Positions 1 to 64,000 of a stretch of DNA of 64,000 bases are shown piece after piece. A model generated the notes under the pieces. That model did not search any database. It saw only the letters and a program-made list of their open reading frames with translations, and had not been told where the DNA came from. A program made the translations under genes and the position numbers. The stretch covers positions 612 through 64,611 of the forward strand of contig CAVUVG010000009.1 of NCBI GenBank assembly GCA_963744775.1, in the 5' to 3' direction. Within the stretch, counting starts at the first letter, position 1. The number at the start of each line of letters is the position of its first letter. This DNA comes from Bryobacterales bacterium (GTDB taxonomy: Bacteria; Acidobacteriota; Terriglobia; Bryobacterales; Bryobacteraceae).

Positions 1-867
1 CTTTGGGACATCAGGGGGAAGATCCTGGGTCTGCCTGTCTACAAAATGCTGGGCGGTCCCTACGATCCCCAAGGCGTCCGCGGCTATATCGGTGTTGGCG
101 GCAATCCCGAACAGCTTCGGAAATTACGAGAGAGTAATACTAACCTGGGAGTCACTTGCGTCAAATCCGGGTTGCCTTCCTATCTCGGGTGGATCGAGAC
201 CCACGCCAAGATCGACCAGGCGGTGCGCCAGATGCAAGGGCTGCGCGAAGCGCTGGGTCCCGACATCGACATCGCCATGGACTTCCATGGCAGGACCAGT
301 CCCAGCGTGGCGAGCGTCATCATCAAGGCGGTGGAGCCGCTAGGTCTTCTGTTTGTCGAGGAACCGATCCCTCCGGAAAACGTGAAGGCGCTGGCCAAGA
401 TTTCCAGGAGAACTTCAACACCGATCGCGACAGGTGAACGCGCAGTATCGCACTACGCCTGCCGGGAGCTGATCGAGATGGGCGTCGTGGACGTTCTACA
501 GCCGGACATCAATCACGTCGGCGGGATCACGGCGATGTGGAAAGTGGCCATGATGGCGTCCGTGTCGGGCATCACGATCTCGCCCCACGCCGCTGCGGGC
601 CCGATCGGCAAGATTGCTTCGCTGCATGTGGATTCCGCTATTCCAAATTTTCTGGTCCAGGAAGGCGCGCGTGCCAGCGGCACCAGCATTCTGGACGAGT
701 GGTTCGGATTCCCGGCCATGCTCATGGTGAACGGCAAATGTCCCCTGCCGGAGAAGCCCGGACTTGGATTTGAGCTGTCGGAGTCGGTCTTCGAGAAGTA
801 TGTGATCAACCGTCCCGCCCTGATGGGGCGCGCGTTTCTGGAAGACGGTTCGGTGGCGCAGAGGTGA
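1..867 (+). CDS. Enolase-superfamily dehydratase (mandelate racemase/muconate lactonizing family, galactonate-dehydratase-like); 5' end lies outside the window
   Basis: Frame 1 is open from base 1 (LWDIRGKILGLPVYKMLGGP...), in frame with listed ORF 46..867, stop TGA 865-867. Barrel-domain motifs of the family are present: DIAMDFHGR, LLFVEEP, ATGER, VDVLQPD, HVGGIT. Confidence 0.8.
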   Translation, partial: LWDIRGKILGLPVYKMLGGPYDPQGVRGYIGVGGNPEQLRKLRESNTNLGVTCVKSGLPSYLGWIETHAKIDQAVRQMQGLREALGPDIDIAMDFHGRTSPSVASVIIKAVEPLGLLFVEEPIPPENVKALAKISRRTSTPIATGERAVSHYACRELIEMGVVDVLQPDINHVGGITAMWKVAMMASVSGITISPHAAAGPIGKIASLHVDSAIPNFLVQEGARASGTSILDEWFGFPAMLMVNGKCPLPEKPGLGFELSESVFEKYVINRPALMGRAFLEDGSVAQR

Positions 868-871
868 GCTG

Positions 872-2098
872 ATGAGAGTGAAGACGAGCCGCAGAGAGTT
901 CCTTTCCGCGCTGGCGCTGGCGGGCGCGGCGCAGAGCGTGATGCCGGCGGCCTATGCCGCTCAGGCGAAGACGCTGAACCTGAAGATCACACAATTGAAG
1001 ACCTTCATAGTGGCCGGGGCCGGCGTCTTCGTTAAGGTCTATACGGACCAGGGACTGGTCGGGTTGGGTGAGGGCTCGATCACGAGCAAGGAACCGACGG
1101 TGGCCCAGGCCATCATGGAAAACGAACGGTTTCTGGTGGGCAAGGACCCCGCCGACATCGAGTTCCTGTACCAGGGCATGTTCCGCAACCCGAGGTGGCG
1201 CGGCGGGCCGATGCTCAACAGCGGGATCAGTGCCATAGAGATCGCGCTGTGGGACATCCTGGGCCAGGCGCTGGGCGTGCCGATCTACAAGCTGCTGGGC
1301 GGCGCGGCGCGGCAGCGAGTAAGGCTGTACCTGGATGTCAGCGGCTCCCCCGAGAACTTCTTAAAGGCCAAAGCCGCTGGCTTCACGGCGGCGAAGTCGG
1401 GCTTCATCACGGTTCAGAACCAGTTGGTGGAGCCACCGATGGCGGTTCGCGAGGCTGTAAGTAAGCTGGAGGCGGTGCGGAAGGCGGTTGGAGACGACTT
1501 CGACATCTGCATCGACGCCCACGGCCAACTGACTCCGGTGATGGCGGTGGAGTTCTGCACGCGGATCGAGGAACTGCGGCCGTTCTTCGTGGAAGAGGCG
1601 ACACAGATCGAGGACTTCGAGGAACTCGCCCACCTGCGCCAGAAGACGAAAGTGCCGCTGGCGACCGGGGAGCGCGCCTTCACCAAGTACGGTTTCACGG
1701 AGTTCTGCGAGCGCCACCTGGTGGATTACATCCAGCCCGACGTGTGTCACGCCGGGGGCATCCTGGAGTTGAAGAAGATCGGCGCCATCGCCGAGGCCCA
1801 CCGCGTGGAAATGTCCCCGCACAACCCGCAGGGCATCGTGAGCACGCTGGCGTCGATACACGTCAACGCGACCACACCCGCGGCGACGATTCTGGAGTAC
1901 TCAACCGGACGGCAGACCGGCTGGATGCTGGATCTGTTCAAGGGGACGTCCATCGCGATCAAGGATGGCTACGCGGAACTTCCGACCCGCCCAGGGCTGG
2001 GGGCCGAGCTGGATGAAGCGGTGGCGGCGAAGCACCCCTACAAGCCGGTAAACCGCCCCGGTTACCGTTTCGCCGACGGGGGCATCGCAGACTATTGA
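872..2098 (+). CDS. Enolase-superfamily (MR/MLE) enzyme with twin-arginine-type leader
   Basis: ATG 872 lies 4 nt after the previous stop. N-terminus is MRVKTSRREFLSALALAGAAQSVMPAAYA (RR-x-F-L plus hydrophobic stretch plus A-x-A). Family motifs: ALWDILG, DICIDAHGQ, FFVEEA, ATGER, DYIQPD. Confidence 0.8.
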   Translation: MRVKTSRREFLSALALAGAAQSVMPAAYAAQAKTLNLKITQLKTFIVAGAGVFVKVYTDQGLVGLGEGSITSKEPTVAQAIMENERFLVGKDPADIEFLYQGMFRNPRWRGGPMLNSGISAIEIALWDILGQALGVPIYKLLGGAARQRVRLYLDVSGSPENFLKAKAAGFTAAKSGFITVQNQLVEPPMAVREAVSKLEAVRKAVGDDFDICIDAHGQLTPVMAVEFCTRIEELRPFFVEEATQIEDFEELAHLRQKTKVPLATGERAFTKYGFTEFCERHLVDYIQPDVCHAGGILELKKIGAIAEAHRVEMSPHNPQGIVSTLASIHVNATTPAATILEYSTGRQTGWMLDLFKGTSIAIKDGYAELPTRPGLGAELDEAVAAKHPYKPVNRPGYRFADGGIADY

Positions 2099-2100
2099 GG

Positions 2101-3225
2101 CTACGCGCCGCGGCGTTGGCCGAAATTCGGGTCGGGCGTCAACGGCCCCATCCACTGCAGGTGCAGATTGATGTTGGGGTGCACCCTGTAGTTCCTCTTG
2201 AGCGCGGCGATGGTCTCGCCGCGCACGTCGATCCTGGCGATGTCATAGTTGCCCAGGCCGAACTGCTCGCAGTACTGCAAATAGCCGACCCACTTGGGCT
2301 CAATCCCCATGATCTCGGTCGCTACACGATCAGCCGCGATGTAATCCAGTGAGGCGAAGGCCACGCGATGCGGCACGGGCTGTCCCGAAACCGGGCCATC
2401 ACCTTCCATGCCCTCATAGCCGTCCACCACGGTGGCGCCCCAGAACGGCGCCATCTTCTGCGCCGCCAGGAGCAGGTTGTAGTTCATCTGGTGCGGGCCC
2501 ATGTGGAACTTCGTCTTGTCGGTCCAGCGCGAGTCCTTCCGGCCGCTGCGCAGCGTCCCACCCACCGCCATATTCTTGACCGCCGCCGTCATCACCACGG
2601 CGTTGTGCATCTTCGGGATGCAGGCGTCGAGGATGAAGGCGTCGGGATCCAGCAGCCGTTTGGCGACGCGAATCATCTGCGGGTGCACGTTGTAAGTCAG
2701 AATCCCCGCGGGCACATACAAGGCTTCGTCGTTCAGATCGATCAGGCTGACTTTCTGGGACCGGAACTCCTTGACAAGCTGGTTGTACTTGAAGTTGTCG
2801 TAGCCCTCCATGGTGTCGCCAGAGGCCGACTCGGCGATCACCACCGGGCCCTTGAACCGTGGCGCCAGGTAATCCAGGATGCCGCGGATCGTATCCGCGT
2901 GAGTCGATGCGAGCTGGATCGTCACGCTGGTCAGATTGGGCTTGATGAGCACGTACTTCTTGCGGTTCAAGGCGGGCCGCAGTTCCGCATCGATGCCCAT
3001 GAGGGCCTCGTAAACCATCTTGCGGCGGTTTTCGCCCTTCACCAGCGAGACAGTAGAGCGGCGCCTGCCACTGGGCGCCAGCGGCGGCGGTGGAAGGGTG
3101 AGTTTCGGCTCCGGGGGTTGCTGCGCCGCCAGAGGCACAGCGCCCGCCACTCCCAACGCTCCGGCGCTGGCCAAACGAAACAGGTTCCGGCGGGTAAGAT
3201 TGTCGTGCATTCTAAGCCTCCTCAA
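2101..3225 (-). CDS. DUF362 domain protein with twin-arginine-type leader
   Basis: 374-aa ORF. N-terminus has NLTRRNLFRLASAGALGVAGAVPLAAQ. The body (VLIKPNL..., PKMHNAVVMTAAVKNM) resembles DUF362 and the second DUF362-like gene at 48418..49404. Confidence 0.65.
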   Translation of the reverse strand: MRRLRMHDNLTRRNLFRLASAGALGVAGAVPLAAQQPPEPKLTLPPPPLAPSGRRRSTVSLVKGENRRKMVYEALMGIDAELRPALNRKKYVLIKPNLTSVTIQLASTHADTIRGILDYLAPRFKGPVVIAESASGDTMEGYDNFKYNQLVKEFRSQKVSLIDLNDEALYVPAGILTYNVHPQMIRVAKRLLDPDAFILDACIPKMHNAVVMTAAVKNMAVGGTLRSGRKDSRWTDKTKFHMGPHQMNYNLLLAAQKMAPFWGATVVDGYEGMEGDGPVSGQPVPHRVAFASLDYIAADRVATEIMGIEPKWVGYLQYCEQFGLGNYDIARIDVRGETIAALKRNYRVHPNINLHLQWMGPLTPDPNFGQRRGA

Positions 3226-4470
3226 TTACCAGTGCGTAACGGAGCCATCCGGCCGCAAGTAGAACAGCCGCCGCCCGGCCTCCGTCACCGAGCTGATGAA
3301 CTTGACCCGGTTCACATCCAGAGTGACGCCCAAGCCGGGCCGGTCATTGGTGTAGAGCCTGCCCTTGCGGAAGTCCAGGAACTCGGGCAGGTACTGGATG
3401 CCCCGGTCACCGTAATTGTACTCGAAAAGCACCGGGCCGGAGAACGTGGAGAGGCAGTGTACCAGGGCCGCCGTCGCAACCGGCCCCGTGAAATGCGGGA
3501 CGATTCCCACGGCATGCGTCTCGCACAGCGCCGCCACCTTCATCATCTCCGTGATCCCGCCGACATTGGGCAGCGTGGCGCGAATGTAGTCGATGTCGTG
3601 ATTCTCGATAAGCCGGTTGAAATCCCAGCGCTGGCCCCACTCCTCGCCGTGCGCCAGCGGGCAGATGGTCATCTGCCGCAGTTTGGGGATGTCCTGGAGC
3701 GCGTGCTCATCGCGCACCGGATCCTCTACCAGAAATGGTTCGTATTCCTCGATCAGCTTGCAGCAGCGCAGCGCGTCGGAGTAGTCGAACCTCTGGTGGA
3801 AATCGATGGCGAAGTCGCCTTTGCCGAGGCCTTCCCGCGCCGCCTTGCAGGCTTCGGCCACCAGGCGCACCCGCTCGCGGGAATTGTAGACGTTCTCGAT
3901 GATCGGAGTGGACCCGCCGGCGTCCATGCGATAGGCACGGAAGCCGGCCGCAATGGTTGCCGCGGCCGATTCCCGGATTCGGGCCAGTGGATCGGCGGCC
4001 GCCCCGGCGGGCCGCACATTGCCGGTGGAGTAGCACTCGCAGAAGTTGCGAAGCGAGCCGCCCAGGATCTGGTGGACTGGCGCGTTCAGGGCTTTGCCCT
4101 TGATGTCCCACAGGGCCAGGTCCATGGCGCCCTGCGCGTGTATCTTCTCCCGGCCCGGGGGGTAGAACCAGGAGATGTAGGTCTCCTGCCACAGGCGCTC
4201 GATCTGAAACGGATTCTGCCCGATCAGATTCCCGGCGCACTGTTCCAGGGTGTCCCGGGAGCCTCCTTCACCGACGCCCGTGATCCCGATGTCCGTCTCA
4301 ACCGTCACAAGCATGTTGCTCTGGTTGAACAGCCGGTTCACGTTCGGCGGCTCGTAGATATTGACCTTGGTGATTTTCGCCTTGGGCAGCGCCGCATCCA
4401 CCCGGCGCGGCCCAGCCAAACCGGCCACCGGAGCGGCGGCCAGTGATTTCAGAAAAGACCTTCGGAACAT
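3226..4470 (-). CDS. Enolase-superfamily (MR/MLE) enzyme with twin-arginine-type leader
   Basis: 414-aa ORF. N-terminus MFRRSFLKSLAAAPVAGLAG. Motifs ALWDIKGKAL, FAIDFHQR, FLVEDP, AHGEEW, IDYIRAT. It abuts the DUF362 start codon with no gap. Confidence 0.8.
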   Translation of the reverse strand: MFRRSFLKSLAAAPVAGLAGPRRVDAALPKAKITKVNIYEPPNVNRLFNQSNMLVTVETDIGITGVGEGGSRDTLEQCAGNLIGQNPFQIERLWQETYISWFYPPGREKIHAQGAMDLALWDIKGKALNAPVHQILGGSLRNFCECYSTGNVRPAGAAADPLARIRESAAATIAAGFRAYRMDAGGSTPIIENVYNSRERVRLVAEACKAAREGLGKGDFAIDFHQRFDYSDALRCCKLIEEYEPFLVEDPVRDEHALQDIPKLRQMTICPLAHGEEWGQRWDFNRLIENHDIDYIRATLPNVGGITEMMKVAALCETHAVGIVPHFTGPVATAALVHCLSTFSGPVLFEYNYGDRGIQYLPEFLDFRKGRLYTNDRPGLGVTLDVNRVKFISSVTEAGRRLFYLRPDGSVTHW

Positions 4471-4554
4471 CGCCCGACTCCTCTCAGATCTGCGCCCACA
4501 CCAGGGGCAAGTATACCGGAATCTGAATTGAAAGGCGGACGGGCCACGCCGTGA

Positions 4555-4659
4555 GACGTGCTACCAAGTGCAGGGAATCGGGGTAGTGTCACGGGCAGGG
4601 AAGGCTTACCGTTTGTCATTCAATGCCAGACGGAATATTTTGACGTGGATTATCATTGA
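4555..4659 (+). pseudogene. Probable relic of a HigB-type (plasmid maintenance system killer) toxin gene
   Basis: Short frame-1 ORF ends ...SAGNRGSVTGREGLPFVIQCQTEYFDVDYH, stop TGA 4657-4659, 7 nt before the higA ATG. It keeps the family's GNR...G.R.G and terminal DV..DYH signatures but lacks the N-terminal two thirds and the SIRINDQWRI core. Confidence 0.35.
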
Positions 4660-4666
4660 GGAAATC

Positions 4667-4975
4667 ATGGCGAAGAAATCTGCAAAGCTCCCACCGATTC
4701 ATCCCGGCGAAACGCTACGTGAGGACTTCCTGGAGCCACTTGGGCTCAGCGCAAATCGCCTCGCGATAGAACTCCATGTGCCGGTGACTCGAATCAACGA
4801 CATTACCCATGGCCGGCGATCCATTACGGCGGATACCGCCTTGCGCCTGTCGCGATATTTCGGCACGAGCCCTCAGTTTTGGATCAATCTGCAGACCAAC
4901 TTCGACATCGAGGTGGCATTGGACGCCTCGGCGATGTTGATCGACTCTCAAGTGAAACCGCGCCGGGCTGCCTGA
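4667..4975 (+). CDS. higA: HigA-family antitoxin (Xre-type HTH, addiction module antidote protein)
   Basis: MAKKSAKLPPIHPGETLREDFLEPLGLSANRLAIELHVPVTRINDITHGRRSITADTALRLSRYFGTSPQFWINLQ is a near-textbook HigA sequence. The internal ATG at 4667 was chosen over the upstream GTG 4568 of the listed ORF. Confidence 0.85.
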   Translation: MAKKSAKLPPIHPGETLREDFLEPLGLSANRLAIELHVPVTRINDITHGRRSITADTALRLSRYFGTSPQFWINLQTNFDIEVALDASAMLIDSQVKPRRAA

Positions 4976-5014
4976 TTTGATGCGGCGGAACAGAAACTGC
5001 TTGTGATTGGCCGC

Positions 5015-5710
5015 TCACACAACGGTTCCGAACACCGCGCCGACCCCAGCTGTCAGCGCCATGGCCAGTGCGCCCCAGAACAAAACGCGGATCGCGCCCA
5101 CCTTCAGGTCCGCGCCGCCCACATGTGCGGCTAAGCCTCCCAGGATGGCGAGGAATGCCAGTGAAGTGCCGGCGACCAGAGGTATGAGGCGCGCCTGCGC
5201 GACAATGGCAGCGATTAGAAGTGGCAGGGCGGCTCCAACGGCGAAGCTACCTGCTGACACCAACGCCGCCTGGATCGGACGCGCGCTCAGCGTATCGGTA
5301 ATGCCAAGTTCGTCCCGGGCATGTGCGCCGATCGCGTCATGAGCCATCAGTTGTTCGGCCACCTTCACCGCCAGATCGGGATCGAGCCCGCGAGCGACGT
5401 AGATTGCTGCCAATTCCTCGTGCTCGCTGTCGCCGTCTGTGTCGAGTTCCGCGCGTTCACGCGCGAGCTCCGCCCCCTCGGTGTCCGCCTGTGAGTGGAC
5501 AGACACATACTCACCGGCAGCCATAGACATTGCCCCAGCGACGAGTCCAGCGGTCCCCGCCACCATGATGTTGCTGTGGCTTGAGTTCGCCGCGGCCACA
5601 CCGAGTACCAGACTGGCCGTTGAAACGATTCCATCATTCGCACCCAATACCGCTGCACGAAGCCAGCCGATTCTTCCTGTGAGGTGACGCTCACCGTGGA
5701 GCACTGGCAT
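5015..5710 (-). CDS. VIT1/CCC1-family iron/manganese transporter
   Basis: MPVLHGERHLTGRIGWLRAAVLGANDGIVSTASLVLGVAAA is a typical family N-terminus, followed by C-terminal TM helices. AAGGGGGA lies upstream of ATG 5710. The listed ORF extends to 6001, but the extension looks like an unrelated gene relic. Confidence 0.8.
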   Translation of the reverse strand: MPVLHGERHLTGRIGWLRAAVLGANDGIVSTASLVLGVAAANSSHSNIMVAGTAGLVAGAMSMAAGEYVSVHSQADTEGAELARERAELDTDGDSEHEELAAIYVARGLDPDLAVKVAEQLMAHDAIGAHARDELGITDTLSARPIQAALVSAGSFAVGAALPLLIAAIVAQARLIPLVAGTSLAFLAILGGLAAHVGGADLKVGAIRVLFWGALAMALTAGVGAVFGTVV

Positions 5711-6097
5711 GGTTGAATCCCCCTTGTGCCGATCACCACCGATGATCCCACTGTTCGGAGGGCGCGGGCGCTTTTGCGATGCTGCCAACCTCACGCTGTG
5801 AGGATTCGAATGCCCGGTTTGGGGATCACCAATCTCGACCGCGGCGTTAAATCGTCGAACCCTGGCATGGTATTCCTGATACTCCTGCGCAAACAAAGAG
5901 CCAAGCGCGCGTTCTTCCGGTCCGATTTGGAAGTGGTTCATATATTTGCCTTTATCATCGACATTCCATGGGGCTGAAGGAACGGTGCGAACAAGCCCCA
6001 TTTTATGCGGGTCGCAATGCGAGAACTGAAGGCCCGACGACGCACTTGCTCCGCGTTGGCCGGCGAGGAACTGGGGGAGGCTGGGAGGCTCCGGCGG

Positions 6098-6490
6098 CTA
6101 TGGACGGGCGGGCCCAATGACGAGATCGAGGCCAGCGGCTTCGGCGAACGCACGGAAATCTCGGTCTCGCGTAAGAAGGGGAATCCCGTGATCGATACAG
6201 CTTTGAGCGATCAGTGCATCTCCAAGGCGCGCCTTACGGCGCTTTGCCAACACCTTCGCTCGCAGCTCGCCTGCCCGTTGCCAATAGCCAGGCTCGATCT
6301 CGATGAGCGGCAACTCTGAGAGAGCCCGTGAAACTTCTGAAGGAAGCTTCGGGTCACTGAACACCTCAGTGAGCACCACGGGCAGCATCAGCACTTGCCG
6401 GTCCAGGAGCGCTCTGTCGAGCAGTTCGGCGTCCTCGCCAGCGTCTCCTTGCAGGAATCCAATCCAGGTGCTGGTGTCGACGGCAATCAT
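6098..6490 (-). CDS. vapC: VapC PIN-domain toxin
   Basis: MIAVDTSTWIGFLQGD... and ...LLTRDRDF are PIN-domain signatures. The start overlaps the upstream antitoxin stop (ATGA, 6487-6490). Confidence 0.85.
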   Translation of the reverse strand: MIAVDTSTWIGFLQGDAGEDAELLDRALLDRQVLMLPVVLTEVFSDPKLPSEVSRALSELPLIEIEPGYWQRAGELRAKVLAKRRKARLGDALIAQSCIDHGIPLLTRDRDFRAFAEAAGLDLVIGPARP

Positions 6491-6690
6491 CGGTCGGCCT
6501 TCAGATCAGCTAATGTACGACTGAAATGAACCTTGCCCCGTAGTTGGCGCAGCCGCGCATAGGCGTGCGACGCTGCAACTAGCTGCAGACCGGTACGAAC
6601 GGTTTGGGTGATGCCGCTACCGCTAGCTCGTTGTGCCTTTTCGAGAAGTTCCGGCGGCACCTCGACGGTGATCTTGCGCGCTGTTTCCAT
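6487..6690 (-). CDS. vapB: VapB-like antitoxin (small ribbon-helix-helix-type protein)
   Basis: 67-aa ORF directly upstream of vapC and 4-nt overlapped with it. ITVEVPPELLEKAQRASGSGITQTVRTGLQLV resembles RHH-type antitoxins. Confidence 0.6.
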   Translation of the reverse strand: METARKITVEVPPELLEKAQRASGSGITQTVRTGLQLVAASHAYARLRQLRGKVHFSRTLADLKADR

Positions 6691-6863
6691 GACGCCTCAA
6701 TATACCATATATGGCACCAGCATTTAATATGGCCTTGCCACGTGGCGCGCCTGCGACAGGATTGAAGACACAGTGAGCCGGAATGTGTTCTTGAGGTCGG
6801 TCAGGGGCGGGACCTGCCCCCATGAATGGCGTAGGGCGAGCCGCCGTAGAGCCAAAAAAGAGG

Positions 6864-6939
<76 letters not shown>

Positions 6940-7094
6940 GTGGAGCGGCTTTTGTCATTACACCAAACCCGCTTTCGCGCTGTCAAATCCAGCGGGGGCA
7001 GGCCGGCATCGCCTGCCCGGCCGTAACCCCGTCCCCCGGTTGACCGTCTCATCTGTCGAAACTCAACCACACGATCAGAGGGAGGCACAAACCG

Positions 7095-7763
7095 ATGAAG
7101 CGCATCCTGGTTGCTGGCGGTCTTGTTCTGGCGACTGCTTTCGTGGCTTTCAATCAACGCGGTCCGCGAGGCGGCTTCCGTGGCGGCTATGGGACGGAAA
7201 GCCTGCCGCAGGCTAGCTCGGAGTCTGAAAAGAAGGTGCTGGCCGTCCTGGGTGAGGCACCAACGGCCGGCGCGATGTTCCAAAACGTTCCGGTCGCCGA
7301 CGGCCGCATGCTGCGTTTGCTGACGGAAGCGGCAGGGGCTAAGAACGTCGTGGAAGTCGGCACGTCCACCGGCCTCTCCGGCCTCTGGCTTTGCCTCGCC
7401 CTTCAGAAGACGGGCGGCAAGCTGACCACCTTCGAATACGACGCAGGCCGGGCGGCCACCGCCCGGGGGCACTTCAAAAAGGCCGGCGTCGATCAACTCG
7501 TCACGATTGTCGAGGGCGACGCCCATCAGACCATCTCCCGCCTGAAAGAGCCGATCGACGTCGTGTTCATCGATGCGGACAAGGACGGTTACGTAGACTA
7601 TCTGAACAAACTGTTGCCGCTGGTGCGGCCAGGCGGTTTGATTCTGGCGCACAACGTGGATCAGGCCGACGCATACGTCAAGCAGGCCACCGCCACTCCC
7701 GCGCTGGAGACGCTGTTCTACATGGACGGCGGGGGGCTGGCCATCTCGCTAAAGAAACGCTAG
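7095..7763 (+). CDS. Class I SAM-dependent O-methyltransferase (family 3, caffeoyl-CoA OMT-like) with N-terminal hydrophobic anchor
   Basis: VVEVGTSTGLSGLWL (SAM motif I), IDVVFIDADKDGYVDY and VRPGGLILAHNV match the family. N-terminus MKRILVAGGLVLATAFVAF is hydrophobic. Confidence 0.8.
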   Translation: MKRILVAGGLVLATAFVAFNQRGPRGGFRGGYGTESLPQASSESEKKVLAVLGEAPTAGAMFQNVPVADGRMLRLLTEAAGAKNVVEVGTSTGLSGLWLCLALQKTGGKLTTFEYDAGRAATARGHFKKAGVDQLVTIVEGDAHQTISRLKEPIDVVFIDADKDGYVDYLNKLLPLVRPGGLILAHNVDQADAYVKQATATPALETLFYMDGGGLAISLKKR

Positions 7764-7836
7764 CGGCGGGCACGGTCGGGAAGTGCGTGCCAAGGCTTCT
7801 GATGTATGCTGAGAGCTACGGCAAGGAGTTGTGCGC

Positions 7837-8673
7837 ATGAATCGTTTGAACTTGTTTTCCATCTTCTTCCTTCTGACCGTCGCCCTGTGCACGGCCCAGA
7901 CCCCTGACTGCAAGCTGGCGCCCGGATGGTCGCAGGACGGCCCACTGCGGACCTTCGAGTCCGATAACCTGTTTGAGTACATGGACGGCAACGCCGAGGG
8001 CTACCTGATCTACAGCTTCCTCAAGATGAACGGGGTCACGTGCAAGTCCGGCGAGGTGACGCTGGTGTTCGACGTTTCCGAGATGACCGACCCGGAATCG
8101 GCCTACGGCATTTTCATGTCCAACCGCGATCCGCGCATCCCCGTCCAGAAGATCGGCACGGCGGCGCAGATTCAGCCGCGGAGAGGCATGTTCGTCAAAG
8201 ACAAATATTTCGTCGAAATCGCGGCCAATCCCGAGGGCGACCATACGGCGGCCCTTCGAGCTTTCCTGACGGCCATGGAGAAGAACGTTCCGGGGCAGTC
8301 CGGCCTGCCGGAGATGCTGACATGGTTCCCCACCGAGAAGCTGGATGCGACCTCCATGCGCCTGGTGCCGCAAAGCGTGTTGGGCCTCGGGCTGCTCCGC
8401 AGGGGCTACGTGGCGCAGTATGAGTACGGAAAGGCGTTCATCGTAACCGAAGCCTCCCCGGAAGCGGCTGCCGCGGTCATGAAGAAAGCCAGCGCGCGTT
8501 TCGGGCAGACCCAACCCGTGAAGGTGGGCGACGAAGCTTTTCAGATTGCCGACAAGTACCTGGGGCGCCTTTGCTTCTTCCGCAAGGGGAAGTACGTCGC
8601 GGGCTTTGCCAATGTGACGGAACCAACCGATCCCGTCGCGTCGGCCGGGGCGCTCGCCGCTAAGATGCCGTAG
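7837..8673 (+). CDS. Secreted hypothetical protein; shares a domain with the C-terminus of the polyferredoxin at 50644..51050
   Basis: AAGGAG lies 8 nt before ATG 7837. Signal-like MNRLNLFSIFFLLTVALCTAQ. Motif NLFEYMDGNAEGYLIYSF parallels DLWEYIDGAADN in the other gene. Confidence 0.55.
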   Translation: MNRLNLFSIFFLLTVALCTAQTPDCKLAPGWSQDGPLRTFESDNLFEYMDGNAEGYLIYSFLKMNGVTCKSGEVTLVFDVSEMTDPESAYGIFMSNRDPRIPVQKIGTAAQIQPRRGMFVKDKYFVEIAANPEGDHTAALRAFLTAMEKNVPGQSGLPEMLTWFPTEKLDATSMRLVPQSVLGLGLLRRGYVAQYEYGKAFIVTEASPEAAAAVMKKASARFGQTQPVKVGDEAFQIADKYLGRLCFFRKGKYVAGFANVTEPTDPVASAGALAAKMP

Positions 8674-9136
8674 GCCCCTCGGGCAACCGCCGGACGATCT
8701 GGCCGGCGGTCGCGGCAAGCAGTTCCTTTATGGTGCGCTTGAGCAGCGGATGGCGTAGTTCCGGCGCCAGTTCGGCAAGCGGCTCCAGCACGAATCTTCG
8801 CTCAGCCAGGCGCGGGTGCGGGATGACCAGGCTGGCGGAATCGATCACGGCGTTCCCGAACAGCAGGATGTCGATGTCGATGGTGCGCGGACCTTTGGCG
8901 AGCGTCCGCTTCCTGCCCAATTGACGCTCGATCTTGTGAATCCGCGCCAGCAACTGCATCGGGAAGAGATCGGTTTCCGCCTCCGCCACCAGGTTCAGAA
9001 ACCACGGCTGATCCTTAACATCCTGAGGCTCCGTTTCGTAAACCGATGAAATCTTGGTCAGGCGCAAGTCAGGCGCCTTGAGCAGGGTCAGGGCATCCCG
9101 AAGCATCTGGTCCCGGTCTCCGACGTTGGACCCCAA
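8660..9136 (-). CDS. folK: 2-amino-4-hydroxy-6-hydroxymethyldihydropteridine diphosphokinase (HPPK)
   Basis: GSNVGDR, SSVYETEP, GPRTIDIDILLF and IPHPRLAERRFVLEPL are HPPK motifs. An ATG encoding MKTVYLSLG sits just upstream (about 9160) in another frame; one extra G in a GGGG run separates the two. The true start is therefore either TTG 9136 or the ATG with a 1-nt indel. Confidence 0.85.
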   Translation of the reverse strand: MGSNVGDRDQMLRDALTLLKAPDLRLTKISSVYETEPQDVKDQPWFLNLVAEAETDLFPMQLLARIHKIERQLGRKRTLAKGPRTIDIDILLFGNAVIDSASLVIPHPRLAERRFVLEPLAELAPELRHPLLKRTIKELLAATAGQIVRRLPEGPTAS

Positions 9137-9161
9137 GCGAGAGATAAACAGTCTTCATGGT

Positions 9162-10193
9162 TTAGAACAGTGTCCGCTGCGGGCCGCGAAAGCGGCGGGG
9201 CACCTGGAAATGCTCAAAGGCCTTGTCGGTGGCCACCCGGCCGCGGGGCGTGCGGTCGATGAAGCCGAGTTGGAGCAGGTACGGCTCGTAGACCTCCTCG
9301 ATGGTGTCCGGCTCCTCGTCGACGGAGGCGCTGATGGTGTTCAAGCCCACCGGCCCGCCGGCGTATTTCTCGAGGATGGTCAGCATGATCTTCTGGTCGA
9401 TTTCATCCAGGCCGAAGGGGTCCACTTCCAGAAGATCGAGGGCCGTCCTGGCCACGCCGGCCGTGACGTGGCCGTCGGCCCGCACCTGGGCGTAGTCGCG
9501 GACGCGGCGCAGCAGCCGGTTGGCGATCCGGGGAGTGCCGCGGCTGCGCCGGGCGATCTCTTCCGTGCCTCCTGCATCGATCTCCACGCCCAACAGCCCC
9601 GCGGAACGCACCACGATCCTCTCGAGTTCCTGCACGTCGTAATGGTTCAGCCGGAGCACCAGCCCGAACCGGCCGCGCAGCGGCGCGCTCACCAGGCCCT
9701 GCCGCGTGGTGGCTCCGATGGCCGTGAAGTGCGGCACCGGGAGGGAGTGCGTGCGCGCACCCGGGCCGGAGCCGATCAGAATGTCGACGCGGAAATCCTC
9801 GAGCGCGGCATAGAGCATCTCTTCCACGTCCGGCAGCAGCCGGTGGATCTCGTCGATGAAGAAGACCTGGCGCGCACGGATGTTGCTGAGAATGCCGGTG
9901 AGATCGAGCTTCTTTTGCAGGATGGGGCCGGAGGTCTGCTCGAAGCCGACGGCCAGCTCGTTGGAGATGATGGTAGCCAGGGTCGTCTTGCCGAGCCCCG
10001 GCGGGCCGTACAGCAGAACGTGGTCCATCGCCTCGCCGCGCTGGCGCGCCGCTTGGATGGCGATGGCGAGGTTCTCCTTCAGCTTGGCCTGGCCGGTAAA
10101 CTCCTCCAGGCGCGTAGGCCGCAGGCTGGCCTCAAACTGGCTCTCTTCGGCCTGGGCGGAAGGAGAGACGATTCCCTTTTCGCGCATTGGCAA
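9162..10193 (-). CDS. ruvB: Holliday junction DNA helicase RuvB
   Basis: 343 aa with Walker [20 protein letters not shown] and other typical RuvB sequence throughout. Confidence 0.95.
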
Positions 10194-10205
10194 CCGATCT
10201 CCAGC

Positions 10206-10802
10206 TTAACGTATCAATTCCATCGCGCGGCGGAAGAACTGCTCGAACCCCTCGGCAGGGCCCTGGGCCTTGGCCTTCCGGACGGCGGCTTCCGCGGCGG
10301 GGCGCGCACAGCCCAGGTTGACGAGGGCGCTCAGCACGTCCTGATCCAGCGCCGACAGGGCAGGGGACTGGGCCGCCGCAGCGCCCGCGCCGGCGCCCAG
10401 CATCTCCAGTTTGTCCCGCAATTCCAGCACGATTCTCTCCGCCGTCTTCTTCCCCACGCCGGGGATCCGGACCAGTTGTTCCACCAAGCCTTGGCGGATC
10501 GACGCGATCAAGTCCGCCACGGGCAGGCCGGAGAGCACCGTGACCGCGAGCTTGGGGCCGATGCCGCTCACGCCGATCAGCTTTTCGAAAAGCGTCTTCT
10601 CCTCGGCGGTGAGAAAGCCGTAGAGCGAAAGCGCATCCTCCCTAACGTGGGTATGAATGCGCAGCCGCACTTCCGATCCGGCCGCCGGCAGAGCCGAGAA
10701 GGTGGAGATGGGAATGATGACGTCATAGCCCACCCCGCCGGCGTCCAAGATGACCTGGTTGGGGTGCTTCTCGAGAATGGTTCCACGAAGATGCGCGATC
10801 AT
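10206..10802 (-). CDS. ruvA: Holliday junction DNA helicase RuvA
   Basis: MIAHLRGTILEKHPNQVILDAGGVGYDV..., HhH region GVSGIGPKLA and IPGVGKKTAERI. Located immediately upstream of ruvB. Confidence 0.95.
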   Translation of the reverse strand: MIAHLRGTILEKHPNQVILDAGGVGYDVIIPISTFSALPAAGSEVRLRIHTHVREDALSLYGFLTAEEKTLFEKLIGVSGIGPKLAVTVLSGLPVADLIASIRQGLVEQLVRIPGVGKKTAERIVLELRDKLEMLGAGAGAAAAQSPALSALDQDVLSALVNLGCARPAAEAAVRKAKAQGPAEGFEQFFRRAMELIR

Positions 10803-10823
10803 AACTGGCGTACATTATTCTAC

Positions 10824-11556
10824 ATGGCCAGGCGGCGGTTCTTTGTGGCGGCGGTGCGAGGCGGCGGCGCCGAGTTGACGGGTGAGACGGCGGACCACCT
10901 GCGCCGGGTTCTCCGGGCGGAAGCCGGGCAGCAGTTCGAGATCTCCGACAACCAGTGCGTGTACCTCGCCGAGATCGATGGCTTCAAGAAGGGCTCCGTC
11001 TCGTTCCGCGTGCTCGAAAGGATCGAAGCCCAGGCCCCGCCGGTTCGTCTCACTCTGCTCGCTTCGCTGATCAAGTTTGACCGTTTCGAGTGGATCGTGG
11101 AGAAAGCGACCGAACTGGGGGTCGAGACCATGCGTTCCGGTCATCGCCGAGCGCAGCGAGAAGGGACTGGGCCAGGCGGCCACTAAGAGAGTGGAGCGTT
11201 GGCGGCGGATCGCTGTGGAGAGCAGCCAGCAGGCGCGGCGGGATCGCCTGCCTGAAATCGGTTCCTGCATCGCCTTGGCAGAGGCGCTGACGGCGCCGGC
11301 CCGCTATCGCTACTTTCTGGAAGAGGAGCGGGGCGCGGCGCCGCTGCTGGCCGCGCTGCCGGAGCTTGCCCGGCGCTCGCCCGACGACACGGTCTGCCTG
11401 CTGGCGGGGCCCGAAGGCGGATGGACCGCCGAGGAACGCCGGGCGGCTTCGGATCATGGATGGTTGCCGGTCTCGCTCGGTCCGCAGATCCTGCGAACCG
11501 AGACGGCGGTCATCGCCGCGCTGGCCATCATCGGCAACGCGTGGACCGCTTGCTGA
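10824..11556 (+). pseudogene. rsmE: 16S rRNA (uracil1498-N3)-methyltransferase RsmE, interrupted by one +1 frameshift near 11130
   Basis: N-terminal part (MARRRFFV...KFDRFEWIVEKATELGVET) is the tail of listed ORF 9054..11186. The C-terminal part (VPVIAERSEKG...LLAGPEGGWTAEE...LGPQILRTETA) is ORF 11077..11556. The junction gagaccatgcgttccggtc carries one extra base. Confidence 0.85.
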
Positions 11557-11574
11557 CGCGCTACAATCTTCGGC

Positions 11575-12792
11575 ATGGAATCCTACACGCGCAGACAATT
11601 CGTGGCCTCCGCGGGCGTGGCTTCACTCGTCACGGCCCGAGCCTATTCGCAGATCACGGGTGCGGGGGAACGGCTGCGGATCGGCGTCATCGGCTGCGGG
11701 GGCATGGCCACCGAGCACATGAAGTCCCTGGTGAAGATGCGCGAGGCGGACAACATCGAGATTGCGGCTGTTTGCGACGTCTTCGACAAGCGCGCCGAGG
11801 CCGCGGCGCAACTGACCGGCGGGCGGCCGATCAAGGACTATCGACGGCTGCTGGATGATAAGGATATCGACTATGTTCTGATCGCCACGCCCGAGCACTG
11901 GCACTACCAGATGGCGCTCGACGCGGTCGCGGCGGGAAAGCACATCTACTGCGAGAAGCCCATGACCCAAACCTGCGAGCAGTCCAAGCGACTGGTCGCC
12001 AGGGTCAAGGCGTCGCGCGTCAAGATGCAGGTCGGCGTGCAGGGCATGTCGGACGACTCCTACGAGGCCGCCAACCGGTACATCCAACAGGGGGTCTTAG
12101 GGCCTGTCGTGCTCGCGCAGATCGACTACAGCCGGAATCACAAAGACGACATGTGGATGTACGACATCGATCCCGACGCCCGTCCCGGCGTGAACCTGGA
12201 TTGGAAGGCGTGGCTGGGGCCCGCGCCCAAGCGCGCTTGGGACCCGGAGCGCTATTTTCGCTGGCGCCGATATTGGGACTATTCGGGAGGGATCGCCACC
12301 GACCTGTTCATCCACCGCGTGACGCGCATCATCAAGGCCCTGGGGCTGACGTTCCCCGAGCGCGGCGTGGGGTCGGGCGGCAAGTGGTACTTCAAGAAGG
12401 CGGAGGTGCCGGACACTTTCAACATCATGCTGGACTACCCGGGCGGCCCCACGGTGCTGCTGGTTTCCTCGATGGCCAACGACACCGCCGTCGAGCACGT
12501 GCTGCGCGGGCACAAGGCCACGCTGACCTTCACGCGGACAGGCTTTGTCATCCGGCCGCAGAAGCTGTTCGAGGGCGAAGGGCAGGCGGTCGAATTCAAG
12601 AAGACGGGCGCCGAAAGCACCGAACTGCACCACCGCAACCTGATGCACGCGATCCGCCTCAACGAGCCTCTCAACTGCGACTGTGAGCTGGGCTACTACG
12701 GCGTGGTGGCCTGCGAGATGGGTGTTCTCTCCTTCCGGAGACAGCGCTATCTCAAGTGGGACAGGGGCGCGCAGCGCATCGCGAGAGCGTAG
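11575..12792 (+). CDS. Gfo/Idh/MocA-family oxidoreductase with twin-arginine-type leader
   Basis: [25 protein letters not shown] leader, Rossmann motif [12 protein letters not shown], and EKP motif (YCEKPM). Confidence 0.85.
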
Positions 12793-12828
12793 CAGCGCAT
12801 TCTCCCTCTCTTCTTGTTCTGTTGACCG

Positions 12829-12862
12829 CCTACAGGAACATCGAATACACTGTTCCTGTAGG
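12829..12862. promoter_or_regulatory. Perfect 12-bp inverted repeat, candidate PadR operator
   Basis: CCTACAGGAACA-N10-TGTTCCTGTAGG ends 7 nt before the padR ATG. A TTGACC hexamer lies just upstream (12822-12827). Confidence 0.4.
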
Positions 12863-12869
12863 TTACCTA

Positions 12870-13242
12870 ATGAGAAGTGGGCGTACAGATAAGGCGGATG
12901 TTCTCCAGGGCACTTTGATTCTCCTGGTTCTGCGAACGCTGGAGGCGCTCGGGCCGCTGCACGGCTACGGCATTGCGCGCCGGATCGAGCAGATCAGCAA
13001 AGACGTGCTGCAGCTCAACCAGGGCACTCTCTATCCGGCTCTCTTGCGAATGGAGCAGGAAGGATGGATTGCTTCGAAGTGGGGAGCATCCGAGAAGAAC
13101 CGCAAGGCGAGGTTTTACTCCATTACCGCGGCCGGGCGGAGACGACTCGCCAAGGAAACCGAGGATTGGAAGCGTATGTCATCGACGATCGAACGCTTCC
13201 TTGGCTTTGACCCGGGGAGCCTGGCGGAGGAGCAGCGGATGA
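12870..13242 (+). CDS. PadR-family transcriptional regulator (3' end uncertain)
   Basis: LQGTLILLVLRTLEALGPLHGYGIARRIEQISKDVLQLNQGTLYPALLRMEQEGWIASKW is a canonical PadR winged helix. The frame runs without a stop into the permease ATG at 13239. An alternative frame ends in a TGA overlapping that ATG (13240-13242). Confidence 0.75.
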
Positions 13243-15890
13243 GCTGGGCCAGCGTGGTTGCCGCCCGGCTGCGTGGCCTGTTCGAACACAAACGGCTGGA
13301 GCGCGAGCTGGACGATGAAGTTCGCTTTCACCTGGAGATGCAGATTGAGGACAACCTCAAGGCTGGCATGAATCCAGCAGAGGCGCGATATGCCGCACTG
13401 CGCAGCTTTGGAGCCATAGAGCCGATGAAGGAAAGCGTGCCGCGAACGATGGGCATTCGCCCTGGTCGAAACGACAGCGCAGGACATACGCTACGCGCTT
13501 CGGACTCTCCGCAAGAGCCCCGCCTTTACGACGACCGCCGTAGCCACACTGGCGCTGGCGATTGGCGCCAATACCGCAATGTTCAGCGTGCTGAATACGG
13601 TTCTGCTCCGGCCGCTTCCTTATCGAGCCCCAGAACAGTTGGCGATGTTGTGGAGCGAGATTCCGAGTCAGAGCGTGCGCGAAGGCAGGTCGGCATATCT
13701 GAGTGCCGAACAGTGGCGGAGCCAAAGCAAGAGCTTCGAGGACATGGCCGTCTTTGATCCTGTTTCCGTGACGCTCACGAGCGCCGACAGGGGCGGAACA
13801 GATAAGCGCCATCAGGATCTCACCCAACTTCTTTCTTTGCTTGGCGTTCAGCCCTTGCTGGGACGTAGTCTTCTCGGCCGAGGAGGCCGAGCAGCGGCAA
13901 CGTTTGGCCCTGATCAGTCATCGCTTCTGGCAAACTCGTTTCGGAGGCTCGCCCGATGCGATCGGCGCGTCCATCGAGATGGACGGCCTTCCTTCCCGGG
14001 TCATCGGCATCCTTCCCGCGGCCCTGCAATCCGCGCGACTCGACGCGGATGTGTGGGAGCCGCACACGATGTTTCCGGATTGGGAGACCCGGCGCGGCGC
14101 GCTTGGCTCGGGTTCGTGGTTCGTCATGGGGAGACTTCGACCGAACGTAACTGTCGAGCAGGCCCAGGCGGAGATGAGCGCGATCGCGCGCCGTCTCGAC
14201 GAGCGGATGCCGGCGGCCGAGCGGAACCGGGGCATCAGCGTAGTGCCGTTGAGCCTTCATGTGATCGGATCCAGGCCGCGGTTGGCATTGTGGATGCTCA
14301 CAGGCGCGGTTTTTTGTGTTCTGCTCATCGCCGCGGCCAACGTCACGAGCCTCTCGCTGGCGCGCAGCGCCGGCCGCGCCCGTGAAATCGCCATGCGAGC
14401 CGCTCTCGGAGCAAGTCCTGCACGGATCGTGCGGCAGTTGCTCGCCGAAAGTGTGACTCTCGCCGCCATAGCGGGCCTTATAGGGTCATTGCTGGCCTAG
14501 GCGGGCATACGCCTCATCCGGGCCCTCGAGGCCGGGCGACCTGCCTCGCCTGAATGAGGTCAGCCTCGATCCGCGAGTGCTCGGCTGGGCCTTGGCGGTT
14601 TCCCTGCTCACCGGAATCCTGGTTGGACTGGCGCCCGCGATAACTATGTTGCGCCGGAACTTGACGGCCTTCCGGCCAGGAAGGCGGAAGGGGCGTCTCA
14701 GGCGGAGTTGCCACGCGCGGAATCCGCCGCGCTCTCGTGGTGGCGGAATTTGCGCTGGCGATCATTCTGCTGGTCGGCGCCGGCCTGCTGGTCCGAAGCT
14801 GGTGGTCATGTTGAGAGCGTCGATCCGGGATTCAGGACTGAGCGGGTCCTTTCGATGCAGCTCTCCACTGCGGCCTACAGGGCAAATGCGCAACGGGCCA
14901 ATTTCTACAACCGCGTGCTCGAACAGATTGAAGCGCTGCCCGGCGTGGAGAGTGCCGGCATTGTCGGCGATCTTTTCATCGGTGGCAACCCGGAACAGAC
15001 CATCACCACCGAAGGGGACGCCCGAACCATTGCGGCGCGCCTGCGGTTCCGAAGAGACGAGGTTAGCGAGGGATTCTTCAAGGCCATCGGGACTCCTTTA
15101 CTCAGGGGGCGCTTCTTTTCGTTCGAGGACGGGCCGGATTCTCCGCGCGTAGCGATCATCAACGATACGATGGCGCGCCGCTTGTGGCCCGGGCGCGATC
15201 CGGTGGGCAAGAGATTCAAGATCGGCGCCGGGGATTCGGACAGGCCGTGGTTTACAGTCGTCGGAGTTGTGGGCGACATGCGCCGCCAGGGACTGGAGAA
15301 CGAACCGATCCCGCAGATGTTCGAGCCGCTGGCGCAGAATCCTTCCCGGCTCGCGACACTTCTGGTGCGAACGTCCATGGATGACCCGCTGAAGATAGTA
15401 GGGACGATACAAGCTGCCGTGCGCCAGGTGGAAAAGCGCGCGCCGCTCTATGGCGTGACGACCCTGGAGAGACGGCTCGGCGCCTTCCTGACGCAGCGCC
15501 GGTTCCAGACCGCGCTCTTGATTGGATTTTCCGTAGTTGCGCTCCTGATGGCCGCCATCGGGATCTACGGGCTCATCCAGTACTCTGATTGCAACGCGCA
15601 CGCACGAGATCGGTATCCGCATGGCCGTTGGCGCGCAGGCCGGCGAGATCTTCCGCATGATCATCCGTGAGGGGCTGAAGTTGAGCCTGGCTGGTCTGGT
15701 GCTGGGGCTGGTGGGAGCCTTGTGGGTGAGTCAGGCCGGCCGAAGCCTCCTGTTCGGCGTAAGCGCCACCGATCCGTTGACGTTCATTAGTGTTTCGCTG
15801 CTGCTGACCGCGGTCGCCACCGCAGCCTGCTACTTCCCGGCGCGGCGCGCCATGAAGGTCGAGCCCATAGTGGCGCTGCGGCAAGAGTGA
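13239..15890 (+). pseudogene. ADOP-type (MacB/FtsX-like duplicated) ABC permease, with at least 8 frame changes
   Basis: N-terminus MSWASVVAARLRGLFEHKRLERELDDEVRFHLEMQIEDNLKAGMNPAEARYAALRSFG. The remaining pieces are spread over ORFs 13579..14385, 13841..14500, 14577..15152, 14708..15670 and 15621..15890, ending ...ACYFPARRAMKVEPIVALRQE. Confidence 0.8.
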
Positions 15891-15902
15891 CGCGAGTGAA
15901 AG

Positions 15903-17018
15903 TCAGACGGCCAGCACCGCGAGGCTGACGGGTTTGAGGCCGACCGGGACGGTGGTGAACAGCGGCGCCTCGCGCGCGCGACGGGGCACGACGCTGGCCA
16001 GGCGAATCACCGCCATGGTTCCGGAGCGGCGGTTCAGCACCAGGGCGTAGCGGTCGTCGGGTGTGATGGTGACAGACGATGGTTCCGAGCCGACGGCCAC
16101 TACGGCGATGGCCCGGCGGGTGTCGACGTTGATAATGGTCACGTCGCCGGAGGGGGAATTCGTCACGAACAGGTACTCCGGCGAGCGGGAGACCGCCATG
16201 GCGCCTGGAGCGCGCCCCGCGAGGAACGTCTCGGTCACTTCCGTGTAGTAGGGGTTGACGATGACGATTGCGTCCATGCCCTGTCCTGACACGAACATTT
16301 CACCGCCGTCGGATTTGAAGCAGAAGTTCTCCGGCGCCACCGCGACCGACAGGTCCGTGAGCACCTTCCCGCTGAGCGTTTCCATCACCGTGACAACACG
16401 GCGGCCCCGGTCCGCTACCAGCAGGAGGCTCCCGTCCGGTCTGAAACGCGCGGTCCCCATATCGCTGCCGGCGTGAACGGGCTCTCTGGCGCGGCCTGCA
16501 TGAAGGTCCATCAGTCCGACCAGGCCCGCCGTGCCATAGGTCACGGCTCCCATACGTCCGTCCGCCGTCAAATCGAATTCGACCGGAGGAGCAGGGAGCG
16601 GGATGCGCATATCCGGCTGAAATTGTTCCAGGGGGAGCCGCACCAGTTGGCGAGGGTCTTCGGAGAGCACCCAGAGCGTCTGTCCGTCGTGGGAAAGGCG
16701 CATGGAGGTGAGACTGCGTGCGACGCGGGCTCGCCGGCGCACCTCAAGACGCGTGGGATCGATCTCATGCACCAGTCCGCTCTGGGGGGTCAGGGCATAG
16801 ACTGCTTTCCTGGCGAAGCTGGCGACCACCGCTGTGGGGCTCGCTCCCAGGGGGACGTGGCGGGTCAGCACAAATGCGTTCAGATCGACGGCCGCGACAC
16901 CTTGCCCGTCTTCATTGGCCACAAAGGCGTAACCGGGGAAGCCCGCGGCCTTGGGCCGGCACCCCGCGAACAGGGCAAAGGGGGAAATCAAGAGGTCACG
17001 GCGGCTGATCACAAGCAA
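15903..17018 (-). CDS. Beta-propeller repeat protein (YVTN/YncE-like), probable lipoprotein
   Basis: 371 aa. N-terminus ...LISPFALFAGC is lipobox-like. The body has repeated ~40-aa units with V/A-rich strands typical of 7-bladed propellers. Assigned by pattern only. Confidence 0.5.
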   Translation of the reverse strand: MLVISRRDLLISPFALFAGCRPKAAGFPGYAFVANEDGQGVAAVDLNAFVLTRHVPLGASPTAVVASFARKAVYALTPQSGLVHEIDPTRLEVRRRARVARSLTSMRLSHDGQTLWVLSEDPRQLVRLPLEQFQPDMRIPLPAPPVEFDLTADGRMGAVTYGTAGLVGLMDLHAGRAREPVHAGSDMGTARFRPDGSLLLVADRGRRVVTVMETLSGKVLTDLSVAVAPENFCFKSDGGEMFVSGQGMDAIVIVNPYYTEVTETFLAGRAPGAMAVSRSPEYLFVTNSPSGDVTIINVDTRRAIAVVAVGSEPSSVTITPDDRYALVLNRRSGTMAVIRLASVVPRRAREAPLFTTVPVGLKPVSLAVLAV

Positions 17019-17048
17019 ACTATTGTAACTGCTAACCCCCGATTTAGC

Positions 17049-17768
17049 TCATTCGACCGCGATGACGCGCAGCGGAAAAGCATCCAGCCCGCGGACAGGA
17101 ACCGGCAACGCATAGACCTTCACGCGCGGGCGGCTTACGCGGCTGAGGTTGGCCAGGTTTTCGATCAGCGGGATCCCGGCCCGAAACAGGACCAGATGGT
17201 TGACGTTGGCGTGCGTCTTGTCATCGGCGAGTTCCACGCCGCCGGAGTCCACGCCCATCATCTTCATCCCTTGCGCGACCAGCCATTTGAGCGGGGCGGT
17301 GGAAAAGTAGGGAGTCGGTCCCATTCTGCAGAAGACGATGTCTCCCTTCCGGACCCCTCCGGCGGTTCGGGCAGCGTCCTGCACCTGCTGCAGGGTGACC
17401 CCGCCCTCCGCCTTCGCGTTTACGAGATTCAGGATCACCGCGTCGCCGACAAGACGGTCCAGGGGGATCTGGGAAAGGTCCGCCCCATTCTTCAGGCAGT
17501 GGAAGGGGGACTCGATGTGCGTCCCGACATGTCCCATCAGATCCACGTCAGACATCACGTACCATTCCCCCTCCGGCCGCACTTTGCCCGGGATCTCCTG
17601 GAGCGCGTCATGAATGCGGACCACAAATTTCCGCTGCGCATCCGGGGCGGTGGGTTGAATGACCTGGGTCAGATCGATCATTCGCTCTTGCGCCCGGGCG
17701 ATGCCGGCTGGCGTTTGAAATCCTGAAAGCAGCACCGCAATCACCGGGGCCACAAATCTGTTCTGCAT
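17049..17768 (-). CDS. Cyclase-family protein (arylformamidase/kynurenine formamidase-like), secreted
   Basis: The HVGTHIESPFH motif (HxGTHxDxPxH class) is present. Signal-like start MQNRFVAPVIAVLLSGFQTPAGIARAQ at internal ATG 17768. Confidence 0.75.
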   Translation of the reverse strand: MQNRFVAPVIAVLLSGFQTPAGIARAQERMIDLTQVIQPTAPDAQRKFVVRIHDALQEIPGKVRPEGEWYVMSDVDLMGHVGTHIESPFHCLKNGADLSQIPLDRLVGDAVILNLVNAKAEGGVTLQQVQDAARTAGGVRKGDIVFCRMGPTPYFSTAPLKWLVAQGMKMMGVDSGGVELADDKTHANVNHLVLFRAGIPLIENLANLSRVSRPRVKVYALPVPVRGLDAFPLRVIAVE

Positions 17769-17813
17769 ATGCACTCCTTCTCCGCGCTCTCGGTGGACGC
17801 TCCTGAGCACCAC

Positions 17814-17866
17814 TGATTGTACATCCGACCACCCCTGCGGGAAGTTCCCCGCAACTTGTACAATCA
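17814..17866. promoter_or_regulatory. Nested inverted repeats in a divergent promoter region
   Basis: Outer arms TGATTGTACA (17814-17823) and TGTACAATCA (17857-17866) are perfect complements. The inner pair is TGCGGG/CCCGCA. Each outer arm contains a TGTACA palindromic core. Confidence 0.35.
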
Positions 17867-17873
17867 ACCGACG

Positions 17874-19451
17874 ATGGGAAGCCGAATTGAATTGGCCAGG
17901 CGGAGTCTTCTCTTCTTGTTGTGCCTCCCGGGCTTGTTCGCGTTGTCGCAGGCGGCGCCGGCACCGAAACCGCGGCTGATTATCCTCACGGACATCGGCG
18001 GCGATCCCGACGACGAGCAGTCGATGGTCCGACTGATGACCTGGTCGAACGCGTTCGACATCGAGGGTCTGATCGCCTCGGCGTCCGGTACACCCGGAGA
18101 GCTGAAGCGGTCAGTGGTTCGGCCCGATCTGATCCGGAATATCGTCAAGGCATACGGAAGAGTTCGGCCGAACCTGGTGATGCACGATCCGGGCTACCCG
18201 CCGGTGGAGCGACTGATGGGAGCCGTCAAGGCCGGGGACCCCGACCGGTCGATGCAAGCCATCGGGGCAGGACACGACACGGAGGGATCGCGCTGGATAG
18301 TCTCGGTTGTGGACAGGCCGGATCCCCGACCGGTAAATGTCGCCATCTGGGGCGGGGGGCACGATCTGGCGCAAGCGCTGTGGAGAGTTCGCCAGGACCG
18401 CTCCCCCGCGGGACTGGATCGTTTTGTGAGCAAGCTTCGCGTCCACTCCATCGAACACCAGGACGAGACGGGCCCTTGGGTGGTCAATAACTTCCCCAAG
18501 CTGTTCTTCATCCTAAGTAGCAGCAACCCGGGCAGAGTACTGGGCGGAGTTGTTCCCAGGGACAGGCGACTCTCGGTTTACCGGGGCATGTATCTCGGCG
18601 GCGATGAAGGACTAACGTCGCGCCAGTGGATTGAAGACAACGTCCGCAACAGTCACGGACCGCTCGGGGCGCTCTACCCGCCGAAGACCTCGACCGCGCC
18701 GAACCCGCATGGCGCGCTCAAAGAGGGCGACACGCCCTCCTGGTTCTATTTCCTGCTTACCGGATTGAACGACCCGGAGCGGCCCGAATGGGGAGGCTGG
18801 GGCGGGCGTTTCCAGCGGGTTCGAGACAACTACTTCAACGATGCCGAGGACCGGGCCGGTGAAATCAGAGAGGCTCGCGCGACGGTCTGGCGCTGGCGCG
18901 GGGCTTTCCAGAACGAATTCGCGGCACGCCTGGACTGGTGCGCGATGCCCGATCGCCGCCGGGCCAACCACAAGCCCGTTGCTGTCCTCAACGGGGATCG
19001 GACGCTTCGCATCATCCAGTTGGAAGCGCGCGCCGGCGACCGCCTCCTGCTGAGCGCCGCCGGCTCCTCGGACCCGGACCAGAACGATCTCACCTTCCAC
19101 TGGTTCCATTACCCGGAGCCGGGCAGCTCAGAACGGGCCATCGAGCTTGGGAGCTCTTCCAATTCCGAACTGGTGTTCACCGCGCCCGCCGCTGTGGCGC
19201 CCGCGGAGTTTCACATCGTCCTGGAAGTGAAGGATCGCGGCGCTCCGCCGCTGTCCGCCTTTCGCCGGGCTGTTGTGAGAATCGCTCCTTTATCGGGCGA
19301 TGTTCCCACGCGGGACGATGATCGTGAACGGCTCGGTATAATCGACGACCCTGTAGTCGGAGGGGATCATGAACAGCGCCGGGTCAGGTTCACTCGCGCT
19401 GAAATCCTCCCAGGTCAATGTGGATTCCCCGTTCGGGTCCGTGCTCTTTGA
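17874..19451 (+). CDS. DUF1593-type (nucleoside-hydrolase-like) secreted protein; 3' end possibly over-extended
   Basis: Signal-like MGSRIELARRSLLFLLCLPGLFALSQA. PRLIILTDIGGDPDDEQSMVRLMTWSNAFDIEGLIASAS matches the DUF1593 N-terminal signature. The last ~160 nt overlap the convergent gene. Confidence 0.65.
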   Translation: MGSRIELARRSLLFLLCLPGLFALSQAAPAPKPRLIILTDIGGDPDDEQSMVRLMTWSNAFDIEGLIASASGTPGELKRSVVRPDLIRNIVKAYGRVRPNLVMHDPGYPPVERLMGAVKAGDPDRSMQAIGAGHDTEGSRWIVSVVDRPDPRPVNVAIWGGGHDLAQALWRVRQDRSPAGLDRFVSKLRVHSIEHQDETGPWVVNNFPKLFFILSSSNPGRVLGGVVPRDRRLSVYRGMYLGGDEGLTSRQWIEDNVRNSHGPLGALYPPKTSTAPNPHGALKEGDTPSWFYFLLTGLNDPERPEWGGWGGRFQRVRDNYFNDAEDRAGEIREARATVWRWRGAFQNEFAARLDWCAMPDRRRANHKPVAVLNGDRTLRIIQLEARAGDRLLLSAAGSSDPDQNDLTFHWFHYPEPGSSERAIELGSSSNSELVFTAPAAVAPAEFHIVLEVKDRGAPPLSAFRRAVVRIAPLSGDVPTRDDDRERLGIIDDPVVGGDHEQRRVRFTRAEILPGQCGFPVRVRAL

Positions 19452-20150
19452 AAGCAGCGTGATCCCCAACTGGGGAGAACTCCAGCTCTCTCTCACGGTC
19501 GTCACCGGCCGGTCGTTCCCCATTAGCGAACCTGCCGGATGGGTGGTTGTAGACCGGGTGCCCTCGACTACAACTCCGGAAATCACCTGCGAGCCGAGAG
19601 ACTCGGATTTAAAGACTGTTCCATCGGACCGTGTGAGCTTAGGTGAAGCCGTTGTGGCCCTCTTGGCTGCCGGAGGCGGCGGGGTAGTCACTCGGGACTG
19701 AAGCAGCATCCGATAGGACACGTGGTTCACGGAATCGAGAAAGTAGCGGAAGCCGGTCACCGGATCCTGAATCTCCACAGTCGTGTAGGAAGGTAGCGGC
19801 GGAGTGCCGCTCCTGGCCGGGAACGCCGGCCGCTCCGTCCGGATCCGCCCCATCGAGTCGCGGTACGTCGTCGTCGACATCAGCGACCCAATTGTGAGCT
19901 GGGTCCCGTCGGACAGCGTCCGAACGGTTTTCGAAACCGCCCGGCCTGAGTACGGAGCGCCGTAGCGTGTCGGAAGGGTATTGCCGGCGCCCATGTTCAT
20001 TGTGATCGTGGCGGATGTCTCATCCACACGGGCGGACATGTAAGAACCCGCGGCGGAGGTTATGGCCGAGGACGCCGCGGATTGCGAAAACGCGGATGCG
20101 GCGGCAAGGAGCCATGCCGTGGCGGTGAGCGGGACGAGCCAGGGGCGCAT
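19290..20150 (-). CDS. Secreted hypothetical protein
   Basis: Internal start MRPWLVPLTATAWLLAAASAFSQ (signal-like). Ser/Thr-rich, with no motif I recognise. Confidence 0.45.
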   Translation of the reverse strand: MRPWLVPLTATAWLLAAASAFSQSAASSAITSAAGSYMSARVDETSATITMNMGAGNTLPTRYGAPYSGRAVSKTVRTLSDGTQLTIGSLMSTTTYRDSMGRIRTERPAFPARSGTPPLPSYTTVEIQDPVTGFRYFLDSVNHVSYRMLLQSRVTTPPPPAAKRATTASPKLTRSDGTVFKSESLGSQVISGVVVEGTRSTTTHPAGSLMGNDRPVTTVRESWSSPQLGITLLSKSTDPNGESTLTWEDFSASEPDPALFMIPSDYRVVDYTEPFTIIVPRGNIAR

Positions 20151-20295
20151 GTCACTCTCTCCTTGGCCCCGATTATAAACCGGATTCGGGCCTTGATTTG
20201 GGGCAGGCAGGCGGCGGCGCACCACTGGCACTCATTCCAGACGATGTGATAGGCTTTGATATCGCACGGTATTGTGCGGATTTCACGGTTACAGG

Positions 20296-21321
20296 ATGAA
20301 CTTTCGCTCTCTTTTCAGCCTATTTTCGTCCGACTTGGCGATCGATTTGGGGACCGCCAATACGCTGGTCTATGCCAAGGGCAAGGGCATCGTTGTCAAC
20401 GAGCCTTCCATCGTCGCCATCAACAAAAACACAGGCGAAGTCGAGGCGGTAGGCCGCGAGGCCAAGGACATGGTGGGCCGCACGCCGAGCAACATCGTGG
20501 CGATCCGCCCGATGAAGGACGGCGTCATCGCCGACTTCAAGATCACCGAGCGGATGCTCACCTACTTCATCCAGCAGGCGCATGGGCGCAGGATGCTGGT
20601 TCACCCGCGCATCGTCATTGGGGTTCCGAGCGAGATCACGCAGGTGGAGAAGCGCGCGGTGGTCGACTCCGCCTACCGGGCCAAAGCCAGCGAAGTACAC
20701 CTGGTGGAGCAGGCCATGGTGGCGGCCATCGGCGCGGGCCTTCCGATAACCGAACCTTGCGGCAACATGATTGTCGATATCGGAGGCGGCACTACGGATG
20801 TGGCCGTCATCTCCTTGTCGGGCATTGTGTACGCGCGATCGGTTCGCATTGCGGGCAACGAGATGGACGAAGCCATCGTCCAGTACTTGAAGCGGAAGTA
20901 CAACCTGCTGATCGGCGAGCGCACGGCCGAGCAGATCAAGATGCAGGTCGGGTCGGCATACCCGCTGGACGAGCCCATTACGATGGAGATCAAGGGACGC
21001 AACCTGATCCAGGGCGTGCCGAAATCAATCACGGTGGATGACAGCGAGATCCGTGAGTCGCTGTCGGAATGCGTGGCCACGATCCTGAACGCGATTCGCG
21101 TGGCTTTGGAACGCACGCCGCCGGAATTGAGCGCCGATATCAGCGACCGGGGCATCGTATTGACCGGTGGCGGGGCTTTGTTGAAGAACCTCGACAAGCG
21201 CATCCGGGAAGAAACCGGCTTGCCGGTTTCGATTGCCGAGGATCCGTTGGCCTCCGTCGTGCTCGGAACCAGCAAAATGCTGACGGACTTCCGGCTGCTC
21301 CGCAAGATTTCCATCGAATAG
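20296..21321 (+). CDS. mreB: Rod shape-determining protein MreB
   Basis: MNFRSLFSLFSSDLAIDLGTANTLVY..., DIGGGTTDVAVISL, and an actin-fold sequence throughout. Intact. Confidence 0.95.
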   Translation: MNFRSLFSLFSSDLAIDLGTANTLVYAKGKGIVVNEPSIVAINKNTGEVEAVGREAKDMVGRTPSNIVAIRPMKDGVIADFKITERMLTYFIQQAHGRRMLVHPRIVIGVPSEITQVEKRAVVDSAYRAKASEVHLVEQAMVAAIGAGLPITEPCGNMIVDIGGGTTDVAVISLSGIVYARSVRIAGNEMDEAIVQYLKRKYNLLIGERTAEQIKMQVGSAYPLDEPITMEIKGRNLIQGVPKSITVDDSEIRESLSECVATILNAIRVALERTPPELSADISDRGIVLTGGGALLKNLDKRIREETGLPVSIAEDPLASVVLGTSKMLTDFRLLRKISIE

Positions 21322-21340
21322 TTCGTTTGACGGGCCGGCC

Positions 21341-22375
21341 ATGGCATCGTTGCTCATCCGTTACCGCAACCTCAGCTTCTTGCTGCTGGTGCTGTTCGCC
21401 CAACTGATCCTGGTCGCCTACCAGGTCAAGACCGGGCAGGACGTGCGCCTGATTCGAGTCTGGGCGGTGAGCGCGGTGACACCGCTCGCTCGGGTCCTGG
21501 AGTCCATGAGCGCAGAGCGTCTCTTATCTGCTTGAAAACTACTTCGTGCTCACCGGCGCCCGGCAGGAGAACCGCCGGCTGGTGACAGAACTCGACAAGC
21601 TCAAGCTGGAGAACCGGTCGCTGCGGTCCGAGCTTGCGAACCGCCGAGCGTGCTCAGGCGCTGAGCCAGTTTCGGGCTCGCATCCCTTCAAAGACGCTGG
21701 CCGCCCGAGTGATCGGGACCGGGACCGGCGTGAATTCACGGTCCGTGTTTGTGGATCGCGGCTCCCTGTCCGGCGTAAAGGCCGGCATGGCGGTCATCAC
21801 TGCCGATGGGCTTGTCGGCAAAGTGACAGCGGCCTACCCGGCCTCGGCGCAGGTGCTGCTGGTCACGGATCCCAATTTCGCCGCCGGCGTTCTCAACGCG
21901 CAGAGCCAGGCTGAGGGAACGCTGAAAGGTCTTAGCCGCACCACATGCCGTGTGGACTACCTTCAGAATGAGGTGAAGGTCGAGGTGGGCGAGTGGTTCT
22001 ACACTTCCGGTGAAGACCGCATTTTTCCAAGGGGTTTGCCGGTTGGACAGGTGCAGGCGGTGGCCGTGGGCCAGCCATTCAAGGAGGTCGTTCTGAAGCC
22101 CAGCGGGCTGGCGCGCGGTTTGGAGGAGGTGCTGATCGTTTTGGCCGGTGTCCACGAGCAGATTCCAGGAGATCGCAGCCGCTGGCGAGATGGCCCCGTT
22201 GCTCCCGCCGCCGCTGGCAGCGGAGCAACCAACTGGAGCGCAGGAACCGGGCGGCCGCGTTACCGTTCCCGGCACGGATGCCGACCGGCTGGTGGAGCGG
22301 TATAGGAAAGCCGCGGAGGCCGAGGGGCGCACCTATGGTGATCGTCCTCCGATCCCGGCTCCGGTCAAGCCATGA
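21341..22375 (+). pseudogene. mreC: Rod shape-determining protein MreC, at least 3 frame changes
   Basis: Pieces lie in ORFs 21341..21535, 21546..21914, 21634..22305 and 22148..22375. They include the TM start, coiled coil ENRRLVTELDKLKLENRSLRSELA, and GMAVITADGLVGKVT...LLVTDPNFA. Frame changes near 21510, 21632 and 22170. Confidence 0.85.
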
Positions 22376-22906
22376 ACGACTTCGATGGGGCCCTGGCCGG
22401 AATCAGGCGGGGCGACAGGAAGAGATCGCGGTTTCGTCCCTGGGTGATGCTGGCTGTCCCGCTGGGCGCAATCCTGTTTCAGGTTTACGTGCCTCTGTAT
22501 TTCTCTCTGCTCCAGCATCTGGAACTTCCACTTCTGGTGGCCGTGTATCTCGGGGTTGCGCGGAGAAACGTGATCGAAGGCGCCCTCATCGGCGCCGGCA
22601 TCGGCCTGGTTCAGGACTCCCTTTCCTTCCAGCCCATCGGCATCTTCGGCATGATCAAGACGCTGTTGGGCTATGCCGTCGGCCTCGCTGGGCATCCGGC
22701 TGGACACCGGGCATCCGGCGATCCGGTTCGGCCTGGGCACGCTGGCTTTTCTCTGCCACCAGTCGCTCTACTGGCTGGTGCGGCACGTGCTGCTGGGCGC
22801 GCCCTCGGGGCTGGATCTTCTCCAGACAGTTCTGGCCGCTTTGTTCAACGGCGCGCTGGCCGTGCCGCTGTTCTACCTATTGGATAAACTGAGGAAGGAA
22901 GGCTAG
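22372..22906 (+). pseudogene. mreD: Rod shape-determining protein MreD, at least 1 frame change near 22690
   Basis: ATGA overlap with the mreC stop. Polytopic hydrophobic sequence is split between ORFs 22372..22887 and 22673..22906. Assigned from position between mreC and mrdA. Confidence 0.7.
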
Positions 22907-22919
22907 CCAGCCGGCCGTT

Positions 22920-24811
22920 GTGAAGTCCGCCATTCCACGACCGCGAGACGGAAGACGCCTCCTACGGAGCCGCTGCGGCGCGATGGCACGAAGTTCGCCA
23001 TCAAGCGAATCGCCGTGTTTCAGTACGTCGTGGTGGCCGTGTTCCTTTACCTGGTCGCGGGATTCTGGGAACTGCAGGTCCGTAACCCCGAGTTTCTATA
23101 GTGAGCAGGCGGACCGCAACCGCATCAAGGCGTTGCCGATTCCCGCGCCGCGCGGCAAGATCCTGGATCGCGACGGGCGCGTCATCGTCGACAACCACTC
23201 CTCCTTCAGCCTCATCCTCTCCCGCGAGAATCTCAAGCAGGGGCACATCGGGCAAGTCGCCGAGGGGCTGCGCATCGACTACGGAGGAGCTGACGGCCCG
23301 CCTGAAGCGTTTCGCGTCGCGGCCTCGCTACCAGCCCATCACCATCAAAGAAGAGTTGACGGGGGGCGAGCTGGCCTTTGTCGAGGCTCACCGTGGCGTA
23401 GAGGGCTTTCCGGAGATGGAGTTGATCCACGCCCAGCGCCGGCTGTATCCGCGCAACGGCGTGGCGGCCCACGTGATCGGCTACATCGGCGAGGTGAGCG
23501 AGGCCGAACTGAACACGGCGGATTTCGCCAGGTACAACCAGGGCGACGTCATCGGCAAGGCCGGCATCGAACGGCAGTACAACGAGATTCTGACCGGGGT
23601 CGACGGGCAGCGCCAGGTGCTGGTGGACAGCCGCGGCAGTGAGCGGCACGTGATCGGCATGAAGGAGGCCGTTCCGGGCAAGCCTCTGCGGCTGACCATC
23701 GACCTGGACCTGCAGACCGTGGCGGAACTGGCCATGGAAGGCCGCAGGGGCGCGGTGGTGGCACTGGACCCGCGCAACGGCGAAGTGCTCGCCATGGTCA
23801 GCCAGCCGGCGTTCGATCCCAGCAAGTTCGCCGGCCGGATCAGCGCCAGCAACTGGCAGGAACTGACCGACAACCCGGACAATCCGATGCTGAACCGGGC
23901 GATCCAGGCCCAACTGGCTCCCGGCTCCACCTTCAAACCCATCGATGGCTTTGGCGGGGCTGGAGACCGGCGTGGTCGACGAGCTGCACGACGTGCACTG
24001 TGCAGGCGGTGCAAGCTTTTACGGGCGCTATTTCAGGTGTCACCTGAAGGGCGGACACGGCAGCGTCGATCTTCACCGGGGGATCGTGCAGTCCTGCGAC
24101 GTTTACTTTTACAACCTCGGCAACCGCCTCGGGATCGACAAGATCGCGGAGTATGCTGAGACTCGTGCGGGCTGGGCAAGAGGACCGGCATCGACCTGCC
24201 GCACGAAGCCGAGGGCCTGGTTCCCTCTTCACGGTGGAAGATCCGCAGCACGCGCCAGAAATGGTACGCGGGCGAAACAATCTCGGTCGCGATCGGCCAG
24301 GGCGCGCTCACGGTCACGCCGCTGCAATTGGCCTACGCCATCGGCGGCATCGCCATGGGCGGCGTCTGGTACACGCCGCACGTGGTGGCGGAGCCTCGCC
24401 GCCAGGAGACCCCGCGCCGCGCCGACTTCAACCCGGAGAACGTGGCCAAGGTGGTCTACGGCATGTACGGCGTGGTCAACGAGGGCGGGACCGGCGGGCG
24501 CGCCCGGGTTCCGGGGATCGAGATGTGCGGCAAGACCGGCACCGCGCAGCTCGCGTCCAACGAGGTTTTGAAGACGCTAAGGGCGAGGCTAGCCTGAAGG
24601 ACAACGCCTGGTTTGTGGGCTTCGCCCCGCGCGAGTTTCCGGAAATCGTGGTGGTCGCCCTGGTCGAGGGCGGGCTGCACGGCGCTACGGCTCGGCGCCC
24701 ATCGCCAGGGACATCGTCAAGACCTATTTCGACAAGAAGAGCCAGCTGCCAGCCGCAGCTGATGGCTGCGCCAGCAGGCGCTCCGCCGTCCGGCAGGGGG
24801 GAGGCCCCTAG
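22920..24811 (+). pseudogene. mrdA: Penicillin-binding protein 2 (elongasome transpeptidase), at least 7 frame changes
   Basis: Segments include FAIKRIAVFQYVVVAVFLYLVAGFWELQVRNPEF, EQADRNRIKALPIPAPRGKILDRDG, the LAPGSTFKP active-site SxxK, DKIAEYAE, ISVAIGQG, the CGKTGTAQ (KTG) motif, and DNAWFVGFAP. They are scattered over three frames. One resolved site is gagTTTc, with an extra T. Confidence 0.85.
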
Positions 24812-25916
24812 TGCGGCGTATGACCGAATACCGGTCATCCCGCGATCTCGATTGGCCCCTGCTGCTGCTGGCGCTGGCCATTTGCGCGCTCGGCGTCCTG
24901 CAGATCTACAGCGCCACCATCGGGCACGGTGTGGCGCACGGCCTGGTGGAAGCAGGCGCTGTTCCTGGTTTGGGGCTTCGTGCTCATGTACGTCATGTCC
25001 AGGGTCGACTATCACCGGCTGCTGGAGCATGTGCCCCTCTTCTACGTGGTCTCCCTGGTCACGCTCGCGGCGGTTCTGCTGCTGGGCCGCCAGGTGTTCG
25101 GTTCCCGGCGCTGGATTCCACTGCCGGGCGGCTTTACCTTCCAGGTCTCGGAATTCGTTAAACTGGTGATAGTATTGCTGGTGGCGCGGTATTTGAGCGA
25201 GATGAAGGGCGATCGTCCCGGACGTGCGGGACTTGTTGAAGCTGGGCGCGCTGGTGGCGCTCCCCATGGCTCTGGTAATGAAGCAGCCCGACTTGGGCAC
25301 GTCCCTGACTTACGCGGCCATTGTGGGGGCGGGCATTTTTTTCGCCGGTCTGCGATGGCAGCATGCGCTGGCGTCGGGTCTGGTGATCCTGCTGGTGCTG
25401 CCCGTTGGGTTGGACATTGCTGAAGGATTATCAGAAGGCCCGGCTGATGTGCTTTCTGGACCCGGACAGCGATCCGCTGGGGTCCGGCTACCAGGTCATC
25501 CAGTCGAAGATTGCGGTGGGCATCCGGCGGCATGTGGGGAAAGGGCGTCACGCGCGGGCTCGCAGACCCAGTTGCGGTTTTTGCCGGTGGCCCACACGGA
25601 TTTCATTCTCTCGGCGTTTGCCGAAGAGCATGGTTTTGTAGGGGTTGTGGTGGTGTTGGGTTTGTATTTTCTGATGTTGATGCAGATTGTCCAGAATGCG
25701 CAGGCCGCGCCAGATCGGGCCGGCATGTACATTTGCATGGGGATCTGCGCGCTGTTGCTGTTTCATGTGCTGGTGAATGTGGGGATGCTGGTGGGACGGA
25801 TGCCCGTAACCGGCGTCCCTTTGCCGCTGATGAGTTACGGCGGTTCCAGCGTCCTTACGGTTTTCATGATGCTGGGGCTGGTGAACAATGTCCGGCTCCA
25901 GCGGTTTGTGAATTGA
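24811..25916 (+). pseudogene. rodA: SEDS-family peptidoglycan polymerase RodA, at least 4 frame changes
   Basis: [88 protein letters not shown] and PLPLMSYGGSS are spread over ORFs 24811.., 24929.., 25224.. and 25405... Confidence 0.85.
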
Positions 25917-26210
25917 GCGCGAGACGCGGTCTCGCCAGAAGATCGAGGCTGGAAAGGTTTTCGAGTGGATGCACGGCATGGAGATTGGACGCAGGCGTAT
26001 TGAGAGCTAGAGGTTGACGCTGCTCCGCCGGTAACCTGTTTCCATCGCGCGGGTGATGCCCAACAAGGCGGCGCCCCGTGGGCGTCGTGCCAGATTCACT
26101 GCCTTGCGAAGTTTGGCTTGGCCCCGCGGCCGGATGTCCGGCCGGGGTTCAGGCTACGCCTTCGTCCTGCGCGCTCGCCGCGCTCCTCGCGTAGATAAGC
26201 TGAGGAGCCC

Positions 26211-28474
26211 ATGGGAAAAGAGTTAGTGATCTCCTCCAACCGCCACGAGACCAAAGTGGCGGTGCTGGAGGACGATCAACTTGTCGAGGTCTATCTTTCA
26301 ACGATCCAATGAATATTCGCTGGCCGGGCAGCATCCACAAGGGTCGTGTGACCCGTGTGCTGCCCGGAATGCAGTCGGCTTTCGTGGACATCGGGCTTGG
26401 ATACGGGACGCGTTCCTGTACGTCTCCGACTTCTTCGAGGAACACGAGGAGTACGACCAGATCGCCGTGCCGGCCGAGGATCGCGGGCGCGGCGTCGAAG
26501 AGGCAACGGCGCCCCCTGCCTGCCGCGGCCGCAGCCGCCGCACGGCGCCGGGCGCCGGAACGGCCTCCGGAGCGGAAGCCGGGACCGCCGAGCCGGCGCT
26601 CCCGCCGCCGGCGCAACCGGGAACGGGCTTCCCCGAGTCCAAGTACGTCGTCCGCCGCGCCTTCCCACCGAGCCTGCCCCCACACCGATGCCCGAGCCCA
26701 CGGCCGAGCCTGCGCCGGAGACAGAAGCGGATTTCCCGATGCTGCCGGGCGAATCACTGGCGAAGTACAGGCCGAAGCCGGCGGTGGACGAGCCGGGAAC
26801 GATTGAGGCCGCCCCCGCGGACTCCTGAGCTGCTGCCGGAGCCGTCCCGGAAGCTCGAGGAACAGCCCGTGGCCGTGGACCGGAGCGTTCCCGAGCCCGA
26901 AGCGCCGAGGCCGAATGGGAGCCCGCCGTCGGAGGCGAGGATCACCGGAACCGAACTCGAGGAGATCGCGATCGCCGAAGCGAACCTGGAAGCCTTGGAA
27001 GCCGGAGATCGGTCTGCCGAGGTCGAGGAGACCGCCGGAAAGCCTCCGAACGCGGCTGCATCGAGGACGCCAGAGCCGCCCGCGGGGCTGACGGCCGAGG
27101 TGCGGGAACCTGCACAGCGCGCTACCCTCACCGCGTCTCCCGCAGACTGCGCCGCAAGGTGCGCGGCGCCGCGGCCGGCGCGAAACCCGGGAGCAGCACC
27201 GAAGCGCGCCGTCACGGCGCGCAACCGGAGACCGTACGAAGCGCCCGGCGCCACCGCCGAGAAGCCCGCTCCTTCCATCTCCGACCTGCTGAAGGAGGGG
27301 CAGGAAATGCTGGTGCAGATCGCCAAGGAGCCGCTGGGCCAGAAGGGCGCCCGCATCACTTCCCACATCGCCCTGCCGGGAAGGTACGTCGTCTACATGC
27401 CGACCGTGGATCACATGGGCGTCTCCGCAAGGTCGCCTCCGACGAAGAGCGCCTGCGGTTGAGGCGCATCCTGCAGGCCCACGGATCGGGCATGCCCGGC
27501 GGCTTCATCGTGCGCACCGCCGGGGAAGGGAAGTCCGAGCGCGACATCGCCGCCGACATGATGTTCCTCTATAACCTCTGGCTCGACATCCGCCAGAAGG
27601 CCGAGAAGAGGCCCGCGCCCGCGCATCGTGCACCACGATCTGGACATCGTGCAGCGGCTGCTCCGCGACCAACTCGCCGATGACTTCAAGGCGATCTGGG
27701 TGGACAACGAAGAAATCTACGAGAGCATGCTGCGTTTCGTGGAACGCCTTCAGCCGGCGCATGGTTCCGCGGGTGAAGATGTACACTCGCGCAGGCGCCG
27801 ATCTTCGACGCCTTCAACATCACCGCCGAACTCGAGAAGGCGCTGCGGCCCAAGGTCTGGCTCAAGTCCGGAGGCTACATCGTCGTCAACCAGACCGAGG
27901 CGCTGGTGGCCATCGACGTCAACACCGGCAAGTTCGTCGGGCAAGTCAAACCGCCTGGAAGACACCATCGTCAAGACCAACACGGAGGCGATCAAGGAAA
28001 TCGTCCGGCAGATCCGGTTGCGCGACCTGGGCGGCATCATCGTGGTCGATTTCATCGACATGGACGAGCGCAAGAATCGCCAGAAGGTGATGCAGGTGCT
28101 CGAAGAGGAGATGCGCCGCGACCGCGCTCCCAACAAGATTCTCCAGTTCAACGACTTCGGGCTGGTGGCCATCACGCGCAAGCGCGTCAAGCAGAGCCTG
28201 GAACGGACGCTGTGCGCGCCCTGTCCTTACTGCGAGGGAGCGGGCTACGTCAAGAGCGTGCAGACGGTGATCAGCGAGATTCTGCAGGAGGCCGCACAAG
28301 ATTGCCAAGGCCGTGGAGGGTCCCAACGTGGTGCTGCGCGTCCACTCCGAGGTCGCCAAGGTGTTGAAGTCCACCGACAACGACTACCTGGAGGAACTGG
28401 AGGGGATCCTTCGCCGTCCGGTGCTGGTCTCCGGCGACCCGCAACTGCACCCGGAGAAGTGGGATCTGGCATGA
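26211..28474 (+). pseudogene. rng: RNase E/G-family ribonuclease with a long low-complexity insertion, at least 9 frame changes
   Basis: S1 region IHKGRVTRVLPGMQSAFVDIG. Catalytic region LVQIAKEPLGQKGARITSHIALPGRYVVYMP, FIVRTAGEG, EALVAIDVNTGKFVG, DLGGIIVVDFIDM, and the zinc-link-like CPYCEGAGY. The stop overlaps the next ATG. Confidence 0.85.
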
Positions 28475-29367
28475 AGCCCGGCGCGGCCGGCATGCTGCGG
28501 TCCGCCTTGGTTGTGCTCTCGATTCTGGCGGTTCCGGCCAGCGCCCAGGCAGCTTCTGTCCAGGTGTATTCCGAGTTCTCGCGCATCGATCCCTTCGGCA
28601 GGATCATTCCCGCGGACCGTCCGCGCCGCGCTGATGTTCGTCCGCGGGAAATTCTGTCGCCCGGTGTGGCCAGGAATGCATATGCCTCCTATCGCATAGC
28701 GGTCACCGTTGCTCCTGGGACGCCTTTCACGCTGCACGTGGGACAGAACCCCGAAGGCTCCTTTGGTGTGACCGTCTACAGGGAAGTGCTCCAGAGGCGC
28801 GGGGGTGAATGGATTCCCGACGGGTTGGAGCCGGTGAAGCTCCCCTACACGGCCCGGCTGCCCGATCGGACAAGACCGATCGTGGGCCAAACCACCGTCA
28901 CTTTTTTGCTGGACGTCTGGGTTCCGGCGGAAGCGGAGGTCCAAAGGATCAAGCTTCAGCCGCAGGTCTATGTCGGGGGACTATGGCTCACATACCCGAT
29001 GGAAGTGCGCGTCCTGGCAGCCGTCATCCCCGGGTCAAAGATCAACGGTCCTAGCCTGGGCGCCCTGGAACAGCCTTCCGACTCTACCGTCCGCGGGGCC
29101 TTGCGAGCGTATCTGTGCGGCGCTCCGCCCGGCGACTTCGCGGCGCGCGACAACCTGCGGTGGAGGATCCTTCGCAACGCCTTGCAGGACACCGCGCTGG
29201 CGCGGTCGCTGGAAGCGCGCCCCGGAGCGCGGCTCCTGCCTGAGATCTTGCGACTGTCAGAGAGCGGCGATCCCGAGAAATGGTGCGCGGCTCCACGGTT
29301 CCCCGAGGAGTTCGGGCCGGAATGGTACCTGCGCGTCAGGGACGCGCTCTATCGCATGACGCCGTAG
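28471..29367 (+). CDS. Secreted hypothetical protein, start overlapping the RNase gene stop
   Basis: ATG 28471 overlaps stop TGA 28472-28474. Signal-like MKPGAAGMLRSALVVLSILAVPASAQA. No confident family assignment. Confidence 0.5.
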   Translation: MKPGAAGMLRSALVVLSILAVPASAQAASVQVYSEFSRIDPFGRIIPADRPRRADVRPREILSPGVARNAYASYRIAVTVAPGTPFTLHVGQNPEGSFGVTVYREVLQRRGGEWIPDGLEPVKLPYTARLPDRTRPIVGQTTVTFLLDVWVPAEAEVQRIKLQPQVYVGGLWLTYPMEVRVLAAVIPGSKINGPSLGALEQPSDSTVRGALRAYLCGAPPGDFAARDNLRWRILRNALQDTALARSLEARPGARLLPEILRLSESGDPEKWCAAPRFPEEFGPEWYLRVRDALYRMTP

Positions 29368-30430
29368 TCAGGCAACAGGCCCGCGCCAGCGGCCAGGAAT
29401 CAACGCGGAGCAGGAGGGGCACCTTCCCTCGGCCGTGATCCGATAGTCGCCAACCCGGTAGCCATAGCGGGCCACCAACAGCTCGCCGCAGGCGGCGCAC
29501 CGTGTGTCCTCCAGGCGCTCCGTCTGGCCGGGCAGATTGCCGGCGTAGACGTAGCGCAACCCTGCGCTCCGCCCGATGGAGGCGGCGCGCACCAGAGTGG
29601 AGGGCGGCGTGTCGTCCGGATCGCGCATCTTGTAGTCCTTGTGGAATGCCGTGACGTGCCAGGGGATGTCCGGCGAAATGCCGGCCAGGAATTCGGCGAT
29701 CTGCCGCAATTCCTCGTCCGAATCGTTGAAGCCGGGGATGACCAGCGTCACCACCTCCAGCCAGAATCCCATCTGGTGGATCAGGCGGATGCTGTCCAGA
29801 ATGGGCTGGAGCCGGCCGCCCAGCTGGTGGTAGTGCTGCTCGTCGAAGCTCTTCAGATCGACCTTATAGAGATCGAGATGGGGCTGCAGATACGCGAGCA
29901 CTTCAGGCGTGGCGTTGCCGTTTGAAACAAAAGCCGTCAGCAGCCCGGCCCGGCGCGCCTCCTGAAATACCTCCACCGCCCACTCGGCGGTGATCAGCGG
30001 CTCGTTGTAAGTGCTCACCACGGCTTCGGCGCCCGATTCCAGCGCCAGCCGCACCAGGTGCGTCGGGCGTCGTGGCCCGCACCGGCGCAGCGGCCTCGGG
30101 GTCGCGGATCGCCTGCGAGGTCACCCAGTTCTGGCAGTACGAGCAATGCAGGTCGCAACCCAGCATTCCGAAGCTCAGGGCGACGGCGCCGGGCCGCACA
30201 TGGAAGAAGGGCTTTTTCTCGATCGGGTCGCACTGCACCCCGGCCACGTAGTCCCAGGGCACGTAGAGGGCGCCGTCCCGGTTGAAGCGCACCTTGCACA
30301 CGCCGGCCTGGCCCTCCGCGATGGGGCAGCGATGCCCGCAGGCGAAACAACGGATACGTTTGTTCTCCAGCGGTTCCCAGAGGTCGCCTTCGCGGACGTA
30401 GCCCCCCAGGACCTCCGCAAGCGTGGCCAT
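29368..30430 (-). pseudogene. AmmeMemoRadiSam-type radical SAM enzyme (PflA-like activase fold), one frame change near 30060
   Basis: N-terminal part has RCFACGHRCPIAEGQAGVCKVRFN and the radical SAM triad CDLHCSYCQNW (tail of ORF 29903..31795). The C-terminal part is ORF 29368..30054, with a C-terminal CxxC...CPxC. Confidence 0.75.
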
Positions 30431-30461
30431 TTCAATTCCAGTATCGCGCTTCCGGCGGCGC

Positions 30462-31681
30462 TCAGATCTTCTGAACAGGCTCGCGAGGATCTTGATGGCC
30501 CGGTCGACTTCCGGCTCGGTGATGATGTACGGCGGCAAAAAGCGGAGCACGGTGTCGTGTGTGCAGTTGAAGAGCAACCCTGCCGCCATGCCGTCCAGTA
30601 CGATCTGCTTGCCCGGGATCTCCAGCTCCAGGCCGATCATCAAGCCGAACCCCCGCACCTCTTTGATGAAGGAGTAACGCCGGCCCAGCTCGGCCAACTC
30701 CGCGCGGAAGCAGCCACCGATGTGGTGGATGTGCGGCAACTGCTCGCGGATGATGTCGAGCGCCTCGAGAGCGACGCGGCAACTCAGCGGTCCCCCGCCG
30801 AAGGTGGTTCCGTGCATCCCGGGGCCTAAGGCGGCAGCCGCCTTTTCGTTGGACATGATCGCACCCAGCGGCAGCCCGCAGGCCAGGGGCTTGGCGGCCA
30901 CCACCACATCGGGCACGACCGCGGGCTCCGCCAACTGGTAGGCGAAGTACTTGCCCGGGCGTCCCACGCCGCACTGAATCTCATCGAAAACCAACAGCGC
31001 GTCGTGTTGGTCAGCAAGTTCTCTCGCCCGGCGCACGAACTCGATCGAGAGCGGATAAATGCCGCCCTCGCCCTGGATCCACTCCAGCACGATGCCGGCT
31101 GTCTGCGGGCCGAAAGCCTGTTCCAGAGCCGGGATGTCGTCACGCGGTATGAAGCGGACGCCGGGCAGCAGCGGCTCGAAGTCCTTCCGGTACTTCGGCT
31201 GTCCGGTGATGGAGAGCGCCCCCAGCGTACGGCCGTGGAAGGAGTTTTCAAGAGAGATGATCTCGTACTTGTCGGGGCTGATCTTCGTGCCGTGCCCCCG
31301 GATCATCTTGAGGGCGCCTTCCATGGCCTCGGTGCCGGAGTTGCAGAAGAAGCTGCGCTCCAGTCCGCTGATCTCGGTCAGCCGCTTGGCCAGGGGACCC
31401 TGGTATTCGTGGTAGTAGAGATTCGAACAGTGGATGATCTGGGCGGCCTGGTCACGGATGACCCGCAGGATGCGCGGGTGGGCGTGGCCCAGCGCGTTTA
31501 CGCCGATACCGGTGATCAGGTCCAGGTAGCGCTTGCCATCGACATCATAGATGTAGCACCCTTTGCCGCGGCGCACTACCAGGGGGTACCGGCTGTAGTT
31601 CTGCAGCAGATATTGAGCTTCGAGGTCCATCACCTGCCTGGTGACGGATTGCTCCTGTTCGGTGGAAGATTGCGAGTCCAT
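30462..31681 (-). pseudogene. argD: Class III aminotransferase (acetylornithine aminotransferase-like); stop lost through an apparent 1-nt deletion near 30475
   Basis: LITGIGVNALGHAHP, FFCNSGTEAMEGALKM, DEIQCGVGRPGK and TFGGGPL are present. As written, the frame reads through into the radical SAM gene. Restoring one A in ctgttcAgaagatctga gives ...LFKKI followed by a TGA stop at 30462-30464. Confidence 0.8.
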
Positions 31682-31766
31682 CCTTCTAATGATACTTCGG
31701 CGAGGGCGCGGCGCTAGGGCGGGAACCATTGACATTGACTGTTGTCCCGCCGCTCTGAGAAAATCC

Positions 31767-33332
31767 ATGCAGAGCGGTTCCGTGCAAATCGTCACGCTTC
31801 TCCTTCTAGCGGCGTTCGTTCCCGCATGTTCCGCGGCTGCTTCGAAGGGGCAGTTCCGTGAAATCTCGCTCGCCGTCTTGCGGGACAGGATCGCGGGCGG
31901 CTGGGCCGGCCAGATGATCGGCGTAAGCTACGGCGCGCCGACCGAATTCAAAGCCAGAGGCGCGATACTCGAGGGCGATCTGACGCCCTGGACGCCCGGC
32001 CGCGTCAGCAACTCGCTCGGGCAGGATGACCTGTACGTTGACATGACCTTCGCCCAGGTTTTGGACGACAAGGGTCTGGACGCCACCGTGGACGACTTCG
32101 GCGCCATGTTCCGGGAGTCGAAATACAGCCTGTGGCACGCCAACCTCGCCGCGCGCCGCGCACTAAAGCGCGGGGTACCCGCGTCCCTTTCCGGCACGCC
32201 CAGGTACAATGCCCATGCCAACGACATCGACTTCCAGATCGAGAGCGATTTCATCGGTCTGATGACGCCGGGACTGCACCGCGCCGCCACCTCGATTGCC
32301 CTGCGTGCGGGCCGCGTCATGAACTACGGCGACGGCCTCTACGGGGGCGTTTTCGTCGCCGGCATGTACACGGCGGCCTTCTTCGAGAGTGATCCGTACA
32401 AGGTTGTCGAGGCCGGGCTGGCCTCGATCCCCGCCAGGAGCCCCTATGCCATGCTCATAGCCGACCTCCTGAGGTGGTTCAAGCAGAATCCGGACGACTG
32501 GCGCAAGACCTGGCAGCTTATCGAGGAGAAGTGGAACAAGGACGACCCCTGCCCCGAGGGCGTGCTGAGACCCTTCAACATCGACGCTAAGCTCAACGGC
32601 GCTTATATCGCGTTGGGCCTGTTGTACGGCAGAAAGGATTTTGGAAACACGCTGGAGATCTCCACGCGCGCGGGCCAGGACTCGGACTGCAACCCGTCGA
32701 GCGCTGCTGGCATCCTCGGCGTGATGCTCGGCTATGGCGGCATTCCCGAGGAGTACAAGAGCGGCATCCCCGCGCTCGCCGACAAGAAGTTCCAGTACAC
32801 GGGTTTCTCGTTCAACAGCATCGTCGAGAGCACTGAGAGACGCGCGCTGGCCATGATCCAGCGGACCGGCGGCAAGGTGGAAGCCGACAGGATCTTCATC
32901 AAGCCGCAGGCGCCACGGCCGCCGAAACTAGAAGTCTGGACTTACGGCGCCGTTGCCGAGCGCATTCCGGCCACCGATCCCAACTGGAGATGGAAGGGGA
33001 ATTGGCGCGCCAGCTCGGACAATGACCGGCAGACCAGAACCGCCGCCGAGAAAGGCGCCGAGGCCTCCATCACCTTCATTGGCACCGGCGCCATTCTCGC
33101 CGGCCCTTACTTCACCGAGGGCGGCAAGGCCGACGTCTACCTCGACGGCAAGCTCGATCGGACCGTGGACGTCTGCTCCGATCAGAAAAGCACCATAAGG
33201 GGGGACGCGGTCTGGCACGCCTTCGGTCTGAAGAACGGCACGCACACCATCCGCCTGGTTGTGCGCGGCGAACCGTACGGCGACTACAAGAGCGCCGACG
33301 TCGCTGTCACTGATCTGGTCGTTTTCCGGTAG
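31767..33332 (+). CDS. Secreted ADP-ribosylglycohydrolase-family protein with extra C-terminal domain
   Basis: Signal/lipobox-like MQSGSVQIVTLLLLAAFVPACSA. GGWAGQMIGVSYGAPTEF and AGQDSDCNPSSAAGILGVMLGYGGIP match the family. About 150 extra C-terminal residues. Confidence 0.75.
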   Translation: MQSGSVQIVTLLLLAAFVPACSAAASKGQFREISLAVLRDRIAGGWAGQMIGVSYGAPTEFKARGAILEGDLTPWTPGRVSNSLGQDDLYVDMTFAQVLDDKGLDATVDDFGAMFRESKYSLWHANLAARRALKRGVPASLSGTPRYNAHANDIDFQIESDFIGLMTPGLHRAATSIALRAGRVMNYGDGLYGGVFVAGMYTAAFFESDPYKVVEAGLASIPARSPYAMLIADLLRWFKQNPDDWRKTWQLIEEKWNKDDPCPEGVLRPFNIDAKLNGAYIALGLLYGRKDFGNTLEISTRAGQDSDCNPSSAAGILGVMLGYGGIPEEYKSGIPALADKKFQYTGFSFNSIVESTERRALAMIQRTGGKVEADRIFIKPQAPRPPKLEVWTYGAVAERIPATDPNWRWKGNWRASSDNDRQTRTAAEKGAEASITFIGTGAILAGPYFTEGGKADVYLDGKLDRTVDVCSDQKSTIRGDAVWHAFGLKNGTHTIRLVVRGEPYGDYKSADVAVTDLVVFR

Positions 33333-33373
33333 CGCCGGCCGGGACCGCTGCATAAGCCGCCGGTTGGGCCACG

Positions 33374-34805
33374 CTACGGCAGGCGCGTTGTGCCCATGAG
33401 GTGCTGGTCGATGGCGCGCGCGGCCTGGCGGCCTTCCGCAATGGCCCAGACTACCAGCGACTGGCCGCGGCGCATGTCGCCGGCGGCGAAGACGCCCGGC
33501 GTTGAGGACATGTAGTTCCCATCCGTCTTCACGTTTCCGCGGCCGTCCAGTTCCACCTCAAGCTGCTCGAGCATCCCCGAACGCACCGGGCCGGTGAACC
33601 CCATCGCCAGCAGCACAAGATCGGCGTCCAGCGCGAACTCGCTGCCGGGGACCGGCTCGAACTTCGGTGGCGGGCCGACGCGCACGGCGTGAAGCTGCTT
33701 GACGTTTCCGTTCTCGTCGCCGGTGAAGCGGGTTGTGGAAACCGACCAGTCACGGGCGCCGCCTTCCTCGTGCGAGCTTTCCACGCGCAACTGGAGCGGC
33801 CACAGGGGCCAGGGTGTGAGTTCGGAGCGCTGATCGGGCGGCTTGGACATGATCTCGAACTGAACCACCGAGCTTGCCTTCTGGCGGTGCGAGGTGCCCA
33901 GACAGTCGGCGCCCGTGTCGCCTCCGCCGATGATCACCACCCGCTTGCCGGCGGCCAGGATCGGCTCGGCGCTGCGGGTCGGGTCGGACGTGATGTCGCG
34001 GTCTCCGGCCAGCCGCTTATTCTGCTGCGGCAGGAAGTCCATGGCGAAATGGATGCCCTTGAGTTCGCGGCCGGGCAGGCAGAGGTCGCGTGGCTGCTCG
34101 GCGCCGCCGGTGAGCAGAATAGCGTCGAACTCTTCACGCAGATCCTGGACGGGCACGTTGTGTCCCACGTGGGCACGAGTCTCGAACCGGATGCCTTCCT
34201 CCATCAGTTGCCCCAGGCGGCGGTCGATGTGGCGCTTCTCCAACTTGAAATCAGGGATGCCGTAGCGGAGAAGGCCGCCGGGGCGGTCGGCCTTTTCGAA
34301 GACGGTGACCCAATGGCCGGCGCGGTTCAACTGTTGGGCCGCCGCCAGGCCCGCGGGTCCGGAGCCGACGATGGCGACGCGTTTGCCGGTGCGTTCCGCC
34401 GGCGCTTCGGGCCGGATCCACCCTTCGCGGAAAGCGTGATCCACGATGGTCTGTTCGATGAGCTTGATGGTAACCGGCGGCTCGTTGATGCCCAGCACGC
34501 ACGCGCTCTCGCACGGGGCGGGGCAGATGCGGCCGGTAAACTCCGGGAAATTGTTGGTGGAGTGCAGTGCGCGGATCGCTTCTTTCCAGCGGTCACGATA
34601 CACCAGGTCGTTGAAGTCCGGGATGACGTTGTTCAGAGGGCAGCCGGTGTGGCAGAAGGGAACGCCGCAGTCCATGCAGCGCGCGCCCTGGGTGCGGACT
34701 TTCTCCTCGGGAAGGTTTACGTAAACCTCGAACCAGTCGTTGACGCGCGTGGTGGCTGGGCGCCGTTGCGCCGTCTCCCGCGCGTACTCCTTGAAGCCCG
34801 TGACC

Positions 34806-34813
<8 letters not shown>
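33374..34813 (-). CDS. gltD: Glutamate synthase small subunit (NADPH)
   Basis: [13 protein letters not shown]..., Fe-S cysteines [15 protein letters not shown], and dinucleotide folds [14 protein letters not shown] and [13 protein letters not shown]. Confidence 0.9.
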
Positions 34814-39395
<4,582 letters not shown>

Positions 39396-39504
39396 AAGGG
39401 ACCCTCGACGGGGAGGTTGATTTCAGTATAGCCAGGGTCGCAGTATTAGTCAACCGGAAAGTGCAGTATTGTAAAATAAGTAGTTCTTATGCTAAGGTAA
39501 ACTT

Positions 39505-40403
39505 GTGACGCTAGATCAGATCAGGCTCTTTCGGGACATCGCCCATTCACGCAGCGTCAGCCGCGGGGCGCGCGCCAACACGTAAGCCAGTCGGCGGCCA
39601 GCCAGCACATCCAGGAACTGGAGCGCATGTTGGGGACCGAGCTTCTGGACCGCAGCACCCGCCCGCTGGGAATGACCGAGACGGGACGTCTCTACTTCGA
39701 GTTCTGCCGGGACGTCCTGCGCCGCCAGCAGGAGTTCGAAGAAGCGCTGAACGGACTGAAGGGCCGTGTGGAGGGCACGGTCAGGGTTGCGGCGATCTAC
39801 TCGGTGGGCATTCTGGATATGTCGCGGCTGGAGCAGGAACTCTCGCGCCGCATGCCGGAGGCGCAGCTCCAGGTGGAGTACCTGCGCCCGGAGAAGGTTC
39901 AGGAAGCCGTGCTCACGGACCAGGCCGACCTGGGCATCATCAGCTATCCGGAGTCCAACAAAGAGATCACCGCCATCCCCTGGCGCGACGAGAGAATGAT
40001 GGTGGCGGCCTCGCCCTCGCATCCGCTGGCAGCGAAGAAATTCGTGTCCAAGTCCGAGCTGCGCGGGCAGGATTTCGTGGCCTTCGACGATGACCTGCGG
40101 GTGGGGAAGGAAGTAGGCCGCTACCTGCGCAAGAACGGCGTACACGTGAACACCGTCATGCACTTCGACAACATCCAGACGATGAAGGAGGCCGTGGCGC
40201 TGGGTACCGGCATCAGCGTCCTGCCCATCCGCGTCTTACGCAGCGACATTGAACAAGGACGGCTGAGAGCGATCCCCATCAAAGGATGCACGCTGGTGCG
40301 TCCGCTGGGCATCATCCATCTGCGCCGGAAGAAATTCAACGGCGCCACGCAGTCGTTCCTGGAACTGCTTCAAGAAGAATCCAAAGCCGAGGCGCGCGCG
40401 TAG
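39505..40403 (+). pseudogene. LysR-family transcriptional regulator divergent from gltB (GltC-like arrangement); 1-nt deletion near 39585
   Basis: GTG 39505 opens VTLDQIRLFRDIAHSRSVSRGARAN, then a stop. The HTH continues one frame over as VSQSAASQHIQELERMLGTELLDRS (ORF 39627..40403). gccaacAcgtaagc appears to have lost one A. Confidence 0.8.
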
Positions 40404-40425
40404 GGGCACGCCGGTGGCGTGCCCC
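40403..40425. terminator. GC-rich hairpin shared by two convergent genes
   Basis: GGGGCACGCC-GGT-GGCGTGCCCC has perfect 10-nt arms and spans the gap between the LysR stop (TAG 40401-40403) and the peptidase stop (40425-40427). There is no U-tract. Confidence 0.35.
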
Positions 40426-41948
40426 TACCGGGGTTTGGGCAAAGGCTTGCGCGGGAGCAGTTCGGGCCGCGTCGCGGCGTTGTAGGCGAAGGAGGCCACA
40501 ATGGCCGCGGCCTGCATCAGGTCGGCCGCCTGCACACGTTCATAGGTGTCCAAGTTGGCGTGGTGCGTGCGCGTATCGTACTCCAGATCGTCTTGAATGA
40601 ACTGGAATCCGGGCAGACCCACGGCATCAAATGAGAGGTGATCCGTGCCCGTGGTGTTGCGGATAGTAACCGTGGTGGCGCCCATGTCCCTGAATGGCGC
40701 CAGCCAGGCCTCGAAAATCGGGCGCACCATGTCGTTGCCTTGCATGTAAATCCCCCGAAACTTGCCGCCGCCGTTGTCCACGTTGAAATAGGCGGACAGC
40801 CGGGCGTGCTCGGGTTTGAGCGCCATGGTTTGCCGCTCGGCGAAATGATTCGTGACATAGGCACGAGAGCCGAGCAGCCCTTGTTCCTCCGCGCTCCAGA
40901 GCGCCAGACGCACAGTGCGGTCCATCTTCAGATCCAGGGCTTTGAGAATGCGCATGGCCTCCATCATGACCGCGCATCCAGCGGCATCGTCCGCGGCTCC
41001 GGTGCCTCCAGTCCAGGAATCCAGGTGCGCGCCGAGCATCACGACCTCGTCCTTCTTGCGTCCCCCCGGAATCTCGGCGATGAGATTGAAACTATCGATG
41101 TGGTCATCGAGCAGTTTGGCCTCAATGTTGAACTCCAGCCGCACCGGGATCTTTCTGTCGAGGAGACGGGCGATGCGGTCGTATTGCTCGGCGAAGACAG
41201 CGACCGTAGGGGGCGGCACGGGGTCCTTCAGATCGCGAGAGCCGGCTGAGGCAGCGACGATGACGCCCCATTGCCCGCGGCCGCCCGGCGTCAGCACCAG
41301 CAACGCGCCTTCGTCCTTCAGAAATTTGTCACGGCGTGCCGCGAGCTCGCGCGGGCTCCGAGGCCTGCTGGGCGGCGGCTCTTGCGCCAGCGCCAGCGAA
41401 GCCAGTTCCGCTTCCGTGTAACGGCTGCTCGCTGGTGTCGTCTGCATGGCGATCTGCGGAGGGGTCTCCACGAGGACGATCTTGCCCTTCAGCGTGCCCT
41501 TGAACTTCGACATGGCTTGCTCAAGATCGGCGTCGCTGGTGAGCGGCAGCGGCGCCAGGACCGCTTCGGCCGCGACAAGGCCGTTGGTGCCGGGCGTCCA
41601 GGGCAGCGCGACGCCGGTGACCGGCGTTGTCTGCGGTTCGATCATGTTTCCCGAGTAGCGCGCCAGCGACCAGCTTCTTCCGTAGGGACCCCATTTCTCG
41701 GTCTTGACGTTTTGAAGCCCCCAACCTTCCAGTTGCTTCAGCGTCCACTCGGCGGCTCGTTGGAAGCCCGGTGAGCCCGTCAGCCGGGGACCATAAACAT
41801 CCGTCAGATAAAAGAGATGGTCCATGACCTTGGAGTTTTCGAGCGCCTCGCTCTTGATGCGATTCACGACCGCAAGATCGACTCTCTCTTGAGCATGCAA
41901 GGAGGCGCACGCCACCAATAGGACCGCCAGCAGTGTTCTGCGTTTCAT
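40425..41948 (-). CDS. M28-family aminopeptidase with PA domain, secreted
   Basis: Signal MKRRTLLAVLLVACASLHA. Zinc-site region VMLGAHLDSWTGGTGAADDAAGCAVMMEAMRIL, plus SAEEQGLLGS. Confidence 0.8.
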   Translation of the reverse strand: MKRRTLLAVLLVACASLHAQERVDLAVVNRIKSEALENSKVMDHLFYLTDVYGPRLTGSPGFQRAAEWTLKQLEGWGLQNVKTEKWGPYGRSWSLARYSGNMIEPQTTPVTGVALPWTPGTNGLVAAEAVLAPLPLTSDADLEQAMSKFKGTLKGKIVLVETPPQIAMQTTPASSRYTEAELASLALAQEPPPSRPRSPRELAARRDKFLKDEGALLVLTPGGRGQWGVIVAASAGSRDLKDPVPPPTVAVFAEQYDRIARLLDRKIPVRLEFNIEAKLLDDHIDSFNLIAEIPGGRKKDEVVMLGAHLDSWTGGTGAADDAAGCAVMMEAMRILKALDLKMDRTVRLALWSAEEQGLLGSRAYVTNHFAERQTMALKPEHARLSAYFNVDNGGGKFRGIYMQGNDMVRPIFEAWLAPFRDMGATTVTIRNTTGTDHLSFDAVGLPGFQFIQDDLEYDTRTHHANLDTYERVQAADLMQAAAIVASFAYNAATRPELLPRKPLPKPR

Positions 41949-41992
41949 AAAAGCCTGAGCATATCAGATCAGCGGCACTCTGTTGTTGTTAT

Positions 41993-42006
41993 GTAATAAT
42001 TATTGT
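41993..42006. promoter_or_regulatory. AT-rich near-palindrome upstream of rubrerythrin (Fur/PerR-box-like)
   Basis: GTAATAATTATTGT has the perfect core ATAATTAT. It sits inside the only AT-rich stretch of this intergenic region, about 6 nt before ATG 42012. Confidence 0.3.
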
Positions 42007-42011
42007 TAATT

Positions 42012-42440
42012 ATGAGTCACCACATATCACTCAAAGGGACCAAGACGCACGAAAACCTCAAAGAGGCGTTTGCCGGAGAGTCGCAGGCCAACCGGCGCTA
42101 TCTCTATTTCGCCAAGAACGCCGACGTGGAAGGCTACCCTGACGTCGCGGGCCTGTTCCGCGATACGGCCGAGGGGGAAACGGGCCACGCGCACGGCCAT
42201 CTGGATTACTTGAAACCGGTTGGCGACCCGGCCACCGATCTTCCCATGGGGGAAACCGTCGACAACCTGAAATCCGCCATCGCCGGCGAAACGCACGAGT
42301 ACACGGACATGTACCCAGGTATGGCCAAGGCTGCCCGCGAGGAGGGCTTCGCCGAAATCGCCGACTGGTTCGAGACCCTGGCGAAGGCCGAGAAGTCGCA
42401 CGCCGGCCGCTTCGCCAAGGGGCTCGAGAGCATCGCCTAG
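42012..42440 (+). CDS. Rubrerythrin-family diiron protein without rubredoxin domain
   Basis: [36 protein letters not shown] and [14 protein letters not shown] are the ExxH diiron motifs of the rubrerythrin family. Confidence 0.85.
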
Positions 42441-42442
42441 CA

Positions 42443-43756
42443 GTGTCCATCATCAAAGGAACGCCCAGCCCGGGTCTTACGTACGACCCGAATGTGCCCG
42501 TCTATTGGGACGCCGGCGCGCTCCAGCAGGAACTGGACCGAGTCTTCGACATCTGCAATGGCTGCCGGCTTTGCTTCAACCTGTGCCCGGCCTTTCCTGA
42601 GCTGTTCCAGGCCGTGGAGCGGCACGGGGGTGACGTTCGGGAGTTCACGCCGGCGGAAACCGGGCGCGTGATCGACACTTGCTATCAGTGCAAGATCTGC
42701 TACGTCAAGTGTCCCTATACGCCGGATGACGGCCACCAGTTCCAGCTTGACTTCCCGCGCCTGCTGCTGCGCGCCAACGCTGTGCGCAGGAAGGCGAGCG
42801 GTTTCGACCTCCGTTCGCGGGTGCTATGCCGCCCCGAGATGCTCGGTAAGATGGCGGCCCTCACGCCCGGCATCGCCAATTGGGCGAACCGGCAGCCGTT
42901 GCTGCGCGTCCTGATGGAGCGCACCCTCGGGATTCACCGGGAAAAGCTTTTGCCGGACTTCTACGGCGAGACCTTCATGGATTGGGTCCGGAAGCAGCCC
43001 GCCCCTTCAGGTGACGCTTCGCGTGCGGTGTTGTTTGTGACTTGTTCGATGAACTACAACAACCCACAACTTGGCAAGGACGTGCTTGAGGTCTTTGCTA
43101 AGAGCGGGATCGCCCTGGTGGCGGTGAAACAGAACTGCTGCGGCATGCCCGCGGTGGAAGCCGGCAATATGGAACTGGCCCGGCGCATGGCCCGGAGCAA
43201 CGTGGAGGCGCTGCTTCCCTACGTCAGGGAAGGGAAGAGGATCCTGATCGCCGATCCGACGTGCTCTTATATGCTGCGCAAGGAGTACGCCGAACTGTTG
43301 GGCACGCCCGAGGCCAAAGAAATCGGGCAAGCGGCCATGGATGTCTGCGAATACCTCTTCCAGCTCAAGCAGGAAGGCAAGTTCAACCGTGACTTCCGCT
43401 CCGCCCCGCGCAGCGTTGCCTATCACCTGCCTTGCCATTTGAAGGCCCAGAACATCGGTTTCCGCTCACGGGACATGCTGCGGCTGATTCCGGGCACCAC
43501 GGTCAAAATGGTCGAGCAGTGCTGCGGTCATGATGGTACTTGGGCCATGAAGAAGGAGTTCTTCCCGCTGTCCAAGCTGGCGGGCAAGAAAGCTTTCGAG
43601 GAGATGGCCGCCGTGCAGGCCGATGTGCTGGCGACCGATTGCCCGCTGGCCGCCGTGCAGTTCGACCAGGCCCTCGGCAGGCGGCCCATTCATCCCATCC
43701 AGGTGCTGTCGCGCGCCTATCGCGAAGACGGCTTCCCGAAAGCGGAGAGCAACTGA
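42443..43756 (+). CDS. Fe-S protein with two 4Fe-4S motifs and two CCG domains (HdrD/GlcF/GlpC-like)
   Basis: CNGCRLCFNLCP and CYQCKICYVKCPY, followed by Cys-rich CCG-type segments (CCGMPA, CHLKAQ, CCGHDGTW). Confidence 0.8.
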   Translation: MSIIKGTPSPGLTYDPNVPVYWDAGALQQELDRVFDICNGCRLCFNLCPAFPELFQAVERHGGDVREFTPAETGRVIDTCYQCKICYVKCPYTPDDGHQFQLDFPRLLLRANAVRRKASGFDLRSRVLCRPEMLGKMAALTPGIANWANRQPLLRVLMERTLGIHREKLLPDFYGETFMDWVRKQPAPSGDASRAVLFVTCSMNYNNPQLGKDVLEVFAKSGIALVAVKQNCCGMPAVEAGNMELARRMARSNVEALLPYVREGKRILIADPTCSYMLRKEYAELLGTPEAKEIGQAAMDVCEYLFQLKQEGKFNRDFRSAPRSVAYHLPCHLKAQNIGFRSRDMLRLIPGTTVKMVEQCCGHDGTWAMKKEFFPLSKLAGKKAFEEMAAVQADVLATDCPLAAVQFDQALGRRPIHPIQVLSRAYREDGFPKAESN

Positions 43757-44323
43757 TGCGGCCTGTCACGGTTGCGGAAATCAAGAACCTCGCCGCATAC
43801 GAACTGGAGCGCGAGCACTGGCGACCGTGGGTCATGGCGCTGAAGGAAAAGCGGCGCGTGCGCGTGGGGGATCATCTGACGTTCCTGTTCGAAAACCACG
43901 AAACAGTGCGTTACCAGATTCAGGAGATGATCCGCATCGAGCGCATCGTCAAGCCGGCCGAAATCGCGCACGAAGTCGAGACTTACAACGAGCTGATTCC
44001 GGGCGCCGGGGAACTGAGCGCGACCCTGCTGATCGAATACGAGACGCCCGCTGAACGTGATTGCGGCTGAGGGAATGCTCGGGCTGGAGGAGCACGTCTG
44101 GCTGGTGATCGGAGATCTGCCGCCCGTGAAGGGCCGGTTCGACACCCGGCAGATGTCGGCCAGCCGCCTCAGTTCCGTGCAGTATTTGAAGTTCGCCCTG
44201 ACGCCCGCTCACGCCGCGCAATTTCCCGGCGGAGCGCGCATCTTCGTCGACCATCCACACTACCATGCCGATAGCGCGCTGACCTCAGACGAACTCACGG
44301 AGTTGACTAACGATCTGGTATAG
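43756..44323 (+). pseudogene. DUF3501-like protein, one frame change near 44055
   Basis: The ATG overlaps the previous stop by 1 nt. MRPVTVAEIKNLAAYELEREHWRPWVMALKEKRRVRVGDHLTFLFENHETVRYQIQEM... continues in ORF 44057..44323. The family name is from memory of the sequence pattern. Confidence 0.55.
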
Positions 44324-45218
44324 GGGCGCGCCGCCGGCGTGCAGAGGTCCATTCCCAGAAGAAGCCCGCGGCGTTGGCGACCTGGCTCAATAGCAGCAGC
44401 GCGGTCACCTTCAGGGGGTGGCGGCGGTGCTGCTGCCGCAGCGGCCAGGAGAGCATGCGCCGGTAGAACCGAAGGGGCTCCACGTGTATACCTTCACCCG
44501 TACGCTCCCGGTGCGCGCGCCAGTACCGGCGGGCGCCACGGCCATATCCAAAATGCTGAGACCAGAAAGTTGTGAGACTCAACGGATGCAGGTGCCGGAC
44601 CACGGCGTCCGGGACGAAAGCCATGCCGTGGCCGGCGGCGCGCAGGCGGTCGCACAGGTCACGGTCCTCGGCGGCCGCTTTCGGGTAAGAGGTGTCGAAA
44701 CCGCGCACGGAACGGAAGCTCTCGGCCGCCAGCGCAAGATTATTGGAAGCCAAGAACCAGAAATTACGGGGATCCCGGTTGAAGTAGTCGTAGAGGTAGC
44801 TCACCAGAGCCTGGCTGGCCGTGGCGTAGACGTTATCCTCCAGCGCATTGATCGTCCGTCCGCCGACGATGGAATCGGGCGCAGCGTTCAGGCGGGCCGC
44901 AAAATGCACAAGCCACTCCGGCGCCGGGCGGCAATCGTCGTCGGTAAAAGCGAGAAAACGGCCCTGGGCCACGGCGGCGCCGCAGTTGCGGGCCAGCGCG
45001 GGGCCCGCTCCGGGCTGGCTCAGAAGCGTAATCCGCAGCCGCTCGCGCCACGGCGCGATGACGGGTTCCACGGGAGTGAGGCTGCCATCGTCCACCACCA
45101 CCACCTCGAACCGCGCATCTGGATAGCGGAGCGCCGCGACGGCATCCAGGCAGGCCGCCAATTGGTCATGCCGGTCGCGGGTGGGAATGATGATGGAGAA
45201 GTCGAGGGTCTCTGACAT
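44307..45218 (-). CDS. Family 2 glycosyltransferase
   Basis: FSIIIPTRDRHDQLAACLDAVAALRYPDARFEVVVVDDGS and FTDDDC (DxD) are present. Internal ATG 45218 chosen as start. Confidence 0.85.
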   Translation of the reverse strand: MSETLDFSIIIPTRDRHDQLAACLDAVAALRYPDARFEVVVVDDGSLTPVEPVIAPWRERLRITLLSQPGAGPALARNCGAAVAQGRFLAFTDDDCRPAPEWLVHFAARLNAAPDSIVGGRTINALEDNVYATASQALVSYLYDYFNRDPRNFWFLASNNLALAAESFRSVRGFDTSYPKAAAEDRDLCDRLRAAGHGMAFVPDAVVRHLHPLSLTTFWSQHFGYGRGARRYWRAHRERTGEGIHVEPLRFYRRMLSWPLRQQHRRHPLKVTALLLLSQVANAAGFFWEWTSARRRRAPIPDR

Positions 45219-45237
45219 GCGCGCCGCCGGTGCTCGC

Positions 45238-46311
45238 TTACCCTTCCGCCGCACACACTTGAACCGGCATGCCGGAGCGGGCCGACTGGACGACCGCGAG
45301 GGCGACCCGCAGACTGTTCTTTCCGTCCTCCAACGTGCATTGGGACGGGAGGTCGTGGAGGATGCAGTCGATGAAGTGCCGCCAAAGCCCGTCGAAAGTC
45401 GCCTGAAAATCCCCGCCTCTACGCAGAACCGGCAACGCCTGCGGCAGGCTGCCGAGGGAAGCGAGGGTCTTCTTCACCCGATCCCCCAGGTCGCCGGGAT
45501 ACTTGGAAGTCGGGTAGAACTCCAGCCCGTCGAAGCGGTAGAGCGAAAGGCACAGCCGGCCGAGCTCGCCATAGATCTCCACCTCACTGGTGGGGCCGGT
45601 CCGGAAGCTGAAGACGCCGGTGGCCAGGACGCCACCGGCCAGCCGGGCCATGACGGTATTGGTTTCGTCTTCGTAAAATTCGGACGGGATGCTGATCGAG
45701 AAGATTTGCTCCACGTCTCCGCCCCCGAAGTAGCGCCAGAGATCGAAGTGGTGAACAGCCTCGTTGAAGGACACGCCTCCGCCCAAATCCAGTTTGCGGT
45801 GCCAGTCCGGCGCCTTGTCGCCGAGCCGGTCATGCGTGTAAGCGCTGCGAATCGCCTTGATGCGCCCCAGGGCGCCGGTGTTGAGAAACTCACGCGCGCT
45901 CCGGACAAGGCGATGCCAGCGCAGGTTGAACCCCACCACGACCTTGCACGGCGACTGGGCGGCCCGGGCGATGAAGCGGTCGCACTCGGCCAAACTCAGA
46001 GCCAGCGGCTTTTCCACCAGCACGTGCTTGCCGGCATCCAAGGCCGCGATGCCAATCTCGGCGTGGGACGCGGCGGGCGTGAGGATGGCCACCGCATCCA
46101 CATCGGAACGGTCCAGCACGGCACGATAATCGCTCAGCCTTAGCGGGGCGCCGAGCCGGTCCGCCAGGCGCGCGGATCGCGCCGGATCCAGGTCGGTGAC
46201 CGCCACAACGCGCACTTCCGGCATGTGCAGAAGCGGAGGCAGATGGCGCTCCTCGGCCACGCGGCCGCAGCCGATGATGCCCAGGCGGATGATCCTCTCA
46301 GGACGGCTCAC
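45238..46311 (-). CDS. Gfo/Idh/MocA-family oxidoreductase (cytoplasmic, no leader)
   Basis: GTG start, with IRLGIIGCGRVAEERHLP and VLVEKPLA motifs. Confidence 0.85.
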   Translation of the reverse strand: MSRPERIIRLGIIGCGRVAEERHLPPLLHMPEVRVVAVTDLDPARSARLADRLGAPLRLSDYRAVLDRSDVDAVAILTPAASHAEIGIAALDAGKHVLVEKPLALSLAECDRFIARAAQSPCKVVVGFNLRWHRLVRSAREFLNTGALGRIKAIRSAYTHDRLGDKAPDWHRKLDLGGGVSFNEAVHHFDLWRYFGGGDVEQIFSISIPSEFYEDETNTVMARLAGGVLATGVFSFRTGPTSEVEIYGELGRLCLSLYRFDGLEFYPTSKYPGDLGDRVKKTLASLGSLPQALPVLRRGGDFQATFDGLWRHFIDCILHDLPSQCTLEDGKNSLRVALAVVQSARSGMPVQVCAAEG

Positions 46312-46315
46312 TGGC

Positions 46316-47443
46316 TCACCTTCCTTCGCAGCTCGTCACGTAACGCGCCTCGACGTTGAAATCGGTAATGGGGCGGTCGAGGTAAGGGCACTTCCGGCAG
46401 AAGCTCACGCTCTCCCTGGAGTCCCGGATGGTCTGGCGCAGGCGCGCGGCGCGCGGGCTGTGCCATAGGTCGCGGAAGGAGACATCTCCCCCGATACGGC
46501 CCAGCGATAGGTCGGCATTGTAGTCCTGCTCGCAAAGCACGAGCGTGCCGTCGGCGAACACGGATGGGAACCAGAAAGGTTCCAGGCAGAAGAAGCCGTC
46601 GCTGCCACCAAAGTGCCCGTAGGCGCTCCACTCCTCCGCGTCGGGCGCCAGGGCGCCGTTGGTGCAGGCGTCGGAAGTCGATTCGATGAAGAAGATGTTG
46701 CGGATGGTCAGTAGCTCGAAACCATGCCGGGCCGCAAACTCGTCGAGTAGCCCCACCTCATGCTGATTGTGCTTCATGACGATGAAACGCATGTTCAACA
46801 CGGGTCTGGTGAGGCCCCGCGCGCGCTTCATGGCGGCCAGCTTCTTCACCCCTTCGAGAATCGGCGCGAGTCTGGCGCCAACCCGGTAGGCGGAGTTCGA
46901 TTGGTCCGTCAGCCCGTCCAAGGCCAGGATGAGATAGGCGGGCGGCTCCTCTATCAAGGCCTCCAGAACCCGTTCGTCGTTGAGGTTCTGTCCATTGGTG
47001 GACAGCAGGGTGGCGACGTCGTGTTTGCGGGCGGCGCGAAGAATCTGCTTCAGGCGCGGGTGAAGCAACGGCTCCCCCCAAGCCCACAGGGAGGCGGTCA
47101 ATAGATAAGGCCCAACCTGGTCCATGACCCGCTCGAACAGTTCCGCATCCATGGCCACGGGGGGACGGTTCAAAGACTTGGAACCCGTGGGGCAGACCGG
47201 ACAGCGCAGGTTGCAGTAGTTGGCCAGCTCGAACTGCATGTGCAAAGGCATGCCCCAAGGGCGCAGGCGGCGGAAGAGGAGGTTTGCTCCGGATTTGAAA
47301 AGGTTGAGCCGCTTGGCCGCGGACATCCGGTCGGCCAGCATCGGCATTTGATCGTACTGGAAGGCGTAGCGCCCGCGCGCCAGGACGTCCCACACCAGCT
47401 TGGGGGCACGCACCAGACCTCGGGTGCGTTCGCGAAATGTCAT
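46316..47443 (-). CDS. Radical SAM protein with SPASM/twitch-like C-terminal Cys cluster
   Basis: The CNLRCPVCP (CxxxCxxC) triad comes after about 70 N-terminal residues. The C-terminus has CLEPFW...LVLCEQDY...CRKCPY. 4-nt overlap with the upstream gene. Confidence 0.8.
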
Positions 47444-48369
47444 GCCAGCGCCCGGAAATAGTCGATGGTTTGGCGCAGACCGTATTCAAGTTGTACTTTC
47501 GGTTTCCAGCTTAAGAGATTAACGGCTTTAGAGATATCAGGGCGGCGTTTCTTCGGATCATCCTGTGGCAGGGGATGGTTTTCCACGGCGCACGCCGCGC
47601 CCGACAGGCGGCAAACGCACTCGGCGAACTCGCGGATGGTCATCTCTACCGGGTTGCCGAGGTTCACGGGGTATCGCTCATCGGAAACCATCAGCCGGCA
47701 CAGCCCCTCCACCATGTCGCTGACGTAGCAGAAGCTGCGCGTCTGCGAGCCGTCGCCGAAGAGTGTCACCGGCTTGCCGCGCAGCGCCTGGTCGATGAAC
47801 GCCGGCACCACGCGCCCGTCGTCAAGCTGCATGCGGGGACCATAGGTGTTAAAGATCCGCGCAATGTTCGTGCGCAACCCGTGCACGCGATGGTAGGCCA
47901 TGACCAGCGCCTCGGCGAACCGCTTGCTTTCGTCGTAGCACGAGCGCACGCCCACAGGGTTTACGTTGCCCCAGTAGGTCTCCCGCTGCGGGTGCTCGAG
48001 CGGATCGCCGTAGCACTCCGATGTCGAAGTCAGCAGGAACCGGGCCTGATGGCGGCGCGCCAACTCCAGCATGTGGCGCGTTCCTATGGATCCGACGTCC
48101 AGGGTTTCGACCGGATGGGCCAGGTAGTCCTTCGGGCTGGCCAGGGAGGCCAGATGGAGCACGCCGTCGACGGGGCCATCGATCGCCAGCGGCTGTGTCA
48201 CGTCGTGCTGGATGAACTGGAACCGGGCGTTCCCGGCCAGGTGCGCGATGTTGCGGAGAGAGCCCGTCAGAAGGTTATCGATGCCGGCAACCGTGTGGTT
48301 CTCCGCAAGCAGACGGTCGCACAGATGAGATCCGATGAAGCCGGCCGCGCCGGTCAGAACGAGCCGCAA
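47440..48369 (-). CDS. UDP-glucuronate decarboxylase-like NAD-dependent epimerase/dehydratase
   Basis: [28 protein letters not shown] (YxxxK), and overall UXS-like sequence. Confidence 0.85.
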
Positions 48370-48417
48370 AAGGTACCTCCGGTAAGCCCACCATTGTAGC
48401 GGATCGAGAAAGCGGGG

Positions 48418-49404
48418 CTACACCTTTACGACGTGCGTCCTCAGTTTCTCGAACTGTGGAGTGCCCAAACCTCGCTGGCTGGCCAACTGGAGGTAGAGGA
48501 GGTCCTGCTCGCCGAGATTCCAGTAGGCCTTGGCCACGTAGGCATCCAGGGCCACCGGGTCGGTGCCCGCGATGAGCGTCTGGCGAAGCGCCACGTCCTC
48601 CAAGTTGCCGCCGCTGGGCCCGCCGCGCAGGAGCACGCGGTAGGCGTCGATCAAGGTCAGCGTCGGGCGCATGAAACTGCCCAGGTCGGCCAAGCTCTCA
48701 TGGATGCGCTGGTGCAGCCGCTGGCGCTGCCCGCCCAGGATCCCGTACCAACTCTTGAGCCCCAGGGTGACGCCGGTGAGGCTGTGGTGCTTGGCGACGG
48801 GCAGGTTGATCATCTTGTCGGCCGTCAGGAAAGGTTCCAAGACCGGCCATACACGCAGCAGATCGCCGCCCAGATCGACCCGCTTGAACTTCCTCTCCTC
48901 CGGCAGGACAACCTCGGCGCCCGCCGCGCGCGCCGCCTCGGCGATTCCGCTGCGGGCAAAGCAACGGTGCGGTTCGTTGATACTCACGTCGGTGACGATC
49001 ACGGTCTTGGCGCCGGCATCCAGGCACAGGCGCGCCGTTTCCGCCACCACGTCAGGGTTCGTGTTTGCGGCCTGCTCGGGTGTGCGGTCCCAAGAGACAT
49101 TGGGTTTGATCACGACCACGTCACCGCGCGCGATGAACCGCTTCATGCCGCCCAGTTCCGCAACGGCCCGGCGCACAAGCTGCCGTGGATCCTCCCCCTG
49201 AACCACGGCCAGCTCGGGCAGGCTCGCATCGGGCGGCACGGTGAAACTGCGCTTCACGTAGGCCACCGCGGGCTCCTCCGGCTGGCGGCTGCGGCTCTTC
49301 AACCAGAAACCTAGCCCGGCCGCGCCTGCGCCCAGACCTCCGAGCCGCAGCACTCGCAGCAGCGCTTCCCGCCGTCCCGCAAGCTCTGGTGCCGTTGGCA
49401 TCAT
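48418..49404 (-). CDS. DUF362 domain protein with twin-arginine-like leader
   Basis: The start MMPTAPELAGRREALLRVLRLGGLGAGAAG overlaps the upstream stop (TGATG). VVIKPNVSW...NLPVAKHHSLTGVTLGLKSWYG parallels the DUF362 gene at 2101..3225. Confidence 0.65.
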   Translation of the reverse strand: MMPTAPELAGRREALLRVLRLGGLGAGAAGLGFWLKSRSRQPEEPAVAYVKRSFTVPPDASLPELAVVQGEDPRQLVRRAVAELGGMKRFIARGDVVVIKPNVSWDRTPEQAANTNPDVVAETARLCLDAGAKTVIVTDVSINEPHRCFARSGIAEAARAAGAEVVLPEERKFKRVDLGGDLLRVWPVLEPFLTADKMINLPVAKHHSLTGVTLGLKSWYGILGGQRQRLHQRIHESLADLGSFMRPTLTLIDAYRVLLRGGPSGGNLEDVALRQTLIAGTDPVALDAYVAKAYWNLGEQDLLYLQLASQRGLGTPQFEKLRTHVVKV

Positions 49405-50620
49405 CAGACGCCCAGCAACTGGTGCGTTTCGGCGAGCTTTCGAGGAATCTCGAGCCCTTGCGGGCAGTGCGGCAGGCAGGTGCCGCAGGCGGCGCAGGAG
49501 TCGGCGCGGCGATCGAGCCGGGCATACAGGCGGCGCGCCACGCCGCGGTCGCCATAATCCACCGCATAGCGCTCGAAGCGCAGGATGTCCGCGATGGGCA
49601 CTCGCCGCGGGCAGAACTCCAGGCACTCGTTGCACAGGCGGCAGGCCTCCTGGTCGGCGTGCGCCACCATCATCTCGATCGCACGGCGGTCGCTGGCGCG
49701 CATGCTCTTGCCCGCGCCCGACACGGTATCGACGAACTGGCTCAGGCTGTTGATGCGAACCAGCGCCGCGTCGAGCTGCGAGGAAGTGGTCAGCCAGCGC
49801 GCCAGCGCGTGGTAGGGTGTCGTGCCGGCCGGGAACTTCTTCATGATCGCCTGATCCTGCGCCAGCCGCCCCACGCCCCGGGCGGTCTTCATGGCGACGG
49901 TGCCGAATCCCTTCTGCCGCGCCAGCGCCAGCAGCCGGTCCATGGCCGGCTCGTCTCCGTAGGAGTAGGCGAACTGCGCGTGCTCGTAGAGGCCGTCCTC
50001 GATGACCGCGGTCAGCACCTCGGCCGCGCTCTGCCCGCCTGGGACGCGGAAGTTGCCGTTGTAGCTGTGCTGGGAAAGGCACAGGTGCCGGACCAGCCCT
50101 TCCTTCTTCGAGGCGATCGAAGGCGCGGATGAAACCGCGGTTCTGCTTCACTTCGGCAACGTTGTGGTAGCCGAAGTGAAACTGCATATCGTCGAAGTAA
50201 CCCAGGCCGGAGCTCTTGGCGGACTCTTTGACGAGCCGGTAGTGCTCCTCGGTGTCGATGCGTGCCGCGTTCATGGTTGCCGCCCACGCGGTCCACGCAA
50301 ATGGTGCAATAGTGAGCCTCGCGGTTCTTGAGGATGCTTTTTGGCACCGCCCCGTCCGGCCACTCCGTGGCCTTGTGCCAGAAGTTGACGCCGCAGCGCA
50401 CACCGGCCTCCACGGCGTCGGGCGCCCAGTCGCCGGCCCCCACCATGACGCTGACTTCCCGCTTGCTGTAGCCCAGCTTCCGGCGCGGCAATTGCCCCAC
50501 CGCGCTGACCGCTTGGTCCATCTCCTGCACGGTCGCCGGTTTGGCACAGGCATTCATGCCCGCGCCCATTCCAGCCGCGAGCGCGGCACTGGATCTTTGG
50601 ATGAATTCCCGTCGCTGCAT
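49404..50620 (-). pseudogene. Aldo/keto-reductase-like oxidoreductase with C-terminal 2x[4Fe-4S] motifs and Tat leader; at least 3 frame changes between 50020 and 50350
   Basis: Leader MQRREFIQRSSAALAAGMGAGMNACA. C-terminal CRLCNECLEFCP and CAACGTCLPHCP lie in intact ORF 49404..50018. The middle is split over several frames. Confidence 0.65.
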
Positions 50621-50643
50621 ATTCTTCCTCCTGTTGTTCTGCG

Positions 50644-52730
50644 TTATGGAACGAGCTTCTTTTCGATCCCTCGCGCCAGCTCCACCAGCGCCTCCGCGAT
50701 CCGCGGATCCTGTTGGTAGGCTACCAGGCGCACAAAGTACGGTCCTTTGCGGAACGTGAGGCTGGCCCCGTACAGCCGGCCCTCCTGACCCAAGGCGACC
50801 GGCTTGCTGCCCGCCGCGGACTCGAATTCGAAGATCTTTCTTGCGCCCTCGGCGTCCTTCGTCACGTAGATGTCGGCCACGGCGTCGACTTTGTCCCGAT
50901 AACGGTAGTCGGCGGCGAGCGTGCGCACCATGCCCGCCCGGACATATTGTCGGCGGCGCCGTCGATATACTCCCACAGATCGTCCGCCGTGAAGGTGCGC
51001 GTTTCGGCCGTCCTGCTCCAACCTTTGACTTCGTTCGACTCCGGAAAAAGCGAGGCGGGGGGCGTCGCCACGGGCTTACTGAGCAGAATCTGGTTGATCT
51101 TCGAGCGGCTCTCGCCGATGCTGGTGACGTACACGGCCGGCCGGTCCCGCACCGGGCAGGCGAACTCGCAGGCGCCGCATCCCACGCAGCGCTCCGGGAC
51201 CACGTAGGGCTGGCGCACCTGTTTCACCGCGCCCGCGGCATCGGTGACGTCGGCGGGCCGGAGATAGATGGCCTTGGGAGACGTCGGGCACCACTCCTCG
51301 CAGACGATGCACTCGGTGGCCATCGACCAGGGCAGGCAGCGGCCGTGATCGTAGAACGCCGTGCCGATGCGGATGGGCTTCGCGTCCTTGGGTGCAGTTT
51401 CGCGCGGCCCAGGCCTTCTGGGCCAGCGTGAACTCCCAGATGGCGCCCGTGGGGCAGACCTGGCCGCAGAGCGTGCAACTCGGCTCGCAGTATCCGATGC
51501 GCGGCACCAGCACCGGCGTCCAGATACCCTCCACGCCCGGCCTGCGCGAGGGTCGGGATGCAGGGCGTTGTTCGGGCAGACCTTCATGCACTCGCCGCAG
51601 CGCACGCAGCGGTCGAGAAAGCTCTTCTCGTCCAGCGCGCCGGGCGGGCGGATGAGCCGCTCGTCTGGCTTCGACCGCCAGGCCCGGCGTCGCTGCGCAG
51701 CAGCGGCAACAGCGGCGGCGCCCGCCGCCAGTCTGGCGAGCGCCTTGCGGCGCTGCAGGTCCGGCCCCTCGATGGTGGCTTCGCGCGCGGGAAAGAACTT
51801 GAAGCGGAGCCCGCTCTCGGGGCAATCGTCCACGCAGTTCAGGCAGAGATGGCACTCGGCCTTGCGCCATTTGGCGCCGGGGATCGGATCGTCGCCGCCC
51901 TGGCAATGCAGCAGGCAGCGGTTGCAGTCCTCGCAGTTGCGCGGGGTGCTTCTCCAGGCCCAGAATCGACCAGCGCGACATCCAGCCCAGCAGCGCGCCC
52001 AGCGGGCACAGCGCCCGGCACCAGAAGCGCGTGATGCGCAGGTTCAGCGCCAGGATCGCGATGAAGAGCAGCCCCAGGAAGAAGCCCTGGCGGAAATACG
52101 GCTGCTTGAAGCTCAGCACCACCTGGCGCAGCAGGAAGTGCGAAGCACTTCGGCCAGCGATGCGCAGGACGCCGGAGCCGCTCTGGTACAGGGCGTCCAG
52201 ACAGCGCATTCAGAGCGTAGTTGAGCCCCGGCAGGATGGAGAGCGCCAGCGACCGCACGGTGAGCGAGATCGGGTCGAGCACGCCCGCCAGCGCAGCTGC
52301 CGAACAAGGCGGCCGCGCGAGCACGCGCGATCAGGATGTAGTACTTGAGCCGCTGCCAGCCCTTGTAGCGGTTGGAGTCGATGCGCTGCCGCCCGCGCTT
52401 CTTCTCCGACTTCCAGTCGCTGAAGAAATGATTCAGCGTGCCGAGCGGGCAAACCCAGCCGCAGAAGAACCGGCCCAGGAACAGCGTGGGGATGAGGATG
52501 ACCAGGCTCCAGATCAGGCCCTTGTAAAGGGCCCGCGTGGAGAGCGCGCTGGTGATGGCGACCAGCGGATCGGCTTCCAGGAAGATGCTGGCGGGGTAGG
52601 GAAGCCGTATGTCGCCCCTGGCGGCGCGCAGGGATTCAGGGGCCACGGTCTTGACCAGCAGGAACAGGAACAGGGCGAGGAAGACGATTTGGGAGGTGCG
52701 GCGCAGCCGGAGGAGTGCTCGATAGCTCAC
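50644..52730 (-). pseudogene. NapH/NapG-like fused membrane polyferredoxin with extra C-terminal domain; at least 5 frame changes
   Basis: Membrane part has FFCGWVCPLGTL and RFWCRALCPLGAL (CxxCP pairs). Cluster motifs: CEDCNRCLLHC, CHLCLNCVDDCP, CVRCGECMKVCP, CTLCGQVCP, CIVCEEWCP, CVGCGACEFACP. There is an internal RRKALARLAAGAAAV segment followed by LIRPPGAL (NapG-like). The tail is DLWEYIDGAADN...FVRLVAY. Confidence 0.65.
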
Positions 52731-52787
52731 TGACGCAAGGCCCAGTCTACCATGGGCCGTCGGACGGTGATCAGCCTCCTGATGCGC

Positions 52788-53423
52788 CTAGGGCTTGACG
52801 CCGCCGTAAGTGCGCCAGTAGTGCGATGTGGATTCCTCGAAGATCCGGCAAGCCTGCTCCGGATCCCTGGTGGCCAGCCCTTCCAGAATCCGGCCGTGCT
52901 GCCATACCGACGTGGCGTAGGTCTGAGGATTTCTCTGATTTCGCAGAATCGCGAACACGAAAAGAGCAAACGCCACACGGTCAAGGGCGGCTGTCAGATG
53001 CTCGTTGCCGCTGAGTCGCCAGAGTACCCTGTGAAATTCGATGTCGCGGCGGTGATACTCGGCCAGGTTGAGCGCATTGGCGGCGGCCGTCATGCGGTCC
53101 AGGCTTGCGCGCAGTTCCGCCAGCGCGGCATCTGTCATATTCTGGGCAGCCTTCCTCACAGCCACGACTTCCAGCGCCATCCGGACCTCGTAGAGTTTAA
53201 CGACGTCCTCGCGGCTCAAGTCTGTGATGTAGGTGCCCCGCTGCGGGATCTTGCGCACGAAGCCTTGGATTTCCAACTCCTTGAGAGCCTCGCGCAGCGT
53301 AGGCTGGCCGACCCCAAAGGCCGCCGCAAGCTTCTGCTCGATCAGTCTCTCGCCTCGCGTGAGTGAACCCGTGAGTATGGCGGTGCGCAGTTGCTCGGCG
53401 ACTTTTTCGGCACGAGACTGCAT
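52788..53423 (-). CDS. GntR-family transcriptional regulator (FadR/FCD subfamily)
   Basis: AEKVAEQLRTAILTGSLTRGERLIEQKLAAAFGVGQPTLREALKELEIQGFVRK is the winged helix, followed by a helical C-terminal domain. ATG 53423 is preferred over GTG 53504. Confidence 0.85.
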   Translation of the reverse strand: MQSRAEKVAEQLRTAILTGSLTRGERLIEQKLAAAFGVGQPTLREALKELEIQGFVRKIPQRGTYITDLSREDVVKLYEVRMALEVVAVRKAAQNMTDAALAELRASLDRMTAAANALNLAEYHRRDIEFHRVLWRLSGNEHLTAALDRVAFALFVFAILRNQRNPQTYATSVWQHGRILEGLATRDPEQACRIFEESTSHYWRTYGGVKP

Positions 53424-53548
53424 TGGTAGAGGAGCGAGATCCGCGATGCTCACCTGGCTGGCGCCGTTTGCCACAGTTGACCTTGATAGAGTATAGCAGT
53501 TCACGGGCCAATGTTTTCAGTTCGTTGCGGCTCAGCAGGAAATTCTTG

Positions 53549-53577
53549 TGGACAGTCTATAGCCAATAGTCTATAAT
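53549..53577 (+). promoter_or_regulatory. Sigma70-like promoter: TGGACA, 17 bp spacer, TATAAT
   Basis: TGGACA at 53549-53554 and a perfect TATAAT at 53572-53577, read directly. The spacer and -10 carry two AGTCTATA direct repeats (53554-53561 and 53568-53575). Confidence 0.4.
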
Positions 53578-53583
53578 CTATCA

Positions 53584-53676
53584 GTAATTCCAGATAATCA
53601 TATCGGAATATCGAAGACTTGAGCCCTCTCCCCACTTGAACATAGCCCCCGTCCCTGTGACGGGGGCTTTTTTTTG
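53584..53676 (+). ncRNA. Candidate small RNA (about 90 nt) between an orphan promoter and an intrinsic terminator
   Basis: No ATG and no ORF longer than a few codons lies between the putative TSS and the terminator. The region is AT-rich relative to its surroundings. No plus-strand CDS is upstream or downstream. Confidence 0.3.
53644..53676 (+). terminator. Rho-independent terminator, plus-strand oriented
   Basis: AGCCCCCGTC-CCTGT-GACGGGGGCT has a perfect 10-bp stem followed by a run of T residues. On the minus strand the hairpin is not followed by a U-tract. Confidence 0.7.
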
Positions 53677-53691
53677 TAACGGAGGAGGACG

Positions 53692-56244
53692 CTACGGAAG
53701 TGTTATGACCGCGATCGGATGCGATTGCGAAACGCGGGTTCCGGCTATGACCGACAGTGGGACGCCAGGGCCGGCGGCTACCGCGGGCGAGATTCTGAAC
53801 CTCACGCCGTAAGTGTCGGTCTCTATCTCTGCTTCCGCCACTTCGAGTGCCGCATGCAGGACGCCTCCCAGGTTGATTGTGATCCGCCCGGGATTACTCA
53901 CCGCTGACGGGTCAGCGAGCCCGGAGACAGTCACCCACAAATCCTCTCCGGGAGCAGCCGGGCGGACAGAGTCGACGGCGATGTGGCCAAATGCAAAGAC
54001 TTCGTGAATGACAGGCGGAGGGAGTTCGATGGCGACAACCACTGGCTGGCTCGAAATTCCGGCGACTTTCAGCCGCAGGACAGCCGGGCCGAGGCCCAGC
54101 GCCGCCGGCACTTCAAACGTGATCCGCCCCGGCTCAACCGCCAGGATCTTGGCCTGGAGATCATTGAGCGTGATCTCGGCGGCCGGCGACTCTATTGGAG
54201 AAACCAGGTGGGCCACTGCGAGCGTCGCTTGCCCGCCGGCATAGACGCTGGCCTGGCCGGTGAGCGGATTGACAAGCACCGGATCCGCGACCGGAACATC
54301 GAGACGCGGAGCTTGAACCTGCAGCGCCTGCGGCTGCGTGGAGATCTGGAAACCGGAAACGACAGTCAATGCAGCCGAGGCCTGTGATGCGCCCTCGTTG
54401 ATGTGGACGTTGGCCAGCAACCTGTCCGGTCCCATCACCCAAACCCTGCGCACCGCCACGTCGCTCGTTCCGAAGCCCACGACTGCCTGACCCTCGGCGA
54501 AGTTGGTGTTCGCGCCGCGGATCTCGATCATCGCTTCAGAGCCGGCCGGAAGCGCGGAAGGCGACACGGTCACCGATGGCTGTGCAGCGGGCCCGTAAGT
54601 GTATTGGGGCGGGGAAGCGCTGTCCAGGAACATGGACCCCTGCCCGTCATCGTCCAGAGCGGTAACCACGGCCCGGAGATCCGGTGTTCCGGGTGGTGGA
54701 ACCACCGTCAACGCACCAGAGTCCTCATTCTGCGCGACGATGGGGGCCGGCCAGCCGTCGAAGAGAACACGCGTGAACGCCGTGAGGTTCGAACCGATCA
54801 GGATGGCGGTGGGTCTTCCGTCCTTCGGTTCTCCCGGCGTCACCGAGGCGATGGATGGCGGCTGGCTTCGCACCAGGTGCAGCCCAGCCGGCAACACAAA
54901 AATGCTCCCGTCGCGGGAAAAAACAAGGTGACGCGGGCCCTGACCACCAAAGGGGCTAAAGCTGAAGTCCAACTGGAGGAATGAAGGCGCTGTCTTGTAC
55001 GCCTTGACTCCATCTTCCATCACCGTGGCCGAGCCGCCTACCACGCCGGCCCCGAGTCCGGGGGCGGGGGCATCGTCAACGATGAGTCCGGCGCCGGCGG
55101 CCACCAGGAAGTTCCGGCCTGCGTTGTTGACGTTCACGAAGGCGGGCTTCACGGCGTAAGCGCCTGGGAAGCTATAAGTGGTCACGCCATAGAGATCCAG
55201 TGATCCGCGCGGCTTGACGGCAAAATCGTAACCAGCCAGCCGCTGGCCGGGCTGCGCGCTGACCATGGCCGCCTGAAGAACGCTCTTCGTATCGCGGTAG
55301 AACACGGTCTCGAACAACGGACCCGCGGGCACCGGTTTGCCGTCAGAGCCTACCGGGAGCACGATCTCCGCCGGGCCTAAGTCAGTTTGCTTGCCGGGCG
55401 GCAGCGGATGGACGTAGAGGTAATATTCGCCCGGGGACAAACCGGCGATCCGGTAGAAGCCATCAGGATCGGTAAGGGCGCTCACCGCGGTTCCTGCCGG
55501 ATCTAACGCCACGACAGACGCCATGTGCACCGCTTGGCCGTCCATCGTGACACGGCCTGAGATGCTGGCTGTCCCCGACAAAAAGCCGGGAGCCGGATAG
55601 AGCGTGGAGATGCCGGCCACATCGTCGGCCGCCAGGGGTCTCGAGCGCGTCGTGGAACGCGTCACCTCCGTGGACATCACGCTGGAGGTGAGCGTGTGCT
55701 GCAATCCAAGCGCGTGGCCGAATTCATGCACCAAAGTCAGGAAGACAGCCTCGCTATAGCTGGGGCGCTGGGAGAGGTCCTTCGGAAGCTTCAGAACGGA
55801 ACGTGTAATGGGAACGAATGACCCAGTCTCGCCTGTAACCAAGGGGGAACGTGAGGTGGGCCCCCCCAGCGCCACCAGACCTGCCGGCAACTCGTTCGGC
55901 TCAACAAAGATGACATCGATTCCGGGCGTTTTCTGCTCGGTCCCGGGAGCCGCGAAGCCGCCAAACTCAATTCTCAATCCGGAAGTCTGAACGTCGCTCC
56001 ACACGCGGGCCGCGGCGCGGATCTGGCTGAGCAGTGCGGGAAAACCAGCCCCAACCATCTGAGGGCCGTTTTCCGGAATGAAGAAGTAGAGCGTTCGATT
56101 CGGAAGCGCGTTCAGGTCGAATTTTTCGGGCACGGAAACGATCCGGCCCTCGGTGTTGGTGTAATGAACGAACTGGTAGTGAGCAAAAGCGACGTTGCCC
56201 AGAAGCAACACAACCGCCAGCGCAACCAAACCGGATCGCTTCAT
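53692..56244 (-). CDS. Secreted zinc metalloprotease (matrixin/M10-like HExxHxxGxxH) with carboxypeptidase-regulatory-like and repeated Ig-like (IPT/TIG-like) domains
   Basis: Signal MKRSGLVALAVVLLLGNVAFA at internal ATG 56244. LVHEFGHALGLQHT plus a downstream SVMS (Met-turn). GRVTMDG...GFYRIAGLSPGEY is CarboxypepD_reg-like. The long C-terminal region contains repeats. Confidence 0.7.
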   Translation of the reverse strand: MKRSGLVALAVVLLLGNVAFAHYQFVHYTNTEGRIVSVPEKFDLNALPNRTLYFFIPENGPQMVGAGFPALLSQIRAAARVWSDVQTSGLRIEFGGFAAPGTEQKTPGIDVIFVEPNELPAGLVALGGPTSRSPLVTGETGSFVPITRSVLKLPKDLSQRPSYSEAVFLTLVHEFGHALGLQHTLTSSVMSTEVTRSTTRSRPLAADDVAGISTLYPAPGFLSGTASISGRVTMDGQAVHMASVVALDPAGTAVSALTDPDGFYRIAGLSPGEYYLYVHPLPPGKQTDLGPAEIVLPVGSDGKPVPAGPLFETVFYRDTKSVLQAAMVSAQPGQRLAGYDFAVKPRGSLDLYGVTTYSFPGAYAVKPAFVNVNNAGRNFLVAAGAGLIVDDAPAPGLGAGVVGGSATVMEDGVKAYKTAPSFLQLDFSFSPFGGQGPRHLVFSRDGSIFVLPAGLHLVRSQPPSIASVTPGEPKDGRPTAILIGSNLTAFTRVLFDGWPAPIVAQNEDSGALTVVPPPGTPDLRAVVTALDDDGQGSMFLDSASPPQYTYGPAAQPSVTVSPSALPAGSEAMIEIRGANTNFAEGQAVVGFGTSDVAVRRVWVMGPDRLLANVHINEGASQASAALTVVSGFQISTQPQALQVQAPRLDVPVADPVLVNPLTGQASVYAGGQATLAVAHLVSPIESPAAEITLNDLQAKILAVEPGRITFEVPAALGLGPAVLRLKVAGISSQPVVVAIELPPPVIHEVFAFGHIAVDSVRPAAPGEDLWVTVSGLADPSAVSNPGRITINLGGVLHAALEVAEAEIETDTYGVRFRISPAVAAGPGVPLSVIAGTRVSQSHPIAVITLP

Positions 56245-56377
56245 TATTAAGACAGTCACTCTGCATTTCGCCTGCCATGTCATCCCCTTATGAATTAATA
56301 AGATAGGGAGACAATGAGCGGGTTCGTGTATAGGGGCGACGCAGGGCCGTGGCAGGGTGTCCCAGGGGCCGAGCCTC

Positions 56378-58243
56378 TCAGGCCGGCGGGTGGGGCCCAT
56401 GCACGATCATGATGGGGGCGTCGATCTGGTGGCGAACGCCATCGATGGTGGTGCCGAACACCAGGTCCTGCAGTCCCTTGTGACCGTGTGCTCCCATCAC
56501 CACCAGATCGGGGTGGAGTTCCCGCGCGAATTGCACGATCTCCTGTTTCGGACGGCTCGAATAGCGGATCACGGCCTCGACATCCACGGCTTGTTCCCGG
56601 AGCGTTTGGGCTATGTTCTCCAGGTACTCTAACCCGGCCTCAACCTCGGCCGTGGAGGATAAGGGCCCGTAGACCTGGCTGGTCACGTCTTCTTCCACGT
56701 GCAGCAGGTACAGTTTGGCGGAGTGCATACGGGCCAGCGCGGCGCCTTGCGCCACGGCCTGACGGTCGATTTCGGTGTGATCCAGGGGCACCAGAATCCG
56801 CCGGTAGGAGGGCGCGACAATTTCGGTCCCGATCTGCGTCGGAACTTCCACCGGAGCCCTCTTCACACGGCGCATCCAGTGCGCCAACAACGGCTCGAAG
56901 GTGACATATAGCAGCAGGGCCAACAGCAGCAACGCAAGAGGGACCACCACGGCGGCCAGCAGCCAGCGATACTCGCCGGCCGCCGCCAGCCACTCCCGAA
57001 TCGTGTCCACGACCAGGTGCAGGTTGAGGCTGACGATGATGCCCGCCGCCGTCCAGGCCAGGATGCGAACCCACATCTTGTTGGCGAAGGAGCCCATTTT
57101 CCCGCGGTCGCTGGTGAAGTGAATCAACGGAATCACCGCGAACGGCAACTGCATGCTCAGGATAACCTGGCTGAGGATCAGCAGCTTGTAGGTCGCCCGC
57201 GTCGCCCGCGATGTAGATGGTGATGGCCGCGGGCACGATGGCCGCCATGCGTGTGATCAGCCGCCGCAGCCAGGGCCGCATGCGGAAGCTCAGGAAACCT
57301 TCCATGACGATCTGGCCGGCCATGGTGCCGGTCATGGTCGAGGACTGGCCCGAGCAGAGCAGGGCAACCGCGAACAACACGCCGGCCATGGTGGTCCCCA
57401 GCAGCGGCGCGAGCAGCAGGTGAGCCTGCTGGATCTCGGTGACCACGATGCCGCGCTTGAAGAACGTCGACGCGGCCAGGATCAGGATGGCGGCGTTGAT
57501 CAGCAGCGCGCCGTTCAGCGCGATTACGGAATCCACGAGGTTGAAGCGGCAAGCCGTCCGCTTGGCCGCCTCGCTGGCCTCGATGCGGCGCGTCTGCACC
57601 AGCGCGGAGTGCAGGTAGAGGTTGTGCGGCATCACGGTGGCGCCCAGGATGCCGATGGCGACATACAGGCTCTGATCCGTGAGCCGCGGCACCAGCCCGC
57701 CGAACACTTCGACCATGTCCGGCTTGGCCAGCAGGATCTCGACCAGGAAGCAGCCGCCGATGACGGTGATCATGCGAGAGCACGAAGCCCTCCAGCGCCC
57801 GGATGCCGAATCCGGCTGAGCCAAAGCACCAGCAGCGTATCCGCCGCCGTCAGCAGCACACCCGTGAGCAGCGGGATGTGAAAGAGAAGGTTCAGCCCGA
57901 TCGCCGCGCCCAGAACCTCCGCCAGATCGCAGGCCGCGATCGCGATCTCGCAGAGGAACCACAGCACGTAGTTCATGCGGCGTCGGGTAGGTCTCGCGGC
58001 AGGCCTGCGCCAGGTCCAGCCCCGCACGATGCCCAGCCGCGCGCTGAGCGTCTGGAGCAGGATGGCCATGAGGTTGGACATGACCAGCACCCAGAGCAAC
58101 TGGTAGCCGAAGCGCGCGCCGCCTTCCAGGTCCGTGGCCCAGTTGCCGGGGTCCATGTAGCCCACGCTGACCAGGTAGGCGGGGCCGGCGAAGGCGAACA
58201 TGCGCCGCCACAAGCGACGGCTGCGCGGTTTGCACCGAGGCAT
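56378..58243 (-). pseudogene. mntH: Nramp-family divalent metal transporter fused to a C-terminal universal stress protein domain; at least 4 frame changes above about 57150
   Basis: GYMDPGNWATDLEGGARFGY (DPGN motif), MPHNLYLHSALV and GQSSTMTGTMAGQIVMEGF. The tail [10 protein letters not shown]...LYLLHV...[19 protein letters not shown] (USP) lies in intact ORF 56378..57154. Confidence 0.8.
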
Positions 58244-58347
58244 GTACTTCGGGCAGGGAAGTGGGACGCCGGCGCCGCGCATCAGGCCCTGGCCTGCCTC
58301 CGTCTTCCGGCGTACGGATCGAGAGGAAAGCCGCGCCCCGATGCCAC

Positions 58348-60535
58348 TCAGGTCAGCAGCAGCCCGGCCATCACCGAGACCGGCACTGTAGCGCATCTCG
58401 ATGCGGTGCTTGCCCTCGTCGACAACCACGCCGCGAAGGCCGCGTAGGCTTCGTAGATCGGGCGCGCGCTTGCCGTCCACCCTGCCACCCAGCCCGGGAA
58501 ATAGCTGTCGCCCAAGATCGACCATGCCGCGGCAGCCCATCTCCGCCTCGAATGGTAACACGCCCGCTGTTGCTGCCGGGTGAGCTAACTGCGTCCGGCC
58601 GAGCACGTTTCCAGCGGCGGCGGTGCCTCCAACATAAAGGTCTTGCGCCGCAGATCCAACGAGCCGCCGTCCGTGATGGCCTGTGACTCGCCTTCTTCGC
58701 TGATCCGCTGAGCCTCGTGAACCGTCCACACGCGCGGAAACGCGTCGCGTGTTCCAGTAGACCTTCAGTCCGCTGGCTCCCTGGAAAACCTCCTGCTGGT
58801 TCGGGGCCGGCGGGTCGCGCTTCACCGTGTAGTTGACGCCGAAGATCTGCTTGGCGCGGGGTGTGTGCCAGGGCAGGCGCAGCAGGTTCACGGGGAGGCT
58901 GGCCACGTAGCCCCCAAACTGGTGGATGCCGTACCAGTCGCCGAAGTTGTAGGGTATGTCCTTGTCGGACACCTCCATGCGCACCGGCCAGGGGAGGCCT
59001 GCAAGTAGTCCGCAATGTCGGAGTGCGCGCGCCATCTCTTCAAGTACGAGGTTGCGATCTCTTCTCCTCGCGGTTGCGGCCAGTAGATTCCGGCCAGAGT
59101 TGCCGAACTCGATGAGCATCAGGCCCGAGCGCCAGCGCCGCCGCGGTCACGGGCGTGAAGTTGCCCCGCCTCCAGCCGTGAAGCAGGCCGGCCAGCAGCA
59201 GGGCGACCAGCGCGACCACCACGAAACGGTCGTCCCCCGGCGGCTTCTGCGCCACGACCAGCGCCGAACAGAGATGGTGAAGACGATCACCGCCAAAGAC
59301 CAGCCAGCGCCAGTGCTGCGCGGCGCTGCCACGGGGAGTCTTCTCGTATCAAGAAAGTGTCTATTCCATAAGCGATTAGAACGGAAATTCCAAAGTGATA
59401 GATGAATACAGCGAAAGAGGGCGTGCGGGCCTTCTCCACCATCGGAACCACCGCGTAGAGCATCCCGTGAAACACGTTATTCCGGCCGAGCGAAAACAGC
59501 AGGCCCCCGGCGGCAATGGCGGCAAAGATCCGAACCGGGAGCTGCTTCCAGGCCAGAGCCACCGCCAGCAGAGCCAGGGTCAGCGCGGCCACGCCGATGA
59601 ACGGGTCGGCGTGCCGGTTGGCGCCGGGGACCACGATCGCCAGCAGGGAAGTCGGGATCAGCGAATACTGCGCTATGGACGGTATAGGGAACCGGCTCGT
59701 TCCAGCCGCTGGGCTCGTCGGCGCTGACCCAGCGCTTGGCCAGCTTGCCGTACTCGTAGGCGGGAAGGGTCTGCAGGCCGCTCACCAGCACCAGGAAGAC
59801 CAGGAAGACCGCCGCCAGTTTGGTGACTTGCAGACGGGCGCTGTCCTTCCGGAAGAAGATGATACAGCCAGACGCCGCCGGCGGCCAGCGTCAGGAAGAT
59901 GGGGATCTGGTGGTGTCCCCCCAGCCATGCCATGCCGAAGAATGCGCCCGAGGCGGCGGCGCTGGCCACCGGCCGCTCGCCGCGCAGGCTGCGCAACATG
60001 TAAAGGAATACCAGCGGCGCCCAAACGGCGCTGTTCAGCATCTGCGGCCAGTCGGTGACCCCCACCCAGCCGCCCAAGCGCGAAGGCGCAGCCGGCGGCG
60101 ACCGAGGCGGTCCGGGACCGTTTCAAATCGCGGCACAGCAGGTAGGCGAACAATGCGGCCATGAAGTGAATCAGCACGAAGTACCAGTGCAGGTAAGCCT
60201 GGTGCATCCAGCCATGGCGCAGAGGGCAGCAGGAACAGGATCCAGTTCAACGGGTAGGCGACGCCGGGCTGCGCCTGGCCGATCAGCGACTGGCCGCCCC
60301 ACTGGTAAGGGTCCCAGAGCGGGATGCGCCCCCGGTGCCATTCGCCGGCCTGGAATTGAAACCACGGCAGCACCTGATTGGCCAGGTCCGGGCCCTCCAG
60401 CCAGGTGTACTGATTGGTAAGGACGATCTTCCAGAAAAAGCCGGCACAGATCAGGAACAAGAGAACGGGTCCGGCCAGGCGTGACATGCGCGGCCGTGCC
60501 TTGGCGAAGGTGTGCTGCCACTCGCTCGCAGCCAT
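58348..60535 (-). pseudogene. Large polytopic membrane protein, YfhO/GT-C-like; at least 6 frame changes
   Basis: N-terminus ...FFWKIVLTNQYTWLEGPDLANQVLPWFQFQAGEWHRGRIPLWDPYQWGGQSLIGQAQPGVAYPLNWI. Hydrophobic pieces lie in ORFs 59782.., 59673.., 59477.., 59287.., 59040.. and 57770... Confidence 0.45.
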
Positions 60536-60574
60536 AGGAGTTCATCATACCGAGCGATAATGGTCCTCTGCCAC

Positions 60575-62053
60575 ATGAAGAGACTAGTCCTGCTGCTCCC
60601 GGCTGCATTCATCGCCATTTACTTCTTTCACCAGGCCGGCCTTGGACTTCGGGCCGGCTTCACGCAAGACGATCTCATGAACATGTACCGCAGCCTGGTG
60701 CGCCCCTACCCGGACTTGCTGCTGGACAACCTGATGTTCTGGCGCTTCTCGCCCACTTTTCGGCCATTCGGCGGGCTGGTCTACAAGTTTTCGCTCGACC
60801 TATTCGGCGTAGACTTGCGCGCGCTGAGCATCTTGCGGTACGCCGCGTTGTGCGTGAACGTCCTGCTGCTCTACGCGCTGGCACGGCGGCTGGCCGGGTC
60901 CAGGGAGGCCGGCGTGCTGGCTGCACTGCTGCATTCTTACCACCTGGCATTCTCCTCGCTGTACTACAATTCGGGCACGCTCTACGACGTCTTTTGTTTC
61001 ACATTCTTCTTTGCGGCATTCCTTTACTACGTTCGAATTCGCCAGTCCGGCCAGTACCCCGGTGCGTTTCAGGTGCTGGTGATCTGCCTGTTGCTCATTC
61101 TGGGACTGGACTCCAAAGAGATGGCCGTGGTGCTGCCCGTGCTGCTGGGCTTTTACGAACTCCTCTATCATCCTCCGAAATCATTCGCGCCCAAGGCGTT
61201 AGCGGTCTGGGCGGGCAGGGCATCCGTCACACCGCTGATCGGCGCCGGAATCGTCTTGGCTTTCTGTGCCGGCCGGCTGGCGCACAAGGAAGGCCTCGCC
61301 AATCTGGGCGGCTACCAGCCGGTTGTTTCTTTGGCCGAGTACTTAAAGCAGACCGGACACTATTTGGCCGAGGCCATTTACAAGCCCGATCCGGCGCTCC
61401 CACCCGAAATCACAGCCTTGTTCCTGCTGCTGCTCTTCGGGTTGGCGCTCATCATGCGGTCCAGAGTTCTGGCCATGTCAGCTTTGCTTTTTGTCGTTGG
61501 CATCCTTCCGCTGGCGTTCATCCCCTGGCGCAGCCTGTCGGCGGCCTACATTCCGGTGGCCGGATTGGCGATCTGTTGCGCCGTAGTGCTGGTTGCCCTT
61601 CGTGATGTCATCGAGCGGAGTGTCTTGCGGCTGCCGGAGCCGGATGATGGCATTTTATGGGGCGTTACCCCCGGCAGAATCGTGCTCTTCACTCTGTTGG
61701 CGACGTTGATGCTCAGGGTACATCCGGACTCCAGCAGCCACTACGATTCCTGGCGCCGGGAATACACCCAAATCGGGGGGCTGATGGAGCAGATGCATGA
61801 GCTGCACCCCACCTTGAAGAAGGGGGGCCGAATACTGATGGTCAAGGATCCTTTTCCGTACAAGGATTACCGCTGGGCAAGCCTCTTCGCCGCGGGGTTG
61901 GTTTACCATGACAAGTCTTTGGTCGTGGAGCGGGTGGAGCAATTTGAGCCTGCGCCTTATGCGGCCCAAGTCGCGGGATATGATTTGTTACTGACCTACG
62001 AGAACGGCAGGCTTCGCGACGCGCTCCCCACGGAAGTCCCGGTGCATCCATAG
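60575..62053 (+). CDS. Polytopic membrane protein, GT-C-fold glycosyltransferase-like (ArnT/PMT-like)
   Basis: Intact. The first loop has FTQDDLMNMY (acidic DD motif typical of GT-C enzymes), then about 10 hydrophobic helices and a soluble C-terminal ~120 aa. Confidence 0.45.
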   Translation: MKRLVLLLPAAFIAIYFFHQAGLGLRAGFTQDDLMNMYRSLVRPYPDLLLDNLMFWRFSPTFRPFGGLVYKFSLDLFGVDLRALSILRYAALCVNVLLLYALARRLAGSREAGVLAALLHSYHLAFSSLYYNSGTLYDVFCFTFFFAAFLYYVRIRQSGQYPGAFQVLVICLLLILGLDSKEMAVVLPVLLGFYELLYHPPKSFAPKALAVWAGRASVTPLIGAGIVLAFCAGRLAHKEGLANLGGYQPVVSLAEYLKQTGHYLAEAIYKPDPALPPEITALFLLLLFGLALIMRSRVLAMSALLFVVGILPLAFIPWRSLSAAYIPVAGLAICCAVVLVALRDVIERSVLRLPEPDDGILWGVTPGRIVLFTLLATLMLRVHPDSSSHYDSWRREYTQIGGLMEQMHELHPTLKKGGRILMVKDPFPYKDYRWASLFAAGLVYHDKSLVVERVEQFEPAPYAAQVAGYDLLLTYENGRLRDALPTEVPVHP

Positions 62054-62201
62054 GAGCGTCATCGTGGTCTAATCCGATCAGGGTGGTGGTTTTCGGCCAC
62101 TTCCATGGGTAGCAATCATACCGGCTATTGGCTGCAAAATCAAAGAGTTCCGATTTGGAAGCGAAGTTGCCATGCAAAGATTGGAGTTCAAGGAGGCTGC
62201 C

Positions 62202-64000
62202 ATGAAAGCGACGACGTTGAAGATCTTGGTTTTAAGCCTGGCCTTGACAGGAGTGATGTGGGCCGCCGATGAGGACGAAGATCCGGGCCAAGGCGTAGCC
62301 CGGGTCAGCCTGATCAACGGTGACGTCTCCGTGCGTCGTGGCGACTCCGGCGAAGTGGTGGCCGCGGCCGTCAACGCGCCGCTGGTGGTTCAGGATCAGG
62401 TCATCACGGGCAGCGCCTCTCGCGCGGAGGTCCAGTTCGACTGGGCGAACATGATCCGGTTGTCTTCCAATTCCGAGATCCGCCTGGCGGATCTGGAGAA
62501 CCGCAGGTACCTGATTCAGGTGGCGCAGGGAACTGTTACTTTCCGCGTGGCGCGCGAGTCCGACGCGGATGTCGAGATCAGCACGCCAAACGTGTCCGTG
62601 CGGCCGATGCGCAAGGGCTCTTACCGTATCACCGTGCAGGAGGACGGCGACTCCGAAATTACGGTGCGCTCCGGCGAAGCGGAGATCTTCACGCCTGGCG
62701 GTTCAGAGCGCCTTGGTTCCGGGCGCACGATGCTGGCGCGGGGTTCCGCATCCGATCCTGAGTATCGAATTGTGAGCGGCATCGGCAAAGACGGTTGGGA
62801 TCAGTGGAACGAGGAACGCGATCGCCGTTTCGAGGACGCCCAGGCCTATCGCTACGTGGATCGCAGCATCTATGGGGCCGAGGACCTGGAGGGCTATGGT
62901 TCCTGGGTCGATGTTGCACCTTATGGATGGGTTTGGTCACCGCGGGTGGCGGCCGGTTGGGCGCCCTATAGCTACGGCCGCTGGGCATGGATGGATTGGT
63001 ATGGATGGAACTGGGTCAGCTACGACCCCTGGGGTTGGGCGCCGTTCCACTATGGACGCTGGTTCTATGACAGCCCGCGCGGGTGGTGCTGGTATCCGGG
63101 GCCGCTGCGCACTCGTCAATACTGGCGCCCGGGACTGGTGGCGTTTTTCGGCTACGGCGGCTGGGGCGGTTTCCAGGCAGGTGCCGGCCTGGGCCACGTG
63201 GGCTGGGTGCCGCTGGCGCCGCATGAGCCCTTCCACCCCTGGTATGGACGCCGCTACTACAACGGCTACCGGAACGACATCGACAACAGCGTCAGGATCG
63301 TCAACAACACCAACATCGTGAGTGTGTACCGGAACGCGCGTGTCAACAACGCCGTGTCCGCGATGGAGGCCTCCCAGTTCGGGCGGGGAAGCGGCAACCC
63401 GGTGCGGGTGCGCGGCGACGAGCTGCGCCGCGTGGATCTGGTTCGGGGCCAGCTGCCCGTGGTTCCTGGCCGGGAGAGTCTCAGGGTATCCAACCGCCAG
63501 GTGGTGACGACACCCGAGCGAAGGGTGATCCCCAATGAGCGGTTCTTCAGCAGAACGCGGCCCGCGCCGGTGGACCGGGTGCCGTTCGAGCAGCAACAGC
63601 GGGGCATCGAACAGGTCACGCGCCGGACCTTCGGCGAGCCCGCGCCTGTCCGCCGGGTGGAACCGGCGGCCCCTGCACCTAGTGTTCAGGCGCCTACCGT
63701 TCGGCCCGTCCCAGTACCGGAGAGGCGGCAGCCAGTGGACAACGACAATTGGCGGCGATTTGAGCGAACCGCGCCTCGGGCCGAGCCGGCCGCTCCCTCC
63801 AGAACAATGGATGCGCCCAGGCGTGAGCCTCCGGTTTACCGGCCAGCTCCGGCCGAAACCCCCAGGCAGGAAGCGCCGGTCTACCGGCCAGTTCCGCGAA
63901 ACAACGACGAGCCGCGCAACAATTCACCGCAGATCCGGGTCAGCCCGCCGACCGTGAGAGAGCGGCAAGCCGCTCCGGCGCCGAGGACGGAATCTGCGCG
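62202..64000 (+). CDS. FecR-domain protein with Trp/Tyr/Gly-rich repeat region and Pro-rich tail; 3' end lies outside the window. Not in the supplied ORF track
   Basis: AGGAGG lies 5 nt before ATG 62202. I translated all 599 codons by hand and found no stop. Signal MKATTLKILVLSLALTGVMWA. FecR-like GVARVSLINGDVSVRRGDSGE...VITGSASRAEVQF. YGSWVDVAPYGWVWSP...WGWAPFHYGRWFY. Tail with PVYRP repeats. Confidence 0.75.
   Translation, partial: MKATTLKILVLSLALTGVMWAADEDEDPGQGVARVSLINGDVSVRRGDSGEVVAAAVNAPLVVQDQVITGSASRAEVQFDWANMIRLSSNSEIRLADLENRRYLIQVAQGTVTFRVARESDADVEISTPNVSVRPMRKGSYRITVQEDGDSEITVRSGEAEIFTPGGSERLGSGRTMLARGSASDPEYRIVSGIGKDGWDQWNEERDRRFEDAQAYRYVDRSIYGAEDLEGYGSWVDVAPYGWVWSPRVAAGWAPYSYGRWAWMDWYGWNWVSYDPWGWAPFHYGRWFYDSPRGWCWYPGPLRTRQYWRPGLVAFFGYGGWGGFQAGAGLGHVGWVPLAPHEPFHPWYGRRYYNGYRNDIDNSVRIVNNTNIVSVYRNARVNNAVSAMEASQFGRGSGNPVRVRGDELRRVDLVRGQLPVVPGRESLRVSNRQVVTTPERRVIPNERFFSRTRPAPVDRVPFEQQQRGIEQVTRRTFGEPAPVRRVEPAAPAPSVQAPTVRPVPVPERRQPVDNDNWRRFERTAPRAEPAAPSRTMDAPRREPPVYRPAPAETPRQEAPVYRPVPRNNDEPRNNSPQIRVSPPTVRERQAAPAPRTESA

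Follow-up and report, generated by a model that had tools for sequence, protein, structure and literature searches.

Multi-kilobase patches of frame-breaking indels in a metagenome-assembled Bryobacteraceae genome: probable uncorrected consensus errors

Frame breaks in the 64-kb window

The window considered here is the whole 64,000-nt stretch of DNA that was analysed, and it belongs to a metagenome-assembled Bryobacteraceae genome of 22 contigs and 3.6 Mb that is 63% complete by score. Five multi-kilobase patches lie within it, in which a 1-nt indel breaks the reading frame every ~250-300 nt, and the DNA between them is clean. This arrangement, which had been claimed in an earlier sequence-only reading, is borne out. 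Frame breaks were called in three ways: tblastn, frameshift-aware protein-to-DNA alignment against orthologues of relatives, and a codon-usage HMM. The patches and smaller features are as follows.

10824-11133, + strand: isolated pair of events in rsmE, -1 at ~10824 and +1 at ~11133 (frameshift-aware alignment)
13790-15587, + strand: patch 1, ADOP-type permease gene (13480-15887), 7 indels (alignment to 802-aa G012/G009 orthologues; HMM frame segments)
20221-21514, + strand: clean segment with mreB and the start of mreC, gapless against L081 over 1294 nt
21509-28297, + strand: patch 2, mreC to the end of the RNase E/G gene via mreD, mrdA and rodA, ~25-35 indels (alignments, three relatives concordant)
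30054-30480, - strand: two isolated events (Pfam layout; HMM switch at 30060)
36984-39579, - strand: patch 3, N-terminal ~800 codons of gltB and the start of a divergent LysR gene (alignment to orthologues)
44040-44070, + strand: isolated frameshift that splits a DUF3501 gene (Pfam layout)
50116-52294, - strand: patch 4, Fe-S and NapH-like polyferredoxin genes, ~8 frame switches (HMM)
57194-60530, - strand: patch 5, N-terminal two thirds of mntH and the gene upstream of it (alignment; HMM)

In patch 1, the seven events fall near 13790, 13834, 13872, 14528, 14668, 14805 and 15587; the references are only ~40% identical, so these positions are approximate. A permease block with at least 8 events starting at 13.2 kb had been proposed; the block begins instead at ~13.8 kb, because the first event is at 13790 and the frame change at 13455 is an ordinary gene border. 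Patch 2 begins 170 nt inside mreC, directly downstream of an intact mreB (20296-21318). Alignment places 3 events in MreC, 1 (possibly 2) in MreD, 6-7 in MrdA, 5-6 in RodA and 7-15 in RNase E/G. The earlier minima were at least 3 for mreC, 1 for mreD, 7 for mrdA, 4 for rodA and 9 for RNase E/G.

Patch 3 contains eight insertion-type events in gltB, at 36984, 37679, 37689, 37984, 38045, 38547, 38641 and 38837, and 1-2 deletions at the start of the + strand LysR gene (39499-39579); at least 8 and 1 had been predicted, and the gltB events all lie within 36984-38840. The C-terminal 2.1 kb of gltB (34896-36983) is clean, and what had been described as a clean 725-codon ORF is the C-terminal half of this very gene. 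With its frames corrected, gltB shares 76-77% identity with orthologues of 1544-1549 aa over 1500 codons and has zero in-frame stops. The Fe-S/polyferredoxin block, placed beforehand at 50.0-52.35 kb, is recovered as patch 4, where matches to the Pfam families Fer4_5, Fer4, Fer4_7 and DUF6599 are spread across four overlapping open frames and a partial alignment to a G012 protein locates events at 51423 and 51538. In patch 5, mntH (56402-58300) carries six events, at 57194, 57774, 57811, 57980, 58025 and 58214 (at least 4 had been claimed), and its C-terminal 790 nt (56402-57193) are clean; the corrected MntH is 70-73% identical to 644-aa orthologues. The gene upstream of mntH, at ~58.4-60.5 kb, putatively YfhO-like in the earlier reading, has about 8 HMM switches; a Pfam search of it returned no family, and the relatives have no synteny there. 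Patch edges thus cut within mreC, gltB and mntH.

Of the isolated events previously placed, those near 11130 and 44055 were likewise recovered, those near 30060 and 30475 are compatible with the Pfam layout, and the one near 9140 at folK is putative. The first, at 11133 in rsmE, is accompanied by a second at 10824, and the 310 nt between them sit in another frame; with both shifts allowed, 274 codons of the product align to its G009 orthologue at 65% identity. On the - strand, the Pfam layout and the HMM place a frame change at ~30060 in a radical-SAM gene, and by Pfam layout alone the domain of an argD-like aminotransferase ends at ~30479, beyond which the frame stays open. The DUF3501 profile is divided between ORF 43540-44070 (profile positions 2-100) and ORF 44057-44323 (positions 106-187). 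As an example of a clean stretch, 31910-34925 has only 3 gaps against L053 (97.4% identical), all in the spacer 33333-33373. The 97%-identical contigs L053 and L054 span clean sequence only; the nearest contigs found that cross a patch are L081 (95%) and L055 (91%).

Genome-wide extent, error spectrum and base composition

The pattern extends throughout the genome. Same-strand frame switches called by the HMM number 4469, a rate of 1.24 per kb; the identical detector yields 0.31 per kb for a complete relative (400 kb scanned) and 0.49 per kb for a GC-matched relative (278 kb). Dense patches are found on 22 of 22 contigs. At least 5 switches occur in 16.8% of the 2-kb windows of this genome, and in none of those of either control. 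The 326 patches amount to 705 kb, or 19.5% of the 3.6 Mb, with a median length of 1.65 kb and a maximum of 14 kb. Within patches the rate is homogeneous at 3.86 per kb (chi-square 51, 65 df), as expected for a two-state process in which sequence is either corrected or uncorrected. By window counts the mosaic departs from a strict two-state one: the rate outside dense patches is 0.54 per kb compared with 0.31-0.49 in the controls, a diffuse surplus of isolated events. Contig ends show no enrichment (switch rates of 1.12-1.18 versus 1.24 per kb, p above 0.6), and a simple explanation in which coverage or long-read depth runs out there is therefore unsupported.

The errors are overwhelmingly shifts of frame. 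Among 57 orthologues surveyed (23,112 codons), 34 are affected, by 113 frameshifts and only 4 in-frame stops. The events comprise 82 of +1, 18 of -1, 8 of +2 and 5 of -2, giving single-base insertions over deletions at ~4:1, and in the HMM patches insertions outnumber deletions by 1966 to 942, equally on both strands. At base resolution, patch 2 was compared with L081 (95% identical) and L055 (91%), which come from independent short-read metagenomes and are both of strains other than this one. Relative to these, extra bases are present at 21515, 21633, 22175, 22676, 23093, 23283, 23946, 24160, 24164, 24921 and 25220, and bases are missing at 24578 and 24692. The extra T in TTT that had been noted in mrdA is confirmed at 23093.

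The further claim that the indels are mostly in homopolymers is contradicted, since 7 of the 11 base-resolved insertions do not adjoin an identical base and runs of at least 4 within 6 nt accompany 6% of +1 events, compared with 8% of control positions. The indels are mostly single G/C insertions outside homopolymers, and the run counts together with the base-resolved contexts lead us to reject a homopolymer association. Homopolymer-length errors of the nanopore type do not fit either, there being no concentration in runs and a predominance of insertions. Programmed frameshifting, for which a conserved motif and a single direction of shift would be expected, does not fit: the contexts are heterogeneous, and +1 and -1 events are both present.

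Patch placement depends in part on base composition. The share of 2-kb windows with at least 5 switches rises from 5% at a GC content of 0.58-0.62 to 69% at 0.68 or above. This trend is absent from both control genomes, and the GC-matched one rules out a GC bias of the detector. The homology-based data agree in direction (63.5% to 65.4% GC), though not significantly (n=45 genes, p ~0.1). GC is not the sole determinant, since within a GC bin the counts are still overdispersed, at a variance-to-mean ratio of 1.7-2.1, and the autocorrelation of GC-adjusted residuals is 0.26 at 2 kb but has vanished by 6 kb (0.04). The window itself has a counterexample, in that block 3 is 62.9% GC whereas the clean 28.3-37.0 kb is 65.1%. 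GC accounts for only part of patch placement.

Origin of the indels

On the strength of the assembled sequence, we consider it very probable that the frameshift blocks are uncorrected consensus errors of the assembly and not mutations of the organism, in which case the genes would be intact in the organism. The genome would be a mosaic of accurate sequence and noisy-consensus patches, the latter with single spurious bases, mostly a superfluous G or C, at intervals of ~260 nt. Error-prone long reads may have supplied the contigs, with correction limited to places where accurate short reads or sufficient depth allowed it. PCR-based short-read libraries under-sample GC-rich DNA, which may more often have stayed uncorrected. 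The exact pipeline cause could have been polishing dropout, gap filling or low long-read depth. Gene callers would then have chopped the patch genes into frame segments. The sequence-only reading had likewise preferred patchy consensus quality over gene loss, and every comparison made on the assembled sequence supports that preference.

Could the indels instead be genuine? If they were, the genome would be either at the onset of wholesale decay or dependent on some frame-restoring mechanism at thousands of non-homopolymer sites, and we regard the two together as highly improbable. Under the former, a very recent and massive pseudogenisation would have removed the elongasome, GOGAT and transporters, as at the beginning of genome reduction in host-restricted bacteria. 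The deposited sequence does contain the indels, its 3.6 Mb (63% complete) compare with 5-8.8 Mb in relatives and so make a small assembly, and the nearest intact comparators belong to other strains. L081 has intact mreC and mreD genes that lack the extra bases at 21515, 21633, 22175, 22676 and 23092, and L055 encodes an intact 637-aa MrdA; the comparison with relatives proposed beforehand thus finds assemblies free of the extra bases and frames that are open, although taken alone L081 and L055 would be compatible as well with insertions that arose very recently in this lineage. The essential genes argue against decay. The rpoB gene is in five frame pieces (C12:9164-13457) and rpoC in two, proS and prfA have four frameshifts each and no second copy in the assembly, and the ftsI and ftsW paralogues are likewise multi-frame. 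With indispensable single-copy genes multiply broken, the sequence is non-viable and cannot be that of a living genome.

The lesions themselves also differ from those of decaying genes. Affected genes have 4-12 events each, yet nonsense codons are nearly absent and amino-acid divergence is not raised: the identity of gltB to relatives is 74.5-75.5% over its patch half and 77% over its clean half, and the two relatives differ from one another by an equal margin. The earlier statement that each segment encodes undamaged protein holds in this sense, frame-corrected proteins being equally conserved inside and outside patches. Insertions prevail, whereas Mira, Ochman and Moran reportedly described, in 2001, a deletion bias in bacterial pseudogene decay. 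Moreover, patches slice through genes whose other half is perfect, and their probability follows GC content. Reductive-evolution pseudogenes therefore do not match what was found, and we consider pseudogenisation extremely improbable. That the indels are real and harmless, with frames restored in expression through programmed ribosomal frameshifting, transcriptional slippage or RNA editing, has a vanishingly small probability. Every frame segment encodes well-conserved protein, as such restoration would predict, and slippage-based rescue occurs in some endosymbionts; but ~3,000 sites would need rescue, their base-level contexts share neither a slippery motif nor a homopolymer, shifts of both +1 and -1 are present, the base is just absent from the 95%-identical relatives, and confinement to GC-linked multi-kilobase patches would not be expected.

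An assembly error of a different kind would be collapsed strain heterogeneity, in which the long-read consensus mixes haplotypes and emits spurious insertions wherever two or more co-occurring strains diverge, the patches being strain-variable regions rather than unpolished ones. Strains of 95-97% identity that differ structurally do exist in other metagenomes: L081 lacks window positions 17029-20220, and L054 lacks 31721-33371. The mismatch to L081 is also higher inside the patch (5-6.7%) than in the clean mreB (~3%), although the much stronger conservation of mreB relative to mreC and mreD would in any case lead one to expect such a gap. In gltB, divergence from relatives is the same for the patch half and the clean half, and mixed haplotypes predict neither the GC dependence nor the homogeneous in-patch rate, so that this explanation seems to us very unlikely.

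Comparison with known systems and implications

The closest parallels are partly polished long-read or hybrid assemblies (Flye, Racon, Medaka and Pilon in PMC8692599; Kastor in PMC12007338; proovframe in bioRxiv 10.1101/2021.08.23.457338), which also contain dense 1-nt indels and conserved frame pieces. They share low completeness despite long contigs, with local coverage governing correction, and those data sets typically contain Acidobacteriota bins of ~20 contigs with an N50 near 200 kb. In one such soil nanopore study, 70% truncated proteins remained after Racon, Medaka and Pilon, and bins averaged 18.5 contigs, with Acidobacteriota among them (PMC8692599). Nanopore consensus errors are commonly portrayed as dominated by deletions and homopolymers (PMC4719071, PMC8486125). 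By contrast, the present spectrum is insertion-dominated and has no link to homopolymers, and the platform is uncertain because of this departure from the classic nanopore profile. In PacBio CLR reads, insertions exceed deletions. The raw CLR spectrum resembles the one described here in this respect as well as in indel excess, randomness and freedom from homopolymer bias. PacBio indels far outnumber substitutions and are essentially random without homopolymer bias, and PacBio coverage and error are almost independent of GC (PMC4719071), so that the GC link here would come from the correcting short reads. Mycobacterium leprae and Sodalis glossinidius also have a large share of interrupted genes; however, their essential genes are intact, they carry nonsense, deletion and IS lesions with a deletion bias, substitutions accumulate, and, unlike here, the lesions do not form GC-linked multi-kilobase patches that ignore gene borders.

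The finding is almost certainly an ordinary one and not a biological feature. It has practical consequences nonetheless, in that ~60% of genes are mis-called in the deposited genome and the 63% completeness estimate is probably deflated. The GC-linked placement and the insertion-dominated, non-homopolymer spectrum are diagnostics by which similar assemblies could be flagged automatically. ORF boundaries inside patches, such as those of the polyferredoxin operon at 50-52.3 kb, need frame correction before they are read, and inferences of pseudogenes, gene loss or "split genes" from the deposited genome would mislead. For this organism, we suggest that the elongasome, GOGAT, transporters and RNA polymerase, rpoB included, be treated as intact.

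Frameshift blocks and the genes they cross

The sequence-only reading described multi-kb blocks of frame changes, and such blocks were recovered by tblastn, by frameshift-aware alignment, in the layout of Pfam domains and with a codon-usage HMM. The HMM has six coding frames and one non-coding state, and without any use of homology it found both the long clean segments of the window and five patches (13.8-15.6, 21.5-28.3, 37.0-39.6, 50.1-52.3 and 57.2-60.5 kb). When tblastn was queried with the proteins that three relatives encode at the syntenic mreB-mreC-mreD-mrdA-rodA-rne loci, MreB lay in a single frame and each gene downstream of it was split across two to six frames. A purpose-written protein-to-DNA aligner that permits steps of +1, -1, +2 and -2 placed the events from mreC to RNase E/G at the same sites with three independent references; such positions are good to a few codons, and are exact only where DNA alignment confirms them.

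Frameshift events in genes of the window
Frameshift-aware protein alignment
MreC: about 21515, 21636, 22175
MreD: 22678
MrdA: 23093, 23283, 23944, 24162, 24576, 24694
RodA: 24919, 25220, 25401, 25522, 25556
RNase E/G: at least 7, up to 28297
Orthologue alignment
rsmE: event pair, 10824 and 11133
ADOP-type permease: 7 events, 13790-15587
gltB: 8 events, all inside 36984-38840
LysR: 1-2 events
mntH: 6 events, 57194-58214

In addition, Pfam domains of the polyferredoxin are dispersed across four frames at 50.6-52.8 kb, and DUF3501 is divided at about 44055, where an isolated event had been proposed. The first block begins near 13.8 kb rather than at 13.2 kb as suggested earlier. The 725-codon ORF cited as a clean stretch is indeed clean, but it is not separate from block 3: it is the C-terminal half of gltB, whose N-terminal half lies in that block. 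Patch borders disregard genes: the first 170 nt of mreC, the last 2.1 kb of gltB and the last 790 nt of mntH are clean. For 58400-60530 (-), which has clear coding potential and about eight frame shifts, no piece matched a Pfam family and the relatives are not syntenic, so that the label 'YfhO-like' found no confirmation.

Two further observations concern gene models. The 711-codon ORF (48421-50553, -) combines a real DUF362 gene, with the match confined to residues 480-674, with an open off-frame over a separate Fer4 protein gene (49407-50147); it illustrates how open off-frames can mimic long ORFs in DNA of 64-67% GC. The NRAMP/MntH protein (56402-58300, -) is about 644 aa here and in three relatives, and the roughly 200 residues past the end of the MntH profile would constitute a conserved C-terminal extension.

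Extent and spectrum across the assembly

The assembly comprises 3.61 Mb in 22 contigs at 64% GC, with an estimated completeness of 63% and contamination of 1%; the window is positions 612-64611 of its contig C9. Close protein matches bear names that assign the genome to Bryobacteraceae, Acidobacteriota. The closest species-representative genomes are from the same family but from different genera; identity to them is, for instance, only 44% for a 902-aa protease and 90% for MreB. The HMM counted 4469 frame switches on the same strand (1.24 per kb), a tally that takes in ordinary gene borders and misses closely spaced compensating pairs. Because of the gene borders controls were needed: with the same HMM, a complete relative with 60% GC gave 0.31 switches per kb over 400 kb, and a relative matched in GC (63.4%) gave 0.49 per kb over 278 kb. 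Dense patches occur on all contigs, with at least five switches in 16.8% of 2-kb windows; neither control stretch held a window with more than four.

Defined as clusters of at least four switches with neighbours no more than 800 nt apart, the patches number 326 and total 705 kb, or 19.5% of the genome (median 1.65 kb, maximum 14 kb), at an internal density of one switch per 273 nt. The 66 patches of at least 3 kb have a homogeneous rate of 3.86 per kb (chi-square 51, 65 df), in a test somewhat biased by the clustering rule. Outside patches the rate of 0.54 per kb is slightly above the controls; there are therefore isolated errors too, and the mosaic is clustered without being perfectly binary. 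Frame-breaking indels beyond the control level amount to roughly 2,700-3,350 genome-wide. Among the densest patches is 51.4-58.5 kb of contig C12, with 34 switches in 7 kb, and on the same contig the division-cluster paralogues ftsW and ftsI are also multi-frame (G000:C12:56215-56719 and 63048-64322).

The spectrum was examined in 57 orthologue pairs; the query genes were drawn from 400 kb of the complete relative, and the target of the alignment was the whole assembly. Frameshifts affected 34 of the pairs; in 23,112 aligned codons there were 113 frameshift events (+1, 82; -1, 18; +2, 8; -2, 5) against four in-frame stops. In patches the HMM counted insertions and deletions at 1966:942, identical on both strands. 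The indels had been described as mostly homopolymeric, which did not hold: runs of four or more lay within 6 nt of 6% of +1 events, compared with 8% of random coding positions, and 7 of 11 base-resolved insertions have no adjoining identical base. G or C makes up 77% of the bases called inserted.

Patches average 65.5% GC, the rest 63.2%. Of the 2-kb windows with GC 0.58-0.62, about 5% hold at least five switches, a share that climbs to 38% in the 0.66-0.68 bin and to 69% from 0.68 upwards (Spearman 0.40). With the same HMM no GC trend of switch density was seen in the controls, and the link is therefore not detector bias. Within GC bins the counts are still overdispersed, with residuals autocorrelated over about 2 kb, and in the window block 3 is GC-poor and the clean 28.3-37.0 kb GC-rich. 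GC is a risk factor for patches, not a rule. Enrichment of patches at contig ends was sought genome-wide and not found.

Short-read contigs from related strains

Contigs from short-read metagenomes, representing close relatives of other strains, offer an independent view of block 2. L081 (3916 nt, 95% nucleotide identity) codes for MreB, a 342-aa MreC and a 177-aa MreD. It aligns with zero gaps across the clean 20221-21514, after which the window has single surplus bases at 21515, 21633, 22175, 22676 and 23092. L055 (3214 nt, 91% identity) codes for MreD and an unbroken 637-aa MrdA; relative to it the window has surplus bases at 22175, 22676, 23093, 23283, 23946, 24160, 24164, 24921 and 25220, while bases are missing from the window at 24578 and 24692. 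The L055 differences coincide exactly with the sites predicted by protein alignment. Elsewhere, MreD has a constant length, with hundreds of related sequences at 175-178 aa. Over the clean 31910-34925 a 97.4%-identical contig shows three gaps only, all in one 40-nt intergenic spacer.

The same contigs differ from the window in gene content. L081 (1-3916) runs straight from window position 17028 to 20221, and its strain lacks the genes at 17049-17867 (-), 17817-19451 (+) and 19290-20231 (-); 17029-20220, which directly precedes mreB, is thus a 3.2-kb insertion or deletion that distinguishes strains. L054 (96-97% identical) joins 31720 to 33372 and hence is without the 563-codon ORF 31641-33332, so that 31721-33371 is a second presence/absence difference between strains.

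Origin of the patches

The proposal of patchy consensus quality is supported by the state of essential genes, the share of orthologues hit, damage confined to indels, the insertion-dominated spectrum, the gene-blind borders, the intact short-read relatives and the constant length of MreD elsewhere, and the blocks are almost certainly an assembly artefact. Real pseudogenisation would require the loss of rpoB, present at a sole locus (C12:9164-13457) and in five frame pieces, of rpoC, in two, and of proS and prfA, with four frameshifts each and no second copy in the assembly. It would also be expected to leave nonsense codons and extra divergence, and neither is seen: frame-corrected identity to relatives is 70-74% for MrdA, 68-74% for RodA and 76-77% for gltB, and the patch half of gltB is as conserved as its clean half, judged against the difference between the two references. 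Bacterial pseudogene decay is deletion-biased, the opposite of the insertion-dominated spectrum found here, and the patches are both gene-blind and GC-linked. Pseudogenisation is excluded for practical purposes. Were the indels instead made harmless by recoding or frame-restoring expression, thousands of motif-less sites would be required, and 95%-identical relatives simply do without the bases. The chance that real biology lies behind the indels is very small.

The pattern belongs to a well-described class, the gene-fragmenting indel errors of long-read or hybrid assemblies (PMC12007338; PMC8692599; proovframe preprint). In one soil data set, assembled with Flye, Racon, Medaka and Pilon and a PCR-enriched Illumina library, 70% of proteins were still truncated, and its Acidobacteriota bins had about 18 contigs with an N50 near 224 kb (PMC8692599). 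Being rich in insertions and independent of homopolymers, the spectrum is closer to PacBio CLR-type error than to classic nanopore consensus error. In the former, indels outnumber substitutions about 15 to 1 and have no homopolymer bias (PMC4719071); the latter consists mainly of deletions, and about half of it is tied to homopolymers (PMC4719071; PMC8486125), although nanopore accuracy does drop with GC (PMC8486125).

We suggest that the contigs were assembled from noisy long reads and corrected by short reads of thin, GC-biased coverage, and that stretches without usable short-read support would retain the raw consensus as patches. Such correction is expected to leave a mosaic of two states, in which the patches are kb-scale, GC-biased and constant in their error rate; the soil data set above had been processed in this manner. 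Gap filling by a hybrid assembler, local dips of long-read depth and strain collapse are possible variants. Strain collapse may be a minor contributor, as strain-level structural variants exist (L081 skips 17029-20220, L054 31721-33371). The frameshift blocks are not a biological feature of this organism, and their signature of strongly GC-linked patches, biased roughly 4:1 towards insertions and without preference for homopolymers, could serve to screen for similar assemblies automatically.

Follow-up and report, generated by a model that had tools for sequence, protein, structure and literature searches.

In NapGH of Escherichia coli and Wolinella succinogenes, the membrane subunit carries C-x3-C-P motifs as well as two 4Fe-4S clusters, and its periplasmic partner is a Tat-dependent, four-cluster ferredoxin. 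Presumably, the two subunits pass membrane electrons on to an enzyme in the periplasm. MauMN and NosR provide the electrons with which a cofactor or modification of exported proteins is built or maintained. The NapH and NapG parts also occur as a fusion, namely in the polyferredoxin PFD of MLMS-1, which has a conserved twin arginine (RR) before a predicted fifth transmembrane domain, and of which the five transmembrane domains have been used in reporter fusions to test Tat translocation (Tooke et al. 2017, eLife; PMC5449189).

This work describes a locus with a related polyferredoxin in the window, i.e. the whole stretch of 64,000 nucleotides of DNA that was analyzed. As given in a preliminary description of this DNA, four co-directional genes follow each other at distances of 57 nt and 23 nt, the last two overlapping by 1 nt, and all lie on the minus strand, as do the features of the locus given below. 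They encode a GntR/FCD regulator (52788-53423, an intact frame for which a GTG at 53504 is an alternative start), a polyferredoxin of ~688 aa (50644-52730), a protein of ~404 aa with a Tat leader, an aldo-keto reductase (AKR) fold and, at its C-terminus, a ferredoxin domain (49404-50620; AKR-FeS), and an intact DUF362 protein of 328 aa, subtype 'b' (48418-49404; DUF362b). Pfam profile searches of the encoded proteins matched GntR, FCD, Fer4-type and DUF362 domains. The earlier statement that no characterized system has this composition agrees with our Pfam, NCBIfam and PDB sequence searches and with the literature searched, none of which returned one.

The polyferredoxin matches Fer4_5 (twice), several Fer4 families and DUF6599 in Pfam. 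The NCBIfam models for NapH (NF007013; 8.4e-24, 84.1 bits, cut-off 234) and NapG (NF007012; 6e-27, 94.4 bits, cut-off 269) cover separate halves of the protein, residues 7-304 and 318-531, respectively, both below their cut-offs. Matches below the cut-off were also obtained with TIGR02163 (NapH/MauN family; 79.9 bits, cut-off 213), TIGR00397 (MauM/NapG family; 65.9 bits, cut-off 178.85) and the NosR model. The layout of NapH fused to NapG, as initially proposed, thus holds: a NapH-like membrane part is joined to a NapG-like part via an internal twin-arginine segment. The NapH-like part (51777-52730) comprises four hydrophobic segments, both Fer4_5 matches, two cysteine motifs that had been read as CxxCP and have in fact the spacing C-x3-C-P (FCGWVCP, 52440-52466; WCRALCP, 51997-52023), and two 4Fe-4S motifs (CEDCNRCLLHC, 51903-51935; CHLCLNCVDDC, 51822-51854). 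All four motifs are invariant among the polyferredoxin homologs. The NapG-like part (51072-51770) is predicted to be periplasmic and contains four further 4Fe-4S motifs (51576-51608, 51454-51489, 51288-51311 and 51156-51188), with all cysteines invariant. The count of about six 4Fe-4S motifs is confirmed: there are six of the CxxCxxCxxxC type, and 24 cysteines are invariant in 25 homologs.

Between the two parts, the motif LQRRKAL and a weakly hydrophobic segment (51708-51758) form a predicted Tat-dependent fifth transmembrane domain, followed by LIRPPGAL (51633-51656). The internal RR, noted before as twin-arginine-like, is invariant in 25/25 homologs. In intact homologs, the fifth segment has a Kyte-Doolittle value of ~1.3 versus 1.8-2.6 for the other four, and an arginine follows it. 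The protein ends in a DUF6599 domain (50647-51056; PF20244, 1.1e-17) that is predicted to be extracytoplasmic and that some relatives encode in a gene of its own, there with a lipoprotein-type signal; this domain was overlooked in the preliminary description, as was the published class of dual Sec/Tat NapH-NapG fusions (PMC5449189). The polyferredoxin of the window fits this class, with Tat dependence predicted: it shares the four-segment NapH-like part fused to a four-cluster NapG-like part, the conserved RR, the weakly hydrophobic fifth segment and the positive charge behind it. In contrast to the described PFD, its family has the additional C-terminal DUF6599, sometimes split off as a lipoprotein, and shows a consistent linkage to genes for DUF362 and AKR-FeS. 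Compared to NapGH, the two subunits are one polypeptide that scores far below the NapG and NapH cut-offs, and it has AKR-FeS and DUF362 as partners. Molybdopterin and cytochrome c families, as expected of napA, napB or napC, were absent from the Pfam calls of loci L001-L012 and of the examined genes of the window.

The polyferredoxin and AKR-FeS proteins discussed here were reconstructed with intact homologs of 75-78% identity as a guide (~75-78% for the polyferredoxin against P0001 and P0002), since single-base corrections were needed for read-through, ten in the polyferredoxin gene and two in the AKR-FeS gene (near 50260 and 50106). Most likely, these frameshifts are assembly errors, because gltB, a housekeeping gene of the window, also needs ten corrections. 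As the latter are clustered in ~1.9 kb and the LysR gene needs one, indels occur in patches across the window; moreover, 1-nt insertions make up 19/23 of the frameshifts found, pointing to errors in the reads or the consensus. If the 12 frameshifts were real, the polyferredoxin and AKR-FeS genes would be pseudogenes, a decaying remnant left after the loss of other genes of a longer cluster (DUF362a and the AmmeMemoRadiSam genes, see below). Several observations are in line with such decay: the 12 frameshifts fall within 3.3 kb, whereas six neighbors (DUF362, M28, epimerase, radical-SAM/SPASM, Gfo and GT2) have none and GntR is one intact frame; their density in the polyferredoxin gene is 4.8 per kb versus 2.2 per kb in gltB; they lie outside long homopolymer runs; and ~15 residues after the RR segment of the polyferredoxin deviate from the family consensus. 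However, the corrected proteins retain every family-invariant residue (24 + 8 cysteines and the RR motifs) in addition to their high identity to intact homologs and, together with the patches in gltB and LysR and the excess of 1-nt insertions, this makes decay very unlikely.

AKR-FeS had been described as an AKR-like protein with a Tat leader and two C-terminal Fe-S motifs. The leader (50543-50620; RR-x-F) and two [4Fe-4S] motifs (49611-49643 and 49464-49496) are present. In 27/27 and 38/38 sequences, the N-terminus bears RR-x-F, and the RR leader is invariant in 18 distant representatives as well. The Pfam score for Aldo_ket_red (PF00248; E = 0.0068, 16.0 bits, cut-off 24) is sub-threshold, though, so that the assignment is based on the predicted fold and not on Pfam. 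The predicted structure of P0241, a homolog with 75% identity (pLDDT 84.7), has AKRs as its best PDB matches (E down to 4e-11, TM-score on the target 0.55-0.70), and the 50 highest-ranking of these matches consist entirely or almost entirely of AKR-type oxidoreductases with an (alpha/beta)8 barrel. The protein thus resembles the AKR superfamily in predicted fold, at E 4e-11 to solved AKRs, and differs in its score below the Pfam threshold and its predicted export. The compartment to which it would be exported contains no free NAD(P)H. In a profile alignment to AKR 1ynp, which is weak (E 0.005), His82, Trp87, Arg111 and His148 take the tetrad positions. An alignment with distant relatives corroborates these columns, as some of the relatives retain DTAxxY, TK and H there. 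As aligned, the window's family lacks the canonical tetrad, with Asp-Tyr-Lys-His replaced by His-Trp-Arg-His. A role as aldo-keto reductase on a carbonyl or sugar, the substrate initially suggested, is hence unsupported. A wider set of Tat-leader AKR-ferredoxin fusions was found, distant full-length relatives that have the same RR leader and C-terminal two-cluster domain; some of these retain DTAxxY, TK and H, whereas the window's family reads His, Trp, Arg and His.

The DUF362 protein at 48418-49404 matches PF04015 with 8e-50 (170.1 bits, cut-off 24), and its orthologs show 67-97% identity. Its RR-containing leader was recognized earlier, and the RR is ≥ 90% conserved in DUF362b. The N-terminus (49273-49380) consists of the RR, a hydrophobic helix and then RSRQPEE; because it has no signal-peptidase site, it suggests a Tat-inserted signal anchor. 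The N-terminus of every protein of the other subtype, DUF362a, bears an (S/T)RRxLF-type motif. A second DUF362 protein with an export leader (TRRNLF) had also been reported for the window and is indeed encoded at 2104-3195 on the minus strand (PF04015, 1.1e-23, 84.8 bits). DUF362 belongs to Pfam clan CL0471, the same clan as the LarA superfamily/DUF2088 (PMC11770544), the nickel-pincer nucleotide 2-hydroxyacid racemases/epimerases. Malate racemase and LarA structures are the best fold matches of a DUF362 model of medium confidence (E 1e-4, probability 1.0), with a TM-score of only 0.44. The similarity, which points to a LarA-like fold for DUF362, is at the level of the fold: the Pfam Lar_N domain gave no match in DUF362 and LarA is absent from its PDB sequence matches. 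No conserved cysteine was found in DUF362. Window-type DUF362 further differs from LarA by its Tat leader and its linkage to the polyferredoxin.

To evaluate gene linkage, neighborhoods were counted with home-made HMMs, for each scan among its 80 best loci; 172 related loci were compared overall. Among the best 80 polyferredoxin-anchored metagenome loci, the gene directly downstream of the polyferredoxin is DUF362 in 22/59, AKR-FeS in 13/59 and neither of these in 24/59; the closest polyferredoxin relatives (L001 and L093) have neither at this position. DUF362 lies directly upstream in 7/51. Where loci have 5 kb on both sides, DUF362 is found ≤ 5 kb from the polyferredoxin in 16 of the 23. The polyferredoxin directly precedes AKR-FeS in 16/60 AKR-anchored species genomes, and these 16 all come from acidobacterial MAGs labeled Acidobacteriota, Terriglobia, Bryobacterales, Terriglobales or Solibacteraceae. 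Elsewhere than in Terriglobia, AKR-FeS stands alone, its neighbors not being conserved, and it therefore has no strict need for this polyferredoxin. At least five different orders of the three adjacent genes were observed (L011/L012/L015/L016; L032/L072/L130/L153; L023; L168; and the window). Since they are repeatedly found side by side in related soil bacteria, polyferredoxin, AKR-FeS and DUF362 probably form a real unit.

The fourth gene is not conserved with these three. The proposed four-gene module is thereby reduced to three genes that are linked well beyond the window, and the notion of a GntR-led operon is not supported, as a GntR homolog adjoins the polyferredoxin or AKR-FeS gene in 0/172 related loci. 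The regulator itself is of the FadR type, with both the N-terminal GntR winged helix (PF00392; 1.7e-17, 63.3 bits) and the C-terminal FCD domain (PF07729; 4.5e-23, 82.5 bits) above the Pfam cut-offs. It is a lineage-specific neighbor or local addition outside the conserved module, and therefore the idea of a substrate sensed by the GntR protein cannot be generalized. Two TATAGACT direct repeats (53554-53573) are located in AT-rich DNA that precedes gntR, and a third TAGACT (52744-52749) lies in the gap between gntR and the polyferredoxin gene. These are three of the six TAGACT sites of the window, on the gene strand, and may serve as a candidate operator.

Many relatives have a longer cluster composed of the polyferredoxin, AKR-FeS, DUF362a, AmmeMemoRadiSam genes, an MFS/spermidine-synthase-like gene and DUF362b. 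The full cluster is seen in L011 and L012, with the AmmeMemoRadiSam models (TIGR04335, TIGR04336 and TIGR04337) all above their cut-offs. The AmmeMemoRadiSam genes directly follow DUF362a in these relatives, and are absent from the window: tblastn found no Memo or AMMECR1 there, and of radical-SAM genes just a distant one (29380-30427; 36-40% identity). The DNA of the closest relative (L005) is 94% identical to positions 44892-49406 of the window, the homology stops exactly at the DUF362 start, and a spermidine-synthase-like gene precedes DUF362b where the window has AKR-FeS. Most likely, the order polyferredoxin, AKR-FeS, DUF362b in the window results from a recent deletion of ~6 kb, which would have removed DUF362a, the AmmeMemoRadiSam genes and the MFS/spermidine-synthase-like gene and joined AKR-FeS to DUF362b. 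This origin of the gene order from a larger conserved cluster had escaped the preliminary description.

The same breakpoint could mean that the deletion joined two unrelated units, i.e. the polyferredoxin with AKR-FeS, and DUF362b from a unit of its own with either the divergent MFS/spermidine-synthase-like gene and AmmeMemoRadiSam or the downstream sugar-nucleotide genes; the 1-nt overlap between AKR-FeS and DUF362 would then be an accident of the deletion. Besides the end of the homology at the DUF362 start codon and the gene order of the closest relative, the adjacency of DUF362b to the spermidine-synthase-like gene in ten loci (L002, L006, L007, L011, L017, L058, L104, L108, L131 and L153) fits this explanation, and so does the presence of epimerase, radical-SAM/SPASM, Gfo and GT2 genes after DUF362b in L005, with the epimerase also in L006. 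Yet the linkage of these sugar genes to DUF362b is confined to the two closest relatives, DUF362b directly follows AKR-FeS in L023, and it directly adjoins the polyferredoxin, without the spermidine-synthase-like gene, in L032, L130, L132, L139, L158, L161, L164, L165 and L167-L170. We consider two unrelated units rather unlikely.

We propose that polyferredoxin, AKR-FeS and DUF362 constitute a three-part, periplasm-facing redox module that recurs in Terriglobia (Bryobacteraceae/Solibacteraceae-like Acidobacteriota), a fairly likely NapGH-type variant in which a membrane electron conduit serves Tat-exported enzymes. The first four transmembrane segments of the polyferredoxin would be inserted by Sec, with the two C-x3-C-P motifs and the two 4Fe-4S clusters of the NapH-like part on the cytoplasmic side, by analogy to NapGH. 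The conserved internal twin-arginine segment would then hand the four-cluster NapG-like part and DUF6599 over to Tat for transfer to the periplasm. The resulting iron-sulfur chain across the membrane, tied to the quinone pool or a cytoplasmic donor, may exchange electrons with the Tat-exported partners encoded alongside, possibly through physical interaction. One partner would be the AKR-fold protein with two 4Fe-4S clusters of its own and a non-canonical active site, the other the membrane-anchored DUF362 with its LarA-like fold, probably carrying a cofactor loaded in the cytoplasm. Several points count against such a module: DUF362 lacks conserved cysteines, and its nearest fold relatives are racemases, which need no external electrons; neither partner gene directly follows the polyferredoxin in 24/59 loci or in its closest relatives; AKR-FeS stands alone outside Terriglobia; the polyferredoxin scores far below the NapG and NapH cut-offs; and frameshifts are denser in its gene than in gltB.

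The below-cut-off matches of the polyferredoxin to TIGR02163, TIGR00397 and NosR also allow for a maturation or repair system. In the manner of MauM/MauN or of NosR with NosG/NosH, the NapGH-like protein would then provide electrons for building or maintaining a cofactor or modification of exported proteins. Its targets could be the DUF362 proteins, on which the cytoplasmic AmmeMemoRadiSam radical-SAM enzyme would act before export. The radical-SAM enzyme resembles glycyl-radical activases, and its gene follows DUF362a with a gap of 1-4 nt in L002, L007 and L011, i.e. the two are translationally coupled. Nevertheless, the window has retained the polyferredoxin, AKR-FeS and DUF362b without AmmeMemoRadiSam, many loci combine the polyferredoxin with DUF362a and DUF362b without the radical-SAM gene, and a target protein is not identifiable. 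Maturation is accordingly an unlikely role.

For the three-part redox module, a broader meaning can be put forward tentatively. It is possible, though doubtful, that polyferredoxin, AKR-FeS and DUF362, in most relatives also with AmmeMemoRadiSam and the MFS/spermidine-synthase-like protein, represent an undescribed extracytoplasmic redox pathway of Acidobacteriota, in which a cofactor-bearing enzyme of LarA fold is wired to the membrane via an iron-sulfur chain. If true, a functional context would for the first time be available for DUF362, for DUF6599 and for the AmmeMemoRadiSam system, of which Memo and AMMECR1 have eukaryotic homologs.

Four minus-strand genes lie in close succession: gntR (window 52788-53423), the polyferredoxin gene (50644-52730), the gene for the AKR-fold protein with two 4Fe-4S motifs (AKR-FeS, 49404-50620) and a DUF362 gene (48418-49404). 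The gaps of 57 nt and 23 nt and the 1-nt overlap of the last pair agree with the preliminary description. The gntR and DUF362 genes read intact, while the polyferredoxin and AKR-FeS genes are each split over three reading frames. Frameshift-aware alignment of six window genes to intact homologs gave 10 one-base frameshifts in the polyferredoxin gene (2.08 kb aligned), two in AKR-FeS (1.2 kb), none in DUF362 (0.98 kb) and the M28 peptidase gene (1.5 kb), one in LysR (0.9 kb) and 10 in gltB (4.6 kb). Single-base insertions account for 19 of these 23 frameshifts, and none sit in long homopolymer runs. Two patches of about 2 kb, at about 36.9-38.9 kb (36990-38837) and 50.1-52.3 kb (50106-52292), hold 10 indels in gltB and 12 in polyferredoxin plus AKR-FeS, respectively, and the adjoining genes are clean. 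Because the frameshifts are patchy, consist mostly of insertions and, once corrected, leave window proteins that retain all residues invariant in the polyferredoxin and AKR-FeS family alignments, we interpret them as assembly-error patches rather than decay of the locus; they look like local consensus error of a long-read assembly. That polyferredoxin and AKR-FeS are real pseudogenes is very unlikely, as gltB carries as many frameshifts as polyferredoxin, and gene-specific pseudogenisation was demoted to a minor rival for the same reason. The protein sequences of polyferredoxin and AKR-FeS discussed here are thus reconstructions after frameshift correction.

The polyferredoxin comprises two Fer4_5 (C-x3-C-P) motifs and six CxxCxxCxxxC motifs (Pfam, NCBIfam), with a NapH-like (E 8e-24) and a NapG-like half (E 6e-27), both well under the curated NCBIfam cut-offs, and DUF6599 at the C-terminus (Pfam, 1.1e-17). 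It has more than 7,700 homologs, of which the intact ones measure 675-690 aa, reach up to 75% identity and originate mostly from Bryobacteraceae and other Acidobacteriota MAGs. All 24 cluster cysteines, both C-x3-C-P motifs and an internal RR are invariant in an alignment of 25 polyferredoxins, where the RR is followed by a GLAAGAAALPLLR-type segment and then RLIRPPGAL. Hydropathy analysis of intact homologs revealed four strong segments within the first 230 residues and a weak fifth one (Kyte-Doolittle about 1.3) directly after the RR, followed by Arg. This signature is shared with the NapH-NapG fusion polyferredoxin of Tooke et al. 2017, a membrane protein whose first four segments need Sec and whose fifth needs Tat (PMC5449189). 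The proposal that NapH is fused to NapG was therefore right, and the class was already known.

The DUF6599 tail, in contrast, is new compared to that published fusion. In one clade, DUF6599 is encoded separately and carries a lipoprotein-type signal, and the window itself encodes a stand-alone secreted 280-aa copy that starts with a Sec-type signal (7831-8673, plus strand; Pfam 1.7e-28), so the domain exists apart from the polyferredoxin. Both forms fit an extracytoplasmic location of DUF6599. The clade with separate DUF6599 also encodes, after AKR-FeS, a small extra NapH-like protein of 242 aa with Fer4_5 and Fer4 (L008 9321-10049; also L014 and L119). PDB sequence searches with polyferredoxin and DUF6599 returned chance or generic ferredoxin matches only, and the literature search yielded nothing on DUF6599.

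For the window AKR-FeS, Pfam and NCBIfam detect nothing beyond a two-cluster ferredoxin signal at the C-terminus and an AKR match below threshold. Its homologs of ~400 aa are 56-75% identical, occur in Acidobacteriota (Terriglobia, Aminicenantes) and Bacteroidales, and share an invariant N-terminal RR-x-F and eight invariant C-terminal cysteines. The fold was modeled on an intact homolog (P0241, 75% identical) instead of the window protein; the best PDB matches of this model (pLDDT 84.7) are all or nearly all AKR-type oxidoreductases, with E down to 4e-11. A weak profile-to-PDB alignment (E 0.005) places GINFWHKAxxW of AKR-FeS against GINYLDTADLY of the AKR 1ynp, and in this same weak alignment the AKR tetrad Asp-Tyr-Lys-His becomes His82, Trp87, Arg111 and His148. 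An exhaustive representative search identified 62 relatives at E ≤ 1e-30 and 778 at E ≤ 1e-10. Among the 18 representatives aligned, the RR motif is invariant, and seven retain DTAxxY, TK and H in canonical form at exactly the tetrad columns, which supports the 1ynp alignment. The window protein therefore belongs to a wider, undescribed family of AKR-ferredoxin fusions with a Tat leader, in which its own branch has a derived active site. With the tetrad replaced in this branch, carbonyl reductase is an unsafe assignment. No periplasmic Fe-S AKR was found in the literature search.

The cluster DUF362 has a strong domain match (Pfam, 8e-50), and its homologs number thousands at E ≤ 1e-10. It is an ortholog of the subtype we name DUF362b (67-97% identity to its matches), the N-terminus of which has a conserved RR, a hydrophobic helix and then RSRRPEE but lacks a signal-peptidase site, an arrangement suggestive of a Tat-inserted anchor. 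Another subtype, DUF362a, shares ~23% identity with the window copy and carries classic (S/T)RRxLF signals. Nine residues, all polar, are invariant across the three subtypes aligned (Lys100, Asn102, Lys205, His207, Lys217, His231, Asp253, Asp282 and Asp287), and no cysteine is conserved. The best fold matches of a DUF362 model (pLDDT 76.7) are LarA-family racemases (E 1e-4, TM 0.44), in agreement with the Pfam clan shared by DUF362 and LarA (PMC11770544). PDB sequence searches with DUF362 as single sequence and as profile gave chance or generic ferredoxin matches only, and such matches did not permit residues to be mapped onto LarA or a NapGH structure. In other organisms, DUF362 often forms fusions with Fe-S domains (PMC5742341), with which a redox role fits; given the predicted LarA-like fold and the lack of conserved cysteines, a non-redox isomerase role is also conceivable. 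In the literature search, DUF362 turned up only as outgroup or domain listing.

A second exported pair is located at window 2104-4470 (minus strand), where an enolase-superfamily (MR/MLE) protein with the canonical Tat leader MFRRSFLK (3226-4470) is directly followed by a divergent DUF362 whose leader reads TRRNLF (2104-3195; Pfam 1.1e-23). With a periplasmic sugar-acid-dehydratase-like enzyme adjoining a LarA-fold protein, the pair hints that at least the divergent subtype acts in hydroxy-acid or sugar-acid chemistry.

Gene neighborhoods were collected from annotated contigs and two collection scans with home-made HMMs, retaining the best 80 loci per scan. Among the best 80 polyferredoxin-anchored metagenome loci, the next gene downstream of polyferredoxin is DUF362 in 22/59, AKR-FeS in 13/59 and neither in 24/59; DUF362 lies directly upstream in 7/51, and within 5 kb in 16 of the 23 loci having 5 kb on both sides. 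Polyferredoxin is directly upstream of AKR-FeS in 16/60 of the best AKR-anchored loci from species genomes, all 16 from acidobacterial MAGs labeled Acidobacteriota, Terriglobia, Bryobacterales, Terriglobales or Solibacteraceae. The three genes lie side by side in at least five gene orders. Adjacency that survives such shuffling argues for a functional link among polyferredoxin, AKR-FeS and DUF362. An accidental juxtaposition is rather unlikely. Outside Terriglobia, AKR-FeS showed no conserved neighbors (ORFs of 80 loci clustered, six loci read by eye), and it stands alone in Aminicenantes and Bacteroidales. A distant polyferredoxin clade (53-56% identity; L124, L126, L127, L135-L138, L143, L144, L147-L150, L155, L162 and L172) has a DUF362a-DUF362b tandem after the polyferredoxin, without AKR-FeS or AmmeMemoRadiSam, from which the two subtypes may work as a pair.

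A longer cluster in relatives L011 and L012 has the order polyferredoxin, AKR-FeS, DUF362a, AmmeMemoRadiSam radical-SAM, Memo-AMMECR1 fusion, a convergent MFS/spermidine-synthase-like gene and DUF362b; the AmmeMemoRadiSam and MFS/spermidine-synthase models score above their curated cut-offs. The window encodes a frameshift-split radical-SAM gene (29380-30427, minus strand) that is 36-40% identical to the AmmeMemoRadiSam radical-SAM of relatives; no Memo or AMMECR1 gene was found within the window. In the literature search, AmmeMemoRadiSam turned up only in annotation lists and a 2007 prediction.

The L011-type order minus the segment from DUF362a through the spermidine-synthase-like gene gives exactly the window order, so that a recent deletion of about 6 kb is the simplest account. 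A close relative, L005, matches window 44892-49406 with 94% DNA identity; homology ends exactly at the DUF362 start codon, where L005 has the spermidine-synthase-like gene. An assembly collapse between DUF362 paralogs as origin of the AKR/DUF362b junction is unlikely, given a protein identity between them of only about 23-33%. In L001 (80% identical in DNA), the polyferredoxin runs straight into M28 peptidase, LysR and gltB, genes that the window has at 34-42 kb. An 8.7-kb block (window 41894-50663) is missing there, comprising AKR-FeS, DUF362, the genes that follow DUF362 (UXS-like dehydratase/epimerase, radical-SAM/SPASM, Gfo/Idh/MocA and GT2) and a GlpC-like Fe-S protein (42443-43756). The region thus appears to be a rearrangement hotspot. 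The downstream sugar-nucleotide genes were rejected as part of the module, since their linkage to DUF362 is confined to the two closest relatives.

The regulator has GntR and FCD domains (Pfam). No GntR homolog was detected in the 172 related loci (single-sequence HMM E ≤ 1e-6; tblastn E ≤ 1e-8), which rules it out as a conserved module part. Upstream of gntR, TATAGACT occurs twice, 6 nt apart (53554-53573, minus strand), and a single TAGACT lies between gntR and polyferredoxin (52744-52749, minus strand); these three TAGACT sites, out of only six in the window, are a possible GntR operator. A strong hairpin (53644-53668; 10-bp stem flanked by A8 and T8 on opposite sides) between the gene for an upstream 902-aa protein and gntR is probably a transcription-unit boundary. 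A promoter/terminator scan with a weak consensus tool gave no convincing minus-strand terminator inside the cluster.

Given the observed domain architecture, conserved export motifs, predicted folds and gene linkage, we favor with moderate confidence a module in which the polyferredoxin acts as electron conduit. If NapGH and the published fusion protein are taken as analogs, the polyferredoxin would span the membrane with clusters on both sides and exchange electrons with the quinone pool, and its predicted periplasmic NapG-like/DUF6599 end would serve the exported AKR-FeS, with its own two clusters, and DUF362 proteins. A maturation system, which overlaps with this conduit module, seems distinctly unlikely. 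A NapGH-type membrane conduit with Tat-exported periplasmic partners is a known kind of system; for the present partner set and the DUF6599 tail, no description was found in the literature and databases searched.

No experimentally assigned function was found for DUF362, DUF6599, Tat-exported AKR-ferredoxin proteins or AmmeMemoRadiSam. The analysis overturns no established view and reveals no substrate. Its main value lies in placing DUF362, DUF6599 and, for relatives, AmmeMemoRadiSam in a testable context: these and the AKR-ferredoxin proteins are reproducibly linked genetically with a NapGH-type membrane conduit in Acidobacteriota that are abundant in soil and peat. Experimental handles come from the conserved residues, the export signals and the natural variants in gene order, and domains of unknown function are turned into a testable hypothesis, in which electrons would cross the membrane to exported enzymes.
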